A stretch of 64,000 bases of DNA from Thermoplasmata archaeon (GCA_035636595.1 DASPYU010000015.1:168-64167), one strand, 5' to 3'. Positions 1 to 64,000 are shown, counted from the first letter of the stretch. Notes: generated by a model from the letters alone, not told the origin. Made by a program: numbers and translations.

Positions 1-1114
1 TCGCCTTCGCCGCGGCCGTCGACTCCGCCACGGAGAGATCGACGAGCCGGTCGTCCACGACTGCGTAGAGCTCGGGAATCTTCCCGAGTTCGCCGAATGC
101 GCGGAGGAGTGCCTCTCGAATTCGGTTCGCCTCGCTTCGCCGATTGACGGCGAGCAACCCTCGAAAGAGGAACCAGTTGTCGTGTGGCCACACGCTCCCG
201 GTGTGGTAGGACGTCGGATCGAAATCCGGTTCCAATGTCGAATGGGTTCGCACGCCGTACGGCGTCCAGAGATCGTCGCGGAATAGGCGGGCGACCATCG
301 ACGGGAGTCGGCCGGACGCCACGGAACCGCAGAGCAACAGGTGGCCGGGGTTCGAGGTCACCGCGCGCCGCATCCGTTTCGACCCGTCCAAGGCCAATGC
401 GAAGAATTCGCGGTCTTCCATCCAGAAGTCCTCGTTCAGTCGACGCTTGAGGTGGTCTGCGGACGTGCGGGCGGAGGCTGCCACATCCGTCTCGCCGCGG
501 GCCTGAGCCAAGGAGGCGAACGCGCGATGAGCCGCATAGGCGTATCCCTGCACCTCGACCATGGCGACCGGAGGACCGATCCGCAGGTGGTCGTCAGAAC
601 CATCTTTCCAGGCCTGATGGAAGAGCCCGCGCGGATTCTTCCTCTCGTATTCGACGAAACCGTCGCCGTCGACATCGCCGTACTCGCCGATCCATCGATG
701 CGCAGCAACCAGCGCGGGCCACAGGTCCGAAACGAGACGGAGATCACCCGTTTCCTGCGCATATTCCGACGCAACGATGAGGAAGAGGAGGGTCGAGTCA
801 ACGCTCCCGTAATATGGAAACTTCCAATCGGCCAACTCGGCTCTCGCGGCTGCGCTGAAGCGGTGCTCGTGCAGGATTTTTCCGGGCTGTTCCTCCGACT
901 TCGGATCTTCGGTCCGTCCTTGAAACGAGGCGAGGACGCGGAGGGTCGACGCGGCGATTGACGGGTCGAGCCGGAGGGCCTGCCACGCCGAAATCAAGGA
1001 ATCGCGGCCAAATAGGGTCGCATAGCGGGGCGCCCCGGCCCGGAGGTAGCCGTCCGGCGTCCTCAATCGATCCAAATCCTCTTGCAATCGCGGACGAACG
1101 GGGTTCGCGTCCAC
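1..1114 (-). CDS. Amylo-alpha-1,6-glucosidase / glycogen debranching enzyme family protein (3' end runs off the window)
   Basis: Not in the ORF track because there is no stop in the window. Manual translation from GTG at 1114 gives MDANPVRPRLQEDLDRLRTPDGYLRAGAPRYATLFGRDSLISAWQ...EEQPGKILHE...HQAWKDG...EVQGY...SYHTGSVWPHDN, motifs typical of the family. Confidence 0.85.
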   Translation of the reverse strand, partial: MDANPVRPRLQEDLDRLRTPDGYLRAGAPRYATLFGRDSLISAWQALRLDPSIAASTLRVLASFQGRTEDPKSEEQPGKILHEHRFSAAARAELADWKFPYYGSVDSTLLFLIVASEYAQETGDLRLVSDLWPALVAAHRWIGEYGDVDGDGFVEYERKNPRGLFHQAWKDGSDDHLRIGPPVAMVEVQGYAYAAHRAFASLAQARGETDVAASARTSADHLKRRLNEDFWMEDREFFALALDGSKRMRRAVTSNPGHLLLCGSVASGRLPSMVARLFRDDLWTPYGVRTHSTLEPDFDPTSYHTGSVWPHDNWFLFRGLLAVNRRSEANRIREALLRAFGELGKIPELYAVVDDRLVDLSVAESTAAAKA

Positions 1115-1130
1115 CGGACCGCCGACCGAC

Positions 1131-2246
1131 CTAACGAATCGCGCGTCCCGAACCGCGGTCGAACAAATGAATCCGATCAGGAGGGAAGTGCAACTCGACC
1201 TTCGCACCGGTGTCACCCGCAAAGGTCGCGCCGACGACGGCTTTCAGGATTTTCTCCCCGACTTTCAGGTCGAGGATCGTCGAGTCCCCGAGGGGTTCGG
1301 TCGTGTAAATCTCCGCGGGGACGGACGTCGACGGGAACCGGTAGACCACTATCCCATCCGCTTCGGTCGGCGGCGTCGGATTCACTTTGAGGTCTTGAGG
1401 ACGGATTCCCAGGACGAGCTTCTCCGATGCCGCCTGTTTGAGCGGTTCTACGAATTGGTCTGGAACCGGGATGCGGAAGCTCCCCGCATCGAGGACGTTT
1501 CCGTCGGCCAGGTCGCAGTCAACCAGGTCGATCGGCGGGCTCCCGACGAAGCTCGCGGTGAACGAGTTCGCGGGGCGATTGTACAGCGTCTGCGGGGCGT
1601 CGTACTGCTGCAGGACCCCTTTGTGCAGGAGGGCGACCCGGTCCGCCATGGTCATCGCTTCGACCTGGTCGTGCGTCACATAGATTGTCGTCACCCCGAG
1701 GACTTCCTGGAGTTTTTTCAACTCGGCTCGCATGTGGACTCGGAGTTGCGCGTCGAGGTTGCTGAGCGGTTCATCCATGAGGAAGACCTGTGGCTCGCGG
1801 ACGATCGCCCGTCCGACGGCGACCCGTTGACGTTGGCCTCCGCTCAGTTGGCTCGGTTTTCGCCCCAGTAGACCCTCGATTTGCAGGAGCTTCGCGACTC
1901 GGTTCACGGAGGCGATAATCTCTCGCTCCGCGACCTTAGCGTTCTCGAGGGGAAACGCCATGTTCTTGTACACGGTCATGTGCGGGTAGAGCGCGTAACT
2001 CTGGAACACCATCGCAACGTTGCGATCCTTTGGATCGAGGTCGTTCACGAGGCGATCGCCGATGTAGATTTCGCCTTCATCGGCGGATTCGAGCCCCGCG
2101 ACGCAACGCAAGGTCGTGGTCTTGCCGCACCCGCTCGGGCCAAGGAGCACGACGAACTCCCGGTCCTTGACCTCGAGGTTCAGCTCTTTCACCGCGGGCA
2201 TGTCGTCGTAGGACTTCGTGAGCCCCCGCAACTCGACACGCGCCAA
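1131..2246 (-). CDS. Sugar ABC transporter ATP-binding subunit (MalK/SugC family)
   Basis: C-terminal part of ORF 1131..3665. Walker A GPSGCGKT, VFQSYALYPH, signature LSGGQRQR, Walker B FLMDEP. TTG start inferred at 2246. Confidence 0.93.
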   Translation of the reverse strand: MARVELRGLTKSYDDMPAVKELNLEVKDREFVVLLGPSGCGKTTTLRCVAGLESADEGEIYIGDRLVNDLDPKDRNVAMVFQSYALYPHMTVYKNMAFPLENAKVAEREIIASVNRVAKLLQIEGLLGRKPSQLSGGQRQRVAVGRAIVREPQVFLMDEPLSNLDAQLRVHMRAELKKLQEVLGVTTIYVTHDQVEAMTMADRVALLHKGVLQQYDAPQTLYNRPANSFTASFVGSPPIDLVDCDLADGNVLDAGSFRIPVPDQFVEPLKQAASEKLVLGIRPQDLKVNPTPPTEADGIVVYRFPSTSVPAEIYTTEPLGDSTILDLKVGEKILKAVVGATFAGDTGAKVELHFPPDRIHLFDRGSGRAIR

Positions 2247-2315
2247 GGCGAGTTCGGACGGGGAAGAACGGATAAATAATCTTCGCCTTCCTCCCGACGT
2301 CGCGAGGTGCGTCCA

Positions 2316-3551
2316 ATGGAGGAAGTCCGGGTTGCGGAGAAACGGCTCTCGGACTATCGCGCAATCATTGGCGCGTCTGCGTTCTCCCAGATCCTCGCGC
2401 TCGCGAGCAAGCTCAAGGGCAAGCGCATCGCGCACATCAACGCAACGGCCTACGGGGGCGGGGTCGCCGAGCTGCTCCAGAGCCTCGTGGCGCTGCAGCG
2501 AGACGTCGGCCTCGACGCCCACTGGTTCGTGCTGTCGGGCTCGAACGCGTTCTTCACCGCGACGAAGGCGATGCACAATGGGCTCCAGGGGTCCGAGGCC
2601 CCGCTCACGCCCGACATGCTGTCGGCGTATCAACACTTCAACGAACTGAATGCGGCGACGTTCAAAGACGAGTACGACTACGTGATCATCCATGACCCGC
2701 AGCCCGCGCCGTTCGTGTCCCTCTGCGAGAGGAAGGGCGCGTGGCTCTGGCGGTGTCACATCGACCTGACATCTCCGAATCCGTCCGTCCTCCGCGTCCT
2801 CGAGCCGTTTCTGAAGGAGTACGACGCGGCGGTCTTCAGTGCGCGGGAGTACGCCCCGCGGGACATCCCGTTCAAGCGGATTTATGTGAATCCGCCGGCG
2901 ATTGATCCGGTCAGCCCGAAGAACCGCCACGTGTACGACGAGGAGAGAGAGACGATCTTGTCCCGGTTCGACGTCGACTTCGACCGCCCGGTCATCAGCC
3001 AGGTCGGGCGGTTCGATCCGTGGAAGGATCCGCTCGGCGTCATCGACGCGTACCGCCTCGTCAAAAAGAAGATCCCGAAGGTCCAGCTGCTGATGGTCGC
3101 GTCGATGGCCCGCGATGATCCGGAGGGGTGGCTCGTCTTCGAGCAATCCGCGCGACACGCAGGCCAGGACCCAGACATCCATTTCCTCACGGATCTCCGT
3201 GGGGTAGGGGCGCTCGAGGTGAACGTCCTGCAACGGGAGACGGACGTCTCGCTCGCGAAATCGCTCCGCGAGGGTTTCGGCCTCATCGTGAGCGAGTCCC
3301 TCTGGAAGCGCGTCCCCGTCGTCGGCGGGGACGTCGGCGGCATCCGCCTCCAGATCCGCGACGGGCGGCACGGCTATCTCGTCTCGAGCGTCAAGGAGGC
3401 CGCGAACCGGACCGTGCAGCTGCTCCGAGACGAGGCCCGAAGGAAGGCGATGGGGCGGGCCGGGCGCGAGCAGGTTCGGCGGCACTTCCTCATCACTCGC
3501 TACCTGCGCGAGTATCTGCGGATCTTTGCGGAGCTCAAGCCGGCCGCCTGA
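2316..3551 (+). CDS. treT: Trehalose synthase TreT (GT4 glycosyltransferase)
   Basis: Motifs GGGVAELL, IHDPQP, WRCHID, QVGRFDPWKDPLGVI, EGFGLIVSESLWK. GAGGTG RBS 6 nt before ATG 2316. Confidence 0.9.
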   Translation: MEEVRVAEKRLSDYRAIIGASAFSQILALASKLKGKRIAHINATAYGGGVAELLQSLVALQRDVGLDAHWFVLSGSNAFFTATKAMHNGLQGSEAPLTPDMLSAYQHFNELNAATFKDEYDYVIIHDPQPAPFVSLCERKGAWLWRCHIDLTSPNPSVLRVLEPFLKEYDAAVFSAREYAPRDIPFKRIYVNPPAIDPVSPKNRHVYDEERETILSRFDVDFDRPVISQVGRFDPWKDPLGVIDAYRLVKKKIPKVQLLMVASMARDDPEGWLVFEQSARHAGQDPDIHFLTDLRGVGALEVNVLQRETDVSLAKSLREGFGLIVSESLWKRVPVVGGDVGGIRLQIRDGRHGYLVSSVKEAANRTVQLLRDEARRKAMGRAGREQVRRHFLITRYLREYLRIFAELKPAA

Positions 3552-3608
3552 GCCCTCGCGGACGGAATCCTTATTTCCTCCGGAGTGCGTGCGCCGACGA
3601 GGTTGTAC

Positions 3609-3860
3609 ATGGAGCAGGGCTCTCCGATGCCGCACTGGCGCGATGATCGATGGTCGATGATGCAAGGGCTGCGGGTCCGCATCGCCGTCTCGATCATGAC
3701 CGGCGTCGGTTGGCTCTCGTTCGTGCTGCTCTACGCCGCGTTCTGGACGTCGGGCTTCTCGCTCTTCCAGAGCATCGTGATTGTCCTCGTCTCGGCTCTG
3801 ATCGCCGCGGGAATTATGGGCGCCATGTGGGCGTCCTGGGGAATGCGGTTCGCCCGTTGA
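3609..3860 (+). CDS. Small two-TM membrane protein
   Basis: Two hydrophobic helices; follows treT on the same strand. Confidence 0.7.
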   Translation: MEQGSPMPHWRDDRWSMMQGLRVRIAVSIMTGVGWLSFVLLYAAFWTSGFSLFQSIVIVLVSALIAAGIMGAMWASWGMRFAR

Positions 3861-3876
3861 GCCGCCACGGACGGCA

Positions 3877-4560
3877 TCACGACAGCGAATCTCGAAGGAG
3901 CCGGCGGATGCCGCGCCGGAGATGCTGACTGACGGTATTCCGACTTAGCCCGGTCAGCTCGGACAACTTCGTGAGTCCGACTCTCGCAGGAATCTCGAAG
4001 TATCCCAGGTTCCACGCGAGACTGAGAATCTCCCGCTGCCTCCCGGTGAGCGCGTCCTCGAATCCGCCGGCGCCGTGGCGGATCTCCCTTCGGCTGCGGA
4101 GGCGCCATCCGACCCCGAGGGAGTCGAGCAGGCCGAAGACCGCCTTCGATGTGACCTCGTCCGCGAGGAACGAGAGGGTCGCGGCCTCTTCGCGGATGAT
4201 GGTGGGCGTCGTCGGCGTGACGCCGGCGCCGAGATCCTCGAGCAGGGCCTCGAGCACCGCGGGATTGTGCTGCCGCAAGAGGGCGACGTACGCCCGCCCG
4301 CCGTCCTCGACCCGAAGGATCTCGAAATCCCGAAGATGGTACTTCTTCCGCAACCGCTCGCGGGACCGCATGATGTCGTCGATCGATCGCGATGGGCCGG
4401 ACCGCACGACGCGCACGAGCAGGACGCGCTCCCGCGGTTGGAACGCGTACACATGCAGGATCTCAACGGACTCGTTGTGGCGGAAGAAGCTGGAGGGGAC
4501 GATGCCTTCCCGGACGAGCAGGTCGACCGGCACGCTGATGGTGACGCGCCGCAGCGGCAT
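3877..4560 (-). CDS. Transcriptional regulator with C-terminal Bat/HTH_10-type helix-turn-helix
   Basis: C-terminal LTGRQREILSLAWNLGYFEIPARVGLTKLSELTGLSRNTVSQHLRRG matches the HTH_10 pattern. Confidence 0.85.
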   Translation of the reverse strand: MPLRRVTISVPVDLLVREGIVPSSFFRHNESVEILHVYAFQPRERVLLVRVVRSGPSRSIDDIMRSRERLRKKYHLRDFEILRVEDGGRAYVALLRQHNPAVLEALLEDLGAGVTPTTPTIIREEAATLSFLADEVTSKAVFGLLDSLGVGWRLRSRREIRHGAGGFEDALTGRQREILSLAWNLGYFEIPARVGLTKLSELTGLSRNTVSQHLRRGIRRLLRDSLS

Positions 4561-4620
4561 GGTTACCGGTAATCACTCGGCTAGATATAGGCCGCCCGTG
4601 TCCTCGTCCTCGGGGAGACG

Positions 4621-4995
4621 ATGGACCCGGTCGTGGGCGGCAAAGGCGCGGTCGTGCGGAACCTCCCGGAGGAGCCGTGGGAGAAAGGGATCGGCCCGGG
4701 GATCGTGGACAAGAAGATCATGGGGCCCGGGGACAGCAATTTCATGCTGATGGGCATCGCCCGCATGGACCCTGGCGTGAAGTCGCCGCCGCACCGCCAC
4801 CGGTACACGCAGATCTTCTACATCATGGAGGGCCGAGGCGAGATCATCGCCGACGGCACCTCGTACGAAATCGGCGCAGGGTCCGTCGCGCGTTTCCTCA
4901 AGGGGGAGACGCACACGGTCATCAACCCGGGCCCGGGTCCGCTGACGCTCATCGAGGTCCGCGTCCTCCCGAGGGACCAGACGGTCTGGGAATAG
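4621..4995 (+). CDS. Cupin domain protein
   Basis: PPHRH...IFYIMEGRG...GETHTVIN cupin motifs. Confidence 0.85.
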   Translation: MDPVVGGKGAVVRNLPEEPWEKGIGPGIVDKKIMGPGDSNFMLMGIARMDPGVKSPPHRHRYTQIFYIMEGRGEIIADGTSYEIGAGSVARFLKGETHTVINPGPGPLTLIEVRVLPRDQTVWE

Positions 4996-4996
4996 G

Positions 4997-5923
4997 ATGG
5001 CCACGTGGCGGACGTGGTTCAAGGCGACGCAGCCGCAGAGCTTCGTCGCGTCCCTGGTCGGCGTCGCGCTCGGGACCGCGATCGCGTGGCGTCGCGCGGG
5101 GACGTTCGACACCGCAGGCTTGGCGCTGACCGCGATCGGGGTCGTGTTCCTCCATGCCGCGACGAACATGAGTAACGACTCGATCGATTTCAAGCGGGGC
5201 GTCGACAACTTGCCACCGCATCTCGTCAGCCCCTTCACCGGCGGAGCTCGCGTCCTCCCAGATGCTGCGGTGTCTTTCGAGGCACATCGTCGGGCCTGGA
5301 TGGCGTTCTTCGTGGCGGGAGGACTCATCGGTCTCTTGCTCGCGTTCACCCGACCGAACGGGTGGATCGTCCTCGTCCTCGGAGGAATCGGCGGTGCAAT
5401 CGGCATCTTCTACACGTTGCCACCGCTCGCGCTGCAGTACCACGGCATCGGCGAGATCGCGGTGGCGGTGATCTTCGGGCCGATCGTCGTCCTCGGATCC
5501 TACGCGGTCCAGACGGGCGCGGTGGCGTGGGAACCGATCCTCGCGTCGATCCCGCTCGGACTCCTTGTGGCGGCATTCCTCCTCGTGAACGAGATGCCGG
5601 AGCACGAGACGGATCCGCGGGGCGGCAAGCGTACGATTCCCGCGAGGATCGGACTCGAGAAGTCTCTGCGCCTTTACGAGATGCTCGTGATTCTCGCGCT
5701 CGTCCTCCTGATTGTCTTCGCAATCCCGGGCCTCATCGCGCGAACCGCATTGCTCGGAATCATCGCCATCCTTCCTCTTACGAAGGCGCGTCCGGTTCTG
5801 CGGGCACACTTCCGGGAGTATCCGGCACACATCCCGGCGAATGCCGGGACGATTCAGGCCGTCCTCCTACTCGGAGTGGGGATGACGGTCGGATACGTCG
5901 TCGCGGGCATCGCAGGACTATAG
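4997..5923 (+). CDS. menA: MenA/UbiA-family prenyltransferase
   Basis: NMSNDSIDFKRGVD, FYTLPPLALQYHGIGE, NEMPEHETDPRGGKRT; multi-TM. Confidence 0.8.
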   Translation: MATWRTWFKATQPQSFVASLVGVALGTAIAWRRAGTFDTAGLALTAIGVVFLHAATNMSNDSIDFKRGVDNLPPHLVSPFTGGARVLPDAAVSFEAHRRAWMAFFVAGGLIGLLLAFTRPNGWIVLVLGGIGGAIGIFYTLPPLALQYHGIGEIAVAVIFGPIVVLGSYAVQTGAVAWEPILASIPLGLLVAAFLLVNEMPEHETDPRGGKRTIPARIGLEKSLRLYEMLVILALVLLIVFAIPGLIARTALLGIIAILPLTKARPVLRAHFREYPAHIPANAGTIQAVLLLGVGMTVGYVVAGIAGL

Positions 5924-6823
5924 GCCGTAAAGGAAACCCAGGACCATCGAGATGCCAACGAGCACGTGGGTGACGATCGTCGCCGCGATGGCAAACTCGA
6001 ATTTCTCCCGCGGAGGCGATCGGCGCAAGAAGGGAGCCGCCATCGAGATGAGCGCAACGATGGCGACACTCGTCCCGGACGCCACCGCACCCGTGCCCTC
6101 CCGGACGAACCAAAGAATCCCGATCGGGATCGGCGCCGAGAATAGTCCGAAGAAAATCCCCGAGGCCCGCCGGACTCCGAGGATCGTCACCGGGGTTCGC
6201 TTGCCCTTCGCACGATCTTCGTCCGCGTTCGAAAAGTATCGAGCAAAAGAAATCGCCGCAGCCAGGAACCCGAGCATCAGTGACGCGAAGAAGCTCGATT
6301 CGATGCCGACACCGCCAAACGCCACCGTCGCTCCAATCGTCATGATCGGCCCGAAAGCAAGGAACGTCGAGAGTTCCCCGATGCCGCGGTAGCTCAACTT
6401 CAGCGGGGGCGAGCTGTAGCTCCACGCGAGAGCCGCTCCCGCGAGGCCCAAGAGGAACAGAATCACGTTCGCGGTGATGGCCACGAGGCCGAGCCCGGCG
6501 ATGACGCCGAGAGCAAAGAATGCCGCACCGACGTCACGGACTTTCCGCGGATCCTTCGCGAGGCCAATCGCTGCACCGCTGTCGAACGCGAGCCAGGAAC
6601 CCGCGGAGGAGGGAGGCGCGGTCCGGTCGAGGCCTTCGTAGTACCCTTTGAAGAGATTCGCGCCGGCCTGGATGCCGATCAGGGAGAGGAGGATCAGGGC
6701 CAAGTACTCCGGACGAAACGACGCGCCCGCGGCGAGCGCCGCCGACGTCCCGACGAGCGCCGGGACGATCGACGCTTCGAACAGGATCGCCTGCGACGCG
6801 CGGATCCATTCGAGGGCCTTCAT
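5918..6823 (-). CDS. Second MenA/UbiA-family prenyltransferase-like protein with degenerate Asp-rich motifs
   Basis: YSSPPLKLSYRGIGE and DRAKGKRT motifs; multi-TM. ATG start inferred at 6823. Confidence 0.75.
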   Translation of the reverse strand: MKALEWIRASQAILFEASIVPALVGTSAALAAGASFRPEYLALILLSLIGIQAGANLFKGYYEGLDRTAPPSSAGSWLAFDSGAAIGLAKDPRKVRDVGAAFFALGVIAGLGLVAITANVILFLLGLAGAALAWSYSSPPLKLSYRGIGELSTFLAFGPIMTIGATVAFGGVGIESSFFASLMLGFLAAAISFARYFSNADEDRAKGKRTPVTILGVRRASGIFFGLFSAPIPIGILWFVREGTGAVASGTSVAIVALISMAAPFLRRSPPREKFEFAIAATIVTHVLVGISMVLGFLYGL

Positions 6824-6960
6824 CGGTCTCGCCCAGCGACGTTCCGAGAAAAAGGGTTCCGGCCGTACGCGGTCGAATGGGTCTCGCAACTGAGAATACA
6901 TCCTGCCGCGAAATGTTCCGTCTTGGTCAGTCTTAAATGGAGATGGCTCGTTGCCGGCGC

Positions 6961-9633
6961 GTGGCGCGGGGGTATCGGCGGAAGCGGTTCTACCCGACCC
7001 CGATGCGCATCCTGGCCCACCTGTCGTCGACCGCCGCGCACGAGCCCGCGACCCTCTCGGCCCTGACGCAGGAAGGCATCGCCGCCGCGACCCACTCGGG
7101 CCGCACGACCGCGACGAAGTGGCTCATGCGGATGGAAGCCTCCGGCCTCGTGGCGGGGGAGCGCGCGCACGTCCCCGGGCATCGCGTCCGCAAGACCGTC
7201 TATCGGCTCAGCCACGAGGGCTGGGTCGAGGCGATGAACCTCCGCAAGCGGCTGCGATCCGACATCGTCGAGGTCGTCGCGCCGAATCTCGATCCGACGC
7301 CGATGCGCGTCGCCGACATCCCGGACATCTTTCCCGCGTACGTCAACTTGACCGCGGCCGTCTCCCTGATCAAGGGAGGCCGACTCGACTTCACCCGACT
7401 CCATGGGATCGGCTCGGGGTCCGTTGCCCCGATCCTCTGGGGCGACACGTTGCGCCGCCTGGGGCGGTTGTTCGGCCGATCGGAGGAGTTCCGGGTCATG
7501 GACGCGTGGGTTTCGTCGTCCTCCGCAGTCCTCGTCGTCACCGGCATCGCCGGGATCGGGAAGAGCACCGTGGTCGCGAGCTGGCTCGTCCGGCAGCGTC
7601 CCCGGCCCTACATCTACTGGTTCGAAATCCACGACGGCACGACGCGGTCCGTGTTCCTCCGGGACCTTGCCGCGTTCCTGGCCCGGCTCGGCCATCGCGG
7701 GCTGACGAACCTCCTCGCGGAAGGCGGCGCGGAAGACCGACAGGTGACCGCGCGCGTCTTGGCCCACGACCTCGAGGACTTACCGATCCTGCTCGTCCTC
7801 GATAACCTCCATCGTGCGAACCCGGATCTCTCACGTTTCATCGCCGGCCCGATCCTCGAGATCTGCCTGTCGACGCCGACGAAAGCGATCCTGATTTCAC
7901 GCACCCTGCCCGCGAGTTTGACGCGACGCAAACCCACCAACGGATCGCGGGTCGACGTGCTGCGGATGGGCGGCCTCGACATCGATGCCTCGCTCTCGCT
8001 GCTCCGGGCGAAGGGCTTCGCGGGCGATGAGCTGGCATTGAAACGGGCCGCGGATTCCGCGCGCGGCCATCCGATCCTCCTCTCCTTCGCCGCGCAGACC
8101 GGATCGACGGTCAGCGGCGAGATGACCCGCTACCTCGAGCGCGAGATCTGGCGCACACTCTCGAAGGACGAACGGATCCTCCTGGAGGCCGCATCCCTGT
8201 TCCGGGGCCTCGTCCCGATCGACGCGCTCCACTGCTTCACGTCGGAGTGGCAGGCGGCCGTCCACACGCTGCAGACGAAAAACCTCCTCGCTCCGACCAT
8301 CTCCGGCGGCCTCGTCGTACACGACTCGATCCGCGAATACATCCGAGATCGGCTCCCGGACCCGCGCCGGCGTTCGTTCCACTCCCAGGCGTCGGGGTAC
8401 TTCCTCGACGGATCGGAGATGCACGACCGCCTCGAGGGGATGTATCACCTCGTCGAAGGAGGCGACCGCTCCGCCTTCGGCGTGTACCTGACGTCGCACG
8501 GCGCGGGGCTGCTCGACTCCGTCCCGGCGTCGGAACTCCTCACGGTCCTGCGAGGGATCGACGGCGGGGACCTGGAGGCGCTGCCGGCGTGCGTGCTCCC
8601 GGAGGTCCTCGGCGATGCGCTGCGGGCCGTCGGGGACATGCAGCCCGCGCTCCTGGAATACCGCCACGCGGTGCAGCGATGCGAGACGACGGCGCGCCCG
8701 GAGCGAATCCCGCGGCTCCTACGGAAGATCGCGTCGATCGAACGGTGCCGCAACGAGCCCGCGAAGGCGCTCGGCCACCTGATCGAGGCGCAGGCCCGCC
8801 TCGAGGCGAACCCCGACATGTCGGAACAAGCCGACGTGTTTCGCGAGACCGCGCTCCTCGAACAATCCGCGGGCAAGCTCTCGGACGCGGCGGCCCACAT
8901 GAACCAGTCGGTCGACCTCGCGACCGAGGTCTCGGAGCCCGGCGCACTCGCCCGAAGCTTGGCGGCACTTGGAATGATCGAGGCGGAGCGGGGGAACCGC
9001 GACCGCGGCCTCGACTACAAGCTCGAAAGCCTCCGGATCGCGGAACGGGGCGGGAACCTCACGGAGACCGCGCGGGCGTGCATCTCCGTCGGCGTCTCGC
9101 TGCACGACCTGGGGCGGCACGAGGAGAGCCTGAAATATTACGACCGCGCCCTCCAATTGGCCCGGCTCGTCGGGAACATCCGCCTTCAGGCGTACGCGAT
9201 GATGGATCGAGCGGCCGCGATGATGGACCTCGGACTCTTCCAAGAGGCCGGTCCGATCCTCGAGGAGTCGAAGCGCCTCGTGCAGGTCCTCGAGGAACGC
9301 GACACCTTATTTTTGATCGACATCACCGACGGCCAGCGAGAGATGGGACTGGGCCGATGGAACCGCGCGACGCGCCTCTTCGATCGCGGGCTCCGCGGGC
9401 TAAAAGAAATCGGCGGCTTGTCCGACTACGCCCGGGCCCTCATCTACGTCGGGCGCTTCTACCTGGAACGGGGGGAGCGCGAGCCGAGTCTGAAGATCCT
9501 CCAGGAGGCCCGCGCCGTCGCCCGGCGTCTCGGGAGTCCGTTGCTCTCCGCGCAGGTCGATGAGCTCGTCGAGCGCGTGGGGTCCTCGAAGGTCCCGGCC
9601 TCGGCGGGCAGGACTCCGCCCGACGCTCAGTGA
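6961..9633 (+). CDS. wHTH-STAND NTPase-TPR protein (MalT/NLR-like architecture)
   Basis: N-terminal winged HTH, Walker A GIAGIGKS, Walker B LLVLDNLH, GHP motif, VHDSIREY (MHD-like), then TPR-like helical repeats. Start uncertain (6937, 6961 or 7003). Confidence 0.85.
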   Translation: MARGYRRKRFYPTPMRILAHLSSTAAHEPATLSALTQEGIAAATHSGRTTATKWLMRMEASGLVAGERAHVPGHRVRKTVYRLSHEGWVEAMNLRKRLRSDIVEVVAPNLDPTPMRVADIPDIFPAYVNLTAAVSLIKGGRLDFTRLHGIGSGSVAPILWGDTLRRLGRLFGRSEEFRVMDAWVSSSSAVLVVTGIAGIGKSTVVASWLVRQRPRPYIYWFEIHDGTTRSVFLRDLAAFLARLGHRGLTNLLAEGGAEDRQVTARVLAHDLEDLPILLVLDNLHRANPDLSRFIAGPILEICLSTPTKAILISRTLPASLTRRKPTNGSRVDVLRMGGLDIDASLSLLRAKGFAGDELALKRAADSARGHPILLSFAAQTGSTVSGEMTRYLEREIWRTLSKDERILLEAASLFRGLVPIDALHCFTSEWQAAVHTLQTKNLLAPTISGGLVVHDSIREYIRDRLPDPRRRSFHSQASGYFLDGSEMHDRLEGMYHLVEGGDRSAFGVYLTSHGAGLLDSVPASELLTVLRGIDGGDLEALPACVLPEVLGDALRAVGDMQPALLEYRHAVQRCETTARPERIPRLLRKIASIERCRNEPAKALGHLIEAQARLEANPDMSEQADVFRETALLEQSAGKLSDAAAHMNQSVDLATEVSEPGALARSLAALGMIEAERGNRDRGLDYKLESLRIAERGGNLTETARACISVGVSLHDLGRHEESLKYYDRALQLARLVGNIRLQAYAMMDRAAAMMDLGLFQEAGPILEESKRLVQVLEERDTLFLIDITDGQREMGLGRWNRATRLFDRGLRGLKEIGGLSDYARALIYVGRFYLERGEREPSLKILQEARAVARRLGSPLLSAQVDELVERVGSSKVPASAGRTPPDAQ

Positions 9634-9782
9634 GGCTCTTTCGGCGGCCCGTCCACGAACGTCACCTCTCCGGGTCTCGGGACCGCCGTATTTTCGCATT
9701 TAAGAATGACGCGACTTGTTACGTTTTCCCCGGTCCGGCGGGCGTCCCTTCGGATTTATCGTGCGCGGTGCGATGCGAGGCC

Positions 9783-10841
9783 ATGGTCCGTTTCCCGAAC
9801 CCGAGGTCCGCCCATCCGTTCCACATGCACGACATGATCCTCGGCGAGCCCGCGTTCGTCGCGGAGACGCTCGAGCATACGAAGCGCGCAAACCTCGATC
9901 ACTTCCTCGGCAGAGCGAGGGAACTCATCATCACGGGCTGCGGCACGTCGTTTCACGCGGCGATGTACGGCGCCGAGGTGCTTCAGGAGGCCGCTGGGTC
10001 GGCCCGCGTGGTACGGGCAGTGCACGCATATGACCTCGCGTTCGGAGTGCCGCCACGGCGAGGCTCGACCGTCTTAGGCGTGAGCCACAGCGGATCAACC
10101 CCCACGACGAACCGGGCCCTTCGACGCGCGCGTCGTGCGGGGTGTCGCACGATCGGGATGTGCGGTCTACCGGACTCCGACATGGAGGGGGAGACGACTC
10201 AGACATGGGTCATCGGATCCGTCCATGACCACTCGTGGGCGAACACGATGAGCTACACGACCCAGCTCACCGCATTCGCGTCCATCGCTGCGAACGTCGC
10301 CGGCCCTCGATGGGCGGGGGTGCAACCCGGTCTTCGCCAACTCCCTCGCACACTTCGGACGGCTCTTCGATCCGAGAAGGTCGTGCGTCGGCTCGCCAAG
10401 CGCGCGGCCGAGCGGGATCGTGTGACGTTCCTCGGGAGCGACTTGGATGCTGTCACGGCCCTCGAGGCGGCGTTGAAGATTCGGGAAACGTGCAGCCTTC
10501 CCGCGAGCGGATACCATACGGAGCAGTTCCTCCACGGCCCCTGCCTCTCGATCGATCGCCGCGAATCCGTCGTCATGCTGCGTTCGCGGGTTGACGGGCC
10601 GCGGTGCGAGGCGATTCGGAGATCGATGTCCCGGATGGGAGCACCGGTCACGACGATCGGCGATGCAGCAGGCGCGGACATTCGACTGCCCGCCGTCCCA
10701 CGCATCCTTCGACCGATCGTGAGCGTCGTGCCGTTGCAGTTCCTCGCATACTACGCCGCGCTGGAGCGCCACGCGAATCCGGACATCATGCGGACGGATA
10801 TTCCCCGATATCGTGCGGGGCTGGAGCCGCTGTTCCGCTGA
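9783..10841 (+). CDS. Double-SIS sugar-phosphate isomerase/deglycase (GlmS C-terminal/FrlB-like, no glutaminase domain)
   Basis: GCGTSFHA, VSHSGST, TMSYT, EAALKIRE, EQFLHGP, NPD motifs. Confidence 0.85.
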   Translation: MVRFPNPRSAHPFHMHDMILGEPAFVAETLEHTKRANLDHFLGRARELIITGCGTSFHAAMYGAEVLQEAAGSARVVRAVHAYDLAFGVPPRRGSTVLGVSHSGSTPTTNRALRRARRAGCRTIGMCGLPDSDMEGETTQTWVIGSVHDHSWANTMSYTTQLTAFASIAANVAGPRWAGVQPGLRQLPRTLRTALRSEKVVRRLAKRAAERDRVTFLGSDLDAVTALEAALKIRETCSLPASGYHTEQFLHGPCLSIDRRESVVMLRSRVDGPRCEAIRRSMSRMGAPVTTIGDAAGADIRLPAVPRILRPIVSVVPLQFLAYYAALERHANPDIMRTDIPRYRAGLEPLFR

Positions 10842-11268
10842 CGAGGTCCGGCGGGACGCCGACGACCGTGGCGACGTCGGTGCCGTTCCGTAGAATGAGA
10901 TGCAGGTGCATCTTCCCGCTCCCGTAGGTGATCTGGAATCGGTCCACCTCGGACTTGTACAAGCGTGCGGGGCGTCGACGGCCCTCCGTCAGGAAACCGG
11001 CTTCGGAAATGAGGCCGAGGGACGCGAGCCGTCGCACCCGACGGTAGCACGCCGCGATCGGCACGCGGTACCGGTTCGCGATCTCCTGCGCGGTCAGTTT
11101 CTCCTGATGCAGCGCGATGAGGATCCGGAGCGCGTGATCGTCGAGGAGGGACTGGCCGTCTTTGTCGTACAGCAGCAGTTCTTCCGCGAGCAACTTCGGT
11201 CGAGCCGGCGAGCTGCCGTTCTCGGGCGGTCCAAGGAACGCCACGCGGCCGATTCGTGCTCGCGCCAT
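10786..11268 (-). CDS. Winged-helix (ArsR-like) transcriptional regulator
   Basis: LRILIAL...LTAQEIANRYRVPIAACYRRVRRLASLGLI. The true start may be GTG at 11244. Confidence 0.8.
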   Translation of the reverse strand: MARARIGRVAFLGPPENGSSPARPKLLAEELLLYDKDGQSLLDDHALRILIALHQEKLTAQEIANRYRVPIAACYRRVRRLASLGLISEAGFLTEGRRRPARLYKSEVDRFQITYGSGKMHLHLILRNGTDVATVVGVPPDLVSGTAAPAPHDIGEYPSA

Positions 11269-11339
11269 TAAAAGGCGTAGGCTCCCGTTATCACCATTGA
11301 GCCGTACCTACGCGCGGCGCGCATGGAGAAAATCGCTGC

Positions 11340-11768
11340 TCAGGTTTCGAGCGCTTTCTTCACGTTCGACGCGAACTCGTCCGTCTGCGACTTCAACTTC
11401 GATCGAAGGAAGTTGTCCATGATCCGCGCGAGCGGTCCCTTCGCCTGTACGGCCATCGTGTACGTGACCTTCGTCGCGTCCCCATTCGGCGCGAGATCGA
11501 TTGTCCCCGTCATGTCCATGTTGTCCGCTTGGCCGCGGAACTTTCCGTGGCGAAGCGGGACCTGCTCGAGCGTCTCCGTGAGAACCACGATATCCTGGGA
11601 CAGCGGGCCGATCTTCACCTTGAGGTTCCAGCGCGTTCGCTTATCATCGAGGACTGCGACCGACTGCACGCCTGGGACGCAGCCGCCGACTTTCCGCATG
11701 TCGGAGAGGAACGACCAGACGCGTTCGACGGGTGCGGCGACTTCGAACGCGACGGTTCCTTCGGGCAT
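11340..11768 (-). CDS. CoxG/SRPBCC (START-like) ligand-binding protein
   Basis: APVERVWSFLSD...GCVPG...VKIGPL pattern. Confidence 0.85.
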   Translation of the reverse strand: MPEGTVAFEVAAPVERVWSFLSDMRKVGGCVPGVQSVAVLDDKRTRWNLKVKIGPLSQDIVVLTETLEQVPLRHGKFRGQADNMDMTGTIDLAPNGDATKVTYTMAVQAKGPLARIMDNFLRSKLKSQTDEFASNVKKALET

Positions 11769-12070
11769 ATTGCCTCGGGCAACACGGCTCCGGTCAAATA
11801 CTTTCCACGGAGATCGTGGCCCTGCCTCCGGGGACTCTGTCGCGGCGGAGATCCGAATCCCGGGCCATTTGGCAGGAATCCAGGAGCCGGATGCTCCGCT
11901 CTCGCGGGAGAATCCTCCGGAGAGGCAGGGCCTTAACGATGCCTTCGTCCACGAATGGATTCGGACGTGTTGCGATGTACAGAGAACGCGGCGGTTGCGG
12001 CGCGCGGTGAATCGCCGGACGCGCGCAATCGAATCGGTCTGTCAGAACCTCGAGTCCACTGGTGATCGAA

Positions 12071-12110
12071 TAAGGAAAAGGGCCGAGGGCCTCCCCCACT
12101 TTGCCTCGGC
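12071..12110 (-). terminator. Hairpin plus pyrimidine tract downstream of the small basic protein gene
   Basis: GCCGAGG (12082-12088) pairs with CCTCGGC (12104-12110); followed on the minus strand by CCTTTTCCTT. Confidence 0.5.
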
Positions 12111-12132
12111 TACGGGGTCGCGAGACTTGGAC

Positions 12133-12321
12133 TCAACCTTTCCGGAGAAACGGAAGGCCCGTGCGTTTGTTCACGCCGACTTTCCGGTTCTTCGGCATCT
12201 CGTCCATCGGCTTGCCGCTCTTCGGTTTCCGCTTACTGAAGAAGTAGATCGTCACTTTCGGTCCCTTCTTCAGTTTCACGTCTCGCGAGTACAGCGTCCA
12301 TCCCTGGTACGTGTACGGCAT
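12133..12321 (-). CDS. Small Lys/Arg-rich protein (62 aa), function unknown
   Basis: MPYTYQGWTLYSRDVKLKKGPKVTIYFFSK...NKRTGLPFLRKG. GGAGG/GAGGT RBS upstream and a terminator-like hairpin downstream. Confidence 0.8.
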   Translation of the reverse strand: MPYTYQGWTLYSRDVKLKKGPKVTIYFFSKRKPKSGKPMDEMPKNRKVGVNKRTGLPFLRKG

Positions 12322-12599
12322 GTTTGACCTCGTTCCTCCATACACTAGGGTGTCAAAAGCGTTTCCCTCCCATAGAGCCTCCCGACGGGACGGGCCATGC
12401 AGTTACTTTATGATTATAATGAAGCGCATCTGGGCGCTATGGAGGGCGGGTCGTTGGCATTCGAAACGTCGCGAGGAGCGCGTGCTCCGCCGCTCGCGCG
12501 GGCCCGCGCGTTTCGCGGTCGCGGCCGTCCCCTGGAATCATGGCCGAGAACGGACCCGAAAGCGCTTTGACACCATCCGGGAACGATGGGACGAAATCC

Positions 12600-12746
12600 A
12601 TGAAGGCGAAGCTCCAGCGCGTCGAGTGCGACGAGGAAGACCTGATCGAACTCCCGGAGTCGTGGATCCCGGTCCGCCTCGAGCACAACTCCTACGCGAC
12701 GACCGCGCGCAAGGCGTACACGCTCTACTACCTCCAGCGCGCGTGA
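12600..12746 (+). CDS. Hypothetical small protein (48 aa)
   Basis: MKAKLQRVECDEEDLIELPESWIPVRLEH...; GC3-rich codon usage like neighbouring genes. Confidence 0.55.
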   Translation: MKAKLQRVECDEEDLIELPESWIPVRLEHNSYATTARKAYTLYYLQRA

Positions 12747-12788
12747 CGCATCGCGCGGGTTCAATATCCCCTCCGCGATGCCCGCGCG

Positions 12789-14196
12789 ATGGCGGTCCTC
12801 CCGGAGGAGCTGGCCCACCGGCTCCGCGCCGACCGCGTGGCGACGGGCCCCGAGATTCCGCCCCGCTACCGGCTTGACGCGTTCCGCGCCCACCGGGGCT
12901 CGCGCCTCCCCGAAGCGGGGGTGTCTCCCGCGGCGGTGGTCTGGCCTCGCTCCACCGAGGACGTCGCGGAGGTCGTCCGCTTCGCGCGGGAGGCGGGCCT
13001 TGCGGTGGTCGCCTGGGGCGGAGGCACCGGCCTCATGGGAGGCGCGCGCCCCTCGACGCAATCGATCATCGTGGACTTCCGGCGGATGCGCCGGGTTCGT
13101 GCAATCGACGTCGAATCGCGCACCGTGACCGCGGAAGCGGGCATCGTCCTCGAGGCCCTCGACCGCCGCCTCCGGAGGCGACGCCTCACGTTGGGCCACG
13201 ATCCCTGGTCCCGGCCGCGTGCGACACTCGGCGGCGCGATCGGGACGAACGGCATCGGGTATGCCGGATATCTCCGGGGGACGATGGGCGATCAGGTCCT
13301 CGGCCTGGAGGCCGTCCTCGCGGACGGGACGGTCGTGCAGACGCGCGCGGTCGCTCGCAGCACGACGGGACTCGATTTGAAGCGGCTGTTCATCGGGACG
13401 GAAGGGACGTTGGGTCTCGTCACCGCCGCCACCCTGCGCGTATCGCGCGTGCCGGCGAAGGAGGAAATCCGCGCGTTCGTCCTCCGCGATTTTGCATCCG
13501 GCTTGCGATGCCTCTCCCGGATCTACGACGATGGACTCGTGCCGAGCGTGATGGATTTCGAGGAGACGTTCCCGGCCGCCGCGCTGCCGTGGTCCTCCGA
13601 GCCGGGGCCGCCGCCGTTGTATCTCGGATTCGCCGGTTCGCGGGAGATCGTCGCGGCTTCCTGGCGGCTCGCGCGCAAGCATCTCCGGGGCGCGGCCGCC
13701 CGCGCCTTGCCGGATCGAGAGGCACGGGAGTACTGGCGCACGCGGCACGATATCATCTACGCGCACGACGAGGTCTCTCCCGGGGTCACGCGGGCGGACG
13801 TGTTCCTGAAGGACATCATCTTCGACTACGTCCATGTCGCGCTTCCGCGATCGAAGGTCATGCCGTTTCGCCGCGCCGCGATGGCGATCCTTCGACGACG
13901 GGGTGTGAAGCCGATCGGCTTTGGCATCTGGACGCAGCCGGAGCTCGTATCCCTGGAGATCGTGCGCGGAATCGGGAGCGACCGGGAGGCCGCGGGTCGC
14001 GGTGGCCCATGTGGTCGATGATCTCATCCGTCGCGCCCAAGCGCTCGGCGGTTCCATGGAGTATGTCCACGGCGTCGGTGCGAAGCTCGCGCACCTCATG
14101 GGAGAGGAGCTCGGCACGGGGTTGTCGGTATACCGGAAGGTCAAGGAGGCACTCGATCCGGAGGCCGTCCTCAATCCTGGGAAACTGGGATTGTGA
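12789..14196 (+). pseudogene. FAD-linked oxidase (GlcD/alkyl-DHAP synthase-like), frameshifted near 13995
   Basis: GGGTGLMGG and GTEGTLG motifs in ORF 12789..14021. The C-terminal EYVHGVG...LDPEAVLNPGKL lies in another frame (13996-14196). Confidence 0.75.
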
Positions 14197-14332
14197 GCCG
14201 CGCGTGGCGACGGCCGGTGGGTCCTTCGGGCGTGGCGCCACCCGCCTCCCTTGCGAAATATATATTAGACACCTATTCAGCGGAATATATATAAATCAGA
14301 ACATAACTTCGGCCACCACAGGTTGGGATTGG

Positions 14333-14692
14333 ATGCAAGCACCTCCGCCCCCGATGATGAGTGCGCCAATGATGATGGATCGAAGGAAAATGGGAGTCGG
14401 CCTCCTGATCGTCTTCGGCCTGCTGTTCCTCGCAGCCGGAGCGATTTTGGTCGACGCGAGCAACCAGCAGCTGATCAATCCGACGCCGGAGCAGGTGGCC
14501 GCCCAGAATAACCTGGGCCTGTTCATCGGCCCCGCGGTCGCGCATTTCGGGATGTTCCTGCTCCTGGCGGGACTCCTCGGGGCCGCCGTGTTCCTCGAGG
14601 ACATGGACGTGTTCGTGCGCCTGTTCCTGCTGATCCTCGCGTTCGTCGCCCTCCTGCTGGTCCTTGCGAGCTCCCCGACGATCTTCGGGTGA
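14333..14692 (+). CDS. Three-TM membrane protein
   Basis: Hydrophobic C-terminal part of ORF 13508..14692; TATATAAA box at about 14288. Confidence 0.75.
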   Translation: MQAPPPPMMSAPMMMDRRKMGVGLLIVFGLLFLAAGAILVDASNQQLINPTPEQVAAQNNLGLFIGPAVAHFGMFLLLAGLLGAAVFLEDMDVFVRLFLLILAFVALLLVLASSPTIFG

Positions 14693-14702
14693 GGTGGCAC
14701 CG

Positions 14703-15014
14703 ATGGCGGGAATCGGCGAGAAACTCTGGGAGATCGGCAGGTCGCCGCCGCAACACCTCTCACTGCTCGTCTTCGGACTCGTCGCCCTCCTGACCGGCCT
14801 GATCAGCGTGTCGATGCTGGCCGTGGTCGGAGGCGGGCCCACGGTGGCCGCGATCTCGATGGTCGCCCTGGCCCTGATCGGCGTGGGCGGATTCTTCGTG
14901 ACCCTCGCGCTGTTCCTCGGAGCCTACTCGGCGACGGGGGACTCGTGGACGACGACCGTGTGGCGGATCGCGCAGCTCATCGCAGCGGTTTTGGTCCTGA
15001 TCTTCGTCTTCTGA
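14703..15014 (+). CDS. Three-TM membrane protein, probably co-transcribed with the upstream gene
   Basis: GAGGTG RBS 6 nt before ATG; hydrophobic helices. Confidence 0.75.
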   Translation: MAGIGEKLWEIGRSPPQHLSLLVFGLVALLTGLISVSMLAVVGGGPTVAAISMVALALIGVGGFFVTLALFLGAYSATGDSWTTTVWRIAQLIAAVLVLIFVF

Positions 15015-15036
15015 GATTCGGGGACCCAAACCCATC

Positions 15037-15070
15037 GGGGCGGCATTCCGCCGCCCCGCTTCCTTCTTCG
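15037..15070 (+). terminator. Hairpin between convergent genes
   Basis: GGGGCGGC-ATTCC-GCCGCCCC followed by TTCCTTCTT. Confidence 0.55.
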
Positions 15071-15075
15071 ATTGT

Positions 15076-16176
15076 TCAGCGGGCTTCCGCCACGCTCACC
15101 GAAAAGACCGGCGGAAGGAAGTCGCTGATCATCTTCCACGACACGCCTTCGTCGCGGCTCGCGAAGATCTGGCCCGTGTTCGTGCCGACGTAGACGCCGA
15201 GCGGGTCGCGCGAGTCGACGGCCATCCCCTCCCGGAGGACGCCCATGTACGCGGCGGGCCCGGGCAGGCCCTTCGTCGATCGCCCCCAGGTCTTTCCCGC
15301 GTTCGACGTCTTCCAGACGGCCATCTGGCCTTTCGGGAACACGCGGTTCTCCGCGCCGATGAGCGGCACGACGAACCCCGTCCGCTTCGCGTGCGGATGG
15401 GCCGCGATCGGGAATCCGAAATCCGAGGGCAGGCCCTTCGAGACCTCGGTCCACGCGCCTCCGTCGGCGCCGCGGTGGTACATGCCGCAATGGTTTTGCT
15501 GGAAGATCGCGCCATCCCCCGCGCCGTCCCACGCGAGCTTGTGGACGCACTGACCCCACTCCGGGTACTTGTTCGGCTGGAACTCCGCGCGCACGCCCTT
15601 GTTCTCCGTGGTCCAGGAGGCGCCGCCGTTCTTCGTCTCGAACGCGCCGACCGCGCTGATGCCGATCATCAGGTGTCGCTTGTTCTTCGGATCCACGAGG
15701 ATCGAGTGCAGGCAGAGACCGCCGCCCCCGGCCTGCCAGTCCTTCCGCGTCGGGTGGTAGTTGAGGGACTCGATGTCCTCCCAGCGGTCGCCGCGATCGT
15801 CGCTGCGGAACAGGGAAGCGGGCTCCGCGCCCGCATAGATGGTCTCCGGGGAATCCGCGGTCCCGGGCTCGATGTGCCAGAGCCGCGTCACCGCGAGTCC
15901 GGAGCCCTCCTTGAACTTCGGCGAGGATTCCGTCGGCTTCAGCGACTCGCCCGCGCGGCCGCGATAGACCGTCGGCCCCCACGGTTCGGCCACGTGCGGC
16001 GAGGCGGCGTACACCGTGCGACCGTCCCGCGGGTCGAGCATCATGTGATAGACCGCGGCGCCGGCAATGTACGGTCCCTCGACGGACCATTTCCGCCGGT
16101 CCGCGGAATGGAAGAGGAATCCGCCTTTCTTCGTTCCCACCGAGACGACCACGCTGCCCTTCTTGATCCGGACCAT
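15076..16176 (-). CDS. BNR/Asp-box beta-propeller protein (sialidase-like fold, no signal peptide)
   Basis: Repeated SxDxGxxW boxes (SDDRGDRW, TKNGGASW, TSNAGKTW, SRDEGVSW); GGGGLCLHS and GQCVHK motifs. Confidence 0.85.
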   Translation of the reverse strand: MVRIKKGSVVVSVGTKKGGFLFHSADRRKWSVEGPYIAGAAVYHMMLDPRDGRTVYAASPHVAEPWGPTVYRGRAGESLKPTESSPKFKEGSGLAVTRLWHIEPGTADSPETIYAGAEPASLFRSDDRGDRWEDIESLNYHPTRKDWQAGGGGLCLHSILVDPKNKRHLMIGISAVGAFETKNGGASWTTENKGVRAEFQPNKYPEWGQCVHKLAWDGAGDGAIFQQNHCGMYHRGADGGAWTEVSKGLPSDFGFPIAAHPHAKRTGFVVPLIGAENRVFPKGQMAVWKTSNAGKTWGRSTKGLPGPAAYMGVLREGMAVDSRDPLGVYVGTNTGQIFASRDEGVSWKMISDFLPPVFSVSVAEAR

Positions 16177-16177
16177 G

Positions 16178-16483
16178 TCAACCACCTGCGACGCTGGGGA
16201 GGATGTGCACCACGTCTCCGCGTTTCAACCTTGCCTCCGGGAGCGGGGACCCCAGGAGGTCCTCGTTCACGAAGATGTTCACGTACGGTCGGCGGTGTCC
16301 CGCCTCGTCGACGACGCGATCCCGGATCCCCGGGAACGTGCGGTCCAAACCGCGGAGGAGCGACGCGACGTCGTCCGCCTCGAGGACGACCTCGTCCTGG
16401 CCGTCCGTGTATGAGCGGAGCGCGGGCGGAATCCGGACGAGGACTCCGGAGCGCGCGAGTTCCTCGGACGAAACGCGGGCCAC
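16178..16483 (-). CDS. MoaD/ThiS ubiquitin-like protein (SAMP-like)
   Basis: RPYVNIFVN and C-terminal ILPSVAGG di-glycine. GTG start inferred. Confidence 0.88.
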   Translation of the reverse strand: MARVSSEELARSGVLVRIPPALRSYTDGQDEVVLEADDVASLLRGLDRTFPGIRDRVVDEAGHRRPYVNIFVNEDLLGSPLPEARLKRGDVVHILPSVAGG

Positions 16484-16592
16484 GAACCTTCCCCCCTTCC
16501 GCAACGCCGAACGGGTGAAAAGGTTTTGGCCGGCCTCGGCGAATCGGGAGACGAGCAAGGGTTATCCATCCGGCCCCTTTCCCGGGGTCGCC

Positions 16593-17423
16593 ATGGACAC
16601 GCAGGACATCCTCGATCTGGCGCTCGTCCTGGCGAAACAGACCGAGGTGCCCGCAGACACGACGATCAACGTGCCCGTGAAGGCGGTCCGGAAGGCGCTC
16701 TTCGGCATCGACGTCGAGGCGGCGGACCTCGTCCTCGCGAAGGACAAGGGCTACGACCTCGTGATCGCGCACCATCCGACGGGCGGCTCCGCGATCCTCG
16801 AGTTCCCGAAGGTCCTCACGAAGCACGCGGACATCCTCGTTCATCACGGCGTGCCGAAGGCCGATGCGGACGCGGCGGTCCGCGAGATGCAGGAGGAACG
16901 CGAGCCCGCGGTGCACGCGGAGAACTACGACCGCCTGCCGTCGATCGCGCGCCTCCTGGGGATCGGTCTCATGTGCATCCACAATCCGTGCGACGAGATC
17001 GGGCGGCGCGTGATGGACGAGACGCTCCGCGCGCACCTCCCTCCGAATCCGCGCGTGCGCGACGCGATCGACACGCTCTATGCGATCCCGGAATTCCAGG
17101 CGGCGAAGACGCGAATCGTCGTCCGCATGGGGGACGTGGCGCATCCGCTCGGAAAGTGGGCGGTCCACCACGGCGCAGGCACGAACGGCGGTGTGCCCGT
17201 GGCCCGCGCGGCCTTCGAGCATGGAATCGACACGGTTTTCTACATCCACATCAATGCGGGGGCCCTTCAGCGGTTGTGGGAGCGCTACGGTCGCGGGGGC
17301 TCCAAGAACCTCGTGGTCACGGGACACGTGGCCTCGGACAGCATCGGCATCAACGCGCTCGTCCGAGAGTTGCGCGCGCGGGGACTGCGCGTCGACACGT
17401 ACAGCGGAATTGTCGACGTCTAA
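16593..17423 (+). CDS. NIF3/DUF34-like dinuclear metal protein
   Basis: LFGIDV, IAHHP, IHNPCD and GHVASD motifs. Confidence 0.8.
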   Translation: MDTQDILDLALVLAKQTEVPADTTINVPVKAVRKALFGIDVEAADLVLAKDKGYDLVIAHHPTGGSAILEFPKVLTKHADILVHHGVPKADADAAVREMQEEREPAVHAENYDRLPSIARLLGIGLMCIHNPCDEIGRRVMDETLRAHLPPNPRVRDAIDTLYAIPEFQAAKTRIVVRMGDVAHPLGKWAVHHGAGTNGGVPVARAAFEHGIDTVFYIHINAGALQRLWERYGRGGSKNLVVTGHVASDSIGINALVRELRARGLRVDTYSGIVDV

Positions 17424-17507
17424 GCTCTATTATTATCATTCTATCCGATAAAATTCAATGGCAAACCTTAACTAGCCCTCGTTAGTTCCGGACGGAAGGG
17501 TTTCCGT

Positions 17508-17963
17508 TTGCCGTTTGAGATCGCGGTCGTGAGCAACACCCCGCTCACCCCGCTGAAGGATATCGACGACGTAGCCCTCCTGTTCCTCACGCAGATCGGA
17601 TACATCCCGAAAGGGTACGACCCGAAGACGGACGCCTCGAGCGTCCGCGAGTCCGTCCCCTACCGGCTCTTCGTCGAATGCCTGATGGGCCGCCTCGACA
17701 AGGGCTGGACCGTCGAGCAGCTCGCGGCGAAGCTCAAGACGACGAAGGCGACGATCTATCGTCACATCAACAAGCTCAAGGAGATGGACCTCCTGGACGA
17801 GGTGAACGTGAGCGAGCGCGGAGCCGTCCGCAAGGGCTATCGGATCCGATACGGCAACCTGTCGAAGGCGTGGAATTTCGTCGAATCGAACGTCGAGATC
17901 GCGATGGAAAACTACCGCAAGACCGTCGATCATCTGGGGAAACTCGCGGAACAGAGGAGGTAG
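17508..17963 (+). CDS. HTH transcriptional regulator (ArsR-like)
   Basis: WTVEQLAAKLKTTKATIYRHINKLKEMDLL; TTG start. Confidence 0.8.
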   Translation: MPFEIAVVSNTPLTPLKDIDDVALLFLTQIGYIPKGYDPKTDASSVRESVPYRLFVECLMGRLDKGWTVEQLAAKLKTTKATIYRHINKLKEMDLLDEVNVSERGAVRKGYRIRYGNLSKAWNFVESNVEIAMENYRKTVDHLGKLAEQRR

Positions 17964-17966
17964 TCC

Positions 17967-18242
17967 ATGCCGGATGAGGTCGTCTCTCTGACAAAAGGTT
18001 CCCGCTACCGCATCGAGTCGATGGAGACGCGCGAGAGGACGAAGGTCACGAAAGGCATCTTCCGCGGGTACGCGACGATCGGCACGGACGACGCGATCCT
18101 GATCGAGCTGGACGAGAGCCACCAGGAGATGAAGGGCAAGTTGCGGCTCATCCCGCTCCACGTGATCCTGGCCGTCGACATCATGGAGCAGGTGCCCGGC
18201 GAAGCGCCGAAGGTCGCGAAGTCCGGCACGATGTACGGCTGA
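17967..18242 (+). CDS. Hypothetical protein (91 aa, beta-rich)
   Basis: GGAGG RBS; coupled to the upstream HTH gene; typical codon usage. Confidence 0.7.
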   Translation: MPDEVVSLTKGSRYRIESMETRERTKVTKGIFRGYATIGTDDAILIELDESHQEMKGKLRLIPLHVILAVDIMEQVPGEAPKVAKSGTMYG

Positions 18243-18330
18243 CCGCGGGCGCGGGGCCAAGATTCTTCCGGACACGCGGGATACGAGCGACACGTCGTCG
18301 CGATCGAGCGCAGAGGCATTCGTCGACGCG

Positions 18331-19845
18331 TTGGTCGACGAGCTACGCGAGCGAGCCCCGGAAACGAAGGAGGAGCTGCAGCGGCTGAAGCTCCGCGTCG
18401 CGCGCGAGCATGGCCTCGGAGGCCTTCCGAACGATCCGTCGATTCTGAAGGCGCTCCCCCCCGAGATGCGCGATGGGCTTCTCGATGTCCTCCGCGTCAA
18501 GCCGGCGCGGACCGCGAGCGGTGTCGCCGTCGTGACGGTCATGACCGCGCCGCATGCGTGCCCCCACGGCGTGTGCACGTTCTGCCCGGGCGGGCCTCGG
18601 TTCGGGACGCCGCAGTCCTACCTCGGGACCGAGCCCGCGGCGCGGCGTGCGGCGGAGTATCGATACGATCCGTCCGCGCAGACGTCGGCCCGGATCCGCG
18701 CCCTCCAGAACATCGGTCACGCGACCGACAAAGTCGACCTGATCGTGATTGGCGGCACCTTCACCGCGCTCGAGGTGGGATACCAAGAGTGGTTCGTGAA
18801 GGGCTGCCTCGAGGGCATGAACGGATTTCCCGCCACGTCCCTGGAAGACGCTCAGGCCGCGAACGAGACCGCGGAGACTCGTTGCATCGGACTCACGATC
18901 GAGACGAAGCCGGACTGCTTCCTCGGCCCGGAGGTGGAAGTGTCCCTCCGCGTCGGGACGACCCGTGTCGAGCTCGGGATCCAGTCGACGTACGACGAGG
19001 TCCTCGAGCTCGCGCACCGCGGCCACACGGACGCGCAGAGCCGGGCCGCGATGGGTCGCGCGAAGGACGCGGGCCTGAAGGTTGGCGCGCACATGATGCC
19101 GGGTCTCCCCGGATCCGATGTCGATCGGGATCTCGATTCGTTCCGGACGCTGTTCGAGGACCCGGACTATCGACCGGACTTCCTGAAAATCTACCCGACC
19201 CTCGTGGTCCCAGGGACCGCGCTGCACGGCCTTTGGAAATCCGGTCGCTACACGCCGATGGAGACAGACGAGGCCGTCGAGCTCGTCGCCCGAATCAAGG
19301 CGATCGTACCGCGATGGTGCCGCATCCAGCGCGTGCAGCGGGAGATCGGCGCCGCCGACATCGAGGGCGGCCCGAGGAAAGGGGATTTGCGCGTCCTCGC
19401 GAAAGCGCATCTGGAGGCGCTCGGTGGTCGCTGCCGATGCATCCGGTGCCGCGAGATCGGTTTCCGCGGGATCCCTCCGCGACCGGAGGCCGTCACCCTT
19501 CTCCAAGAGGAGTACGAATCTTCAGGGGGAACCGAGATTTTCATGAGCTTCGAAGATCCGGGTCGCGAAGTCCTCGTCGCATATGCGCGGTTGCGGATCG
19601 ACGCGGCGGGAGCGACCGTGCGCGAGCTGAAGGTGTTCGGTCCGCTCGTCCCCATCCGAGAGGAGCCGCACGGACGATGGCAGCACCGCGGATTCGGGAA
19701 GCGGTTGATGGACGAATGCGAGCGGATCGCTCGGGAGGAGTTCTTTCTTCCCAAGGTGCGCGTCACCGCAGGAGTCGGCGTCCGCGGATACTACCGCAAG
19801 CTTGGATACACACTGGAACGGCCATACATGGCCAAGCCGCTGTGA
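18331..19845 (+). CDS. elp3: Elp3 radical SAM/GNAT tRNA U34 carboxymethyltransferase
   Basis: RTASGVAVV, CPHGVCTFCPGG, QSYLGTEPA, KIYPT, CRCIRCRE, WQHRGFG, GVRGYYRKLGY. Confidence 0.95.
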   Translation: MVDELRERAPETKEELQRLKLRVAREHGLGGLPNDPSILKALPPEMRDGLLDVLRVKPARTASGVAVVTVMTAPHACPHGVCTFCPGGPRFGTPQSYLGTEPAARRAAEYRYDPSAQTSARIRALQNIGHATDKVDLIVIGGTFTALEVGYQEWFVKGCLEGMNGFPATSLEDAQAANETAETRCIGLTIETKPDCFLGPEVEVSLRVGTTRVELGIQSTYDEVLELAHRGHTDAQSRAAMGRAKDAGLKVGAHMMPGLPGSDVDRDLDSFRTLFEDPDYRPDFLKIYPTLVVPGTALHGLWKSGRYTPMETDEAVELVARIKAIVPRWCRIQRVQREIGAADIEGGPRKGDLRVLAKAHLEALGGRCRCIRCREIGFRGIPPRPEAVTLLQEEYESSGGTEIFMSFEDPGREVLVAYARLRIDAAGATVRELKVFGPLVPIREEPHGRWQHRGFGKRLMDECERIAREEFFLPKVRVTAGVGVRGYYRKLGYTLERPYMAKPL

Positions 19846-20664
19846 TCACGACGCTTCTTTGATCCAGCCGAGTCGCTTCGCCTTGCTCGCTTCGACGTCG
19901 GCCGCGTTGCGGAAATCGGACTCGGCCTCGGCCAAGTATTCGACCGCGAGCCGCAATCCCTCTCGGGTCGGGGCCTTCACGTCGACACCGGCGCGGGTGA
20001 GTTGCTGCCGCACGATCGGCATCGCAGCCTCCTGGCCTCCCATGAAGTCGCAGAAATCCATGATGATCGCGTCCGTCACGAGGATGAATTCGTTCGCGAC
20101 ATCGTCGATGACCGTCCCCTTCGCAAGCTTCGCGTCGACTTCGCCGATGACGGCCTTCGCGAGGCCGAAGAAACCCGCCTCGACGTTTTCGCCGGTCTTC
20201 GCGGAACTCAGGAATCCGTTGACGTCGAGCATCTCCTTCAGCTCATCCAACGCATCCTGCGCTTCCCGGCGCGAGGTCGCGAGGTCCACTTTGTTGCCCA
20301 CCACGACGATCGGGATCATGTCCGTCACCGCGAGCAGATGCGGGATCCAGTAATCCTGGAGGCTCTCCGCCGTCTCCGGCCGGCTCACGTCGTACACGAG
20401 GAGCGCGCCTTTCGCTCCCTGGAACGAGCTGTCCTGGATTCCCTTGTAGCCCTTCTGCCCGAGGACGTCCCAGATCATGAACGTCAGGTTCGTCGCGTGG
20501 CTCGGCGTCTCGATCCGCAGGTCCTTCTTCGTGACCTTCGTCCCGATCGTCGTGATGTACTCGTCGGAAAACTTGTCGACCACGAAGCGGCGGATGAGGC
20601 TCGTTTTCCCCACGGCGCCGTCGCCGAGGAGGAGAACCTTTCGCTTGATATGGTCATCAACCAT
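19846..20664 (-). CDS. Rab/Ras-like small GTPase with C-terminal helical extension
   Basis: G1 GDGAVGKT, G2 TIGT, G3 WDVLGQ, G4 NKVD, G5 SAK. Confidence 0.92.
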   Translation of the reverse strand: MVDDHIKRKVLLLGDGAVGKTSLIRRFVVDKFSDEYITTIGTKVTKKDLRIETPSHATNLTFMIWDVLGQKGYKGIQDSSFQGAKGALLVYDVSRPETAESLQDYWIPHLLAVTDMIPIVVVGNKVDLATSRREAQDALDELKEMLDVNGFLSSAKTGENVEAGFFGLAKAVIGEVDAKLAKGTVIDDVANEFILVTDAIIMDFCDFMGGQEAAMPIVRQQLTRAGVDVKAPTREGLRLAVEYLAEAESDFRNAADVEASKAKRLGWIKEAS

Positions 20665-20738
20665 GGCGACGCCGTCCCATGCGGACCCCGCGCTTATAAC
20701 GCTTGCTGGCTCAATGTCACTCGTGCGAATACGCGGGC

Positions 20739-21758
20739 CTAGTTCGGATGGAACCGGAGGCGCGGACGCATGAACCGGTGGGCGATCGCGTCGGCCTGCG
20801 GCAGGAGCGCGAGGTTCCCGTCCCACTTCGACAGGATGTCCCAGTGGGATCGCTCGAACTCCCACACCGCGATCTGCAACTTGCGCGGCAGTCCGTTCAC
20901 ATAGCGCCCCAGGATCACCGCGGCGAGGACCGTGTGCGATCCGCGGACCATGAGCACCTGGCGTTGGCCGAAGCGCAGCTGCTCGAGGGACCCGCGGCGA
21001 TCGTCGAAGGAATCACGCACGAATTCCTGGAGCACGATCAGCATCCCGCTGATGATGTCGCTGTCGTGGACCATCCCGGTCTTGCGCGACCAGTGGCGGA
21101 TCAGCATGCCGCTGTCGTGCATCAGATAGAGTTCCTCGAGGCGCGCGCGTCGGATCGCATACAGCCCGAGGCCGAGGACTCCTGCGCTCCCAAGTCCCGC
21201 TGCCGCCGCGGCGGCGAGATTGACGGGAACGGGAGGCGCAACGTAGTTCAGCGCGAACGTGAGCGAGCGATAGATCGTACGGGGCCGGGCGCCGTCCAAG
21301 TCGGTGTACACGACCGTCACGTTTACGGTCGTGAAGATCGGCTTCGTGGAGGTCCGCGTCATCATCGTCGAGATGTTGAACCACTGGTCTCCGCGGACAT
21401 CGTCCGCATGACCAATAAACTCCGACGTCCCCTGATACGTGAGCTCGGGCCCGAACATCGCGGTGATGTCGACCGTTTTGGCCATCGTCTCATTCAGCGT
21501 CGCCTGGTCGCTCGATGAGTACGGAGAGTCGAGCCAGAAATTGAAGTCGACGCGCGGCGCACTGCGGTCGATGATGATGACGGCGAGTTGGAAATACGAG
21601 CGGGGCATCGCAGCGTTGGCGAGGCTTGTGACGAGAAGGCTCGCGAGGAGGGCCAAGGCCGCACCCAAGATGATTCGCGAGATTCGTAGTTGGCCCGTTC
21701 GCACCGGTTGGCGCCCCCCCAACCTGAGTCGCTCGAAGATCGCGACGGCGGTGAACAT
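20739..21758 (-). CDS. Membrane-anchored protein: signal/TM, extracellular beta domain, TM, cytoplasmic longin/roadblock-like domain
   Basis: Two hydrophobic segments. C-terminal LEELYLMHDSGMLIRH...DSDIISGMLIVLQEFVRDSF...LEQLRFGQRQVLMVRG. The fold assignment is inference. Confidence 0.7.
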   Translation of the reverse strand: MFTAVAIFERLRLGGRQPVRTGQLRISRIILGAALALLASLLVTSLANAAMPRSYFQLAVIIIDRSAPRVDFNFWLDSPYSSSDQATLNETMAKTVDITAMFGPELTYQGTSEFIGHADDVRGDQWFNISTMMTRTSTKPIFTTVNVTVVYTDLDGARPRTIYRSLTFALNYVAPPVPVNLAAAAAAGLGSAGVLGLGLYAIRRARLEELYLMHDSGMLIRHWSRKTGMVHDSDIISGMLIVLQEFVRDSFDDRRGSLEQLRFGQRQVLMVRGSHTVLAAVILGRYVNGLPRKLQIAVWEFERSHWDILSKWDGNLALLPQADAIAHRFMRPRLRFHPN

Positions 21759-21859
21759 TCGTGAAGGGTCTATTTAATGTTCCTGTCGTCGTCTCGGGAC
21801 TCGAAAAAATATTCGCCATTCTGATTATCACGAACCCGGGACGGCCTGTGACGCTATCG

Positions 21860-22465
21860 TTAGGGCGAATCGCGCATTGCGAGGAACTCCGCGATGCCCG
21901 CGCCGGCGATCGGGGTCCGATGTCGCACCCGCGCCCACGTTTCTGGGAGGCCGAGGGCCATTGCCGCCTCCTGAAGGGTCCCCCGCGGGGCGTGCTTGCC
22001 GCGGAGTGAGTAGAGTGGGACCTGGACCTGGTCCCGTTCAATCGCCGCCACGAACGCCGGGTTCGACGGAAGGCTCGCGAACCCCGCCAGGATCGGTCGA
22101 TCTCTTGTCCGCCCTAGGACTGCCCGGATCGGCAGGAGTCCTTGGTGCTCCTTCGCACTCCAGGCGGGATGGTCCTGGCGTAGCTCCGCGTCCAATCGCC
22201 GCGCCTCCTGTCGGTCCAGCGCAATGACCTCGATTCGGTAGTCGAAGTGGGCCTTGGCCCTCCGGGCGGCAAGGACATCGGGCGCCCCCTCGGCGCCGGC
22301 CACGACGCACAGCAGATCGCACCGCTTCCGTGCCACCATGCCAACGAGCATGCTCCCCAAGCCTCCCGAGAACGCGAGGACGACGCGGTCGTGGCGCTCG
22401 ACCGTCGATTCGATCTCGGCCTCGAGCGCCGCGAGGAACGGTGCGACGGGCCGCCGCCCCGTCAT
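21860..22465 (-). CDS. Asparagine synthase C-terminal-like protein (short, degenerate)
   Basis: VVLAFSGGLGS PP-loop variant; overlaps the glyS stop region as if in an operon. Confidence 0.6.
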   Translation of the reverse strand: MTGRRPVAPFLAALEAEIESTVERHDRVVLAFSGGLGSMLVGMVARKRCDLLCVVAGAEGAPDVLAARRAKAHFDYRIEVIALDRQEARRLDAELRQDHPAWSAKEHQGLLPIRAVLGRTRDRPILAGFASLPSNPAFVAAIERDQVQVPLYSLRGKHAPRGTLQEAAMALGLPETWARVRHRTPIAGAGIAEFLAMRDSP

Positions 22466-22469
22466 ACGA

Positions 22470-23951
22470 TCACGCGAAGGGCGCCGCGCCGGAGAGGAGC
22501 GCCGCGAGCATTTCCGGCAGCTTCGTGTCCGGGATCCGGATCTGTTTCTGGGAGTCTCGCTCGCGGATCGTGACGCCCCTCCCCGCCAGGGTCTCGTGAT
22601 CGACGGTCACGGAGTACGGTGTGCCGATCTCGTCCATGCGCGCGTACCGCCGTCCGATCGAACCGGAGTCGTCGTAGAACGCGGTGAAGCGTTTCCGCAG
22701 GTCCGCGAAGAGCGCCTCGGCCCGCTCCGGGAGGCCGTCCTTGCTGACGAGGGGGAAGACCGCGACCGCGACGGGGGCGAGTCGCGGCGGGAGCCGGAGG
22801 ACGAGCCGTTCCCCTTTCGCATACGCCAGATCGAGGACGGCCCACGCATTGCGGTCGACGCCGAAGGACAGTTCGAGGACGTGCGGCACTAGCTTTGAGG
22901 TGCCGAACGTCACCGACTGCTTCTGGTGCGACCCGGCCTCGTGGCCCTTCAGGTCGTGGTCGGTCCGATAGTGGACCCCGCCGACTTCCTTGAAGCCGCC
23001 GAGGCTCTCCTGCCGAACCTGCACGTCGAAGTGGATCTTGTTGTAGAAGGCCCGCTCCTTTTCGTCGAGCTCCGCGAACCGGAACGCATCGCGCGGGACG
23101 CGCAGCGCGTCCAGAAAGAATCGCTGGACCATCACGAGATGATAGACGTACCACGGCGGCAAGTCGCGAGCCACGAGTTCCTTCGCGGGGATGTCGTGGG
23201 CCGAGGCGGCGTTCTTCTCCGCACTCCACGCGATCCGCACGCGATCGGCCGCAACCGCGTCGAACGGCAGCTGGTCCGCGAAGGTCTCGGGGTCGAAGAA
23301 GATCTGGAGTTCCGCCTGGAGGAACTCCCGCATCCGGTACGTGCCTTGCCGCGGGCTGATCTCATTCCGGTATGCGCGGCCGACAATCGCGAGGCCCATC
23401 GGAAGCTTCCGCCGCAGCGCCTCGAACTCGCGCTTGAAGTTCAGGAAGACGCCCTGCGCGGTCTCCGGCCGCAGGTAGGCGCGGTCCTTCCCGGTCGGCC
23501 CGATCCCCAGGGGGAACATCATGTTGAACTCGCGCGCTGGGCCGAGTTGGCCTTTGCAGTTGGGGCATCGGATCTTGAGGTCGCGGATCTGCGCATCGAT
23601 CTCCGCCGGCGTGAGGCCTTCGCGCTCTTCATGCGTCGCCGCCTCGAGGAGATGGTCGCCGCGGTAGGATTCACCGCAGCGGGTGCACGTCACGAGGATG
23701 TCCGTGAAGTGGTCCACGTGGCCCGAGGCCTTGAGCGCGGCCTCCGGCAGGATCGTCGTCGTGTCGATTAGATAGTAATTGTCGGAGAGGCCGAGGAAGG
23801 TCTCGATCCACAGGTCCTCCCATCGTCGACGCAGCAGGACGCCGTTGTGGCCGTAGTCATAGAAGCCCGCGAACCCTCCATACAAGTCGACGGCGGGCCA
23901 GAGGAAGCCGCGGCGGACCGACAGCGACATCACGTCGTCGTAGGAGGCCAT
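22470..23951 (-). CDS. glyS: Glycyl-tRNA synthetase (archaeal/eukaryal type)
   Basis: SGHVDHFTD, YLRPETAQG, YRNEISPRQG, SIGRRYARMDEIGTPY. Confidence 0.96.
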   Translation of the reverse strand: MASYDDVMSLSVRRGFLWPAVDLYGGFAGFYDYGHNGVLLRRRWEDLWIETFLGLSDNYYLIDTTTILPEAALKASGHVDHFTDILVTCTRCGESYRGDHLLEAATHEEREGLTPAEIDAQIRDLKIRCPNCKGQLGPAREFNMMFPLGIGPTGKDRAYLRPETAQGVFLNFKREFEALRRKLPMGLAIVGRAYRNEISPRQGTYRMREFLQAELQIFFDPETFADQLPFDAVAADRVRIAWSAEKNAASAHDIPAKELVARDLPPWYVYHLVMVQRFFLDALRVPRDAFRFAELDEKERAFYNKIHFDVQVRQESLGGFKEVGGVHYRTDHDLKGHEAGSHQKQSVTFGTSKLVPHVLELSFGVDRNAWAVLDLAYAKGERLVLRLPPRLAPVAVAVFPLVSKDGLPERAEALFADLRKRFTAFYDDSGSIGRRYARMDEIGTPYSVTVDHETLAGRGVTIRERDSQKQIRIPDTKLPEMLAALLSGAAPFA

Positions 23952-24034
23952 CGTCGCCGGAAAGCGAGCGGGCGGGATAAAAGGATGCGGTGGCGGCCTC
24001 CGGTGAGGCAAGAAATCTCTGCGACTTGGAGGAC

Positions 24035-25147
24035 TCACCGGTGGCGAGCTCGTTGTCCGCGTTGCTTCGTAGCCGGACCATCGCCGGGCCAAGTGCGTCC
24101 GCCCGTCACGACGAGTCGGGTGTCGCTCGCGGTCGCGCGCATGAGCGAGGCGAATCCGCTCGGGCCCCCGGGCAAGTCGAAGACGATGAGATCGGCGCGT
24201 TCACCGACCCGGATCGAACACGAGGATTCCGGGTCCGCGAGCCGGCGACCTCGCAAGGCCATCCCGAAGATCTCACGCGCCGGCACGTCGCCCTTCATGC
24301 GGGCGATACGGTAGGCGAATTCGATCTCGCGGATCATGGAGGGGACGTTGATCATCGCGTTGTCCGTTCCGAGTCGCACGTCGACGCCCGTGCGGGCCAT
24401 CCGCGGAATGTCCGGCGTCATTCCGAAGAATGCGTTCGAGCGAGGGCACACGACGATGGGTACGCGCGCGTCCGCGCATCGCTCCAGATCCGACTCCGTC
24501 GCCTGCACCATGTGCACGAGGAACGCCGGCTTGAGGTCGAGGACTCGGTCGATGTCCTCCCGGATTCGTTCCGAGCAATGGATCGCGAAGAGTTTCTTTG
24601 CACGTCGAACGTCGGCAGCGATTTTTTCGATTTGTCCCGCCGGCCAATCGACATACGAGCTGAGGGCAATGCCATCGGATGCGCGCAAGATCGCTCCGAC
24701 TTCCCGTGGATCGTAGGTCAAAGCGCTCGGGCGAGCAAGGGCGATTCCCTGGAGCGGCAATGCGGAAACGGCCGCATAGAGCAACTTGAGGCCCTTGAGC
24801 CCGCCCTCCCGAAAATCGCTGAAGCCGGTCGTGCCGGTGCGGAGCATCGTCGCCATGGCCCGGCGCATCGCGGCGATCACGGCCTCGTCCTTCGCACGGG
24901 CGAGGACCCGGTGCTTGAGTCCGTGCGGCGGAGCGACGAGCTCTTCAATCGTGCCCTTCAACTCCTGCGTCACGACCGCATCCCCGAGGTGCGTGTGTGC
25001 GTTCCAAAGACCGGGAACGATTAGGCCCTCCGCGATCGGCTGTCCGACGCGGCCGGCCCGAGTCTCGACGATGACGCCGTCTTCCCATCCGACGGTCCCT
25101 TGACGAAAGCGTCGTCCGTCGTAGAAGGAGCCCGCGACCCGTTCCAC
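24035..25147 (-). CDS. Amidohydrolase family metal-dependent deaminase
   Basis: NAHTHLGD, IHCSE, VHM, CPRSN and LGTD motifs. Confidence 0.88.
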   Translation of the reverse strand: MERVAGSFYDGRRFRQGTVGWEDGVIVETRAGRVGQPIAEGLIVPGLWNAHTHLGDAVVTQELKGTIEELVAPPHGLKHRVLARAKDEAVIAAMRRAMATMLRTGTTGFSDFREGGLKGLKLLYAAVSALPLQGIALARPSALTYDPREVGAILRASDGIALSSYVDWPAGQIEKIAADVRRAKKLFAIHCSERIREDIDRVLDLKPAFLVHMVQATESDLERCADARVPIVVCPRSNAFFGMTPDIPRMARTGVDVRLGTDNAMINVPSMIREIEFAYRIARMKGDVPAREIFGMALRGRRLADPESSCSIRVGERADLIVFDLPGGPSGFASLMRATASDTRLVVTGGRTWPGDGPATKQRGQRARHR

Positions 25148-25241
25148 AATCGCGCGAAGGGGCGGCCTTCGCTTAACTTTGGCGGCCTCTGGCGAGTCGT
25201 CTCGGAATCTTTATGGCGTAGGACATTTTCCTCGCGACCGC

Positions 25242-25315
25242 GCCGCCATAGCTCAGCCCGGCAGAGCGGCAGTTTCGTAAACTGCAGGTCGGGGGATCGA
25301 AGCCCCCTGGCGGCT
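25242..25315 (+). tRNA. tRNA-Thr(CGT)
   Basis: Acceptor GCCGCCA/TGGCGGC; anticodon arm GCAGT-TTCGTAA-ACTGC; T arm GGGGG-ATCGAAG-CCCCC; no encoded CCA. Confidence 0.92.
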
Positions 25316-25438
25316 CCCTACATTCGGTGAAAACCGCAGTCTCAATTCCGATAACGCCACGAGTCGCGCCGGGTTTCGGGCCAAAGGTATTTGCGGGGCA
25401 CCGCCTTCGCGGCGGCCAGCCCGGAGGAGGGCGTTCGA

Positions 25439-26797
25439 ATGCGTCATGCATTGATCCTGATGTTGGTGGTGGCAGTCTCGTTCTCGATGCTCGCGTCCGC
25501 GGTCAGCGCCGGCAGACCTGGCCCCTCGAGCTCGGGGACGACTTCGTTTACGACGAGCGAACTCTTGAGAGACAACGGGAGCAGCGAGCCGGCCGTAACA
25601 ATCGGCGCGGACGGAACGGTCGTGTACACAGCCCTGTCATGGCAACTGTTCCAGACGAATACCTGGAAGTCACCGTTTGGGAGTACTCCCGTTTTCCAGG
25701 GAGCTCCCGACGCGCACATCGACGGCGCGATTGGCGGCGAAGACGCGGACGTCGATCTCGGGTCCACGGGGACACTTCATTTCGCGACTCTGATGGCGAT
25801 TCCCAACAACCCATTCACCGCCGCACGGTTCGGCATCTCGTCGATCACGTGCCCGAACGCCGACACGTCGAACAACTTCGCGAACTGCAAGGCGCAGCTC
25901 ATCGACACGACCCAGGCGGACCGGCAATGGATCACATCCGACGGCCCCACCGTCTACATCTCGTACCACGACAGCGGCTCGAGCACGCTGATCCACGTCC
26001 AGCGTTCCGATGACGACGGCTTCACGTGGTTCCGAGTCGGGGACCCGATCCCCGGCCAGGGCGGATCGACGGGCATGTCAACGTTCAACAACGATCAGGG
26101 CCCGATCGTGGCGGACCCGACGACCCACTCCGTCTTCGACATCTACGCAGCCGGTCAGGGCGGACTCCAAAAGGGGACGAACGCGAACTTCAATAACATC
26201 TTCGTATCGCGCAGCACGGACAAGGGCCTGACCTGGACCCCCACGCTCGTCTACCACGCGCCGGTGAACACGGCACTGAACAACGTCTTCCCCGCGCTCG
26301 CGGTGGACCCGACGAACGGGAAGCTGTACGCCTCTTGGTCGGACGCCCACACAGTCTGGTTCTCCGCCTCCAATGACCACGGTGCAACATGGACGGCCGC
26401 CGTCGGCGTGAACACGGGAGACGCGCACACGGCCGTGTTCCCCTGGGTGGCGGCGTACGCCGGGACCGTCGACGTCGTGTACTACGGCACGACCGCCGCG
26501 AGCAAGGACGATCCGACGGCCGTGTGGAACACGTACCTCGCGAAGACGACGGACGACGGCGCGACGTTCACGCAGGTCGCGGTGTCGGCTCACCCGAACC
26601 ACGTCGGCGTGGTGTGCACGTTCGGCACGGGCTGCGCGCGTGGGACGCGGAACCTTCTCGACCTGTTCGAGGTCGCGATCAATCCGCAGAACGGCAAGGC
26701 GGCCGTCATCTTCACGGACGACACGCTGACGACGTACACCCGGTCGGACGGGACCGTCGCACCGCTGCCGCAGGTCATCGTGGCCCAGGAGATCTAA
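25439..26797 (+). CDS. Secreted BNR/Asp-box (sialidase-like) beta-propeller protein
   Basis: Signal peptide MRHALILMLVVAVSF; Asp boxes SDDDGFTW, STDKGLTW, SNDHGATW, TTDDGATF; GGAGG RBS. Confidence 0.85.
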   Translation: MRHALILMLVVAVSFSMLASAVSAGRPGPSSSGTTSFTTSELLRDNGSSEPAVTIGADGTVVYTALSWQLFQTNTWKSPFGSTPVFQGAPDAHIDGAIGGEDADVDLGSTGTLHFATLMAIPNNPFTAARFGISSITCPNADTSNNFANCKAQLIDTTQADRQWITSDGPTVYISYHDSGSSTLIHVQRSDDDGFTWFRVGDPIPGQGGSTGMSTFNNDQGPIVADPTTHSVFDIYAAGQGGLQKGTNANFNNIFVSRSTDKGLTWTPTLVYHAPVNTALNNVFPALAVDPTNGKLYASWSDAHTVWFSASNDHGATWTAAVGVNTGDAHTAVFPWVAAYAGTVDVVYYGTTAASKDDPTAVWNTYLAKTTDDGATFTQVAVSAHPNHVGVVCTFGTGCARGTRNLLDLFEVAINPQNGKAAVIFTDDTLTTYTRSDGTVAPLPQVIVAQEI

Positions 26798-28146
26798 GGA
26801 TCGCCCGCCGTCGCGGGCGACCGTCGCGCGAGCGAGTGCTCGACCCTCGAGAGGGTCACATGGAGCCCCGCCGCGAGCGCGAACGACGGCAACGTCGCTC
26901 CAATCGGTAGCCCGAAGAGGACGATCACGAAGTACAACGCCGCTCCGGGGATCCAGGAGGCGAACGCGGGCCATCGCCACCGAGGCGCCGCCTCGAAGAA
27001 GTCTCCCTTCGAGTAATGGTTCCTGCGCACGATGAACGAGTCCGCGATCACGACGCCGAGGAGCGGGACGAACAAGCCTCCAACCAGGAGGAGAAATCCC
27101 TCGTAGCTGCCGCCGATCCCTTCGCCACGCGCCCAAAGGAGGCCGGCGCCGGCCATGGCGATGCCCGTGGCGGCGAGGATGAACGCGAGCTGGCGTCGTC
27201 GCGGCGTGAGGTTCTGGATTGAGACGGCGGTCGAGTAGACGTTCGCGAATGCGTTGTCCGTCTCGTCCACGAGGATGATGAGCAGCGGGAATGCGCCGAG
27301 GCCCAGGAGGCCGATCACCGCCAGGAAGTTCGTCTCGCCCTGGGAGAGCCCGAGGGCCACCAAGCCCGCGCCGAGGACGTAGAACACGGTGTTCGCGATC
27401 GTGTATCCCGCGGTCGTGCCGAGGACGGAATCCCGGCCGGATCGCTCGAAGCGGTTGTAGTCCGAGACCAGCGGCCACCAGGAGACGGGCATCGCGATGA
27501 CCAGATCGAGCCCGAGGAGCAGCGAGGTTGTGCCCGAGAACAGAGCGGGTTGGAACCGGATCCCCGGATCGGGTCCTCGAAGCAGGAGCGCGATCGCGAT
27601 GGCGGCGGTCGACGCGTACACGAGCCAGATCGCGAAGCGTTCGAGCCATCCGCGGACGACCGCGAGCGGGCCGCCAATCGCGAGGCCCGCCACGATCGCA
27701 CCGAAGATTGGGACGAAGAGGGCGGCGGTCCACGGTCCAAACACATCCCCGAGTAGCGTTGCGGCGGCAATTCCCATGACGAGCAGTTCGAACGCCGCCC
27801 ATCCGAGCAACTGGAACACGTTCAGAACGGTCGGCACGTACGAGCCCCGCTTCCCGAGGATCGGCCGTAGGCTCACCATCGTGGGTACGCCCGCACGGCT
27901 CCCGTGATGCGCGGCGGCCGCGAGCATGCAACTCCCGATGACGGAGCCGACCACGGCGACCGCGGCGGACTCCCACACGGTGAGCCCGAGCCCGACTCCG
28001 ACGACGAGGAGCGTGCCCGCGGCGAGGACGAGGAGGCCGACGCCCAGGCTCGACCACAGGACGAAGAGGTCGAACGTCCGCAGGATGCGAAGCGACTCAG
28101 GAACGGGCTCGACGCCCCACTCCGGCGGCCGGCGAAAGCGCGCCAT
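26794..28146 (-). CDS. NCS1-family nucleobase/HMP permease (CytX-like)
   Basis: About 12 TM; MPVSWWPLVSDYNRF and DETDNAFANVYS motifs. Confidence 0.85.
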   Translation of the reverse strand: MARFRRPPEWGVEPVPESLRILRTFDLFVLWSSLGVGLLVLAAGTLLVVGVGLGLTVWESAAVAVVGSVIGSCMLAAAAHHGSRAGVPTMVSLRPILGKRGSYVPTVLNVFQLLGWAAFELLVMGIAAATLLGDVFGPWTAALFVPIFGAIVAGLAIGGPLAVVRGWLERFAIWLVYASTAAIAIALLLRGPDPGIRFQPALFSGTTSLLLGLDLVIAMPVSWWPLVSDYNRFERSGRDSVLGTTAGYTIANTVFYVLGAGLVALGLSQGETNFLAVIGLLGLGAFPLLIILVDETDNAFANVYSTAVSIQNLTPRRRQLAFILAATGIAMAGAGLLWARGEGIGGSYEGFLLLVGGLFVPLLGVVIADSFIVRRNHYSKGDFFEAAPRWRWPAFASWIPGAALYFVIVLFGLPIGATLPSFALAAGLHVTLSRVEHSLARRSPATAGDP

Positions 28147-28194
28147 CCCGTGCTCAAAGACTTACGATATATAACGTATTGGCGGCCGGCGCGC

Positions 28195-29442
28195 TCACGT
28201 CGCGCCCTTCCCGAACTTCGCGTACGAACGGCGGAGCGCGGTGACCAAGGGGAGTTCCTTCCCGGCGAGGAAGTTGATCAGCGCGCCGCCCCCCGTGCTC
28301 ACGTGATCGATCTGATCTCGGAGGCCGAACTGCTCGACCGCCGCGACCGTGTGGCCTCCGCCGACAATCGAGAATCCGTCCGCCTCCGCGACCGCGGTCA
28401 GGAGTTCCCTCGTGCCCACGGAGAACGGCTCGAGTTCGAACACGCCCGCGGGACCGTTGAAGAAGATCGTCTTGGCGCGGCGGATCTCGTCGACGAAGTG
28501 CGCGATGGTGTCGAGGCCGATGTCGTAGATCGGCAACTTCGCCGGGAGCGACCGCAACGAGACGGGCTTCCGCTCGCCGTGATCGTTCAGGACCGCATCG
28601 GTCGGGAGCACGATGCGCCCCGGGTACTTCGCGAGCATGCGCTTCCCCTCCGCGACGCGGGCGTCGTAGTCGTCGATCTCCTTCCGCATGAACTCCGTCG
28701 TCGGCGAGCCGGGATCGATCCCCGATGCATCGAGGAGGAGGTTCGCGACCCCGCCGGATGCCAGGACCTTGTCCGCGATCCCTTTCTCGAGCATGTGCTT
28801 CGCGACCGCGATCGAGTCATCCGCCTTCACGCCGCCGAGGTGCGCCACCTTCGGATGGGCGGGATCCTGGACCGCTTTCGCGAGCATCGTGAGTTCCTTC
28901 TCCATGACGCGTCCCGCGAGGGACGGGAGGACCTCGCAGAATCCGACGAGGCTCGGCTGCGCGCGATGCGCCGCGGCGAAGGCGTCGAGGACGAAGTAGT
29001 CCGCGAGGGGCGCGAGCTTCTGGACGATGTGCGTCTTCGCCATCTTCTCGAGCTTCGCGTCCGCGAGGGCTTCTTCCTCGGAGTAGAAGCGCGTGTTCTC
29101 GAGGACGACGACGTCCCCCGGGTGCATCGATTGGACCGCCTCGAGGGCCGGCCGTCCGAACAGGCTCGGCACGAACCGCACGGGCCTCCCGAGGAGCGAC
29201 GCGATCCGTTCCGCGTGGACCTCGAGGCTCGTGAAGTCGTCCTTGCCGGGCCGCGACTGGTGCGCGAGGAGCGCGACCTTCGCATGGCGGAGTTCGCGGA
29301 TCGTCGTGAGGTGTTCGCGGATGCGTGCGTCGTTCAGGAGTTGGCCCGTCCCGGGATCGATGGGCGAATTGATGTCGACCCGGAGAAGGACCGTGCGACC
29401 CTCGAGGTCGAAGTCGTCCATCGTGAAGAAATCGCGAGCCAT
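28195..29442 (-). CDS. pgk: Phosphoglycerate kinase
   Basis: RVDINSP, AHQSRPG, LENTRF, DAFAAAHR, GGGHT, STGGGA. Confidence 0.97.
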   Translation of the reverse strand: MARDFFTMDDFDLEGRTVLLRVDINSPIDPGTGQLLNDARIREHLTTIRELRHAKVALLAHQSRPGKDDFTSLEVHAERIASLLGRPVRFVPSLFGRPALEAVQSMHPGDVVVLENTRFYSEEEALADAKLEKMAKTHIVQKLAPLADYFVLDAFAAAHRAQPSLVGFCEVLPSLAGRVMEKELTMLAKAVQDPAHPKVAHLGGVKADDSIAVAKHMLEKGIADKVLASGGVANLLLDASGIDPGSPTTEFMRKEIDDYDARVAEGKRMLAKYPGRIVLPTDAVLNDHGERKPVSLRSLPAKLPIYDIGLDTIAHFVDEIRRAKTIFFNGPAGVFELEPFSVGTRELLTAVAEADGFSIVGGGHTVAAVEQFGLRDQIDHVSTGGGALINFLAGKELPLVTALRRSYAKFGKGAT

Positions 29443-29520
29443 CCGGACGCGGCAAAATCCCGGCGCATAATAGTCTTTTGCAGGCTCCGTGGAGATGTAT
29501 AGTGATTCAGAGGCTTCTCA

Positions 29521-29727
29521 AATACCCCACGCGCTCGCGCCCGCGTGAATCCAAGTCTCTTGAGAGGCTCGCTGCCACATAAATCTTCGAAGGACACCGG
29601 GAAGGAGCCCGGTCCGCAAGGGCCGGGCCTGGTTAGACCTCCTCACTTGGCCTTTACCTTGGTTGGAGGTCCTGCGAATGAAAAGCGTGTGGTGGGGACA
29701 AAGGTATTCCGGAACTCGAAAGGCGAG
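29521..29727 (+). ncRNA. Candidate structured non-coding RNA, family not recognised
   Basis: Nested stems: AATACC/GGTATT closing stem; CACGCG/CGCGTG; AGTCTC/GAGGCT; TGCCACAT/GTGTGGTG; GCCCGGTCC-GCAA-GGGCCGGGC; GACCTCC/GGAGGTC. TATA-like TGTATAG about 25 nt upstream. Confidence 0.4.
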
Positions 29728-29780
29728 ACAGCAAACTTCTTAATGGCAAAAATACTCGGCGCTATCTGTCCAGGGCAAGC

Positions 29781-30332
29781 ATGAACGGTGACGTCAATGT
29801 GTCAGTCCGACCGTATGCTGAAGGAGATCTCTGGCTGTTGGAGAGGACGCTCGGAGACCCAAGTCAAATGGTGCACTTGAACGGGCCGGAAAGTAATGAA
29901 AACATCCGGAAGCGTCACAACAGATTTCTTGCGATGTCTGCTGACCCGCACGCCGGATGCCAGTTCACGATTTTGGCAGGCCCTCTTCATGCTCTAGCCG
30001 GTAATGTCGGATACTGGGAAAGTGAATGGAAGGGAGAGATCGGATGGGAGATGGGATGGTTCGTGCTACCAGAATTTCAGGGACGCGGAGTCGCAACTGC
30101 GGCGACCAGACTGGTTATAGACCTGATTACTAGGCTTCAGAGTCACAAATTCATCTCTGCATTTCCTTCGGTGAACAATCACCCATCGAATGCCATCTGC
30201 AAAAAGCTCGGATTCACCCTAACCGAGCAAGCAAGTTCCGAGTATCCACCCGGCAGCAAACGCGTACTGCACGTCAATATTTGGATGCTGACTCTCCCGG
30301 GTAGCGGAGTGGATACCTCGGCACAGAGCTAG
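29781..30332 (+). CDS. GNAT acetyltransferase (RimJ/RimL-like)
   Basis: EMGWFVLPEFQGRGVA and NHPSNAICKKLGF; visibly lower GC than the flanks. Confidence 0.88.
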   Translation: MNGDVNVSVRPYAEGDLWLLERTLGDPSQMVHLNGPESNENIRKRHNRFLAMSADPHAGCQFTILAGPLHALAGNVGYWESEWKGEIGWEMGWFVLPEFQGRGVATAATRLVIDLITRLQSHKFISAFPSVNNHPSNAICKKLGFTLTEQASSEYPPGSKRVLHVNIWMLTLPGSGVDTSAQS

Positions 30333-30776
30333 GTCTGAGGGTTGGCGCAGGTGAGGTCAACCGACGCCTCGGGAAACGTCTTCGCCATTCGCTGCAGGCG
30401 GTACCCGCAAGTCGGATCGAGCGCGAACGACAGACGCCTCCATCGCAAAGCGTACGTTTCACAGACGGGGGCTTCTGTCGGAATGGGGACCCTCCATCTG
30501 TGTGTCTTCGATCGTCTCGGTGACAGTCGGCGGATCGGCTGACCCCGCGATGGGATCTCGAAAAGGTGAAAGGGCCGGCCCGGCAACGGGCCGGCATGCT
30601 GGGGACGGCGGCGAATGCGCTCATCGCGGCGCTTCGAGTGATGGCACGATTCCAAATGTTTGGGACCCCACTTCCGGGGTGCCAAAAGGCTTTGGACTCC
30701 GGATATCGCGGCGAAAGGGTCACGGCTTGAGTCGATCGCACTCATGCCGTAACCTGGCCCCATCTTCACAGGCGAT

Positions 30777-31106
30777 TCAACTCAGCCTTCCACGAATCTC
30801 CGCGAAGTAAGTCGCCCGATTCTTGTCGTATCTCCAAAGGCCGAGAACCGAACCCATGAGACAGCTGATTCCGAGGGCCCACAGGAAAAGGTAAGCGATA
30901 ACGTCGCCGGCTCCGAGATACGCATACGCTACGCCGTCGGCACCGAGGAATCCTGTCCCAACATAGAAGAGCCGCTCCGCAGTCGCAGGCCTTGGCCATG
31001 CTTCAATGATCTTGGCCTGCAAGTCCATGTACGACTTCCGAGCTTCAAGTTCTTCCTTCGTCCTCGTCCAACCTCGGGTTGACTCATCAGTGTCCTTGTA
31101 GAGCAT
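30777..31106 (-). CDS. Hypothetical two-TM protein (lower GC)
   Basis: 109-aa ORF with two hydrophobic segments; possibly a gene fragment. Confidence 0.45.
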   Translation of the reverse strand: MLYKDTDESTRGWTRTKEELEARKSYMDLQAKIIEAWPRPATAERLFYVGTGFLGADGVAYAYLGAGDVIAYLFLWALGISCLMGSVLGLWRYDKNRATYFAEIRGRLS

Positions 31107-31240
31107 CAGCGTGACTTGCCGGAAATGCTCGGCTCGCTCCTTGTGGTCGTCGAACTTTCAACACTGTCGGAGCGCTGTCCGTGCCTCCCTGTTCTCAAAC
31201 AGGGAAACCGGGTTGCAACCTTTTTAGAGGAGACGGGGAG

Positions 31241-33364
31241 ATGGGACGAGGCCATCGAGGTAACGTTACGCCGCAGGACCTCCTGCTCCCAGAGGGAAAA
31301 CTCATCCGCACCACACGGGGCGGTCCGAACGCGCTCAAGCAGTTGCTCCTCGACCTGAAGAAATATTCGTTCTCGGGGTACGTCCGCACCGTCCGTTCCT
31401 CGGACGGTCGCCGATCGGAAGGCATCGTCTTGCTCCGTGGCGGCAATCCGGAGGCGAGCCTCTACCAGCGCGCCGACTCTCGCGATCGCGGCAGGGCGGC
31501 GCTGAAGAAGGTCTGGCAGGACTCGTACGACGAGGCCTGCGTCCTCGAGTTGCACGCGCGGGTCGACATGGCCGGACTCGTCCACGAGTACGCGGACGCG
31601 GTCCTGGAGCGGCCTTCGAAGGTCGTCAAGAAGACGAAAGTCCCGCACACCATGGGTCGGACCGAGATCGAGAAGCAGCTCCGTGGGTGGCGGGACCGAG
31701 GCTACGACGTCTCGTCCGTTGAAGCCCACTTGGATTCGGACCCCGCGGTCTTGACCGCCTCCGTCCTCGCGATGCGCGAGGCCGTGAAGAAGGCGGAGGC
31801 CGTCGAAACGATCCTGGATACGATCGACGTCACCGGGTTCGAGTCGCGCGCCGCGCTCCTCCGCGAGCGCCTGCGAAATCCCTTGAGGCATCCGGACATC
31901 GATGCGGAAGTCGAGAGTCTGCGCGACGCGATCGAGAGCATGCGGCGCGTCGAGGCGCGACGACAAATCGAGGTGACCCGCGAACGGGACTCGGAGGAAC
32001 GCAGCCGGAAGGTCGTCGAGTTCGTCATGCGGCAGACGGAAAACCTCCGACCCGAATCGGCCCCGACCCCGGAAGAGGTGGCGCGGGTCCTCCGAGAGCC
32101 GACGCCCCTGAAGGACGAGGCCACGGGGCTCGCGCCGTCGTCGACGTTCGAGGACTTCGTCGAGGGGGAGAGCAACCGCTTCGCCCACGGAGCCGCGGTG
32201 GCGGTCGCGAAATCCCCCGCGAAAGCCTACAATCCCCTTCTGATCACCTCGGGTCCCGGACTTGGCAAGACCCATCTCCTCCATGCGATCGGGAACTACA
32301 TCGAGTCGCACTCGAAGGATGCGAAGGTCCGGTACATGACGTGCGAAGGGTTCGCGACGAGCCTCGAAGAAGCGCGGGCCCAGGGGACGATCGCCTCGTT
32401 CCGCGAACGGGTGCGGAGCGTCGACTGCCTGCTCCTCGACGACATCCAGTTCCTCAGCAGCATGCCGGAGATCCACGAGGAGATTTTCTACACGTTCAAC
32501 GACCTCCATGATGGGGATCGTCAGATCGTCCTAGCGAGCGACCGCGCGCCGAAGGCAATCCCGAATCTGGACGAACGCCTTGTGTCGCGGTTCGAATCCG
32601 GCCTCGTCGCAGGGATCGAACCCCCGGAGCTGGCGACCCGGATCGCCATCTTGGAGCGGCGGGCTCGCGATGCGAAAGTCACGATCGATCGGGAAGTCCT
32701 GAGTTTCATCGCGACGACCGTGGAGGACAACGTCCGCGAGCTCGGCGGCGCGTTCAATCGAGTCGTCGCCTTCTCGTCGCTCATGGATCGTCCGATTTCT
32801 TCGGAGCTCGCGCGCGAGGTGCTCTCGGGACCGAAGGAGGACACGGCGTCCCCGAAAGCCGCGTCGGCGCCCTCCGTGGTCGATGAGAATCGCGATCTCC
32901 AACCAGGCCGCAGCTACCTAATCGAAGAGGACCGCCCCGCGGTGGCATTCCGCCTCTTTGCGAGGTTCCTCGGTGGCAGGAGCAGCGGCCTGGTCATTAC
33001 CCGGACCAATCCGAAGCGCGTCCGGGAGACCGTCGACGTGTCCGCCGGTCGGATCCTGTGGTTGACGGACCGCGAAGGCTCGGCCGAAGAGACGATCGCG
33101 CCGGCCCTGGAGCGCATCGTGTACGAGATCGAGGACTTCATGTCGAAGCACCCGCGCGGCGCCGTCCTCCTGGACGGCATCGAGTACCTCGTCTCGAACA
33201 ATTCCTTCGACGCGGTCTTGAAGTTCGTCCGCCGGCTCCTCGACGCGGTCTCGGAGAGCCACTACGCGTTCATCATCTCCCTCGGGGCCGCGACCCTGAA
33301 GGAGCAAGAGCTGAAGACGCTGGAGCGGGAGATGGACGTGATTCGGGCGGCGGAACCCGCCTGA
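31241..33364 (+). CDS. DUF2226-like / coiled-coil / DnaA-type AAA+ / DUF835-like fusion protein
   Basis: N-terminal LPEGKL...FSGYVR. Centre FEDFVEGESNRFA...YNPL...GLGKTHLLHAIGN...LLLDDIQF...SDR...ERLVSRF...NVREL. C-terminal GLVITRTNP...ILWLT...VLLDGIEYLVSNNSF. Confidence 0.88.
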   Translation: MGRGHRGNVTPQDLLLPEGKLIRTTRGGPNALKQLLLDLKKYSFSGYVRTVRSSDGRRSEGIVLLRGGNPEASLYQRADSRDRGRAALKKVWQDSYDEACVLELHARVDMAGLVHEYADAVLERPSKVVKKTKVPHTMGRTEIEKQLRGWRDRGYDVSSVEAHLDSDPAVLTASVLAMREAVKKAEAVETILDTIDVTGFESRAALLRERLRNPLRHPDIDAEVESLRDAIESMRRVEARRQIEVTRERDSEERSRKVVEFVMRQTENLRPESAPTPEEVARVLREPTPLKDEATGLAPSSTFEDFVEGESNRFAHGAAVAVAKSPAKAYNPLLITSGPGLGKTHLLHAIGNYIESHSKDAKVRYMTCEGFATSLEEARAQGTIASFRERVRSVDCLLLDDIQFLSSMPEIHEEIFYTFNDLHDGDRQIVLASDRAPKAIPNLDERLVSRFESGLVAGIEPPELATRIAILERRARDAKVTIDREVLSFIATTVEDNVRELGGAFNRVVAFSSLMDRPISSELAREVLSGPKEDTASPKAASAPSVVDENRDLQPGRSYLIEEDRPAVAFRLFARFLGGRSSGLVITRTNPKRVRETVDVSAGRILWLTDREGSAEETIAPALERIVYEIEDFMSKHPRGAVLLDGIEYLVSNNSFDAVLKFVRRLLDAVSESHYAFIISLGAATLKEQELKTLEREMDVIRAAEPA

Positions 33365-33367
33365 GGC

Positions 33368-34834
33368 TCACTCGAGCGACTCGATCTCCTTGTAGAAATC
33401 CCGGATCTGTCGGAGGGCCTCCCCCCAGGACTCCTGTTTGACGAGCGTGCTCGCCTCCTTCAGGATCCCGATCGGCTTGCCGAGCTCGTTGCCCTTCATC
33501 TTGAGGTCGAGGAGCGCGTTCCGGGCCTTCCGCATTTCCTCCTGGACGTACGACGGCACGTCGCGCTTCAGCCGTTCGTTCGCCTGTCTCCCGAGCCGGG
33601 TCGCGCCCGCGATGTCCTTGCGGTCCATGGCGTCCCTCGCCTGTCGGAGGAGTCGCTCCGCATCGCGCAGGTCCATGCCCGAGGGCCGCATGTCGCGCAC
33701 GAGGCGCTCGCCTCCGTCGATCGCGCGACGGGCGTCGTGGAAGTCCTTCGCCTCCGATTCGAAGGTGCCCATCGTGGCTTCGTATTCGTCCCATGCGCCG
33801 TCGTAGTCGCCGGCCTCGAGGCGCCCGACGGCTTCCTGGAGCTTCGGCAGCGACGCCTTGAGGCCCGCCTCGCCTTTCGCCGCCTGGATTTCTTGGATGA
33901 ACGTGTCGATCCGGCCGCCGATGAATTCGACGAACGCAATGTCGAGGGCCCTTCGGGCGTCCGCGATCAGGGTCACGGCCCGCTCGATGTCGCGACCCTT
34001 CCCCGCCTGGATCGCCTCGTTGATGATCCGCTTCCCATCGTCGATCTCGAGTCCGATCCGCTTCGCGGACACGAGGAGCGGCTTCACCTCGTTGACGAGC
34101 TTCGGCAGCTCGCGATACAGGAGTTTGCGGTCGCCGGCGGGGATCTTCCGCTCGGCTTCCTGTCGGGCGCGGCGGAGTTTGTCGAGCCGGTTCTGGAGGG
34201 GGATCCGGCTGGCGCGGACGGGAGGCGGCGGCGCAGCCGCCCGGGCCGCGAGGGGAGGAGGCCGGGCCGATTCGATCGCGAGCGGAGGCGCTCGGACGAT
34301 TTCCGCCAGGGGTTCGGCGTCCACGGGTTCCGTCCCCGGTTCCTCCGCGAAGCGCACGCCGCAACTCGGGCATTGGTCCGCATCCGCCGGCACAGCGGCC
34401 TTGCACACCGGGCACTCGTATTCCGTCGCCGCGCCTTCCGAGAACTCGGCGCCGCACCCCGGGCAGACGGTCGCGTCCGCGGACACGAGGGTCTCGCAGA
34501 CGGGACAGAGAAACTGCTCGCCGAGGTCCTTCGCCGGCTCCGCGGCGGCGTGGCTCTCGGACTCCACGACGACCTCGTCCGAATCGGGCGTCTCGCGGGC
34601 GACGTTCTTCAGGGTCTCGAAGATCTCCCTGTGGTCTTCCTTGCCTTCCATGATCGAGGCGAGGATCTCGTCGATGCTCCGCCCGTCCTTTTCCGGCACG
34701 TTGACGGTCTCGTGGGAACCGTCGCCGCTGAGGTCGAACAACGTGAGGTCGGTCTGGCACGAAGGACACACCCGCGCGTCTGCGTCGATGGAAGAATCAC
34801 AGACGGGACAGACCTTCGTTTCCTTCGCTGGCGT
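33368..34834 (-). CDS. Multi zinc-ribbon plus helical/coiled-coil protein
   Basis: Three CxxC-x10-CxxC double ribbons, a Pro/Ala linker and a helical C-terminus. The first ribbon is complete only if translation starts upstream of 34771 (ACG at 34834). Confidence 0.8.
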   Translation of the reverse strand, partial: TPAKETKVCPVCDSSIDADARVCPSCQTDLTLFDLSGDGSHETVNVPEKDGRSIDEILASIMEGKEDHREIFETLKNVARETPDSDEVVVESESHAAAEPAKDLGEQFLCPVCETLVSADATVCPGCGAEFSEGAATEYECPVCKAAVPADADQCPSCGVRFAEEPGTEPVDAEPLAEIVRAPPLAIESARPPPLAARAAAPPPPVRASRIPLQNRLDKLRRARQEAERKIPAGDRKLLYRELPKLVNEVKPLLVSAKRIGLEIDDGKRIINEAIQAGKGRDIERAVTLIADARRALDIAFVEFIGGRIDTFIQEIQAAKGEAGLKASLPKLQEAVGRLEAGDYDGAWDEYEATMGTFESEAKDFHDARRAIDGGERLVRDMRPSGMDLRDAERLLRQARDAMDRKDIAGATRLGRQANERLKRDVPSYVQEEMRKARNALLDLKMKGNELGKPIGILKEASTLVKQESWGEALRQIRDFYKEIESLE

Positions 34835-34996
34835 AAGCCGACACCTCGAAATCGTCGACGCGTTTTCTATCCTTGAGCGCGGTACTAAGACTTTCCGGAC
34901 TCAGTTTAGAGAATGATAAGTGCTCAAGGTGGATAATCAGCGCAAAACGATTAAGTGAGCCCGCGGCCCGTGCGATGGAACATCGACGGCGGGGCC

Positions 34997-35710
34997 ATGG
35001 GCTTTCGGAATTCAATCGAGGGACTCGACAAGGTGATTCGGTCCGAGATCAACCCGCCCAAGGTCATCCTGGTCACCGGACCGCCCGGTTCGATGAAGAC
35101 GTCGTTCTGCTACTCGCTCATGTCGCGGTATCTCAAGGACACGGGCGAGTTCGGGCTGTATACGACCCTCGAAGAGACGGTCCAGTCGCACCTGCGCAAC
35201 ATGGAATCGCTCGGGGTCGAGCTCTCGATGAACATGCAGATCAGCGACTTCACGGACCTTCGGGAGATCGACGCGGTCGTGGGGCCGGAGGACCAGACGG
35301 ATTACCTCGCGTTCATCGAACGCATGATCGGCCATTACCGCAAAGTTCATGGCCACAAGTTCAAGCTCTTCGCCCTCGACTCGCTCGGCGCGCTCTATTC
35401 GCTCATGGAGCACACGACGAACATGCGGAAGCGGATGTTCTACTTCTTCAAGATGCTCCGGGACAACGAGCTCACGTCCCTCGTCGTGATGGAGCGGGCC
35501 GCGGACGGCGAGAGCCAGCTCCTCGGCAACGAGGGGTTCCTGGTAGACGGGATTGTGTTGCTCGGGCTCGACCGGTCCCACGGCAAGCTCGTGCGGTATC
35601 TGCAAGTCGAAAAAATGCGGTCCACGGACCACTCGATGGAGAAACATGCCGTCGAGGTGCGCAAGGGCGGGCTCACCGTCCTCGGTCCGATCTTCGAGAC
35701 CGGGGGCTGA
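34997..35710 (+). CDS. Single-domain KaiC/RAD55-like RecA-fold ATPase
   Basis: IEGLD, Walker A GPPGSMKT, YTTLEE, LDSLGAL, LVDGIVLL, RYLQVEKMRSTDH. Confidence 0.9.
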   Translation: MGFRNSIEGLDKVIRSEINPPKVILVTGPPGSMKTSFCYSLMSRYLKDTGEFGLYTTLEETVQSHLRNMESLGVELSMNMQISDFTDLREIDAVVGPEDQTDYLAFIERMIGHYRKVHGHKFKLFALDSLGALYSLMEHTTNMRKRMFYFFKMLRDNELTSLVVMERAADGESQLLGNEGFLVDGIVLLGLDRSHGKLVRYLQVEKMRSTDHSMEKHAVEVRKGGLTVLGPIFETGG

Positions 35711-35787
35711 TGACGACGATTCCCATTCACCCGCCGATGCCTGGGAGGCTCGGCGCGCATCGTGCACTCTTCCGGAGGGTGCTGTAA

Positions 35788-36942
35788 ATGGCCGAAGCAA
35801 CCATCAAAGACGCACTCGACGCGCTGAAAGGAATCGAAGAAAGCCTGAAATCCCGCGACTCCGAGTTCAAGGAGCGCGAGGCCGCCCTCCAGGATGGGGC
35901 CGCGAAGATCGAGGAAGACCGCCGCGTCCTCGAAGGGGAGCGGACGTCCCTCGCCGACGAACGCGACTCGATCGTCGGCCGCGAGAAGGGCCTTCGCGCC
36001 CGCGAGAAGGAGCTCGAGGTGAAGGAGCGGTCGATCGATCAGCGCGAACAGGAATTCGAGTCGGCGCGCCAGGGTGTCCTCGCGAAGGAGAACCAACTCG
36101 TCTCCCGAGAGCAGGAGCTCGCGAAGCGCCTCGAGACGCTCATGCGACGCGAAGAGGACACCGCCCGTCGCGATGCGGAAACGACGGCGCATTCGCGTGA
36201 CATCGCCGCGCGGAAGAACGAGATCGCCGCGCGACAGGAGCAGATCATCAAGCTCCTCGAGGAGCAGAAGGCGGCGCTCGACGGCCAGATCGGGCGGAAC
36301 CGCGAGCTGATCGAACGCGAGAAGAAGCTCGCGACGGAAGAGGAGAGCATCGCCTCGGCGCGCGCCAAGGTCGCCGAAGAGGCGAAGCGGCTGATCGAGA
36401 AGGAGAAGCAACTCCTGGTGCACGAACAGAACGTCAGCCGAGCTGCGGCCGCTGCGCCTGCGATGGCCACGCCCGCCGCGGGACCCCGACCCATCCCGTC
36501 CCCGGCCGCTTCACAGCCCATGCCCGGACCTGGGCCGCGCCCTCAACCCGTGCCCGCGACGCCGAGCCCCCCGCCCGCCGCAAAGCCCGCGACGCCCGTC
36601 GTCACAGCGGCCCCTCCCGCGGCGAAGCCCGTCACGAAGCCCCTGGCGGCGGAAGCCGAGGGCGAGTCGGAGATCCCCTGTCCGGCCTGTGGGACGATGA
36701 TCTCCTCCGACGCGATCATGTGCTACGCCTGCGGCCATCGCCTCCAAGAAGAATCCGCCGTCGAGGAGACCGTGGAAACGGAAGGCGAGTCGGAGGTCCC
36801 GTGTCCCGCTTGTGGCACGATGATCTCCTCCGACGCGATCATGTGCTACGCCTGCGGCCACCGCATGGCCGCGGACGACGACAAGGGCGCCAAGAGGGCG
36901 CCGGTGAGCGTCAAGAAGGTCCTCAAGAAGAAGGTCATCTGA
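35788..36942 (+). CDS. Long coiled-coil, Pro-rich linker and two zinc ribbons, with a basic C-terminal tail
   Basis: Heptad-rich E/K/R region; two CPACGTMISSDAIMCYACGH units; GGAGGG RBS. Confidence 0.85.
   Translation: MAEATIKDALDALKGIEESLKSRDSEFKEREAALQDGAAKIEEDRRVLEGERTSLADERDSIVGREKGLRAREKELEVKERSIDQREQEFESARQGVLAKENQLVSREQELAKRLETLMRREEDTARRDAETTAHSRDIAARKNEIAARQEQIIKLLEEQKAALDGQIGRNRELIEREKKLATEEESIASARAKVAEEAKRLIEKEKQLLVHEQNVSRAAAAAPAMATPAAGPRPIPSPAASQPMPGPGPRPQPVPATPSPPPAAKPATPVVTAAPPAAKPVTKPLAAEAEGESEIPCPACGTMISSDAIMCYACGHRLQEESAVEETVETEGESEVPCPACGTMISSDAIMCYACGHRMAADDDKGAKRAPVSVKKVLKKKVI
36661..36864 (+). repeat. Intragenic direct repeat (about 80 nt, period 123 nt) encoding the duplicated zinc ribbon
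   Basis: ggcgagtcggag...acgatgatctcctccgacgcgatcatgtgctacgcctgcggcca starts at both 36661 and 36784. Confidence 0.9.
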
Positions 36943-36955
36943 GTGCGAAGCCGAG

Positions 36956-37000
36956 CCGGCCGCGAGGCCCCTCTGCGGTCGGCGACCTCTCATTTTTCGT
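36956..37000 (+). terminator. Hairpin plus T-rich tract
   Basis: GCCGGCCGC...GCGGTCGGC followed by CTCTCATTTTTC. Confidence 0.5.
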
Positions 37001-37107
37001 CGATTTTCCCGCCAAAAGTGCCACTTTCATACAGAAAGTTGTATAAAATAAGTCTCTCCATAGAATTTGCCTGTTCTTCGCGGTGAGAACAGGTGCGTAT
37101 CGCGATA

Positions 37108-37149
37108 GATAATCGCTCGGTAACCTATTTATAAAGCGGGCCAGGATGG
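37108..37149 (+). promoter_or_regulatory. Promoter with shared motif GATAATC-N8-ACCTA-(TATA, N13)-CCAGGATGG
   Basis: Same layout at 43339-43380 (+) and 55924-55965 (-). Confidence 0.65.
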
Positions 37150-37218
37150 CCGGGAACAATGCCCACCGGCCGTGCACTCCGGATGCGTTCCGAAGGCTCG
37201 ACCTCAGGAGGTCTTGCG

Positions 37219-40029
37219 TTGACCAGCGGCGAACGGAATGCCAAAGCCCTCAGCCTATTGATCGTCTGGACCCTCGCCCTCGGCGGGTTGTTCGCGGCCG
37301 TTGTCGCGATGACCCCGTCCGCGCGCGCAGGGACCTGCGACCAGGTCGGCGGGGTCATCACGGGAGACTGGACGATCACGACGACCCAGGTGTGTACCGG
37401 GATCCGGTACACGGTCGACGGGTCGATCAACGTCAACGCGGGAGGCAGCCTCACGCTGGTCAACGGCGGCCTCAGCTTCTCCAAAGACACGTCCCACGAG
37501 GGCTACGCCCTGAACGTGAATGCGGGCGGCGAACTCGTCCTCGACAATTCGATTGTGACGACGCAGACGGATGCGATCCATCCGTTCATCAAGCTCGCCC
37601 TGACCGTGTCGGGCGCGAACAGCCGGTTGTCGATGAAGAACGGAGCCGTCTTGCAATTCCCGGGATGGTTCAACGCGACCGGAGCGAACCTCAACGTCAC
37701 GAGCTCGACGATCACGGGCTTCACCGCCGGGGATCTCTCGGGCCTCGGCCTGTACACCGATGACAACGACGACGCGCCGCTGATGTCGTGGGCCTCGTCG
37801 ACCGTCGGCCTGTTCGCATCGCGCATCGAGCGGATCTACGAGAACCAGACCGCGAGCGGCGGAAACGCGACCGGGCCGATCAGCGGCAACGTCGCCCTGA
37901 CCGCCTCGAGCAACTTGTATGCGTACGACACGTACGTCGGCGTCGATTTCTCGAACGTCGTCGGCCTGCACAACATGCTGACGGTGGACGGGACGTCCAA
38001 CGCGTACCTGTACAACGTCACGGTCGACCGTACACAGGATCCCATCCTCAAATCCAACTGGCAATCCGCGTTCGTCCCCACCGCCGCCACGGGGAGCATC
38101 TACCTCTTCCGCTGGCTGTGGGCGACCGCGGTCGACTCGACGTCGTTCCCCGTGAGCGGGGCGACGATCTGGTCGGTCCAGAGCCCCGGAAGCGGGACCG
38201 CATCGTTCCCGGACAACGGCCCCTCGACGACCCCGAGCGCGCGGACCCTCTGGTATCTCGGCCGCGCCGCGAGCGGGGCCAACGCTTGGAACCGCACCGG
38301 CGCGACGGGCCTCGCGGTGATCCCTCTCTACACGGACACGATCACGCAAGCGAGCCTGCCGAACGCCGAATCCTTCGGGAACTACCAGGAGACCGTGGCG
38401 TATGCCGCCTCAACCGTGACGGGAGGGGCGTATTTCGATCCCTATCCGGCCATCAACGCACCGGACAACAACAAGGCGGTCACCTACGGACTGCCAATCC
38501 AGGTGCGATCGGGTCCGGACCTCACGCTGCGGCAGACGGACTACAGCGGCACGATGAACGTCCTCCAGAACCAGGCCTTCACGGTCAACGCCCTGATCTA
38601 TAACCAGGGACAGACGACCGCGAACAACGTCGATGTCGCTGCGTACCTGAACGGCAACCGTGCGAACGAAGTGGGCCGGGTCAACGGCCTCACGATCGTC
38701 GCGTTCGTGAACCAGTCCGTGAGCATCACGGGCCTCGCGACCCTCGGGACGCAGACCCTGGAACTCATCGTCGACCCGGACAACACGATCAACGAGGGCG
38801 GCGTCGCGCAGGAGAGCAACAACTTCGTCAACATCACCCTGAACGTGCAGCCCCCGCCGTCGGGATTCGTCGCGATCGTGTCGCCGACGTCGAACCAGAA
38901 GGTCGAACCCGGGAGCACGCTCAGCGTGACGGGCTATGTCCGTGACGTGAGCTCGAACGGCATCTCCGGCCTCGGCCTGACGGTCGAACTGCGATCCGGA
39001 GCCGCGGTCCTCGCCTCGAACACCACGATGTCCGGAACGGACGGCTTCTTCATCGCGGGCATCAACGTGCCGGCTGGCCTCCAGGACGGCTCGTACAACG
39101 TCGTCGTGACGCCGTCGACCGGCCTCGTGTCGCCCGACACGCGGACGATCGCGGTCCAGAAGAGCGTGTCCTTCTTCCTGACGAACGTGCCGTTCCTCAA
39201 CATCCCATACTGGCTCTTCCTCATCATCGTCGCGGCCGCGGTCGCGGTCGTGATCGGTGTGACGGCCTACTGGAAGGTCTACGGCCTCGGGAAGATGGTC
39301 GAGTGCGGCGAGTGCGGCGCCTTCATCCCCGAAGACGCGACGACGTGCCCGAAGTGCGGCGTCGAGTTCGAGAAGGACATGGCGAAGTGCTCGAACTGCC
39401 AGGCCTGGATCCCCGTCGACGTGAAGCAATGCCCCGAATGTGGCGTCGAGTTCGCCACGGGCCAGCTCGAGATGGCCGACTACCAGGAGAAGATGAAGCT
39501 CCAGTACGACGAGGTCGTCGCGAAGTTCAAGCAGGAAGCGGGCCGCCAATTGGGCCGCAGCCTGTCGGATGCCGAGTTCCAGGAGTGGTGGCGCAAGCAG
39601 CCCACGTTCCTGACCTTCGAGGACTGGCTCCGCGAGGAAGAGGAGATGCGCAAGATGGGCTCGAAGCCGTGCCCGACGTGCGGCACCCTCAACTCCGTGA
39701 CGGCGACCGTGTGCCACAAGTGCGGCTCCCTGATGCGCGAGACGCGCCCGCCGGGAGGCGGTGGCGCGGTCGTCGCGGGCGCCCCGACGCGGAGGGGCAT
39801 CGGCCGAGGATCGGACGACAGCTCGGGCGGCGGCTCGCAGGCGGCTCCCTACGGAACCCCTGGCACAGCCACCCCGGGCACGGAGTCGATCCCGCGCCGC
39901 GTGATCCAGAAGCCGGGCGGCCCCGGACCCGTCGTCCAGAAGCGCGTCATCAAGAAGCCGATGGAAGGCCAGGAAGGCGAGGCCTCGGACGACTCGTCGA
40001 GTGGCAACCAGTCGGAAGACGATCTGTGA
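37219..40029 (+). CDS. Surface protein: signal peptide, beta-helix-like region, CARDB/Ig-like domains, TM, cytoplasmic zinc ribbons (short paralog)
   Basis: CARDB-like VDPDNTINEG..ESNN; TM YWLFLIIVAAAV; three CxxC..CxxC units. GGAGGT RBS before TTG 37219; alternative ATG at 37159. Confidence 0.85.
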   Translation: MTSGERNAKALSLLIVWTLALGGLFAAVVAMTPSARAGTCDQVGGVITGDWTITTTQVCTGIRYTVDGSINVNAGGSLTLVNGGLSFSKDTSHEGYALNVNAGGELVLDNSIVTTQTDAIHPFIKLALTVSGANSRLSMKNGAVLQFPGWFNATGANLNVTSSTITGFTAGDLSGLGLYTDDNDDAPLMSWASSTVGLFASRIERIYENQTASGGNATGPISGNVALTASSNLYAYDTYVGVDFSNVVGLHNMLTVDGTSNAYLYNVTVDRTQDPILKSNWQSAFVPTAATGSIYLFRWLWATAVDSTSFPVSGATIWSVQSPGSGTASFPDNGPSTTPSARTLWYLGRAASGANAWNRTGATGLAVIPLYTDTITQASLPNAESFGNYQETVAYAASTVTGGAYFDPYPAINAPDNNKAVTYGLPIQVRSGPDLTLRQTDYSGTMNVLQNQAFTVNALIYNQGQTTANNVDVAAYLNGNRANEVGRVNGLTIVAFVNQSVSITGLATLGTQTLELIVDPDNTINEGGVAQESNNFVNITLNVQPPPSGFVAIVSPTSNQKVEPGSTLSVTGYVRDVSSNGISGLGLTVELRSGAAVLASNTTMSGTDGFFIAGINVPAGLQDGSYNVVVTPSTGLVSPDTRTIAVQKSVSFFLTNVPFLNIPYWLFLIIVAAAVAVVIGVTAYWKVYGLGKMVECGECGAFIPEDATTCPKCGVEFEKDMAKCSNCQAWIPVDVKQCPECGVEFATGQLEMADYQEKMKLQYDEVVAKFKQEAGRQLGRSLSDAEFQEWWRKQPTFLTFEDWLREEEEMRKMGSKPCPTCGTLNSVTATVCHKCGSLMRETRPPGGGGAVVAGAPTRRGIGRGSDDSSGGGSQAAPYGTPGTATPGTESIPRRVIQKPGGPGPVVQKRVIKKPMEGQEGEASDDSSSGNQSEDDL
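39268..39738 (+). repeat. Near-identical copy of 47270-47740 (cytoplasmic zinc-ribbon coding region)
   Basis: Ungapped match at offset 8002, with long exactly identical stretches. Confidence 0.9.
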
Positions 40030-40283
40030 GATCGCCTTCCCCTACCCCCTTTTCCACCAACCTTGTTCTTCTCCAAGGGCCGATCACTTTCAGTACGCTG
40101 GCTTGGCCTCAATCCATAGGACTATGAATGAACGGTCCTCGCGAGCGCGAGGACACTCTGTACGCTTCTCGGCCCGCGGAAAACCGTCAGCTCGTCCAAG
40201 CCTAATTTCGGATGAGGCGCCGCTCCCTCTCCCGACCTGCGCGATCGCCACTCGCGAATCGGGTCGGCGCACGACCCCGCCTA

Positions 40284-40982
40284 TCACCCCAATCTGATGC
40301 CCACCCTCGCCTCGGGATCGGCGGCCCTCGCGGCCCTAATCGTTGCATCCCGGGTATCGATTACGGAGAAGAACGTGAAGATTGCCGTGATCGCGGCGGC
40401 CCAATCCAGCAGGTATATGCGCCGAGGAATCAGCCAGACGAGGACTCCGATCGCACCCGTGAGGCCCGTGAAGACTGCCGTGCACAGAACGAACACTTTC
40501 GCAGCTGCGAGGGGGCGGTGCCATGTGGTCCCGCCCGACTTGTGGGAGACCTGCAGAAGCAGAGACACGGTGTGCACCGCGGCTGTCAATGCGAGGAGTC
40601 CAAGCGCCATTGCGAGCAACGAGATCCCTGGGATCGCTGGCTGGCTGAAGGCGGTAAGGAAGTAGGCGACGCTCGTAAGAATTGCCGGTCCTGCTGCCGC
40701 GATTAGTCCCACACGCAACGACCGAAGGACGGACGTCACCGATGAACCGAGTTCGCCCCGCACGAGGAGGGATTGGAAGGATGAGGACGAGGTTGTCCGT
40801 CCAATCAGTGCGTCGAGCCGCGGCATGAGCAAGAACGACACAACAAGACCGAGAAAGGCCGCGACCGTTGACAGTCCAATCGCCAAGGGTCCGGACCCGA
40901 AGAGGAGTACGGTGACGGCAACTGTGACGAAGAACGTAAATGCCGCGCAGATTGTCGAGAGTTGAAACCTGTAGCTAGCCAT
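40284..40982 (-). CDS. Multi-TM hypothetical membrane protein (lower GC)
   Basis: About 6 hydrophobic segments; ATG 40982 inferred. Confidence 0.55.
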   Translation of the reverse strand: MASYRFQLSTICAAFTFFVTVAVTVLLFGSGPLAIGLSTVAAFLGLVVSFLLMPRLDALIGRTTSSSSFQSLLVRGELGSSVTSVLRSLRVGLIAAAGPAILTSVAYFLTAFSQPAIPGISLLAMALGLLALTAAVHTVSLLLQVSHKSGGTTWHRPLAAAKVFVLCTAVFTGLTGAIGVLVWLIPRRIYLLDWAAAITAIFTFFSVIDTRDATIRAARAADPEARVGIRLG

Positions 40983-41396
40983 GCGATCTCTGGGAGGATG
41001 CGCTTGGGGGCTCCGAAAGATGCCGATCCTATTGAGGCTGTCCACGCTCGGCATCAGGCCGGCTCGGTGCCATCGCCATCCCTTGACGGATGCAACCATC
41101 TCGGGCCCGATGGCCTCTTCTCTGACAGCGATCTATTGAGACACCTCACGGGGGGCGTCAATCGTGCGAGCTTCATAGCATCCTCTCTGGACTCGTCTCC
41201 CGCCTGGACTCGCGCAGCGCCTCAAAACAGCAACGACTCAACCAGGGGGCCCGGCGCGCTACGTCGCGCTGACAGACGTCGCTCAATGAGGCAGTGCCCG
41301 GCGATCTACGAACGTGGTCATCGCTCCAATCCTGGGCAGCCGCTATGCTCCGCGCGTCCGCGACGACTTTGGAGGATCCCTTCTGACAAGGCTAGG

Positions 41397-43031
41397 CTAG
41401 TAGACGACCATCCCGATGAACGGGATCACCTGGGCGTACCACGTCGTCCGGCAGACCACGATCGGATCGGTCAGGTGCAGGATCGGGTTGTACGTGGCCC
41501 CGAGGCCGCTGCAACCGTACGGGTTCGGTCCGACCCCCGCGAGCTGTGCGTACGTGTAGTTCGACGGCCCCGCCATCCCGGACACGAGGATGCTCATGAA
41601 GAACGTCGCCGAGCCCCACGTGTTGGGAGAGCCGGTCGAGAATGGCGTCTTCGCGTAGGCGAGCATCACATACGGCGTGCCGCCGGTGTCCTGGTTGAAC
41701 ACGTTGATATCGAAAACCCCGGTGGGACTCGTCGCCGCACACCCCGCGGGCAGGCCGCTGCGCGCGTACTGGAAGTCATTGATGTTTCCTGGAGTCCCCG
41801 GATACGCGGCGACGCCGCCCGCGTTCGCGTTGATTGCCGTACTGCACGGCGCCACGATGAACGCCACCGCCCCGGCCGAGGACTGCGTGTTCTGGAAGAA
41901 CGCCTCACTCCAGCCATCGATGAAGATTGTCGTGTTCCCGTGGTTCACCATCTTGAAGTGGAAGAGCGCTCCGCCGTTCCCATTCAGCATGGCGCGCGTG
42001 ACCCGATAGGGCTGGTAGGTGCTTGCGCTGTTGTACGGAGCGCTGAGGTTCGACACCCAGACTTCCCCCGTTCGGATTTGCACGTACCCGATGTATTGCC
42101 ACAACTGGCTCGGGATCGTGCCGCCGCCTCCGCCGCCACCCCCGGTCTGCTGGACGACGTTCAGGACGAACCGGGTCGTCGTCTGGTGGCCCTTCAGGTC
42201 CGTCGCGTTAAGCAGGATGATCGATCCCGCCCAGCTCAGAGGCGGGTAGGGGGGGCTCGTGCAGGCGTTCCCGCCGAGCGTGAAGATGTTGTCGCCCGCG
42301 ACTTTGTCCGGCGGGACGCCGTCATCGCGCATCTTGAGCGGGCTCGCGCACGACGTGCCGGAACCGTACCAAGCGGTGATCGTGGCGTACACCGAGTTCG
42401 GGTTCAGGTCCCCATCAGGGTCCGAGACTTTCGCGAACATGTAGAATCCGAGCTGGGTCTGCACCGGGTCGATCGCGTCCGTCGCGTAGACGCCGTCCGT
42501 CCACTTGTCGGTGAACACCGGCGGCCGCACGCCCTGGGGCGCGCTCATGGCGCCGGTCCAGATGATCGTGCTCTTCAGCACGTCGACGATGGTGATCGTG
42601 ATGGCATCCGAGGACCGGAGGTTGAAGTTCTTGTACTCCCAGCGCTCCCCGATGTCCCAGACGCTGTCGATGCCGTCGAGAATCCCGCTCGGGGTCGCGA
42701 GCAGGCCGTTGAAGCGATGGAGGGTGACGACGTCCGTCTGCGGCGGGTTCGTGCCCCGCTGCGACGTCACGTAGATGAGGCTGGGCACCGGCTGGAGCGC
42801 TTCTCCGCCCTGGTGGAAGAGCGTGATGTTCACGCCGATCTCGAGGCCGAGCGCGTTGTAGATCGGCGTCATCTCGGAGCGGACGTCCGTCCGGGTCTGC
42901 GCGACCGGCGTGGGGATGCTCGAGACCCAGATGATGATCGTCGAGAACAGGACGACGGTCATGGCCAGGATGAGGATCGTGCCGATGACCTCGGACACAC
43001 CCGACCTGTCTTCGCGCAGGATGACTTTCAT
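41397..43031 (-). CDS. Large type IV pilin/adhesin with class III signal peptide
   Basis: DRSG|VSEVIGTILILAMTVVLF prepilin motif. Internal MRDDGVPPDKVAGDNIFT resembles a choice-of-anchor X motif. Confidence 0.85.
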   Translation of the reverse strand: MKVILREDRSGVSEVIGTILILAMTVVLFSTIIIWVSSIPTPVAQTRTDVRSEMTPIYNALGLEIGVNITLFHQGGEALQPVPSLIYVTSQRGTNPPQTDVVTLHRFNGLLATPSGILDGIDSVWDIGERWEYKNFNLRSSDAITITIVDVLKSTIIWTGAMSAPQGVRPPVFTDKWTDGVYATDAIDPVQTQLGFYMFAKVSDPDGDLNPNSVYATITAWYGSGTSCASPLKMRDDGVPPDKVAGDNIFTLGGNACTSPPYPPLSWAGSIILLNATDLKGHQTTTRFVLNVVQQTGGGGGGGGTIPSQLWQYIGYVQIRTGEVWVSNLSAPYNSASTYQPYRVTRAMLNGNGGALFHFKMVNHGNTTIFIDGWSEAFFQNTQSSAGAVAFIVAPCSTAINANAGGVAAYPGTPGNINDFQYARSGLPAGCAATSPTGVFDINVFNQDTGGTPYVMLAYAKTPFSTGSPNTWGSATFFMSILVSGMAGPSNYTYAQLAGVGPNPYGCSGLGATYNPILHLTDPIVVCRTTWYAQVIPFIGMVVY

Positions 43032-43338
43032 GAGAGTGGCCTCCCGGTGGGCTTTGGGAGAATGACCTCGCAGCCGAGCCGACGATATATAAATTGTTCG
43101 TGGTAGTTACCATTCACTGATAGCGTGAGAATCACGGGCCGCATGGGGACGGGGCTCGAACTCGCCTGGAACCGACGGGCAAACGGACCGGGGATCGAAC
43201 GACGACGTCCGAGGGACGACTGGTTTCGGTCCATGTTTGGGACGGAGGCCGGATTTCCATTCTATCCGGTTAATAAAAACCCCGCCCAGAAGGAAACCCG
43301 CGTGTTTCCGGGGATGAGAACAATTGCGTATCGCGCCG

Positions 43339-43380
43339 GATAATCATCCGCCAACCTATTTATCGAGCGCCCCAGGATGG
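43339..43380 (+). promoter_or_regulatory. Promoter with the shared GATAATC...CCAGGATGG motif
   Basis: GATAATC-atccgcca-ACCTA-tttatcgagcgcc-CCAGGATGG. Confidence 0.65.
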
Positions 43381-43450
43381 GCGCATACTCATGCCCACCG
43401 GTCGGTGCCCTCCGGACGCGCTCGAGGACTCGACGCTCGGAGGTCATCGG

Positions 43451-46400
43451 ATGCCCACGCGTTCGGGACGGGATTCGAAGTCGCTCAGCCTCTTGATCGT
43501 CTGGACGCTCGCGCTCGGCGGGGTGTTCGCGGCGATCGTCGCGGTGAGCCCGTCCGCCCGGGCCGGGACGTGCGACCAGGTCGGCGGCGTGATCTCGGGC
43601 GACTGGACGATCACCACGGTCCAAGTCTGCAGCGGCATCCTCTACACGGTCGACGGCACGATCAACATCAACGCCGGCGGCAGCCTCACGCTCATCGACG
43701 GCGGCCTGAGTTTTGCGAAGGACCAGTCCCATGAGAACTACGCCCTGAACGTCAACGCGGGCGGAGAACTCGTCCTCGACAACGCGACCGTCACGACCCA
43801 GACGCAGTCCCTCTCGCCGTTCCTCAAGCTCGCCTTCTCCGTGAACGGCGCCAACAGCAAGTTCACGATGAAGGACGGCGCGATGCTCAAGTTCCCGGGT
43901 TGGTTCAACGCGACCAGCGCGACGATCAACATCACGGCCTCGAAGATCACCGGCTTCACGGACTCCGAGATCTCGGACCTCGGCCTCGACACGGACGACA
44001 ACAACGACGGGCCGCTCCTCGCGTGGTCGGCCACCGCCGCGAGCGTGTACGGGTCCACGATCGACCGCATCTACGAATACGACGGCGGAGCCACCGGGAA
44101 TCTCGTCCTCACGGCCACGAGCAATCTCTACGCCTACGACTCATACATCGGCGTGGACTACGCCTCGGAAGCCCTGACCCCGGGCCACCACAACGAGCTG
44201 CGCGTCGACGGCACGTCGAACGGGTACCTGTACAACGTCACGATCGACCGCACCCAGGACCCCGCCTCCCTCTCGGACTGGCAGCCCGCCTTCCGGCCCA
44301 CGGCCGCGGGCGGCACGGTCAACTTCCTGCGGTGGCTCCACGCCACCGTCGTGGACTCCAGCGGCATCCCGATCGCTGGCGCGACGATCTGGTCGTCCCT
44401 GAGCCCGAGCAGCACGACCGCCCAGTATCCGGACAACGGCCTCACGACGACGCCGACCGCGCGAACCCTGTGGTACCTCAGCCGCCAAGCGAGTGGCGCG
44501 AACGCGTGGAACCGCACAAATTCCGACGGGATGGCGACGATCCCCCTGTATACGGACCAGATCACGACTGCGAGCCTCCCGAACGCGGAGTCGTTCGGGA
44601 ACTACCGCGAGGTTGCCGCATACTCGGCGTCGACGAGCGCGGGCGACGTCGCGTTCAATCCCTATCCTGCGGTGAGCGAGGCGGACAACCACGCCTGGCT
44701 GACCCTCTCCTTCGCGAACCTCCAGGTGTGCCCGACCGGCGTCACGACCTGGTCGTTTGACCGCCAGATCACCGGGAACGTGTCCGTGGCGACCTGCCTG
44801 GAAATCTCGGGCCACATCACGATCACCTCCGGCGGCTTGTACGTCGACCAGGGGTCGGACGGGAAGAGCCGCGCGTACGTCAAGATCCTCTCCGGCGGCT
44901 CACTGGACCTCGTCGGCTCGACGGTGTGGAGCAACTTCTTCCTTCCGTTCTACGTCGCGAATGGCGGGACCCTCGTCACGAGCGCCGCGAGCGCCTTGAA
45001 CCTCACCGCGCGCGGGATCCCCGGCCTCCTCCGGGAGGACGGCGCGACCTCGAGCGTCTCGATCGCGGACAGCTCCGTCGACGGCAACGTCACGCTGTAC
45101 GGCGGCAGCGCGGCCCTGAATCGCGTGCACCTGAGCGGCCCCGGTCTCTGGATCGACACGGTCCAGCGGACGAACCTCTGGGACGCGACCTTGACCGGGG
45201 TCACGAGCCTCGCGATCTCGACCGACGACGGCAACGCCAACACGGTCGACGTGGACATCCGGAACACGACGTTCGACCAACTGCAGACATCCCAGCTCGT
45301 CTTCGGCGGACTGCAGAACGTCCAACTCACTTCCGTGCAGACGTACGACCCGGACGGCACGTGGTGGCAGACGATGATCACCGGCGGCTCGGTCGTGAGC
45401 CGGTACTGGTGGGTTACGGTGGACGCCGTCGACGGCACCGGCACGCTGCTGGCCGACGCAAACGTCGGGATTACGGTGCAGCGGATGGACCCGAACACGC
45501 TCACGGCCTTCACGGTCCCGGACCCCGCGCCGGGAGACATCTACTACACGACCTCGACGACGTGGCCGGTCAGCGCGCCCCTCGGGTTCGTCGTGTACCG
45601 CGGGTTCTCCGAGATGCGCACGACCTCGACCCGAAGCGTGAACGACTCCTACCTCGCAAACGGGACCGCGGTCATCGAGAGCACGACGTACAACCCCGAC
45701 TCGACGGGGAGCGCGCTCGTGACCGCCGACACCGTGATGCAGCTCACCTTCTCCAGCTTGACGCCGGATCTCAGCATCACGTCCCTCACGATCGCCGGCG
45801 GCAACGGGGCCTCCCTTCTTCAGCCGATCAACACGGACCTCACGGTCACGGCGACGATCCGCAACGTCGGGCAGATCAACGTGCGGAACGTCACAGTGAG
45901 TTTCTTCGAGGACAACGTCGACCGCAATCTGGATGGCCTCATGGACTTCACCCCGCTCGACTACCGGGCGACGGGCCTGTGGATCGGCGACACCCTCCTC
46001 CCGCTCGTCCCGAAGAACGGGACCGCGGCGGCGGTTCTCGTGTGGCACCCAGTCGGGGCGCTCGAATCCAGCCGGACCGTCTCGGCGGTCGTGGACCCGC
46101 CCGTGTCCTCCGTGGACGATGGCGGCCTCGTGCGGGAGACGAACGAGCGGAACAACATCCTTCCGCGGACCTTCACGCTCTACACCTGGCCGGACCTCGC
46201 GATCTCCACCGCCGATATCCAGTTCATCACGGACCCGGTCGTGAACAACGATGTCTCCGTGCGCGTCACGGTCCACAACCTCGGGACGAACCGCGCGACC
46301 GGGGCGACCCTCGAGATCTGGGAGGGCGCCGTCCGCGTCGGCGGGCCCGCGACGTTCGACATCACGCAAGGCGTCGACGTCGTGCTCACGGTGAGCTGGA

Positions 46401-48037
46401 GGCCCGCCACGGTCGGTGGGCATGTCCTCACGTTCGCGACGAAGACCAACGGCGGTACGGACATCCGGAACAAGGACTACGTGCTCGGGAACAACAACGC
46501 CACCCTGACGGTGAGCGCGCAGACCCCGCCCGACCTCGTGCTGCGGCAATCGGACTACTCGACGATCGCCAACGTGACCCAGAACCAGGGATTCACGATC
46601 ACGGTCATCATCTACAACGTCGGTCAGACGACCGCCGTCAACGTCTCCGTGGCGGCGTTCATGGGCAGCGTCGAAGTCGGCCGCGTCAACGGCCTGACGA
46701 TCGGCGCGTCGCTCACGACGCCCCTGAACGTGAGCGGCATCGGCCTCACGGGCCAGCAGACGGTCCAGCTCCGGGTCGATCCGGACAACCGGATCAACGA
46801 AGGCGGCCCGGCGAACGAGTCGAACAACGCGGCGACCGTGACGGTGAACGTCCAGCCGCCGCAAGGGATGGTCGTCCTGGTCGCACCGACCTCCGGGCAG
46901 ACCGTCGAACCGGGTCGGGACCTCGTCGTCACGGGCTATGTGTGGGACCAGGGCTCGAACGGGATCCCGAACGTCGGCCTGACGATCGATCTGCGCTCCG
47001 GGACCGGCACGCTTGCGACGAACACGACAATGTCCCAGGATGGCGGCTTCTTCCTCGGGACCGTCCACGTGCCGAGCGGCCTCCAGGACGGAGGGTACGA
47101 CATCGTGATCACACCGTCGACCGGCATCATCCAGTCGTACACGCAATCGATCAATGTCAAGACGACCGTGCCGTTCCTGAATCAGCCCGTGCCGATCCTC
47201 GGCCTCCCGTACTGGCTGTTCTTCGTGATCCTCGCGGCCGCCGCGGCGATCGTCGTCGGCGTCACGCTCTACTGGAAGGTCTACGGCCTCGGGAAGATGG
47301 TCGAGTGCGGCGAGTGCGGCGCCTTCATTCCGGAGGATGCCACGAGCTGCCCGAAGTGCGGCGTCGAGTTCGAGAAGGACATGGCGAAGTGCTCGAACTG
47401 CCAGGCCTGGATCCCCGTCGACGTGAAGCAGTGTCCGGAGTGCGGGGTCGAGTTCGCGACCGGCGAGGTCGCCATGGCCGACTACCAGGAGAAGATGAAG
47501 CTCCAATACGACGAGGTCGTCTCGAAGTTCAAGGAGGAAGCATCCCGGCAGCTCGGCCGATCCCTCTCCGACCGCGAGTTCCAGGAGTGGTGGCGCAAGC
47601 AGCCCACGTTCCTGACGTTCGAGGACTGGCTCCGCGAGGAAGAGGAGATGCGCAAGATGGGCTCCAAGCCGTGCCCGACGTGCGGCACCCTCAACTCCGT
47701 GACGGCGACCGTGTGCCACAAGTGCGGCTCCCTGATGCGCCCGCCGGGCGGCGGGAGCGGTGGAGGTGCGGTGCCGGTGGCACCCGAGAAGCCTGCGGCC
47801 GCCACGCCGTCCCGACCGGAGACGCCCTCGGCGCCACGAGCGGCCCCCACGACGGTCATCCCCGCCGCAACGCCCCCGACAGGGACGGAGGGCGTACCGC
47901 GTCGCGTGATCCGACGGCCCGTCGCCCCGCAGCCGGTGATCCAGCGGAAGATCATCAAGAAGCCCGTCGAGACGCAGGAGAGCCAGACGTCGGAGAGCGA
48001 TTCGAGCGACGAGAAGAAGTCCGAAGACGACATCTGA
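43451..48037 (+). CDS. Large surface protein with beta-helix-like and multiple CARDB domains, TM and cytoplasmic zinc ribbons (long paralog)
   Basis: Paralog of 37219..40029 with about 600 extra aa. GGAGGT RBS before ATG 43451; alternative ATG at 43391. Confidence 0.87.
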   Translation: MPTRSGRDSKSLSLLIVWTLALGGVFAAIVAVSPSARAGTCDQVGGVISGDWTITTVQVCSGILYTVDGTININAGGSLTLIDGGLSFAKDQSHENYALNVNAGGELVLDNATVTTQTQSLSPFLKLAFSVNGANSKFTMKDGAMLKFPGWFNATSATINITASKITGFTDSEISDLGLDTDDNNDGPLLAWSATAASVYGSTIDRIYEYDGGATGNLVLTATSNLYAYDSYIGVDYASEALTPGHHNELRVDGTSNGYLYNVTIDRTQDPASLSDWQPAFRPTAAGGTVNFLRWLHATVVDSSGIPIAGATIWSSLSPSSTTAQYPDNGLTTTPTARTLWYLSRQASGANAWNRTNSDGMATIPLYTDQITTASLPNAESFGNYREVAAYSASTSAGDVAFNPYPAVSEADNHAWLTLSFANLQVCPTGVTTWSFDRQITGNVSVATCLEISGHITITSGGLYVDQGSDGKSRAYVKILSGGSLDLVGSTVWSNFFLPFYVANGGTLVTSAASALNLTARGIPGLLREDGATSSVSIADSSVDGNVTLYGGSAALNRVHLSGPGLWIDTVQRTNLWDATLTGVTSLAISTDDGNANTVDVDIRNTTFDQLQTSQLVFGGLQNVQLTSVQTYDPDGTWWQTMITGGSVVSRYWWVTVDAVDGTGTLLADANVGITVQRMDPNTLTAFTVPDPAPGDIYYTTSTTWPVSAPLGFVVYRGFSEMRTTSTRSVNDSYLANGTAVIESTTYNPDSTGSALVTADTVMQLTFSSLTPDLSITSLTIAGGNGASLLQPINTDLTVTATIRNVGQINVRNVTVSFFEDNVDRNLDGLMDFTPLDYRATGLWIGDTLLPLVPKNGTAAAVLVWHPVGALESSRTVSAVVDPPVSSVDDGGLVRETNERNNILPRTFTLYTWPDLAISTADIQFITDPVVNNDVSVRVTVHNLGTNRATGATLEIWEGAVRVGGPATFDITQGVDVVLTVSWRPATVGGHVLTFATKTNGGTDIRNKDYVLGNNNATLTVSAQTPPDLVLRQSDYSTIANVTQNQGFTITVIIYNVGQTTAVNVSVAAFMGSVEVGRVNGLTIGASLTTPLNVSGIGLTGQQTVQLRVDPDNRINEGGPANESNNAATVTVNVQPPQGMVVLVAPTSGQTVEPGRDLVVTGYVWDQGSNGIPNVGLTIDLRSGTGTLATNTTMSQDGGFFLGTVHVPSGLQDGGYDIVITPSTGIIQSYTQSINVKTTVPFLNQPVPILGLPYWLFFVILAAAAAIVVGVTLYWKVYGLGKMVECGECGAFIPEDATSCPKCGVEFEKDMAKCSNCQAWIPVDVKQCPECGVEFATGEVAMADYQEKMKLQYDEVVSKFKEEASRQLGRSLSDREFQEWWRKQPTFLTFEDWLREEEEMRKMGSKPCPTCGTLNSVTATVCHKCGSLMRPPGGGSGGGAVPVAPEKPAAATPSRPETPSAPRAAPTTVIPAATPPTGTEGVPRRVIRRPVAPQPVIQRKIIKKPVETQESQTSESDSSDEKKSEDDI
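47270..47740 (+). repeat. Near-identical copy of 39268-39738
   Basis: See the paired repeat entry. Confidence 0.9.
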
Positions 48038-48074
48038 GGTCGCTCATCGATCGGCTCGGTCCGTTCGGCATCCC

Positions 48075-48242
48075 ATGAGACGCGCGGTTCGGAGGCTCCC
48101 GAACGATTCCGGCAGGACCATCCGCCATCGCCGCCCTCCTTACTGCGTGAATCGATCGCACCTGGCCATCTTCGCCTGGTTCCTCGTCGTAACGTTGGTG
48201 TTGGAGCTCCCTGGCGCGATCGGTGCGATCGTCCGCGCGTAA
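48075..48242 (+). CDS. Possible small single-TM protein (31-55 aa)
   Basis: GTG 48147 (or ATG 48075) to TAA 48242 gives ...NRSHLAIFAWFLVVTLVLELPGAIGAIVRA; below the ORF-track cutoff. Confidence 0.35.
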   Translation: MRRAVRRLPNDSGRTIRHRRPPYCVNRSHLAIFAWFLVVTLVLELPGAIGAIVRA

Positions 48243-48294
48243 TCCGCGCGAAATCCGCGCGAAGACCTTATCCACCCCGCGCGATGCCTCGCGG

Positions 48295-49428
48295 ATGCGC
48301 CCGGAGGACCGGCGGGTCGTGGCCTTGCTCGGATTCCTCCATGGGACGGTCCACGCGAACATCCTCTCGATCCCGGTCTTTCTGCTCGCCTGGCGCTCGG
48401 AGTTCGCCGCGGACGACGTGACCCTCGGACTTCTTGCGGCGGTGACGTACGGCGCTTATGGCCTGGGCGCCGTTCCGTTCGGGTATCTGGCGGATCGGCG
48501 CTCCCCGAGCCGCCTCTTGCTTCTGTGTGGCATGGGCATCGCGGCATCGGTTGCGGCGGTTGCGGCAAGTCCCTCGATCCCGCTTCTCGCGGCGTCGCTC
48601 GTCGCCCTCGGCCTGTTTTCCGGGATCTACCATCCGACCGGGCTGTCCGTCATCTCGAGGACCGTGCGCGAGCAGGGACGCGGGATGGGATGGCACGGGA
48701 TGGGTGGCAGCCTCGGGATCGCGTCCGGTCCGGCGTACGTGACTGCCGCGGTCGCCTTGGGATGGTCCTGGCGTCTCGCCGCCGGGCTCCTCGTCGGTCC
48801 ACCGCTCCTGGCCGCGGCCCTCCTGATGGCCGTCGGTCTTCCGCCCGCGCCCCCGGAGCCTGCGGAGGATCGGCCTACCGCCGTCCGTGCCTTGTTCACG
48901 CGGCCCTTCGTCCGGATCCTCCTCGTCTATATGTTCGCCGGGTTCGCGTACCAAGGCGGCCTGACGTTCCTCCCGCGCTTCGTCGGCTCCGCCCCGTTCG
49001 CGGCGGCCCTCGGCCTCGGGGCCATCGGACAAGTGCTGTCGGGCACCCTCGCGGACCGCCGCCATCCGGATCGACTGTTGTTCGTCCTGAGCCTCGTTGC
49101 GGCGGCGATCCTGCTCTTTCTCGCGTTGGGCCCTCCGTATGCCGTGTTCGTGGTTGCCGGGCTCGGCTTCGGGTTCGTCCTGTTCTCGCTGGAGCCGTTA
49201 CAGAACACGCTCGTCACGGGCGAGGCCCCGCGGGCGCGGCGCGGGCTGGCCTTCGGGTTCACGTTCCTCAGCGTCTTCGGGATCGGATCGATCGGAGCCG
49301 CGCTCGCCGGGTGGCTCATCGCACAGAATGCCGCCGCGGCCCTGTTCGCGATCCTCGCCGCGTGCCTCGCGGCGTCGGGCGGCTTCGCCCTCGGAGTGCA
49401 ATCGAGGCGAGCCGCGTCGGGTCGCTGA
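48295..49428 (+). CDS. MFS transporter
   Basis: GYLADRR and GTLADRR motif A, GIYHP; about 12 TM. Confidence 0.88.
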   Translation: MRPEDRRVVALLGFLHGTVHANILSIPVFLLAWRSEFAADDVTLGLLAAVTYGAYGLGAVPFGYLADRRSPSRLLLLCGMGIAASVAAVAASPSIPLLAASLVALGLFSGIYHPTGLSVISRTVREQGRGMGWHGMGGSLGIASGPAYVTAAVALGWSWRLAAGLLVGPPLLAAALLMAVGLPPAPPEPAEDRPTAVRALFTRPFVRILLVYMFAGFAYQGGLTFLPRFVGSAPFAAALGLGAIGQVLSGTLADRRHPDRLLFVLSLVAAAILLFLALGPPYAVFVVAGLGFGFVLFSLEPLQNTLVTGEAPRARRGLAFGFTFLSVFGIGSIGAALAGWLIAQNAAAALFAILAACLAASGGFALGVQSRRAASGR

Positions 49429-51243
49429 TCAGCTCGCGGGCACCGGGACGCCTTGCGCCTGGAGTGTGTCGCGGACGACCTTGATCATCCCGTCCGGGTC
49501 CTTGTAGTACGAGGAGACGATCTTCGCGACGTCGCGGTAGTTCTTGATCTCCATCCGCTTCATGTACTCGAAGATGTCCAGGCGGCGCTTGACCTCCTGT
49601 TCCATCCTCCGCTGGTTCCAGTTCCGCGCGAGGGAGATCTTCTCGTAGACGTACGAGTGACCGGAATAGTTGAACGTGTCATCCGCCGGGTTCCAGGTGT
49701 ACGCGGAGTTCGTGATCAGCTCGTTGCTCTCCGGATCCGTGCCGACGACCTCGACGATCGCCTTCACGCGCCGGGTCATGTCCGTCCCGACCTTGACCTG
49801 CGCCTGGAGGAGCACGATGTCGAGCGCCGCGACCAGGGCGCGCGGCAGGTTGATCGGGTCGTTCTCGAGCCGGTGGACCATCGCCTGGACATCGTCCGCG
49901 TGGAACGTCGTGTACGCGGATTTGCCCGTCGCCATGGCCTGGAACACGACGAACGCCTCGGGTCCACGGACCTCACCGATCATCATGTACTGCGGGCGTT
50001 GCCGCAGCGCCGCTGTGAGGAGGTCGAACATGTCGATCTCGCCGGCCGGCTTGCCGGTGATGTTCGACTTGCCGCCGAATCCGGCGCGCGTCAGGAGCGG
50101 CACCCAGTTCTCGTGCGGCAGGTTCAGCTCGCGGGTGTCTTCGATGGAGACGATCTTCATCTGGGGCGGGATGAACAGCAGGATCGCGTTCAGCGTCGTC
50201 GTCTTGCCGGACGCTGTGCCGCCGCAGATCAACATCGACTGCCCATTCTCGATCGCGAGCCAGAGGTAGCCCATCATCTCCGGGGACATCGTCTTGAAGC
50301 GGACGAGGTCGAGCGGGGTGAAGGGGTTCTCTCGGAACCGCCGGATCGTGAACGAGGACCCGCGCTTCGTGACGTGCATCCCGAGCGTCGCCTGGAGACG
50401 CGAGCCGTCCGGGATCGTCGCGTCGAGCATGGGCTTCGCGACGGAGATGTGCTTGCCGGACCGCTGCGCGAGCCAGATGACGAACGAGTCGAGCTCCTCC
50501 GCGTTGTCGAACTTCAGGTTCGAGGGGATGGACCCGTACTTGCGGTGGTAGATGTACAGCGGCACGTTGACGCCGTCACAGGAGACGTCTTCGACCTGGA
50601 CGTCCGTCATCACGACGTCGATCGCTCCGTACCGGATGAAGTCCCGGAACACATAGTACATGATCCGTTCCTTCGACACGGGGTGGAGGTCCACGCCGAG
50701 TTCTCGCAGGAGGCCGTCGACGATCCGCCGGAGGTAGTTCTGCTTTTGCTCTTTGTCCGCGTCGTCGAGGAGCTCGAGGTTCTCCACGAGGATCTCCTTC
50801 AGGACGTCGAGCAGTTCCGACTCCTCCTCGAGGAGCTTCGGCTCGATCGCCTCGTAGAAGTACTCGTTCGCCATCGTGTCGTACAGGATCCGCGTATAGG
50901 AGTAGTTCTTCAGGATCGGCTGGATCTCGATCTCGTTCATGCCGCGCCGGACGATCTTCGGGATCGTGGTGATCTTGCCGAGGGTGGTCTCCTCGATGCT
51001 GCTGACCTTGGGCGCCTTGACCTTGACGCCCTTCTCTCCGAGGAGGCGGCTGAAGTAGCGGTGCTTGATTGAGTCGAGCGCCTTGAACGTCGTCGCCTTG
51101 CGCTTCTCGTCGAGGTCGTTGAGCATGCGCTTGGCCTCGTCGCGCTCCATGTCGAGGGACCGGACCTTCGACCGAGTCGCGGCCTTCTTCCGATCGATCG
51201 CGTCGAGTTCCTGCGCGTAATTTCCTTCCTGGGATTGCGCCAT
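49429..51243 (-). CDS. Type IV pilus/secretion ATPase (FlaI/PilB/VirB11-like) with N-terminal coiled coil
   Basis: EDVSCDG, SSFTIRRF, GGTASGKTT, SIEDTRE, LRQRP, GEVRG, AMATG. Confidence 0.93.
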   Translation of the reverse strand: MAQSQEGNYAQELDAIDRKKAATRSKVRSLDMERDEAKRMLNDLDEKRKATTFKALDSIKHRYFSRLLGEKGVKVKAPKVSSIEETTLGKITTIPKIVRRGMNEIEIQPILKNYSYTRILYDTMANEYFYEAIEPKLLEEESELLDVLKEILVENLELLDDADKEQKQNYLRRIVDGLLRELGVDLHPVSKERIMYYVFRDFIRYGAIDVVMTDVQVEDVSCDGVNVPLYIYHRKYGSIPSNLKFDNAEELDSFVIWLAQRSGKHISVAKPMLDATIPDGSRLQATLGMHVTKRGSSFTIRRFRENPFTPLDLVRFKTMSPEMMGYLWLAIENGQSMLICGGTASGKTTTLNAILLFIPPQMKIVSIEDTRELNLPHENWVPLLTRAGFGGKSNITGKPAGEIDMFDLLTAALRQRPQYMMIGEVRGPEAFVVFQAMATGKSAYTTFHADDVQAMVHRLENDPINLPRALVAALDIVLLQAQVKVGTDMTRRVKAIVEVVGTDPESNELITNSAYTWNPADDTFNYSGHSYVYEKISLARNWNQRRMEQEVKRRLDIFEYMKRMEIKNYRDVAKIVSSYYKDPDGMIKVVRDTLQAQGVPVPAS

Positions 51244-51252
51244 CGGGTCACC

Positions 51253-52185
51253 TCAGATGATCAGGAACGCGAAGAACGCGATCAGCAGCATGACGAAGCT
51301 GTGCCGCAGGCCGTTCGGAATGCGCCCCGTGTCCAGTACGCCGGCGAGGATGCCGTCGCCCAGGCCGTGGACGATCGTCGCGATGAAGAACGCGAGGCGG
51401 ATGCTCTTGACGACGCCCGGCAGGTCCGTCGCCAGAGGACTGGCCCCGCCCAGGGCGCCGCCGTTCACGCCGCCCGAAAGGGCGCCGCTCGCCTCGAGCA
51501 TCTTCGGCAGGAATGTGACGTTCAGGATCCAGATCGTCACCAGGAACACCATGAACGAGATGTAAATCACCGCGATGTACGTCGACATCGCGATCCGCCG
51601 CTCATCCTCCGTGAGTTGGTTCTCCTTCGTGTCGTGGCTGACCATCGTCAGGACGTCAGCGACGTCGCCACCCGCGTCCGAGGACTTCACGATGATCGCG
51701 ACGATCCGCCCGACCATCGGCGTCTTCACGCGCTCCGCGAACAGCTGCAACGCCTCCGTCGCGGGGACGCCCCAGGTGATCTGGGCCGCCATCTTCTTGA
51801 TCTCCGGCGTGAGCTTGCCGTAGCGCCCGGAGGACGACACGACGATCGCATCCGCGAGGGTCATGCCGAACCGGCCGGCTTCGGCGACGTCGCGCAGGAA
51901 GTCGGGGAGTCGGCGCTCGATGAGCTTGATCTCCCGCGCTTTCTTCGCCATGAAGAAACCGTAGGGTCCGATGAAGCCCAGGATTGCGATGACCATCCAG
52001 TAGAGGCCCCGCTCCGCGGCTCCCTGGTCCCCGCGGAATCCAAGGCTGACGGAGTTGATCACGTTCAGGAAAGCAACGAAGCTAAAGACCACGAGTAGGA
52101 CGCAGCTCACGGCGACGACCGCCTTCTGGCGATCCGCCTTCTGGTAGAGCCGCACCCGGGCCTTCTCGAGTTCGGGGTTCGCCAT
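51253..52185 (-). CDS. Type IV pilus membrane platform protein (TadC/FlaJ-like)
   Basis: LPDFLRDVAEAGRFGMTL...YGKLTPE...GGDVADVL T2SSF pattern. Confidence 0.9.
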   Translation of the reverse strand: MANPELEKARVRLYQKADRQKAVVAVSCVLLVVFSFVAFLNVINSVSLGFRGDQGAAERGLYWMVIAILGFIGPYGFFMAKKAREIKLIERRLPDFLRDVAEAGRFGMTLADAIVVSSSGRYGKLTPEIKKMAAQITWGVPATEALQLFAERVKTPMVGRIVAIIVKSSDAGGDVADVLTMVSHDTKENQLTEDERRIAMSTYIAVIYISFMVFLVTIWILNVTFLPKMLEASGALSGGVNGGALGGASPLATDLPGVVKSIRLAFFIATIVHGLGDGILAGVLDTGRIPNGLRHSFVMLLIAFFAFLII

Positions 52186-52186
52186 G

Positions 52187-53236
52187 TCAGCCCTCCTGCT
52201 CCATGTTCCAGATCACGAAGATGAACCCGAACTGGCTCATCGGGATCATCAGGCCGACGACGACGTACAGCAAGGTGACGACGAAGCTCCCGGACGTCCC
52301 CTTGCTGATCAAGGCCATGATTGCCATGATCACGACGAGGAAGAGGGGGAACGCCACGACGACCGTGACGAAGGACTCCGCGAGCATCCCGAGCGTCTCC
52401 ATCTTCTTCCGCATCTCGAGGCGGTCTTCCTTCTCGAACTGCTCCGCCTTCACGAGGAAGTACGGCTTCAGTTGGCCACCGCTCGTGGACGTCGTGACGA
52501 CGCCCTGAAGGAAGTCCTGGAATTTCGAGGACGGGGACCGCTGCGCAGCCTTGCGGATCGCGGTGAGGATGTCCAAACCGAGGAGTTCCGTGTCGCGGGT
52601 GATCCACTCCGCCTCGCGCGCGACCTCGCCGTACACGGTCTGCTTCGATAGCTCCTTGAAGATCACGTCGACGGGGACGTTCGCGGATGCCATGGCGGAG
52701 ATGAACGACATCGCGCCGGAGATCCGCTTGTCGATCTTGTGGCCGCGCTTCTTCGCCATGGACGCCGGCCTGCCATGGTAGCCGACGGGGAGGCCGAAGA
52801 AATACATGTAGGAGAAGAAGATCGGCAACGCCGCGACGAGGCCGAGGATGATCAGCAGCGTGACGATGTCGATCCGCAAGATGAAGAGGAAGATCGACGC
52901 GATGAACGCGGCGACGACGGCCCCCACCGCGGCGAAGGTCGTGTTCATCCAGGCGACCGCAAGGTACTCCTCGGGCCGCAGCTTGATGTGTGCCTTCAGG
53001 AGGTTGTCCTCGAGCTCCGGGTTGTCCCGTTCGCGGCTCTGGACGAACTTCCCGAACATGCGCCAGGCGACCTGCTCCTTCGGCGACAGGCTCACGTTGA
53101 CGGGCTTCGCGCCCTTCGGGAGCTTGACGAGGTGAGCGCCCTGTTCGGCCTCTTCCTCGCGGCGGGTGCGCTTCGTCTTGGTGAGCGTGCCGCGGGTCTG
53201 CAGCTTCTCGAACGCGGAGCTACCCAACCGTCTCAC
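52187..53236 (-). CDS. Type IV pilus membrane platform protein (TadC/FlaJ-like)
   Basis: YGEVARE...LGLDILTAI...SPSSKFQDFLQG...SGG pattern. Confidence 0.9.
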   Translation of the reverse strand: MRRLGSSAFEKLQTRGTLTKTKRTRREEEAEQGAHLVKLPKGAKPVNVSLSPKEQVAWRMFGKFVQSRERDNPELEDNLLKAHIKLRPEEYLAVAWMNTTFAAVGAVVAAFIASIFLFILRIDIVTLLIILGLVAALPIFFSYMYFFGLPVGYHGRPASMAKKRGHKIDKRISGAMSFISAMASANVPVDVIFKELSKQTVYGEVAREAEWITRDTELLGLDILTAIRKAAQRSPSSKFQDFLQGVVTTSTSGGQLKPYFLVKAEQFEKEDRLEMRKKMETLGMLAESFVTVVVAFPLFLVVIMAIMALISKGTSGSFVVTLLYVVVGLMIPMSQFGFIFVIWNMEQEG

Positions 53237-54872
53237 CCCCGGCCTCGACGGGCTTCAGGACCCCGTGGTCGGCCCATCCCATCTCCTCGCGGATCCGCTT
53301 CGCGGTCTCGTCCGGGTACTGATAATACTGGACGACGATCTTCGCGATCTCGCGGAAGTCCGTCATCCCTTTTTGAACCATGTAGTTGACCACGTCGATC
53401 CGCCGCGCGAATTCGGCTTCCATCTCCTCGTGGGTCATGTTCTTCATTTCCATGATCTCGTCGAACAGGAACGAGTGCCCCTTGTAAACGAAGGTGTCCG
53501 TGGCGGCGTCCCACTCGTACACGGTGTTCGTGATCAGCTCGTTCGTCTCCGGCTCGAACCCGACGAGCTCCACGACCTGCTTGATGCGCCGGACGATCGA
53601 GTCGCCGATGCGGGCGTGCGTCTGGATGATCACGAAGTTGAGGGCCGTGAGCAGGATTCTCGGCGTGTTGATCGGCGGGTTCTCGAGGCGGTTGACCATC
53701 GACTTGACCGAGTCCGCGTGCATCGTCGACATCGTCGGGTGGCCCGTCGCCATCGCCTGGAACATCGTGTACGTCTCCGCGCCTCGGACTTCCCCTACGA
53801 TGATGTAGTTCGGCCGCTGCCGCAGTGCCGCGCGCACGAGGTCGTACATGTCGATCTCGCCGCCGGCCTTCCCGTCGGGCCCGCGCTCGCCGACGCCGGA
53901 CCGCGTTGTGCCGGGGATCCAGTTCTCATGGGGCAGGTTGATCTCCCGCGTGTCTTCGATCGAGACGATCTTCGCGCCCGGCCGGATGAAGAGGCCCGCG
54001 CTGTTCAGCGTCGCGGTCTTCCCGCTCGCGGTGCCGCCGCAGACCATCATCGACTTGCCGTTCTCGACGGCGACCCAGAGGTACGCGACCATCTCGGCGC
54101 TTGCCGTGCCGAACTTCACGAGTTCCGTCGGGGTGAAAGGCTTCTCCTTGTACCGCCGGATCGTGAACGAGGAGCCGCGGGTCGTGACCTCTCGGCTGTA
54201 CGTCGCTTGGACGCGGTGGCCTTCGGTGGACGTGCCGTCGAGGATCGGGTTCGCGACGGAGAGTTGCTTCCCGCACCGCTGCCCGAGCATGACGGCGAAC
54301 GAGTTCAGGGCGTCGTCATCGTCGAAGATGACGTTCGTCTTGATTGACTCGTACTTCTGGTGGAACACGAACAGGGGGATCGCTTCGCCGTCGCAGGAGA
54401 CGTCCTCGATCCGGAGGTCCGCCATGAGCACGTCGACGGGACCGTATCCGACGAAGTCCCGGATGATGTAGTAGACGATCTTGTCCTTCGAGGCGGGTTC
54501 GAGCCGCAGGCCGCGGGACTTGATGAACGAGTCGACGGCTTCCTGCAGGTACTCCTTCTTGTCTTTCTCCGCCATCTTGTCCCATTCGTACTCGAGCGTG
54601 CGGTTCAGGGAGTCCTTGATCATGTCGAGGAACTCCTTCTCGCGTTCGTCGAGCTGGGGTTCCCAGACCTCGTAGACGTATTCGGAGCGCTCGTGGTCGT
54701 AGACGATGCGCGCGTAGGTGAAAGGCTCGCGGATCGGCACGACCTCGATCTCTTCAAGGCTATCGCGAGTGAGGTCGGGGATCCGCGTGAGGTAGGAACC
54801 GCGCGTCCCGGACCACTCCGCCTTCTGCTGGATTGCGCCCCGCGGCATCATCACCTTGCGTTGCTTCGGCAT
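53220..54872 (-). CDS. Type IV pilus/secretion ATPase (second paralog)
   Basis: GGTASGKTA, SIEDTRE, LRQRP, GEVRG, AMATGH, TMHA. Confidence 0.93.
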   Translation of the reverse strand: MPKQRKVMMPRGAIQQKAEWSGTRGSYLTRIPDLTRDSLEEIEVVPIREPFTYARIVYDHERSEYVYEVWEPQLDEREKEFLDMIKDSLNRTLEYEWDKMAEKDKKEYLQEAVDSFIKSRGLRLEPASKDKIVYYIIRDFVGYGPVDVLMADLRIEDVSCDGEAIPLFVFHQKYESIKTNVIFDDDDALNSFAVMLGQRCGKQLSVANPILDGTSTEGHRVQATYSREVTTRGSSFTIRRYKEKPFTPTELVKFGTASAEMVAYLWVAVENGKSMMVCGGTASGKTATLNSAGLFIRPGAKIVSIEDTREINLPHENWIPGTTRSGVGERGPDGKAGGEIDMYDLVRAALRQRPNYIIVGEVRGAETYTMFQAMATGHPTMSTMHADSVKSMVNRLENPPINTPRILLTALNFVIIQTHARIGDSIVRRIKQVVELVGFEPETNELITNTVYEWDAATDTFVYKGHSFLFDEIMEMKNMTHEEMEAEFARRIDVVNYMVQKGMTDFREIAKIVVQYYQYPDETAKRIREEMGWADHGVLKPVEAGGETVG

Positions 54873-54882
54873 GTGTGGTCCC

Positions 54883-55881
54883 TCAGAACTGGACGTTCTC
54901 CGCCGCCTCGCCGACGCCCACTTGGACCTGCGCGTGCTGCAGGCGGAAGACGCTCAGGGGCAGGATCCCGACGTTGTTGTGAATCTCGAGCCGCATCGTG
55001 TACATCCCGCTCGTCGGGTTGAGGCTCGCGCTGATCTTATAGACGGTCAACAGCCCGATCTTCGCGGTGAAGGAGACGTCCAGCGGTGTCGAGGTGAACG
55101 TGCCTCCGAGTTTCAGGGCGCCGGAGAGGGTCTGGTTCAGGAACGAGTACCATGCGAGGCCATAGCGGGACGTGTGGTTGATCCAGACGACCGCGTTGCT
55201 CGCGAAACCCCGGTAATCCTGCCGGTCGAACGCGAATACCTGCGTATTCACGATTTCCGTGCTCGTCCCCGCGATCGCGCCGGTTCCGTACAGGCTGACG
55301 AGCCCGAAGGAGACATCCAGGGAATTGTTTGTCTTCCCGACGGCGAAGGTGGGTTGTGCCCGGACGACTTGGCCGTCGCCCTGGTACCGGATGACCGCGC
55401 CGTTCTCGTACGCGATCGTCTGGGCCGTGTAGTAGCGGTTCGCCACTTGGAGTTCGATGGAGCCGTTCGATTGTTCCGCGACATGCGTGCGGACGTTGTT
55501 GATGAGATAGTCGAAGGTGACGGTGAAGGAGCCTGCATCCGGGAACGATCGCAAGGTGCCGATCGTCGACGCGGAGAAGATGGGAACTCCGTCGACGCCG
55601 AGGCCGACCGCGGACGAGGCCGTCACGGGGATGTAGAACGTGCCCGCGTTCTGCGCCGATTGCGCGGCGAGCTCCTGGAGGTCGATCGCGCCCTTGAGGC
55701 CTCCGAACTGGCCGAGGGCGCTGTTCATGTGGGCCGCCTCGGAGTCCTTCATCCAGACGGGGACGTATTGGTTGACAATCAAACTCAGGAATGTGAGGAA
55801 GACCAGGAGGGCCATGATCGTGCCGACCGTCGAGGCGACACCCCTCTTATCCGACCGAAGCTCGTGGATCACGACACGCAT
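54883..55881 (-). CDS. Pilin-like protein with class III signal peptide
   Basis: DKRG|VASTVGTIMALLVFLTFLSLI; YENGAV motif; first gene of the T4P operon. Confidence 0.82.
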   Translation of the reverse strand: MRVVIHELRSDKRGVASTVGTIMALLVFLTFLSLIVNQYVPVWMKDSEAAHMNSALGQFGGLKGAIDLQELAAQSAQNAGTFYIPVTASSAVGLGVDGVPIFSASTIGTLRSFPDAGSFTVTFDYLINNVRTHVAEQSNGSIELQVANRYYTAQTIAYENGAVIRYQGDGQVVRAQPTFAVGKTNNSLDVSFGLVSLYGTGAIAGTSTEIVNTQVFAFDRQDYRGFASNAVVWINHTSRYGLAWYSFLNQTLSGALKLGGTFTSTPLDVSFTAKIGLLTVYKISASLNPTSGMYTMRLEIHNNVGILPLSVFRLQHAQVQVGVGEAAENVQF

Positions 55882-55923
55882 GGATTCACCCGAGGAGAAT
55901 CCTCCGTAGACATTCTACGCGGC

Positions 55924-55965
55924 CCATCCTGGATGACGCTATTTATAGGTGTCGCGCTGAAAATC
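55924..55965 (-). promoter_or_regulatory. T4P operon promoter with the shared motif
   Basis: Minus strand reads GATTTTC-agcgcgac-ACCTA-taaatagcgtcat-CCAGGATGG. Confidence 0.65.
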
Positions 55966-56056
55966 TACCCTTGAGAATGAGTCGATTTTCTCCATGTAAC
56001 GCAGGTTCGATTCGACGCCGATTTTCCGCGCCGGTTTTTCGCCCTTCTTTCGGCCT

Positions 56057-57472
56057 TCAGCGGCCCGATTTCGGCCCGCGCTTCGCGGCGGCGTAGACGA
56101 GGGATGCCTCGCCCGCCATGAACCGCTTCATCCCCTCGATCGACGCGTACTCGTTCGGCGCGTGGGCCCGGGAACCGTGGCCGAGTCCCGTCGAGACCCA
56201 CGGCAGCTTGAGGTATTCGTCGAAGGCGAATGCGGGCATCGTGCCCCCGCTCGACGGCCAGACCTCCGGCTCCTTCCCGTGCGACTCGACCGCCTCGATC
56301 GCGGCCTTCGCGATCCACGATGCCGGGTCCGTCTTCGCAGGGCCGTACGGTCCGTGCACCTCGATCCGGAGGTCCCCGAAGCCGCGCTTCTTGAGATGCG
56401 CGCGGAGTTTTCGGAGGGTGCCCTCGACGGTCATATCCTTCACGAGGCGGATGTCAATCTTCGCGTAGGCCTCATGCGGCAGGACGGTCTTCGTGCCGCC
56501 ATGGTCGATGTATCCCGCATAGATCCCACAGAGGTTCACCGTCGGCTCGAACAGGTACGTGCGGAGGAGCTGGTCTTTCGGGAGATCGTACTTGAATTTG
56601 GCCGTCCTCTCTTCCTTCAGCCAGGCGTCCGGGTCGAAACGTTTCGCGAGGACGGAGACCATCGCGAGGTCTTTCTTCGTCGGCGGCAGGACGTCGTCCC
56701 ATAGGCCATCGATGGTCGGCCGCTGATCTTTGTCGACCAGGGTGTTGAGGGCTTGCAACAGCCGCCATACGGGAGATCCGATCCAGACGGCGTTCGAGCT
56801 GTGGATCTCGCTGTCCATCGGCCCTCCGGCCTGCGGATTTCCGCGGGACCAGATCGTCAGGTAGAGGCAGCCCTTGACGCCGAGGTAGATCGTCGGCACG
56901 CCCCGAAGGTCCTCCGAGTAGTCGTTCGCGATCGCTCCGTCGGCTCGGAGTTCGCGGCGGTGCGTGCGGATGTATTCGATGAAGTTCGCGCTGCTGATCT
57001 CCTCCTCGCCCTCCGCGAGGATCTTCAGGTTGACGGGCATCTCGTCGACGTCGCGGATCGTCTTCCACGTGAAGAAGTGATTCGCGAGCGCGCCCTTCGA
57101 GTTCGTGGAGCCGCGGGCGATGATCGATTGACCGACGCCGGGGACGTCCTGGATCTCCGCGGCGAACGGCGGCGCCTGCCAAGCGCGCAGGTCCCCGATC
57201 GGCTGGACGTCATACATCTCGTATTCGACGAGGGTTACCGGCGCGCCGACGTCGAGGGTCCCGACGACAAGGGGGTGGCCGCCTTTCGACCACATCTCGG
57301 TCTTGCAGCCGATGTCCGCCATCATCTGCCGGACCATCTCCGCGCATTCCTGGACCCCTTCGCCCGTCGCACTGACGGACGGTTGCCGGAGGAGCGTGCG
57401 CGCGTCCTCGAGGGCCTGGGGGAATCGCGCGTCGAGGGCTCGATAGACCTCCGGCGGCGCGAACGGCTTCAT
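56057..57472 (-). CDS. M20/DapE-family peptidase/deacylase
   Basis: YDVQP, ARGSTNSKG, EGEEE, AHAPNE. Confidence 0.9.
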   Translation of the reverse strand: MKPFAPPEVYRALDARFPQALEDARTLLRQPSVSATGEGVQECAEMVRQMMADIGCKTEMWSKGGHPLVVGTLDVGAPVTLVEYEMYDVQPIGDLRAWQAPPFAAEIQDVPGVGQSIIARGSTNSKGALANHFFTWKTIRDVDEMPVNLKILAEGEEEISSANFIEYIRTHRRELRADGAIANDYSEDLRGVPTIYLGVKGCLYLTIWSRGNPQAGGPMDSEIHSSNAVWIGSPVWRLLQALNTLVDKDQRPTIDGLWDDVLPPTKKDLAMVSVLAKRFDPDAWLKEERTAKFKYDLPKDQLLRTYLFEPTVNLCGIYAGYIDHGGTKTVLPHEAYAKIDIRLVKDMTVEGTLRKLRAHLKKRGFGDLRIEVHGPYGPAKTDPASWIAKAAIEAVESHGKEPEVWPSSGGTMPAFAFDEYLKLPWVSTGLGHGSRAHAPNEYASIEGMKRFMAGEASLVYAAAKRGPKSGR

Positions 57473-57599
57473 CGAGCGGCGGCAACGAGCGCGCGCGGAT
57501 AAGGTTCGCGTCCTCCCGCATTCGATTCCGTCCTCCAGTGAGAGGGACCGGCGGGGATGTGCGGAAACTATTTCTCTCTCAGTTTCATGGTCCGCGCGA

Positions 57600-57673
57600 G
57601 CCGCGGTAACTCAGTTTGGGAGAGTGCGAGACTGAAGATCTCGAAGTCGCCGGTTCGAGCCCGGCCCGCGGCA
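57600..57673 (+). tRNA. tRNA-Phe(GAA)
   Basis: Acceptor GCCGCGG/CCGCGGC; anticodon arm CGAGA-CTGAAGA-TCTCG; T arm GCCGG-TTCGAGC-CCGGC. Confidence 0.95.
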
Positions 57674-57700
57674 TGATCTCCCGCCGGTTGCGAACGAGCG

Positions 57701-58657
57701 TCACCGGCCCGCTCTCTGCAGGACGGTCAAGGCCGTGGTGGTAATCCAGCGGCTCGGGCGGCCGGGGACCTCCAATCCGAGCGGATAGAAGGGCCCACGG
57801 ACCTGGTAGTTCGGATCTTCCGTATCCGGATGAAGTGCATCGAGATTCCAGCTCCCGTCCCGGTTGCGCATCGCCTCGAGGCGGTCGAGGGCGGGGCGCA
57901 TCCGGCGGTCGTCCCCGTATCCGAGGGACGTGAGCACATCGAGCCCGACGAGGAGATCGTAGTAATAGTGGACCGGATAGTGGAGCCGGAACCATGGACG
58001 ATACGGGGTGGCCCCTTCGCGAAACAGGGCTCGACTCAAGTAGAACTCCGCGCCCCGTTCGATCGAACGGTGGACTTCCGGGCTGCGGGAGGCCGGGGGG
58101 AGCGCCGCAAAGGCGGCGAGCGCCTCCCAGCAGTCGAGGGTCCCGGTCGAGGATCGGAAGCAGTGCCAGCCGCCGTCCTTCTTCTGGTAACGGACGAGCC
58201 AGTCGATCGCCGGCCGCAGATGCGGGTGCTTCGTGTACCCGAAGCGGAGGAGCATCCGCACCGCGTTTCCGGTGATACACACTTCGCTCCCGATGCGGCC
58301 GAGTTCGCCGGCGGGCAGGAACCGGCGGCGAACCAAGAGATTCATCCCCTTCGCGATTCGCGGATGCTTCTTGGTGAGCCCGAGGTCGGACAGGACGAGG
58401 AGCCGCCAGTTCGTCGCGACGTACTTCGGGCGGTACAGCTCGGCTGCCGACGTGCCCGACGTCGCCCACTGTCCGTGCGGATGCTGCTCGCGGAGGATCT
58501 TCGCGGCCCACCCTTTCCGTCCGATTTGCTGTTGCGCGCGGACGAGCTCGGCATCGTCCTCGGGCCGCTCGAGGAGGTCTCGTAGCACGCGGACACGAAC
58601 GCTCGGATCCGCATCCTTGGCGAGGAGCCAGTTCCGGAGGCCGCGGCGGAGCGCCAT
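57701..58657 (-). CDS. Prenyltransferase/squalene cyclase-repeat (alpha-alpha barrel) protein
   Basis: QW-like repeats QHPHGQW, QKKDGGW, RNRDGSW; YRPKY, YYYDLL, PSRWIT. Confidence 0.8.
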   Translation of the reverse strand: MALRRGLRNWLLAKDADPSVRVRVLRDLLERPEDDAELVRAQQQIGRKGWAAKILREQHPHGQWATSGTSAAELYRPKYVATNWRLLVLSDLGLTKKHPRIAKGMNLLVRRRFLPAGELGRIGSEVCITGNAVRMLLRFGYTKHPHLRPAIDWLVRYQKKDGGWHCFRSSTGTLDCWEALAAFAALPPASRSPEVHRSIERGAEFYLSRALFREGATPYRPWFRLHYPVHYYYDLLVGLDVLTSLGYGDDRRMRPALDRLEAMRNRDGSWNLDALHPDTEDPNYQVRGPFYPLGLEVPGRPSRWITTTALTVLQRAGR

Positions 58658-58759
58658 GATCCGCAGGAATCGCTGGTACGTATTTAGTCTCGGGGCCGGC
58701 GATCGGATTCGGCGCCATATTCGATAGAATCTTATGGCCCGAGCCGTTTCGACGCCCGT

Positions 58760-58873
58760 CCCGCCTTAGCTCAGCCTGGTCAGAGCGGGTGACTGTAGAG
58801 TGCTCCCGTGCATGGCTCATGCGCGGTGCCCGCTGCCATCATCAGGCCCCCGGTTCAAATCCGGGAGGCGGGA
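58760..58873 (+). tRNA. tRNA-Tyr(GTA) with a 39-nt intron at 37/38 (58799-58837)
   Basis: Acceptor CCCGCCT/AGGCGGG; anticodon stem GGTGA/TCATC with loop CTGTAG^A; T arm CCCGG-TTCAAAT-CCGGG. Confidence 0.9.
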
Positions 58874-58995
58874 CTACCTTATTGTGAGCTCGGGCGCCCG
58901 CACCGGAGGCATCCGCTCCGATTGGACCACGGAGTCGAACGTTCGCCTCCTAGAACTTCATTACCCGCGGACGCGATGCGGCGCGCGGTGGGGCG

Positions 58996-59454
58996 ATGGA
59001 CAAGAAGGCGAAGAAGAAGGTCTTGCAGATGATCCCGTACGGGGCGTACGTCGTCGGCACGAAGACGCCGGAGGGAGGCGATCATCTCATGTTCGGCACA
59101 TGGCTCATGCAAACGTCGTTCAAGCCGGTGCTCGTCGCGTTCGCGCTCTCGGAGGACAGCCGCACCCTCGTTCACGTGCGCGATTCAAAACAGTTCGCCG
59201 TGTCCTTTCTCACGGACGGAATGAACGGGGTCGCCGAGAGCATCGTCGATGGGTCCTTCGCCAAGGTCAAGACCGAGCACACGCCCTCCGGGCTGCCCCT
59301 CGTCGCAGGCGCGGCGGGTTGGCTCGAGTGCCACGTGATCGAGCTCTCGGAGAAAGGGGACCACCGCATCGCGCTGGCCGAGCTCGTCGATGTCGGCGTA
59401 GGTTCGGGCAAGCTCATGCCACTCGAGGCGCTGAAGTGGCACTATGGCGGATAG
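58996..59454 (+). CDS. Flavin reductase-like protein
   Basis: IPYGAYVV, QTSFKP, WLEC, GDH motifs. Confidence 0.88.
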   Translation: MDKKAKKKVLQMIPYGAYVVGTKTPEGGDHLMFGTWLMQTSFKPVLVAFALSEDSRTLVHVRDSKQFAVSFLTDGMNGVAESIVDGSFAKVKTEHTPSGLPLVAGAAGWLECHVIELSEKGDHRIALAELVDVGVGSGKLMPLEALKWHYGG

Positions 59455-59540
59455 TCCGGATTTCCCGCCATCCGCGGTCGTGCGGGTTCCCCTCCGCATG
59501 ACGTCATTAGCTTGATGAGCGGGCGCTCATTCCTCGGGAC

Positions 59541-59873
59541 ATGACCGGATTTCCCGAGATCATCCGCAACCTCCCGGAGGCGGATGCCTCGTTCCCTGGG
59601 ATCAGCCTGCGGCTGTTGCGTGGCCCGACCGCCTGTGCGACCTTCGTCGAGGCCTCCCGAGAATCCACGGTCCCCGAACACTCCCATGGCGCGCAGTGGG
59701 GGATCGTGGTCGCGGGCGAACTCGTCCTGACGATCGAGGGCAAGACCCGCGTCCTTCGTCCCGGCGACGAATACTTCGTGCCCGCCGGCGTCGCGCACTC
59801 CGCGAAACTCAAAGCCGGCGTCCGGGTCATCGATTTCTTTGACGATCCGAACCGCTATCGGCCGCGCGCGTAG
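59541..59873 (+). CDS. Cupin domain protein
   Basis: VPEHSHGAQWG...PAGVAHSA. Confidence 0.88.
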   Translation: MTGFPEIIRNLPEADASFPGISLRLLRGPTACATFVEASRESTVPEHSHGAQWGIVVAGELVLTIEGKTRVLRPGDEYFVPAGVAHSAKLKAGVRVIDFFDDPNRYRPRA

Positions 59874-60019
59874 CGATTTCGGGTGCTCGGTCGAGACGTC
59901 GACTCGTCACCCCACGATGGCTCCTACGGTTTGTCAAATCTCCTGCACGACCAAATCTATTAATATCGTCGCGAGCCCTCGACGGATGTCAGACAAAGGT
60001 CCGACTGGACCTCGCTGGG

Positions 60020-61177
60020 ATGGGCATGGGTTTGCTTCGTTGGCTCCTCTGGCCGCTCCGGTCCGACAAGGTCAAGGAGGAGGACGAGTCGCCTCGGAGG
60101 AGGCGCAAGTCGGGGGCGCCGAAGCACTCGAGCCATCCCGGCGTCTACCGGATCGAGGTGGACGGCGAAGCGGGCCGATTCCACGGCGACGGACCGCCGT
60201 TCTCGTTCTGGTCTTCGTCCCGCATCATCCTCATCCTGTCGTTCCTGCTGTGGTGGATCCAACCCGCCGGGCCGATGATCGCCGGGTTCGTGGGCGGGCG
60301 GCGTGCGGGGTCGCCGATGAAAGCGGTCGCGGCGGCGACGTTGCCCGTCGTCACGATCTTCGTCGCGAACGCCGCGTACGCGCACAACTTCGCGACGGGC
60401 CAGATCGACTTCGTAGCATCCCTCCCGAACGTCCTGAGCGACGCGGTCTCCAGCATTCTGCCGTTCCTCGTGCCGTACAAGGAGTTCATGATCGCCTACA
60501 TGCGAGGGTTCGCGGAGGCCCTCACGACCACGTTCGGCATGGGGACGAACGGATACCTGATGGTCATCATCTTCTCGTATATCGGCGGCTTGATCGCCGA
60601 GCAGACCCGCCGCGAGCTCACGTTCCGGTCGGGCTCCGGGTCGTCCCTCGGCGTGAATCTCGTGCAGCCGATTATCGGTGGCCGGCCGTACATCGACGAC
60701 GAGGAAGACGCGTACGAAGAGGACGAGGAGATCGTCCGCACCCGCAGGCCCGTGCGCGCCCATGCGCGCGGCCGGGCGCGTCCGATCGTCGTGCCGGAAG
60801 CCCGTCGGCGGCACCGACGCGGTCCCTCGGATCGGTTCGATGAGTATCGCCAGGTTCCCGCGGAAGTCTACGATGCGGAGGGCAGCCGGCATCGCGTCCG
60901 CCTGCGCCGCCATCCCGACGACGAGGAGGAAGCGGAGGACGAAGAGGACGAGGGCGAAGCCGTCCAGGTCCGCCTGCATCACACCGGCCGCGGCCGCGAG
61001 GACCACCACGAACACCACCGCGCCTCGCATTCCCACGCCGTCGTCGAAGAGGACGATGACGAGGAGGAGCCCTCGGCGCGACCGAAGACCCTCCACGTCC
61101 GCACGCAAGCCGAGGAGCGCGCGATCCAGCGGTTCGTCGAGCGCGCCCTGAAGAATTACGATCACTCGAAACTGTGA
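60020..61177 (+). CDS. Membrane protein with a long charged low-complexity C-terminal tail
   Basis: N-terminal TM helices (GPMIAGFVGGRRAG); E/D/R/H-rich tail. Confidence 0.7.
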   Translation: MGMGLLRWLLWPLRSDKVKEEDESPRRRRKSGAPKHSSHPGVYRIEVDGEAGRFHGDGPPFSFWSSSRIILILSFLLWWIQPAGPMIAGFVGGRRAGSPMKAVAAATLPVVTIFVANAAYAHNFATGQIDFVASLPNVLSDAVSSILPFLVPYKEFMIAYMRGFAEALTTTFGMGTNGYLMVIIFSYIGGLIAEQTRRELTFRSGSGSSLGVNLVQPIIGGRPYIDDEEDAYEEDEEIVRTRRPVRAHARGRARPIVVPEARRRHRRGPSDRFDEYRQVPAEVYDAEGSRHRVRLRRHPDDEEEAEDEEDEGEAVQVRLHHTGRGREDHHEHHRASHSHAVVEEDDDEEEPSARPKTLHVRTQAEERAIQRFVERALKNYDHSKL

Positions 61178-61225
61178 CCGACAACCTTTTTATCGCACGT
61201 CCCTCTGTAGAACGTCCAGTTTCTC

Positions 61226-61540
61226 ATGTTCTGTCCGAAATGCGGCTCGCTCATGTTCCCCGCGAAGGGAAAAGTGCATTGCAACTCGTGCGGGTACGAA
61301 CGATCGTTGTCCGGCAAGGATTCGAGCGTCACGAAGGTGGCCCGGACCGGGAAGGAGAAGCCGTCGGAGACCCTTGTCCTCGACGAGATCACGGAGACGC
61401 TGCCGAAGACGCGCGTCGAGTGTCCGAAGTGCGGCCACTATGAGGCGTTCTGGGTGATGCGCCAGACGCGCGCGGCGGACGAGCCGACGACGCGGATCTA
61501 TCGATGCGTGAAATGTCAGAACACCTGGCGTGAGTACTAA
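61226..61540 (+). CDS. tfs: Transcription elongation factor S (TFS/RpoM family)
   Basis: MFCPKCGSLM; CPKCGH...QTRAADEPTTRIYRCVKC...WREY. Confidence 0.93.
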   Translation: MFCPKCGSLMFPAKGKVHCNSCGYERSLSGKDSSVTKVARTGKEKPSETLVLDEITETLPKTRVECPKCGHYEAFWVMRQTRAADEPTTRIYRCVKCQNTWREY

Positions 61541-61607
61541 GCGCATTCCCGGGAACCTTTATTATCGCCCATCGGATGTCCGAGCGAAATTCATGGGGGA
61601 GCGCGAT

Positions 61608-62348
61608 TTGTTCGAGGCCAAAGTCAAGGCGGACGTTCTCAAGGAGGTCGTCGACGTCGTGTCGACCCTCGTCGATGAGGCGAAGTTCAACATTGGCAAG
61701 GATTCGGTCACGGTCAAGGCCGTCGACCCGGCGCACGTCGCGATGGTCGACCTGACGCTGGATCGCGGCGCGTTCGAGGCCTACAAGGCCGACGAGGGCG
61801 AGCTCGGCATCGACATGGACAAGATGAAGGAGATCCTGCGGCTCGCGAAGGCGGGCGAGACGATCTCGCTGAGCCACGACGAGGACAAGAACCGGCTCAT
61901 CGTCACGGTGGGCAATACGACGCGCCGGATGGCGCTCGTCGACACCGCCGGGATGAGTGATCCGAAGGTGCCGAGCCTGAACCTCCCCGCAAAGGTCGTC
62001 GTCCGCACGGACGAACTGCGGCAGGCCATCCGCGCCTCGGAGAGCATCAGCGATCACATCGCCCTCAAGGCATCCGCCGACGGCTTCGAAGTCGTGTCCG
62101 AAGGCGACACGGACAACGTCACGCACACGGTCCCGAAGGACATGCTCGAGGAGATCCTCGCGAAGGACGCGGTGCGCTCCCTGTTCCCGCTCGACTACTT
62201 CTCGAACATGGTGAAGGCGATCAGTTTCGCGCCGAACGTGTCGCTCTTCCTGGGTTCCGACTACCCGGTGAAGATGGAGTTCAAGATCGCCGGCGGCAAG
62301 GGCGACGTGCGCTATCTCCTGGCGCCGAGAATCGAATCCGGGGACTAG
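61608..62348 (+). CDS. pcn: DNA polymerase sliding clamp PCNA
   Basis: AVDPAHVAMVDL and YLLAPRIE. Start is TTG 61608 or ATG 61593. Confidence 0.95.
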   Translation: MFEAKVKADVLKEVVDVVSTLVDEAKFNIGKDSVTVKAVDPAHVAMVDLTLDRGAFEAYKADEGELGIDMDKMKEILRLAKAGETISLSHDEDKNRLIVTVGNTTRRMALVDTAGMSDPKVPSLNLPAKVVVRTDELRQAIRASESISDHIALKASADGFEVVSEGDTDNVTHTVPKDMLEEILAKDAVRSLFPLDYFSNMVKAISFAPNVSLFLGSDYPVKMEFKIAGGKGDVRYLLAPRIESGD

Positions 62349-62357
62349 TGGTTCGTC

Positions 62358-63605
62358 TCAGAGGCCGAAGCCCAGTCGCATGATGGCGTAGGCGGCCATC
62401 CCGGCACCGGCGGAGGCGGGGATCGTGATGATCCATGCCCAGAAGATGCGACGGGCGACTCCCCACCGAACCGCGGACAACCGTCTCGTCGCGCCGACTC
62501 CCATGATCGCGGAGGCGATCACATGGGTCGTGCTCACCGGGATCCCCGCCAGCGCGCTGCTCGCGAGCGCGATGCCTCCCCCGGTCTCGGCGGAGAAGCC
62601 TTGCCAGGGCCGTAGGTGCGTCACCCGCTGCGACATCGTACGGACGATGCGCCAGCCGCCGAAGAATGTCCCGAGCGAGATGGATGCATGGGCCCCAACG
62701 ATGACCCAGAACGGGACCGCGAACTGGCCCGACGGGGGACCCCAGGGAGGTCCGATCGTCGCGACGACGAGGATGAGGGTGATGATCCCCATCCCCTTCT
62801 GAGCGTCGTTCGTCCCGTGCGTTACGCTGTAGAAGAAGCTCGAGACGAGTTGAAGGCGCTTGAACTCGTGGTTCACCCTCGTCGGGGTGTGTCGGCGGAA
62901 CAGGCGGATGACCACGAGGGCGAGGCCGAACGCGAACGTGAGTCCTACGAGCGGCGCGGCGACCATGTACACCACGATTTGGACGAGCCCTTTCAGCAGG
63001 ATCTTTCCGAGGATGACCGCCGGCAGGAGACCCACGAGCAGACCGGCAAGGATCGTCGTCCCGAGCGTCGGCCGGTGCCTTCGGATGATGACGTCATAGG
63101 CAAAGAACGAGGCAGCGCCGAGCACGAACGCCATCCCCGTCACGAAGACGAAGAGGAGCATGTTCGTCGTGCTCGGGAGGAGGACCGCTCCGGGTCCCAC
63201 CGCGAGCACCGTCGAGCCGATGATGCCGCCGATGAGCGCATGGCTGCTCGACGTCGGGAGACCCCACAGCCACGTGACCAGGTCCCACACGATCGCGCCG
63301 ACGACACCCCCCATGATGATGGCCATCGAATGGTGGAACGCGGCCTCGCTCAGCGGCAGGGCATTCACCCCGAGGACGTTCGTGTCGATGATCCCCTTGC
63401 CGATCGTTTCCGCGATTGCGTTCGTGATGAAGACCATCCCGACGAAGTTGCCGGCCGCGGCCATGGCGACCGCCTTCGTCGGCGTGAGGACTTTCGTCGC
63501 GACAATCGTCGCGATCGCGTTCGCGGCATCATGGAACCCGTTGAAGAAATCGAACAGGAAGACGACGAGGATCGCGACGATCAGGATCGTGAAGAGATCC
63601 GCCAT
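62358..63605 (-). CDS. Inorganic phosphate transporter (PiT family)
   Basis: NGFHDAANAIAT, GLPTSSSHA, HGTNDAQK, PVSTTH. Confidence 0.93.
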   Translation of the reverse strand: MADLFTILIVAILVVFLFDFFNGFHDAANAIATIVATKVLTPTKAVAMAAAGNFVGMVFITNAIAETIGKGIIDTNVLGVNALPLSEAAFHHSMAIIMGGVVGAIVWDLVTWLWGLPTSSSHALIGGIIGSTVLAVGPGAVLLPSTTNMLLFVFVTGMAFVLGAASFFAYDVIIRRHRPTLGTTILAGLLVGLLPAVILGKILLKGLVQIVVYMVAAPLVGLTFAFGLALVVIRLFRRHTPTRVNHEFKRLQLVSSFFYSVTHGTNDAQKGMGIITLILVVATIGPPWGPPSGQFAVPFWVIVGAHASISLGTFFGGWRIVRTMSQRVTHLRPWQGFSAETGGGIALASSALAGIPVSTTHVIASAIMGVGATRRLSAVRWGVARRIFWAWIITIPASAGAGMAAYAIMRLGFGL

Positions 63606-63661
63606 TTCCCAGTGCGTGCCTCCGCGCGCCCTCCATCCCGCCGCGAGAGACCTCCGACGAC

Positions 63662-64000
63662 TCACTGATTCTTCGCCACGATGTCGCTCAGCACATTGGC
63701 GACGTCCTCGCAGTGGTCCGTGGCCTGCTCGAGGACCTCCGTGATCTCCTTGAACTTAATGATCGTCACGGGATCCTCCTGATGGAAGAGCGCCGCGACG
63801 GCGTTGTTCATGAGGTCGTCTGCCACGTTCTCGAGGCGGTGGACCTCGATGGCGATCCGCTCGACCCCGTTGGCCTGTTTCATGTTGCGGATCATCCCGA
63901 CGGCCTCCCTCAGGAGCCGAGTCCCGTCCTTGATCACATTTCCGAGCTGCACCATCGCCTCGGTCGGACGATTAATTTCATAGAGGCCGATCCGGCTCGA
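63662..64000 (-). CDS. DUF47 / PhoU-like PiT accessory protein (5' end outside the window)
   Basis: LENVADDL...LEQATDHCEDVANVL; directly upstream of the PiT gene. Confidence 0.85.
   Translation of the reverse strand, partial: SSRIGLYEINRPTEAMVQLGNVIKDGTRLLREAVGMIRNMKQANGVERIAIEVHRLENVADDLMNNAVAALFHQEDPVTIIKFKEITEVLEQATDHCEDVANVLSDIVAKNQ

Follow-up and report, generated by a model that had tools for sequence, protein, structure and literature searches.

KaiC-like ATPases and inactivated KaiC (DUF835) were reportedly presented as archaeal signalling hubs by Makarova, Galperin and Koonin in 2017. Among the systems closest to the locus analyzed here are several known from pilus loci. An adhesive, not twitching, role is reported for the CdiP pilus of Cuniculiplasma divulgatum (PMC12448462). 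An Aciduliprofundum pilus locus encodes two distinct ATPases and one pilin, and KaiC-family ATPases, zinc-ribbon and coiled-coil proteins are found near various archaeal pilus loci (Makarova, Koonin and Albers 2016, PMC4858521). TackOD1, a Cys-rich double-ribbon-like signalling domain, was described in thaumarchaeal pilus loci; a table of the same source enters DUF835 as inactivated KaiC (Galperin et al. 2018, PMC5847659).

In an uncultured Thermoplasmata archaeon, the sole type IV pilus machinery adjoins giant putative surface proteins and a set of KaiC-type ATPases. These genes lie in a window of 64,000 nucleotides, which is the whole stretch of DNA that was analyzed, and fall into two modules. 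Module B is a CdiP-type pilus operon with a giant putative surface protein bearing three zinc ribbons in a predicted cytoplasmic tail; module A comprises the KaiC-like ATPase g3 and g4, plus the DnaA(domain III)–DUF835 fusion g1 and g2. Using Pfam, NCBIfam and the sequences themselves, all components that the initial annotation had listed between 31241 and 55881 were found in place, and two further ORFs, g6b and g9, were seen among them:

g1, 31241..33364, + strand: an N-domain at about residues 10-125, followed by a coiled coil, then domain III of DnaA (AAA+ plus lid) and DUF835
g2, 33368..34771, - strand: soluble, with one CxxC at the N-terminus, two double zinc ribbons, a linker rich in Pro and a C-terminal domain that is helical
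g3, 34997..35710, + strand: single-domain KaiC-like ATPase (PF06745)
g4, 35788..36942, + strand: coiled coil of about 215 residues, then two zinc ribbons and a basic C-terminal motif
g5, 37159..40029, + strand: 956-aa putative surface protein with predicted signal, beta-rich ectodomain, CARDB, predicted TM helix and cytoplasmic tail
g6b, 40284..41099, - strand: ORF of 271 aa and doubtful status, encoding about six hydrophobic helices
g7, 41397..43031, - strand: pilin-like protein of 544 aa, its N-terminus of the archaeal class III type
g8, 43391..48037, + strand: g5 paralogue of 1548 aa, its middle enlarged by an insertion that includes extra CARDB
g9, 48223..49428, + strand: MFS transporter (Pfam), a passenger
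g10, 49429..51243, - strand: second pilus ATPase, 604 aa, T2SSE, with a charged helical N-terminal extension
g11, 51253..52185, - strand: T2SSF (PF00482), C-terminal half of a split TadC/PilC-type platform
g12, 52187..53236, - strand: T2SSF (PF00482), N-terminal half of the split platform
g13, 53220..54872, - strand: first pilus ATPase, 550 aa, T2SSE, with a PilB3_C domain
g14, 54883..55881, - strand: 332-aa pilin-like protein, first gene of the operon

The locus resembles CdiP in its two T2SSE-type ATPases, its platform split into an N-half and a C-half and its Thermoplasmata lineage, a likeness judged by gene layout. In contrast, the accessible part of the CdiP account mentions no giant zinc-ribbon-tailed surface protein, KaiC or DnaA–DUF835 neighbour (PMC12448462). 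With the euryarchaeal clade-2 pilus loci it shares two TadC-like genes and two ATPases, and its surface proteins may correspond to their typical S-layer-like neighbour, whereas the triple-ribbon tail, the shared motif, the DnaA–DUF835 protein and the composite neighbourhood are undescribed in the accessible part of that paper, whose Tables S1 and S4 may list some of the genes (PMC4858521). The ribbons of this locus are of the ordinary DZR type (PF12773) and sit on a membrane tail or in proteins encoded next to KaiC; TackOD1, by contrast, has an 11-Cys pattern and is attached to receiver domains (PMC5847659).

The initial annotation had called the system undescribed, which is only partly so. 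The pilus operon type, the general association of KaiC and S-layer-like proteins with pili, and DUF835 as an inactivated KaiC are already in print. We found no published description of the zinc-ribbon tail family, of g1 as a DnaA–DUF835 fusion whose N-domain is new, or of the neighbourhood as a composite; in the searchable literature, neither the fusion of DUF835 to a bacterial-type DnaA domain III, nor the new N-domain, nor the ribbon pairing was found.

Pilus operon, surface proteins and zinc-ribbon tails

The operon g14-g13-g12-g11-g10 has intergenic gaps of -17 to 10 bases and is preceded by a TATA-like box upstream of g14. Both ATPases matched PF00437 (110.8 and 117.8 bits) and retain Walker A, Asp box, Walker B and His box. 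They are the only T2SSE genes in the genome, so there is no archaellum operon, and module B is the genome's only type IV filament machine. What had been taken for two TadC proteins are two T2SSF genes, but halves of one platform: on the ArlJ profile, g12 occupies 8-244 and g11 267-539. The N-terminus of g14 is pilin-like, its sole Pfam match being DUF7289 at 26.1 bits, under the 27-bit cut-off; g7 matched Pilin_N with 41.8 bits (cut-off 25.2) and also arch_flag_Nterm (Pfam, NCBIfam). The passenger g9 had no match at the other-family or class-level loci examined. The ORF g6b, with a borderline GC3 of 0.71, had no match in Pfam, NCBIfam or PADLOC and none in the clusters of relatives, which places it outside the conserved cluster.

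Hydropathy windows, used on their own, assign to g5 and g8 a hydrophobic N-terminal signal and a single C-terminal TM helix. The ectodomains gave CARDB/MG2 matches and contain 9 and 19 N-x-S/T sequons, respectively; a TATA-like box lies upstream of g5. The two proteins are 64% identical in both aligned blocks, and their tails 94% identical over 161 residues. The tail, about 250 residues long and predicted to be cytoplasmic, carries three CxxC-x10-CxxC ribbons. A double ribbon of the g2 type comes first, followed by a helical segment rich in Trp and a third ribbon of the g4 type; a Pro-rich linker then leads to the basic motif (K/R)(K/R)V(V/I)(K/R)(K/R)P, which is conserved in tails across families. 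All 12 ribbon Cys are invariant in 24 aligned tails.

The recurrence of ribbons across proteins, pointed out in the initial annotation, reflects homologous modules common to g2, g4 and the surface tails. The double ribbon of g2 aligned with tail ribbons 1-2 (hhalign 98.9%, E 2e-17), and the ribbon of g4 with tail ribbon 3 (hhalign 97.3%, E 2.4e-11). All four proteins exceeded the DZR (PF12773) gathering cut-off of 27.3 bits, with 41.7 bits for g5, 38.7 for g8, 39.3 for g4 and 32.0 for g2. The combination of a ribbon with a C-terminal basic motif was confined to g4, g5 and g8 among the genome's 5108 candidate ORFs.

KaiC-like ATPase, DnaA–DUF835 fusion and their ribbon partners

The g3 protein matched PF06745 with 118 bits (cut-off 26.6), and PDB KaiC structures matched as well. 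Across 14 aligned orthologues, the catalytic Glu pair (E59, E60) and the Walker B Asp (D128) are invariant; the P-loop deviates from GxxxxGK[ST], the Gly before the Lys being Met in 13/14 orthologues and Leu in 1/14. ArlH (FlaH) with ArlI serves as the model for a nucleotide-dependent switch; g3 resembles ArlH in having a single KaiC-like ATPase domain and in being encoded alongside a type IV filament ATPase. Unlike ArlH, it has the deviant P-loop and scored 21.1 bits against the NCBIfam ArlH equivalog cut-off of 215, the weakest score among the 18 ArlH-model matches listed for the genome; an assignment as FlaH/ArlH is ruled out on this score. Its neighbour g4, found next to a g3 orthologue at 16/18 loci, ends in K-K-V-x-K-K-K-V-I, a motif kept in orthologues. 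The longest ORF of g3 begins at 34955.

In g1, Bac_DnaA (PF00308, 193.6 bits, Pfam) lies N-terminal to DUF835 (PF05763, 95.4 bits, cut-off 33.1, Pfam). The match to the solved DnaA structures 8bv3/8btg reached 250 bits across 233 residues, and Walker A/B, the box VII arginine region and sensor 2 of domain III all align with them. Against the DnaA equivalog TIGR00362, g1 scored 309 bits, below the cut-off of 343.9, covering profile positions 61-337 of 437. Profile search found DnaA domain IV (Bac_DnaA_C, PF08299) neither in g1 nor in the whole genome, the control search being positive in 10 bacteria. With domain IV missing and the equivalog score below cut-off, g1 does not qualify as a full DnaA replication initiator. 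It shares domain III (AAA+ plus lid) with bacterial DnaA/Hda, and differs in having no domain IV or recognizable domain I, in its C-terminal DUF835 and in its archaeal host, which has Orc1/Cdc6.

The N-domain of g1 had no match in Pfam, PDB or Atlas and is present in 289 clusters; in 40 sampled proteins, it was fused to DUF835 in 16, to Bac_DnaA in 13 and to ribbons at the C-terminus in 3. In distant orthologues of g1, the linker holds a ribbon. While single-sequence comparison of DUF835 with KaiC gave no match, profiles of 25 DUF835 and 30 KaiC sequences aligned over 115 columns (hhalign 83.9%, E 7.8e-6), beginning directly after the P-loop, which points to a KaiC core minus the P-loop. The convergent neighbour g2 has five CxxC motifs in all, and its C-terminal half is helical.

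The intact domain III motifs and the 250-bit match bear on one alternative, in which g1 and g2, perhaps with the tails, would act on DNA, either in pilus–DNA handling (uptake or exchange) or in coupling KaiC signalling to replication. Here g1 would assemble on DNA as an ATP-dependent oligomer of the DnaA type, with nucleic acid bound by the ribbons and basic motifs; the strongly basic C-terminal motif and the likeness of the third tail ribbon to ribosomal L40e ribbons (NCBIfam, 31.7 bits, below cut-off) are in line with it. A stand-alone DUF835 gene and an Orc1/Cdc6 paralogue also form a conserved operon at the 10 closest-match loci of 30, and gyrB-gyrA stand beside g1 in two families, although the gyrase genes may simply have been transferred together with the DnaA-type domain and stayed there as a relic. 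With no domain IV, two ordinary Orc1/Cdc6 genes in the genome, and no nuclease, helicase or DNA-translocase gene in the cluster by Pfam and NCBIfam, we regard a role on DNA as improbable. Nor did PADLOC point to a defence island, the seven proteins compared giving only a weak g1 match (mad8, E 2.2e-4), with no stretch passing alone.

Zinc ribbons are common, promiscuous modules, and 82 ORFs of this genome match the ribbon regular expression. The KaiC family numbers 17 ORFs; as in archaeal KaiC hubs, the family is expanded and DUF835 appears as a P-loop-less KaiC-like domain with varied input and output fusions. Elsewhere in this genome, four loci have zinc-ribbon membrane or surface proteins that adjoin KaiC paralogues or are fused to them:

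adjoining KaiC, a subtilase surface protein of 1649 aa that has a TM helix and a ribbon on the cytoplasmic side
a ribbon-TPR-KaiC fusion
a DZR-TPR-TM protein adjoining KaiC
a ribbon-5TM protein flanked by KaiC paralogues

A ribbon ORF lies within 3 kb of KaiC at 7/11 loci against a background of 0.254 (P ~0.008), two of the seven being unrelated proteins.

Conservation and co-occurrence across the class

Linkage and co-occurrence in relatives, on which the initial annotation had made its proposal depend, extend over the order and a large part of the class, the genomes compared being related and hence not independent samples. The order PGK-g1-g2-KaiC-g4-surface-ATPase-TadC-TadC-ATPase-pilin is kept in 6/8 genomes from other families of the same order; the seventh (G027) has KaiC, tail and ATPase together on another contig, and the eighth (G034) has modules A and B on separate contigs. 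A full-length g1 orthologue was present in 41/41 relatives, and g2 adjoins g1 convergently in all 16 other-genome loci with the flank present. PGK adjoins g1 throughout the order, and two other families have thiC-gyrB-gyrA separating g1 from KaiC. Housekeeping therefore accounts for part of the synteny, and some of the linkage may be inertia.

At class level, 20 places around the tail were sampled from 18 families. The surface gene adjoins the pilus operon at 11 of them, KaiC and g4 lie directly upstream of the surface gene at 5, and relatives of g7 occur near it at 5; in G089, such a relative lies beside KaiC-g4. The window's housekeeping flanks (PGK, M20, MFS) were found at the tail in 0/20 (matches of at least 60 bits). 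By coordinates, at least 12 families have KaiC and g4 immediately upstream of the surface gene. Hand comparison of coordinates placed tail and ATPase within 10 kb on one contig in about 74 genomes and not so in about 46, and KaiC and tail within 15 kb in about 39/113. The pairing of g14 with an ATPase is kept across the class.

These figures bear on the possibility that there is no functional link, the block merely rearranging slowly and the shared ribbons reflecting general domain abundance. Embedded housekeeping genes, the relatedness of the genomes and the frequency of ribbons would all fit. Yet the housekeeping flanks have disappeared at class level where pilus and KaiC-g4 adjacencies persist, and in the G047 family the pilus operon is inverted and still adjoins the surface gene. 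Since the ribbon with C-terminal basic motif is specific to this locus and gene order is kept well past the genus, the cluster is more than chance, and the neighbourhood is real; the co-occurrence pattern described below speaks further against the absence of a link, and we consider such an absence quite unlikely.

Among 201 class genomes, the tail gave a strong match (E<=1e-20) in about 146 by hand count (176 at E<=1e-5), the ATPase pair was present in 155, and g3 occurred as a single copy in 114 (E<=1e-70). Tail, ATPase and KaiC g3 are all missing from families f12, f24 and f31, with the exception of an ATPase in 1/19 genomes of f24; in the class sample, families without the tail also have no close g10/g13 orthologues, the f24 match in 19 genomes being weak. 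In 15/15 class-level genomes tested, g1 and g3 are jointly present or jointly absent, and module A was never seen without module B among the genomes tested. The reverse occurs: g3 was found in 0/7, 0/23, 0/2 and 1/3 genomes of families f16, f17, f25 and f20, which have module B. KaiC is therefore dispensable for the pilus and the surface protein. In many families (f6, f8, f15, f21, f23, f27), the two modules lie far apart or on different contigs.

Module B without module A in four families raises the question of whether only module B forms a functional unit. The giant protein would then partner the pilus machine either as an adhesin or as part of the envelope structure, and could, for example, act as a collar or stator substitute where cells lack an S-layer, its tail docking on the motor; KaiC/g4 and g1/g2 would serve another process and be nearby through inherited synteny. 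Tail–pilus adjacency is indeed the most widespread link, housekeeping genes share the synteny, and S-layer-like proteins are typical of such pilus loci (PMC4858521). Against this stand the ribbon subtype and C-terminal motif shared by g4 and the tails and by nothing else in the genome, the position of KaiC and g4 directly upstream of the surface gene in so many families, and the finding of module A, in the genomes tested, only together with module B. We hold this restricted reading to be possible but rather unlikely.

A candidate surface-to-pilus control system

The reading that we favour, to which we give about an even chance, is that the span is a single conserved functional neighbourhood of the class Thermoplasmata, in which module A would read the surface protein and tune the pilus. 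The ribbons and the basic motif would serve as docking modules, so that the membrane tail and the soluble g2 and g4 may offer the same modules to KaiC-type oligomers, namely g3 and, through its DUF835 end, g1. An ATP-driven KaiC/iKaiC switch could thereby read how the surface protein is clustered or what state it is in, and might in turn tune both pilus ATPases, by analogy with the action of ArlH on ArlI. Module A would accordingly be an accessory regulator rather than part of the pilus core. What the sequences show is the gene content, the homology of the shared modules, their conservation and their co-occurrence; the mechanism, including which proteins touch and which way information flows, is what we infer. 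The coiled-coil polar scaffold that the initial annotation had thought possible gained no support. Precedent is provided by ArlH–ArlI and by KaiC near pilus loci (PMC4858521; PMC12448462). Taken class-wide, the arrangement looks like an unstudied surface-to-pilus control system.

Gene content and pilus machinery of the locus

Genes of the window, whose G+C content is ~65%, were called from third-position G+C and then checked with Pfam and NCBIfam. The component list that the initial annotation had given for 31241–55881 proved correct with one amendment: the two genes taken for TadC proteins exist, but NCBIfam identifies them as halves of a single platform rather than two platforms.

Genes of the locus
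g1, plus strand: N-terminal region without a known family, coiled coil, DnaA domain III, DUF835
g2, minus strand, convergent with g1 and 3 bases apart from it: zinc ribbons and a helical domain
g3, plus strand: KaiC-like ATPase
g4, plus strand: coiled coil and two ribbons
g5, plus strand: surface protein, 956 aa
40284–41099, minus strand: doubtful ORF, 271 aa, about six hydrophobic helices
g7, minus strand: pilin-like protein, 544 aa
g8, plus strand: g5 paralogue, 1548 aa
MFS transporter gene, between g8 and the pilus operon
Operon g14-g13-g12-g11-g10, minus strand: pilin-like protein, ATPase, platform N-terminal half, platform C-terminal half, ATPase

The operon is tightly packed, with intergenic gaps of −17 to 10 bases, and TATA-like boxes lie 5' of g5, g8, g7 and g14. 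The ORF at 40284–41099, which has no family match, no counterpart in the clusters of relatives and a borderline codon bias, may or may not be a gene. A reading of the locus as a defence system was rejected.

Both pilus ATPases, g10 and g13, were found on sequence inspection to retain Walker A, the Asp box, Walker B and the His box. They are the only T2SSE-family genes in the source genome of the window (94% complete), and no protein of this genome reaches the model cut-off for ArlH; it therefore encodes no archaellum and no second pilus system. The operon shares its architecture, two ATPases and a platform split in two, with the CdiP pilus of Cuniculiplasma divulgatum, as laid out in the available text of PMC12448462, and excerpts of PMC4858521 describe two ATPases within one locus of Aciduliprofundum boonei. 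The pilus machine of the window is of a known type and the sole one in its genome.

Several other genes were recorded in the window. A small GTPase gene of the Ras/Roc/Arf family (119 bits; 19846–20865, minus strand) is followed by two ORFs without a family match (20739–21758 and 21860–22465), and 6937–9633 (plus strand) encodes a STAND-like AAA ATPase with TPR repeats (898 aa). A squalene-cyclase-like repeat protein is encoded two genes past the pilus operon (57701–58657, minus strand); squalene cyclase is mentioned for Thermococci pilus loci in the available part of PMC4858521.

Surface protein tails and shared zinc-ribbon modules

The N- and C-terminal blocks of the surface proteins g5 and g8 are 64% identical, and their cytoplasmic tails reach 94% identity over 161 residues. 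The 80 bases 5' of g5 (37079–37158) and of g8 (43311–43390) are also alike, with a TATA-like box common to both. The alike upstream sequences, and tails that stand at 94% against 64% overall, suggest that the promoter was duplicated along with the gene and that the tail has since been under strong constraint or subject to gene conversion.

An alignment of 24 tails, drawn from the window's order and 17 other families, revealed three ribbons in which 12 of 12 cysteines are invariant, a helical segment with invariant tryptophan residues, a Pro-rich linker and, near the C-terminus, a basic (K/R)(K/R)V(V/I)(K/R)(K/R)P motif that occurs once or twice. Tail matches (E ≤ 1e-5) were detected in 176 of the 201 class genomes, a set that includes one unpublished genome (G131), and are strong in ~146 by hand count; the tail almost always closes an open frame of 1000–2900 aa. 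Outside the class, 69 genomes yielded only four partial matches, covering the transmembrane (TM) helix and the first double ribbon. Public databases label the tail proteins as 'zinc ribbon domain-containing', 'CARDB domain-containing', 'hypothetical' or 'ribosomal protein L40E', the last of which is wrong.

Profile comparison assigned the double ribbon of g2 to the same subtype as tail ribbons 1–2 (E 2e-17, 64 columns) and the g4 ribbon to that of tail ribbon 3 (E 2.4e-11). At its C-terminus, g4 has a basic motif akin to those of the tails; the tail thus combines the modules of g2 and g4 with the C-terminal motif of g4. Among 5108 candidate ORFs of the source genome, ribbon and motif are combined in g4, g5 and g8 only; the motif taken by itself is found within the last 40 residues of five ORFs. 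A PDB profile search with g2 returned generic ribbons only, including ArnA at a non-significant E of 0.22; an Atlas search returned unnamed Thermoplasmatota clusters, with EzrA at 0.79 as a lead only.

The source genome encodes 17 KaiC-like ORFs at 11 loci. Outside the present locus, one KaiC gene is followed by that of a subtilase/fn3 surface protein (1649 aa) that combines a C-terminal TM helix with a cytoplasmic ribbon, a second is a ribbon–TPR–KaiC fusion inside a four-KaiC cluster, and a third adjoins the gene of a DZR–TPR–TM–DUF11 protein; a ribbon–5TM protein is flanked by KaiC paralogues. A ribbon ORF lies within 3 kb at 7 of the 11 loci against a background of 0.254 (binomial P ~0.008), two of the seven being unrelated proteins, so that the relevant count is 5/11. 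The four KaiC loci just described, with their zinc-ribbon partners, lie at L104:1178–6989, L105:3605–7110, L106:658–6843 and L107:607–5919.

The DnaA–DUF835 fusion and the KaiC-like ATPase

The middle part of g1 matches solved DnaA domain III with 250 bits and contains the nucleotide-binding and sensor motifs. Neither g1 nor any other part of the source genome has DnaA domain IV, as judged by a search whose control found it in 10 bacteria, and two Orc1/Cdc6 genes are present; for these reasons, a role of g1 as replication initiator was rejected. Database names of its homologues nevertheless include 'DnaA/Hda family protein [Thermoplasmata archaeon]' and 'chromosomal replication initiator protein DnaA'. 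Some other DNA-related role for g1 may apply, and its surroundings in two other families bear on this alternative: thiC, gyrB and gyrA are located between the g1–g2 pair and KaiC–g4 (L061:6536–13632 and L085:7896–13950), joined in one of them by a Yip1-domain gene. A DnaA-type gene beside gyrase recalls the bacterial dnaA–gyrB region, and the neighbourhood may be a relic of joint transfer.

The C-terminus of g1 is a DUF835 domain, a family listed as inactivated KaiC in the available portion of PMC5847659. A single DUF835 sequence gave no signal against a KaiC alignment, a result superseded by comparison of a 25-sequence DUF835 profile with a 30-sequence KaiC profile (hhalign 83.9%, E 7.8e-6), which aligned from just past the P-loop through Walker B. 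The N-domain of ~120 residues has no match in Pfam (E up to 10) or the Atlas and no similarity to KaiC in hhalign, and a PDB profile search returned coiled-coil noise and the start of DnaA only. The same domain forms the N-terminus of 289 protein clusters; of the 40 sampled, 13 contain Bac_DnaA, 16 contain DUF835 and 7 both, while 17 lack any other family. Three end in zinc ribbons, which in two of them replace DUF835 after DnaA. In distant g1 orthologues (L061, L085, L097, L098 and L100), the linker that precedes the DnaA domain contains a CxxC...CxxC ribbon (alignment A1, columns ~345–375), which is missing from the window's order.

DUF835 was also encountered in the source genome as a stand-alone gene (202 aa), overlapped by 4 bases by that of an upstream Orc1/Cdc6 paralogue (441 aa; L005:1420–3350, contig C16), with a DHH/DHHA1 (RecJ/Cdc45-like) gene as convergent neighbour of the pair. 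Of 30 DUF835 loci retrieved, the 10 with the closest match all have the Cdc6–DUF835 pair (that of the source genome, three loci of family f3, four of f10 and two of f19); the remaining 20 are paralogues without Cdc6. Together with g1, an initiator-type AAA+ protein is thus combined with DUF835 twice, in independent forms.

The g3 protein belongs to the single-domain KaiC family (118 bits in Pfam), and its best PDB matches are KaiC proteins; ArlH was ruled out as its identity (21 bits against an NCBIfam cut-off of 215). Across an alignment of 14 orthologues, mean column identity is 68%, with no variation in the catalytic Glu pair or the Walker B Asp, and the P-loop is deviant, with Met or Leu instead of Gly before Lys in 14 of 14 sequences. 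At 16 of 18 loci, g4 comes after the g3 orthologue.

Conservation across the class and a candidate circuit

All 41 relatives compared, which span seven families of the order, have a full-length g1 orthologue, and g2 is the neighbour of g1 at each of the 16 loci where flanking sequence could be had. Comparison of the 40 kb around g1 in eight genomes from other families of the order revealed the whole order from PGK to the pilin-like gene in six. One of the others keeps PGK–g1–g2–KaiC–g4, with tail and pilus on a separate contig (G034); the other keeps g1–g2, with KaiC, tail and ATPase together on another contig (G027).

At class level, 20 regions of 40 kb around the tail, from 19 genomes and 18 families, were compared. 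Surface gene and pilus operon are adjacent in 11 of them, with the operon reversed in G047; KaiC and g4 are directly upstream of the surface gene in 5, g7-like pilins are nearby in 5, and PGK, M20 and MFS genes in 0 of the 20. In G041 and G098, g1–g2–KaiC(–g4) is a block of its own, and in G089 KaiC–g4 lies 17 kb upstream of the surface gene. By approximate counts from coordinates compared by hand, tail and ATPase lie within 10 kb in ~74 genomes versus ~46 where they do not, many of the latter at contig ends, and KaiC and tail within 15 kb in ~39 of 113.

The ATPase pair is present in 155 and g3 in 114 of the 201 class genomes, which are mutually related, so that the counts are not independent events. 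ATPase pair, tail and g3 are all missing from families f12, f24 and f31, apart from one weak ATPase match among 19 in f24; g3 is additionally missing from f16, f17, f25, f13 and two of three f20 genomes, all of which keep tail and pilus. As g1 and g3 are jointly present or jointly absent in 15 of 15 class-level genomes tested, module A (g1–g2 and g3–g4) is nested, among the genomes sampled, within the distribution of module B (pilus operon and surface protein).

The main rival explanation holds that only surface protein and pilus cooperate, the KaiC genes being neighbours by descent. PGK stands beside g1 throughout the order, and this synteny and that of thiC–gyrB–gyrA mean that part of the block is conserved without obvious functional reason; the link of g1 and g2 to the rest is weaker than the tail–pilus and KaiC–g4 links. 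On the other side are the ribbon subtype common to tail and g4 and the nested distribution. Gene content, module homologies, conservation and co-occurrence are observed; every contact, and the direction in which a signal would pass, is inferred. Of the readings, the best supported is that of a system of two modules, in which ribbons and basic motif would act as docking modules among the receptor-like surface protein, g2 and g4 as soluble adaptors, the KaiC-like g3 and the DUF835 end of g1; with ArlH and ArlI as the analogy, the likely output would be the genome's only pilus motor. We consider unlikely a more specific scenario of surface sensing peculiar to Thermoplasmata, in which a giant adhesin-like surface protein would, by way of its triple-ribbon tail, signal contact or load to a switch of KaiC and inactivated KaiC, including a domesticated bacterial DnaA AAA+ module, that sets the balance of the two ATPases of the only pilus; since inactivated KaiC and an Orc1/Cdc6 paralogue form a conserved operon, this hub may tie surface attachment to replication control.

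Already in print, according to the available parts of the sources, are the CdiP-type operon (PMC12448462), the presence of KaiC, S-layer-like, zinc-ribbon and coiled-coil proteins near archaeal pilus loci generally (PMC4858521), and DUF835 as inactivated KaiC, alongside a DZR-like output domain in thaumarchaeal pilus loci (PMC5847659). Outside the 2017 KaiC-hub paper (Makarova et al.) and the supplements of PMC4858521, which may list some neighbours, our literature search brought up no account of the family of triple-ribbon tails, of the DnaA–DUF835 fusion and its N-domain, of the shared motif or of the composite neighbourhood. The available text of PMC12448462 calls the two ATPases of CdiP-type machines enigmatic, and the locus may bear on the reason for there being two.

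Together, our results correct the database labels 'chromosomal replication initiator DnaA' and 'ribosomal protein L40E'. To our knowledge, little is known of the regulation of archaeal type IV pili or of the roles of the many KaiC paralogues and DUF835 proteins. As a candidate circuit, the neighbourhood is concrete and class-wide, and its parts are defined: they comprise a short docking motif, two subtypes of ribbon that each occur both in a soluble protein and in a receptor-like membrane tail, a KaiC whose P-loop is unusual, and an archaeal protein that has recruited a DnaA domain III. Its proposed contacts are testable with recombinant proteins, for which culture is not needed.

Follow-up and report, generated by a model that had tools for sequence, protein, structure and literature searches.

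The promoter motif described for a type IV pilus-like operon, two surface-protein genes and a KaiC-like ATPase gene in a 64,000-nt stretch of Thermoplasmata archaeon DNA (the window) is real and evolutionarily kept, and it consists of two separate signals with different distributions. Judging from the sequence, we consider it reasonably probable that these are promoters of the modular archaeal type under purifying selection, in which two cis-regulatory modules accompany the BRE and the TATA box: an upstream operator that a dimeric regulator, perhaps from an autoregulated winged-helix family, would bind, and a locus-specific gate at the start site.

The composite motif, GATWWTC-N8-ACCTA-N13-CCAGGATGG, occurs without mismatch at 37108-37149 (+), 43339-43380 (+) and 55924-55965 (-), as a preliminary description had reported. 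No fourth match was found in the window even at up to three mismatches, and none of 100 dinucleotide shuffles of the window gave any match. Across the whole genome (26 contigs, 2,196,754 bases), the composite matched only these same three sites; the shorter pattern GATWWTC-N8-ACCTA had one extra match, at C19:21799. The site at 55924-55965 indeed precedes a gene that is not paralogous to the others, a DUF7289 pilin-like operon as opposed to CARDB plus double-zinc-ribbon genes (Pfam). The related claim that duplication alone does not explain the motif was also borne out: the promoter blocks of orthologs were ~90-100% identical in pairwise comparisons, against 20-40% for the far more variable spacers between them. 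As a yardstick for the blocks, third codon positions in the first 60 codons of the same orthologs showed 53-63% identity. All three composite promoters have conserved counterparts at the orthologous loci in related genomes, where the spacers vary, and the elements are likewise retained when surface, KaiC and pilin promoters are counted family by family.

Surface protein 1 (37219..40029, +) contains a signal/TM segment, a CARDB domain, an MG2-like domain and C-terminal double zinc ribbons (Pfam). Its start is likely the TTG that follows GGAGG, where orthologs all have ATG or TTG behind GGGAGG; the open frame extends from 37159. The promoter begins with a distal dyad at 37098..37114 (+), TATCG-CGAT-AGATAATC, in which GATAATC occupies 37108-37114; its PWM score of 20.5 is among the genome's top matches, and the alignment of surface promoter orthologs shows GTATCG.gAtaGATAATCG. 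Further downstream on the same strand are the TATA box TATTTATAAA (37126..37135), which is conserved in the alignment and has a BRE-like GGTAACC just 5' of it; the proximal element CCAGGATGG (37141..37149), between the TATA box and the predicted start at about -16 to -8; and the start-site element ATGCCCACCGG (37159..37169), at the predicted transcription start, with its ATG 31 nt after the TTTAT pentamer. Surface protein 2 (43451..48037, +) is a longer paralog with two CARDB domains and double zinc ribbons (Pfam) and is 67% identical to protein 1 across the N-terminal part. In its promoter (+), the distal dyad TATCG-CGCC-GGATAATC (43329..43345; PWM score 20.7) is followed by the TATA box (43357-43364), CCAGGATGG (43372-43380) and ATGCCCACCGG (43391-43401). 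The start-site pattern RTGYCYRYBG was found in 19/20 genus surface promoters. Divergent from surface protein 2 lies an archaeal type IV pilin gene (Pilin_N by Pfam and NCBIfam; 41397..43031, -), whose promoter carries ATTCTCA, TATCA, TATA and GCCCACCGG.

The pilus-like operon (49429..55881, -; Pfam) encodes, in order, the DUF7289 pilin-like protein (54883-55881), a T2SSE ATPase (53220-54872), two T2SSF membrane proteins (52187-53236 and 51253-52185) and a second T2SSE ATPase (49429-51243), and an ortholog of the pilin is present in 38/41 genomes searched. The upstream block of its promoter (55959..55990, -) reads GAAAATC-GACTC-ATTCTCA-AGGGTA-GATTTTC, with GATTTTC at 55965-55959, and is followed by TATAAATA (55947-55940), CCAGGATGG (55932-55924) and ATGTCTACGG (55913-55904). 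An alignment of 18 pilin promoters, 17 from the genus and one from family f6, shows two conserved stretches, aCTcATTCTCA and GA.TTTCAgC.CGACAC. GGTTG replaces GGATG in two of the 17 genus promoters, and more distant pilin orthologs have GTGCCCACCGG or ATGCCCACCG at the start-site position. The box of this operon is deviant (GAyTTTC), and its left arm lies one base further away than in the consensus dyad; a different factor or a paralog may recognize it.

The KaiC-like ATPase gene (34997..35710, +; Pfam KaiC E=5.5e-34) was found in 37/41 genomes at E <= 1e-40 (two matches in genome G001) with 68-95% identity, and in many genomes it shares a contig with the surface-protein gene. Its promoter (34909..34957, +) is composed of GAGAATGATAAG (34909-34920), CTCAAGGTG, GATAATC (34932-34938), AGCGCAAAACG and the TATA-like ATTAAGTG (34950-34957). 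The element CTCAAGGTGGATAATCAGCGC noted previously is present at 34923-34943, and GAGAATGATAAGT and GATAAtcAgCgc..TTAAGT are conserved in the genus. The box stands at a fixed distance from the TATA box at 18/18 KaiC loci in the genus and 9/11 in other families; the CCAGGATGG part was found in none of these promoters (0/18 in the genus, 0/11 elsewhere).

These counts contradict the earlier proposal of a single regulon in which the pilus, surface and KaiC genes share one common operator. GAKAAY, counted together with a TATA box at the surface loci, occurs in 20/20 surface and 18/18 KaiC promoters of the genus but at the promoter position of 0/17 pilin orthologs; the pilin count was made by eye, two GAKAAY regex matches at pilin loci looking like GAGAAT in the 5' leader. 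GGATG after the TATA box has the other distribution: 15/17 pilin and 18/20 surface promoters against 0/18 for KaiC, and at the right distance in 0/8 surface promoters of other families.

The distal signal reaches well beyond these loci. In a dyad of approximately TATCA-N4-TGATAAY that lies 18-21 nt 5' of the TATA box, GATAATC forms the promoter-proximal half, with the box itself ending 11 nt before TATA (about -48 to -42). A genome scan for GA[TG]AA[CT] followed at +18 to +21 by a TATA-like pentamer yielded 47 distinct sites; 12 windows at control offsets gave 7.25 on average and 13 at most. When 1204 TATA-like sites in non-coding DNA were scanned for k-mers without bias, GATAA stood at -19, -20 and -18 in 13, 9 and 8 of them, against an expectation of 1.6 per position. 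Equal frequency at housekeeping promoters would have spoken against the motif; the box was at the right offset in 0/35 tRNA promoters. Sixteen of the 47 sites precede Ras, KaiC, winged-helix or DUF835 genes (7/20, 5/25, 3/6 and 1/11, respectively, with identities by Pfam), an enrichment with a one-sided Fisher p of 1.2e-12 for 1658 genes and 1.6e-14 for 2200 genes, the gene calls being crude (1658 genes covering 78% of the genome). Since the dyad stands before ~40 promoters genome-wide, mostly those of Ras-like GTPase, KaiC-like, winged-helix and coiled-coil genes, with giant coiled-coil or zinc-ribbon protein genes also among them, it is not dedicated to the pilus system, and the notion of one site for one dedicated factor has to be given up. 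The dyad nature is supported by the left half, T-A-T-C at -10 to -7, which occurs in 16, 13, 19 and 19 of 28 aligned sites; it is weak in many sites of the source genome, however (ATC at -9 to -7 in only 13/47). Some promoters can equally well be read as a direct repeat, GAGAATC-N6-GATAATC, instead of a palindrome.

Further box promoters lie within the window. The GATAATC at 21823..21829 (-), already described upstream of longin/Rab genes with an AT-rich box at the same distance, is present 19 nt before ATATTTTTT with a weak left half-site; downstream are the genes for a 339-aa protein (20739-21758) and a Ras-family GTPase (within 19846-20865; Pfam Ras E=1.6e-34). A GATAACG box with a TATA box (11286..11292, -) precedes a winged-helix (HTH_20) regulator paralog (10789-11244, -). 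The weaker GGAAACC variant reported before the DnaA fusion does exist, as GGAAACC-N8-ACC-TTTTTAGA (31203..31209, +) in front of a DnaA-ATPase/DUF835 gene and with the layout of the box promoters, but it falls outside the box consensus and is absent from the 47-site list.

The similarity could in principle be inherited, a promoter cassette having been copied between genes so that the shared words represent a strong core promoter with no common regulator. The surface genes are paralogous and their promoters clearly homologous over ~100 nt, and CTCAAGG..GATWWTCAGCGC is common to the KaiC and pilin promoters only in the source genome and its close relatives. Against such copying, the spacers of pilin promoters are entirely different from those of surface promoters and change from ortholog to ortholog around blocks that do not, and the distal box stands at the same offset before dozens of unrelated genes. 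The box also extends across the order: it is conserved before KaiC, surface-protein and winged-helix regulator genes, the palindrome TATCA-N4-TGATAAY precedes Ras genes in five other families (16/30 loci by regex), the box-to-TATA offset is the same in orthologs and in other families of the order, and the box recurs in families whose flanking sequence cannot be aligned. We therefore disfavor this explanation as very improbable.

What might read the distal dyad? Archaeal activators are described as binding upstream of the BRE and repressors downstream of TATA or over the start, in the accounts of regulator position given in PMC5512572 and PMC4706686. A dimeric transcription factor would bind the distal dyad, and, because the dyad lies just upstream of the BRE, this factor could help to recruit TFB and TBP and would then act as an activator. 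The promoters themselves have a TATA box close to consensus (TATTTATA, TATAAATA) and a BRE with AA in 18 and 16 of 28 sites, like the tRNA promoters of the source genome, which are of the GAAAnnTTTAT type. Activator-dependent archaeal promoters often have a weak core promoter; with a near-consensus TATA box and the usual BRE AA, such weakness is not evident here. Alternatively, these promoters might constitute a class that an alternative general factor, a TFB or TBP paralog, recognizes, with the shared words serving as extended core-promoter elements. The genome encodes four TFB paralogs, the proximal block falls within the region contacted by TFB and polymerase during opening, and TFIIB homologs appear among the predicted pilus regulators in the portion of the archaeal type IV pilus census that treats them (PMC4858521). 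However, the distal box ends 11 nt 5' of TATA, beyond the 6-7-nt BRE that TFB reads by the description in PMC5512572, and it forms a dyad whose spacer varies in the manner typical of dimeric regulators. Moreover, the four TFB genes lie on contigs C16, C19 and C23 with none in the window, and the BRE carries the same AA at box promoters and tRNA promoters alike. We regard an alternative general factor as quite improbable. Of the earlier suggestion of a dedicated activator or an alternative TFB, the first part agrees with a site at an upstream-activator position, but the box is not dedicated to the pilus and lies 5' of the BRE, where TFB would not be expected to read.

For the dimeric regulator, the best candidate would be a 122-aa ArsR/Phr-like winged-helix family with six paralogs in the source genome, three of which have the box in their own promoter. 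The ortholog is found in 41/41 genomes at 82-99% identity, and its own promoter carries the box at 18/20 genus loci and 6/10 loci in other families, the remaining promoters being one-base variants of the box as judged by eye. Both half-sites are kept in these promoters and the spacer varies. An AF2 model of the candidate (pLDDT 88), in which the C-terminal half is a five-strand sheet, most resembles Phr, the heat-shock regulator of Pyrococcus, and ArsR-type proteins; the best Foldseek match was 2p4w (E 9e-5, query-normalised TM 0.62, 22-23% identity), followed by 1uly and 2cwe. In sequence, similarity of the candidate to known regulator families stayed under the family cut-offs, and the proteins (122-152 aa) gave Pfam TrmB matches of 19.6 and 21.7 bits, under the 25.6-bit cut-off. 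The link between this family and the box is circumstantial.

The proximal signal has a narrower range. CCNGGATGG between TATA and the start, together with RTGCCCACCGG at the predicted start, occurs for the most part only in the promoters of pilus and surface-protein genes in the genus. In the genome scan, counts of GATGG relative to the TATA pentamer peaked at +28 to +30 (13, 19 and 15 sites versus a mean of 4.3), a peak that likely reflects leaderless start codons at +29 to +31 and from which the RTG of RTGCCCACCGG is predicted to lie at about +1. GGATGG was only weakly enriched genome-wide, with 5, 5, 4 and 3 sites at +15 to +18 versus 1.54 per offset and 14 sites in all at +14 to +19; the case for the proximal module rests on conservation in one genus, whose genomes are not independent. 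This module may be a second, locus-specific control point for the pilus operon and the two surface genes, either as an operator from which a bound factor blocks or gates RNA polymerase at the start, or as a conserved mRNA 5' end.

A rival reading would have the start-site half (RTGCCCACCGG, perhaps with CCNGGATGG as partner) act in RNA, as the conserved 5' end of a leaderless-type transcript that either opens a short upstream frame or binds a factor, so that translation of the pilin and surface genes is coupled or gated. Its RTG sits where leaderless start codons are likely, and the distance from RTG to the main start is nearly invariant, 32 nt at pilin loci and mostly 60-64 nt at surface loci (one at 51). 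At pilin loci, 16/17 frames comprise 14 codons and end 13 nt past the main ATG; at surface loci, 12/19 are 19-22 codons long, with the end 5 nt beyond the scored start in 11 cases and 4 nt short of it in one, and 7/19 are in frame with the main ORF. However, an open frame of 14-22 codons is probable by chance at 65% GC (~0.6 by our own estimate), four pilin orthologs have GTG instead of ATG, and the encoded peptides are not conserved past the first four residues. Within ATGCCCACCGG, conservation is as high at third codon positions as elsewhere, a sign that the constraint acts on the nucleic acid, and CCNGGATGG lies upstream of the predicted start and would therefore not be in the RNA. A search of the whole window with Rfam 15 returned three tRNAs alone at gathering score, with no match in promoters or leaders. 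Action in RNA appears unlikely, though less so than an alternative general factor.

Returning to the upstream operator with its start-site gate, a bolder version can be offered tentatively: one deeply conserved, autoregulated winged-helix family might read TATCA-N4-TGATAAY and command the entire enlarged set of eukaryote-like signalling genes together with the surface proteins of the pilus machine, half-site variants (GATAAY, GAGAAC, GATTTTC) might split sub-regulons, and the start-site operator might gate the pilus and surface genes only. The set so commanded would include ~20 Ras/Rab-like GTPases, ~25 KaiC-like ATPases, DUF835 proteins and giant coiled-coil or zinc-ribbon proteins. Our literature search found no work joining three or more of Thermoplasmata, small GTPase, KaiC and promoter motif. 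An order-wide, position-fixed putative operator provides a concrete and testable regulon list of ~40 promoters in the source genome, links the signalling families (Ras-like GTPases, KaiC-like ATPases) with a surface apparatus resembling type IV pili, and points to a small candidate protein that could be expressed and assayed by EMSA or DAP-seq with no culture required. It also illustrates that a promoter motif that seems to be one signal can be two superimposed codes of different reach.

The dyad is reminiscent of the Thermococcales glycolytic motif (TGM), TATCAC-N5-GTGATA, which is bound by TrmBL1 and whose position relative to BRE/TATA sets the outcome, activation from upstream and repression from downstream, in the TGM results reported in PMC4706686. 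Both are palindromic with the outer half-site letters TATCA/TGATA, and both recur at many promoters as a global regulon signal. The TGM consensus is nevertheless absent here, with four bases rather than seven between TATCA and TGATA; every site found here lies 5' of the BRE at one fixed distance, the genes concern signalling and the surface rather than sugar metabolism, and the 122-aa candidate is without the sugar-binding domain of TrmB. The EarA sites of euryarchaeal archaellum (fla/arl) promoters likewise place a cis-element immediately 5' of the BRE of a pilus-related appendage operon. That element, of repeated 6-bp TACATA words 9-11 bp from the BRE (PMC10665913), is read as contacting TFB (PMC10665913, and the EarA discussion in PMC5512572). 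The box described here is instead a GATAAY dyad that is not specific to the appendage operon, the pilus promoter has GAAAATC..ATTCTCA..GATTTTC without TACATA, and the EarA family profile (PF07381) had no match in the source genome assembly, which is 94.3% complete. As in the upstream-activator class (Ptr2, TFB-RF1, EarA and upstream TGM), the site is fixed upstream of BRE/TATA, at 47 sites against 7.25 in controls.

Phr of Pyrococcus furiosus and the ArsR-type proteins, the candidate's best structural matches, are small dimeric winged-helix readers of promoter palindromes. Phr is a repressor that binds over the start site, whereas the box here is upstream of the BRE; the candidate further differs in its sub-cut-off sequence similarity and its C-terminal five-strand sheet. 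Finally, KaiC-family ATPases beside archaeal type IV pilus loci are predicted regulators in the census of Makarova, Koonin and Albers (2016, PMC4858521), and the KaiC-like CirA of Haloferax volcanii lowers archaellum gene transcription according to the main account in PMC10983859. The protein- and neighborhood-centered parts of these two works describe no shared promoter element. Here too, a KaiC-family ATPase gene adjoins a type IV pilus-like locus, but this gene carries the box rather than encoding the factor that reads it.

The three composite sites of the preliminary description, GATWWTC-N8-ACCTA-N13-CCAGGATGG at 37108-37149 (+), 43339-43380 (+) and 55924-55965 (-), were confirmed with zero mismatches each, and the related words it had placed before the KaiC, longin/Rab and DnaA-fusion genes were also present at their positions. 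In the window, the composite pattern found nothing beyond these three sites at up to three mismatches (0/100 shuffles matched), and a scan of the whole genome (2.2 Mb, archaeal, 26 contigs, 65% GC) returned the same three sites only. The window covers 168-64167 of contig 15. Its genes in this region form a conserved cluster and encode, by Pfam, a zinc-ribbon protein (33368-34771, -), a KaiC-like ATPase (34997-35710, +), a coiled-coil and zinc-ribbon protein (35788-36942, +), surface protein 1 with CARDB and double-zinc-ribbon domains (37219-40029, +) and its longer paralog, surface protein 2 (43451-48037, +). Between the two surface-protein genes lies a type IV pilin of 544 aa (41397-43031, -; Pilin_N and arch_flag_Nterm); a Pfam search with the longer ORF that overlaps it on the other strand (40962-43106, +) gave no match. 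An MFS transporter is listed between surface protein 2 and the type IV pilus-like operon (49429-55881, -), which encodes a DUF7289 pilin-like protein, a T2SSE ATPase, two T2SSF proteins and a second T2SSE ATPase. In many of 40 related genomes, covering all seven families of the order, one contig likewise carries KaiC together with the pilin and the surface protein.

Conservation was read from the DNA 5' of orthologous genes fetched from related genomes. The promoter of the pilus-like operon (hereafter the pilin promoter) is almost invariant in 18 aligned sequences (consensus aCTcATTCTCA..GA.TTTCAgC.CGACAC.TATAAATAgCG....CCaGGaTGG....aaTG.c.AC), with pilin protein identity falling to ~50%. The surface-protein promoters follow gTATCG.gAtaGATAATCGc.cggtAaccTaTTTATaaA..gg.cc.GGATGg....acATGCCCacCGGtcG, and the KaiC promoter caGAGAATGATAAGT.cTCa....aGATAAtcAgCgc.aaAc..TTAAGT. 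Pairwise identity reaches ~90-100% in the promoter blocks, as opposed to 20-40% in the spacers between them; across the first 60 codons of these genes, third positions are 53-63% identical. Distant pilin orthologs carry GTGCCCACCGG or ATGCCCACCG where the genome studied has ATGTCTACGG, and this is the word that follows CCAGGATGG in both surface promoters, indicating that the shared motif reaches ~20 nt beyond the limits first drawn. The box, a GATAATC-type word upstream of TATA, stands at the right offset in 0/35 tRNA promoters, four of which have the word elsewhere within 110 nt. The motif thus survives on both counts: its blocks are kept across orthologous promoters, and it is not equally frequent at housekeeping ones. 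The divergent zinc-ribbon/KaiC intergenic region (34772-34996) is conserved nearly throughout in the genus (GTACAAAGACTTTCCGG.CTC...) and includes GGAAAGTCTTAGTAC, which looks like the zinc-ribbon gene's own promoter on the minus strand.

The preliminary description treated the motif as one signal; it divides into two codes with different distributions. With no prior motif supplied, k-mers were counted position by position around 1204 TATA-like non-coding sites of the genome; relative to the TATA pentamer, GATAA stood at -19 in 13 sites, at -20 in 9 and at -18 in 8, against 1.6 expected. The pattern GA[TG]AA[CT] has 2549 copies in the genome, and 47 distinct sites have a TATA-like pentamer at +18 to +21; in 12 control windows, each spanning four offsets, the mean was 7.25 and the maximum 13. 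A stricter TATA filter (at least 7/8 A/T plus a strict pattern) yielded 5 matches. In an alignment of the first 28 sites the left half, T-A-T-C at -10 to -7, is the weaker one. Ras-family GTPase promoters from five other families of the order contain palindromes like TATCAcctcTGATAACC at the same distance from TATA (16/30 loci by regex, and more by eye as one-base variants). Together, the left half-site and the Ras palindromes argue that GATWWTC is the promoter-proximal half of a predicted dyad of approximately TATCA-N4-TGATAAY. Several Ras genes in the genome are preceded by a half-site variant, GAGAAC(C), with the left arm AATTCA. GAGAAC is also an arm of an inverted repeat, GTTCTC-N5-7-GAGAAC, that adjoins the surface-protein promoters upstream (37062-37094, and in the orthologous loci), with conserved arms and a variable loop; the repeat may serve the preceding zinc-ribbon gene as terminator or be a further dyad site.

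When the ORFs downstream of box promoters were classed by Pfam, they included 5 of the genome's 25 KaiC-like ATPases, 7 of its 20 Ras-family GTPases (~11-12/20 were suggested by a relaxed PWM on upstream regions), 3 of its 6 HTH_20 winged-helix proteins and 1 of its 11 DUF835 proteins. A V4R protein, coiled-coil or zinc-ribbon proteins of 4431 aa and 1495 aa, the two surface proteins, an exosortase-like protein, an MscS channel and an ABC ATPase, among others, also lie behind the box. The Ras, KaiC, winged-helix and DUF835 families, 62 genes together, are preceded by 16/47 box sites (one-sided Fisher p = 1.2e-12 with 1658 crude gene calls; 1.6e-14 with 2200 genes). Signalling paralogs are abundant for 2.2 Mb, with 25 KaiC-like proteins, 20 Ras-family proteins and 11-12 DUF835 domains. 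The finding goes beyond the preliminary description in that the motif is conserved, is not a housekeeping feature and belongs to a large predicted regulon; the single regulon specific to the pilus system proposed earlier does not stand.

The box is not dedicated to the pilus system, and its weakest member is the pilus operon itself. The upstream word of this operon is GAyTTTC, not GAKAAY; its conserved ATTCTCA lies one base farther from GAyTTTC than TATCA does from GATAAY, and a mirror copy, GAAAATC, stands 18 nt upstream. In the genome studied, the pilin promoter truly resembles that of KaiC, in CTCAAGG..GATWWTCAGCGC; in other genomes the likeness shrinks to CTCA, AGAT and TCAGCGC. The pilus operon thus has the start-site module in common with the surface genes, and with KaiC only a related upstream box that departs from the consensus. 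The pilus, surface and KaiC promoters do not contain one and the same operator. The Pilin_N gene has ATTCTCA, TATCA, a TATA box and GCCCACCGG in its promoter (43040-43140, -). A second pilin-like gene on contig 8 (~129741-130040; class III signal peptide, MRIVLRQDSTGVAS...) is preceded at 130040-130110 (-) by GATTATC-TCAATT-GATTTTT and then a weak TATA. The proximal half of this dyad resembles the GATTTTC of the pilus operon, which hints at a pilin-type half-site variant.

GGATG occurs at the right distance past TATA in 15/17 pilin and 18/20 surface promoters of the genus, compared with 2/16 and 0/8 in other families; a regex on all readable loci found it in no KaiC or winged-helix promoter, and it is weakly enriched genome-wide. 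As a widespread element, CCAGGATGG was rejected: it has 34 exact copies in the genome, three of them behind ACCTA-N13; with one mismatch and a nearby AT-rich box it has 8 sites, three of them the known ones; and GGATGG at the right TATA offset gives 14 sites, a weak enrichment. GATGG as a general -10 element was likewise dropped, being absent from the enriched downstream words. On these counts the CCAGGATGG part is local. GATGG lies at +28, +29 and +30 from the TATA pentamer in 13, 19 and 15 cases, versus a mean of 4.3. The words GTTAACC, directly 5' of TATA-like words, and AAGGTTAAC, just 3' of them, each have 9-10 sites in non-coding DNA against ~0.7 expected, and resemble a recurrent palindrome around TTTAA.

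The GATGG peak is read as probable leaderless start codons, 29-31 nt past the TATA pentamer, which would put the RTG of the start-site word RTGCCCACCGG at ~+1 and CCNGGATGG at ~-16 to -8. According to two papers (PMC4706686, PMC5512572), archaeal repressors act at such a position. The start-site word could equally be a conserved mRNA 5' end instead of a repressor-type site. Its RTG opens a short frame of near-fixed length that runs just past the main start codon. As read at 37159-37221, 43391-43453, 55913-55869 (-) and the orthologous loci L001-L042, this frame has 14 codons and stops 13 nt beyond the main ATG in 16/17 pilin loci, and has 19-22 codons in 12/19 surface loci; of these, 11 stop 5 nt beyond the start and one stops 4 nt short of it. 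The frame may be incidental or may couple translation on an mRNA of leaderless type; a search for an RNA family at the start site and leader gave no Rfam match. An upstream ATG as the general true N-terminus of the surface proteins was rejected, as the frame is in frame with the main ORF in 7/19 surface loci. A pilin-like layout also precedes a gene on contig 16 (418854-419615, -) that, by our own reading of the sequence, is PAC2-like (proteasome-assembly-chaperone-like): its promoter (418854-419700) has GTGTTCTCA..TCTTTAAGTA..CCGGGATGGACCGC, in the order GTGTTCTCA, TATA, CCGrGATGGrCCGC and a start codon ~35 nt past TATA, with GTGTTCTCA and GATGGrCCGC conserved in the genus (loci L177-L200).

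Three of the six winged-helix paralogs head box promoters by the strict pattern, and a relaxed view suggests 4-5/6. One of them (contig 23, 113701-114066) has an ortholog in 41/41 genomes; identity is 82-99%, well in excess of that of KaiC (68-95%) or pilin (42-78%). Its promoter reads TTGAGAATCA-N5-GATAAYC-~10 nt-TATA across the order, with a freely varying spacer; the strict box is found in 18/20 loci of the genus and 6/10 elsewhere, the remainder being one-base variants by eye. The AF2 model (pLDDT 88) has a five-strand sheet after four helices; among PDB entries, Phr, the heat-shock regulator of Pyrococcus, and ArsR-type proteins match it best. NCBIfam gave sub-threshold Lrs14, Sta1, Phr and ArsR matches only, a PDB sequence search reached a best E of 0.19, and database records carry generic names only. 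Predicted autoregulation and extreme conservation make this family our leading candidate for the protein that reads the box, a circumstantial assignment with a somewhat less than even chance of being right.

Based on what is directly seen, namely two conserved position-fixed modules with different distributions, enrichment before signalling families and absence at tRNA promoters, we propose a plausible mechanism. A dimeric regulator would bind the dyad centred ~52 nt upstream of the start, with the proximal half-site 4-5 bp from the BRE, and from there help TFB and TBP, as reported of Ptr2, TFB-RF1, EarA and upstream TGM sites (PMC5512572, PMC4706686, PMC10665913). The winged-helix family would be this dyad-binding, self-controlling regulator, and the pilus and surface genes would be gated by a second factor or by the RNA 5' end. 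The genome also encodes six small winged-helix paralogs and four TFB paralogs, the latter making it possible that an alternative TFB reads these promoters; such a reading fits the geometry less well than the upstream regulator.

The Thermococcales glycolytic motif has half-site letters in common with the box and differs in spacing, regulon and regulator type. An EarA-type site is similar in presumed action, as judged from sequence; the words differ, and a whole-genome search found no EarA (PF07381) match. For pilus loci, neighbouring KaiC-like ATPases and TFIIB homologs are predicted regulators (PMC4858521), and in Haloferax the KaiC-like CirA reduces transcription of archaellum genes (PMC10983859); in the passages concerned, both accounts deal with proteins, and a promoter element is not their subject. 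The motif described here is real and, as predicted from its sequence, is an archaeal upstream operator combined with a start-site element, an arrangement of a kind already known, of which this genome offers a new example.
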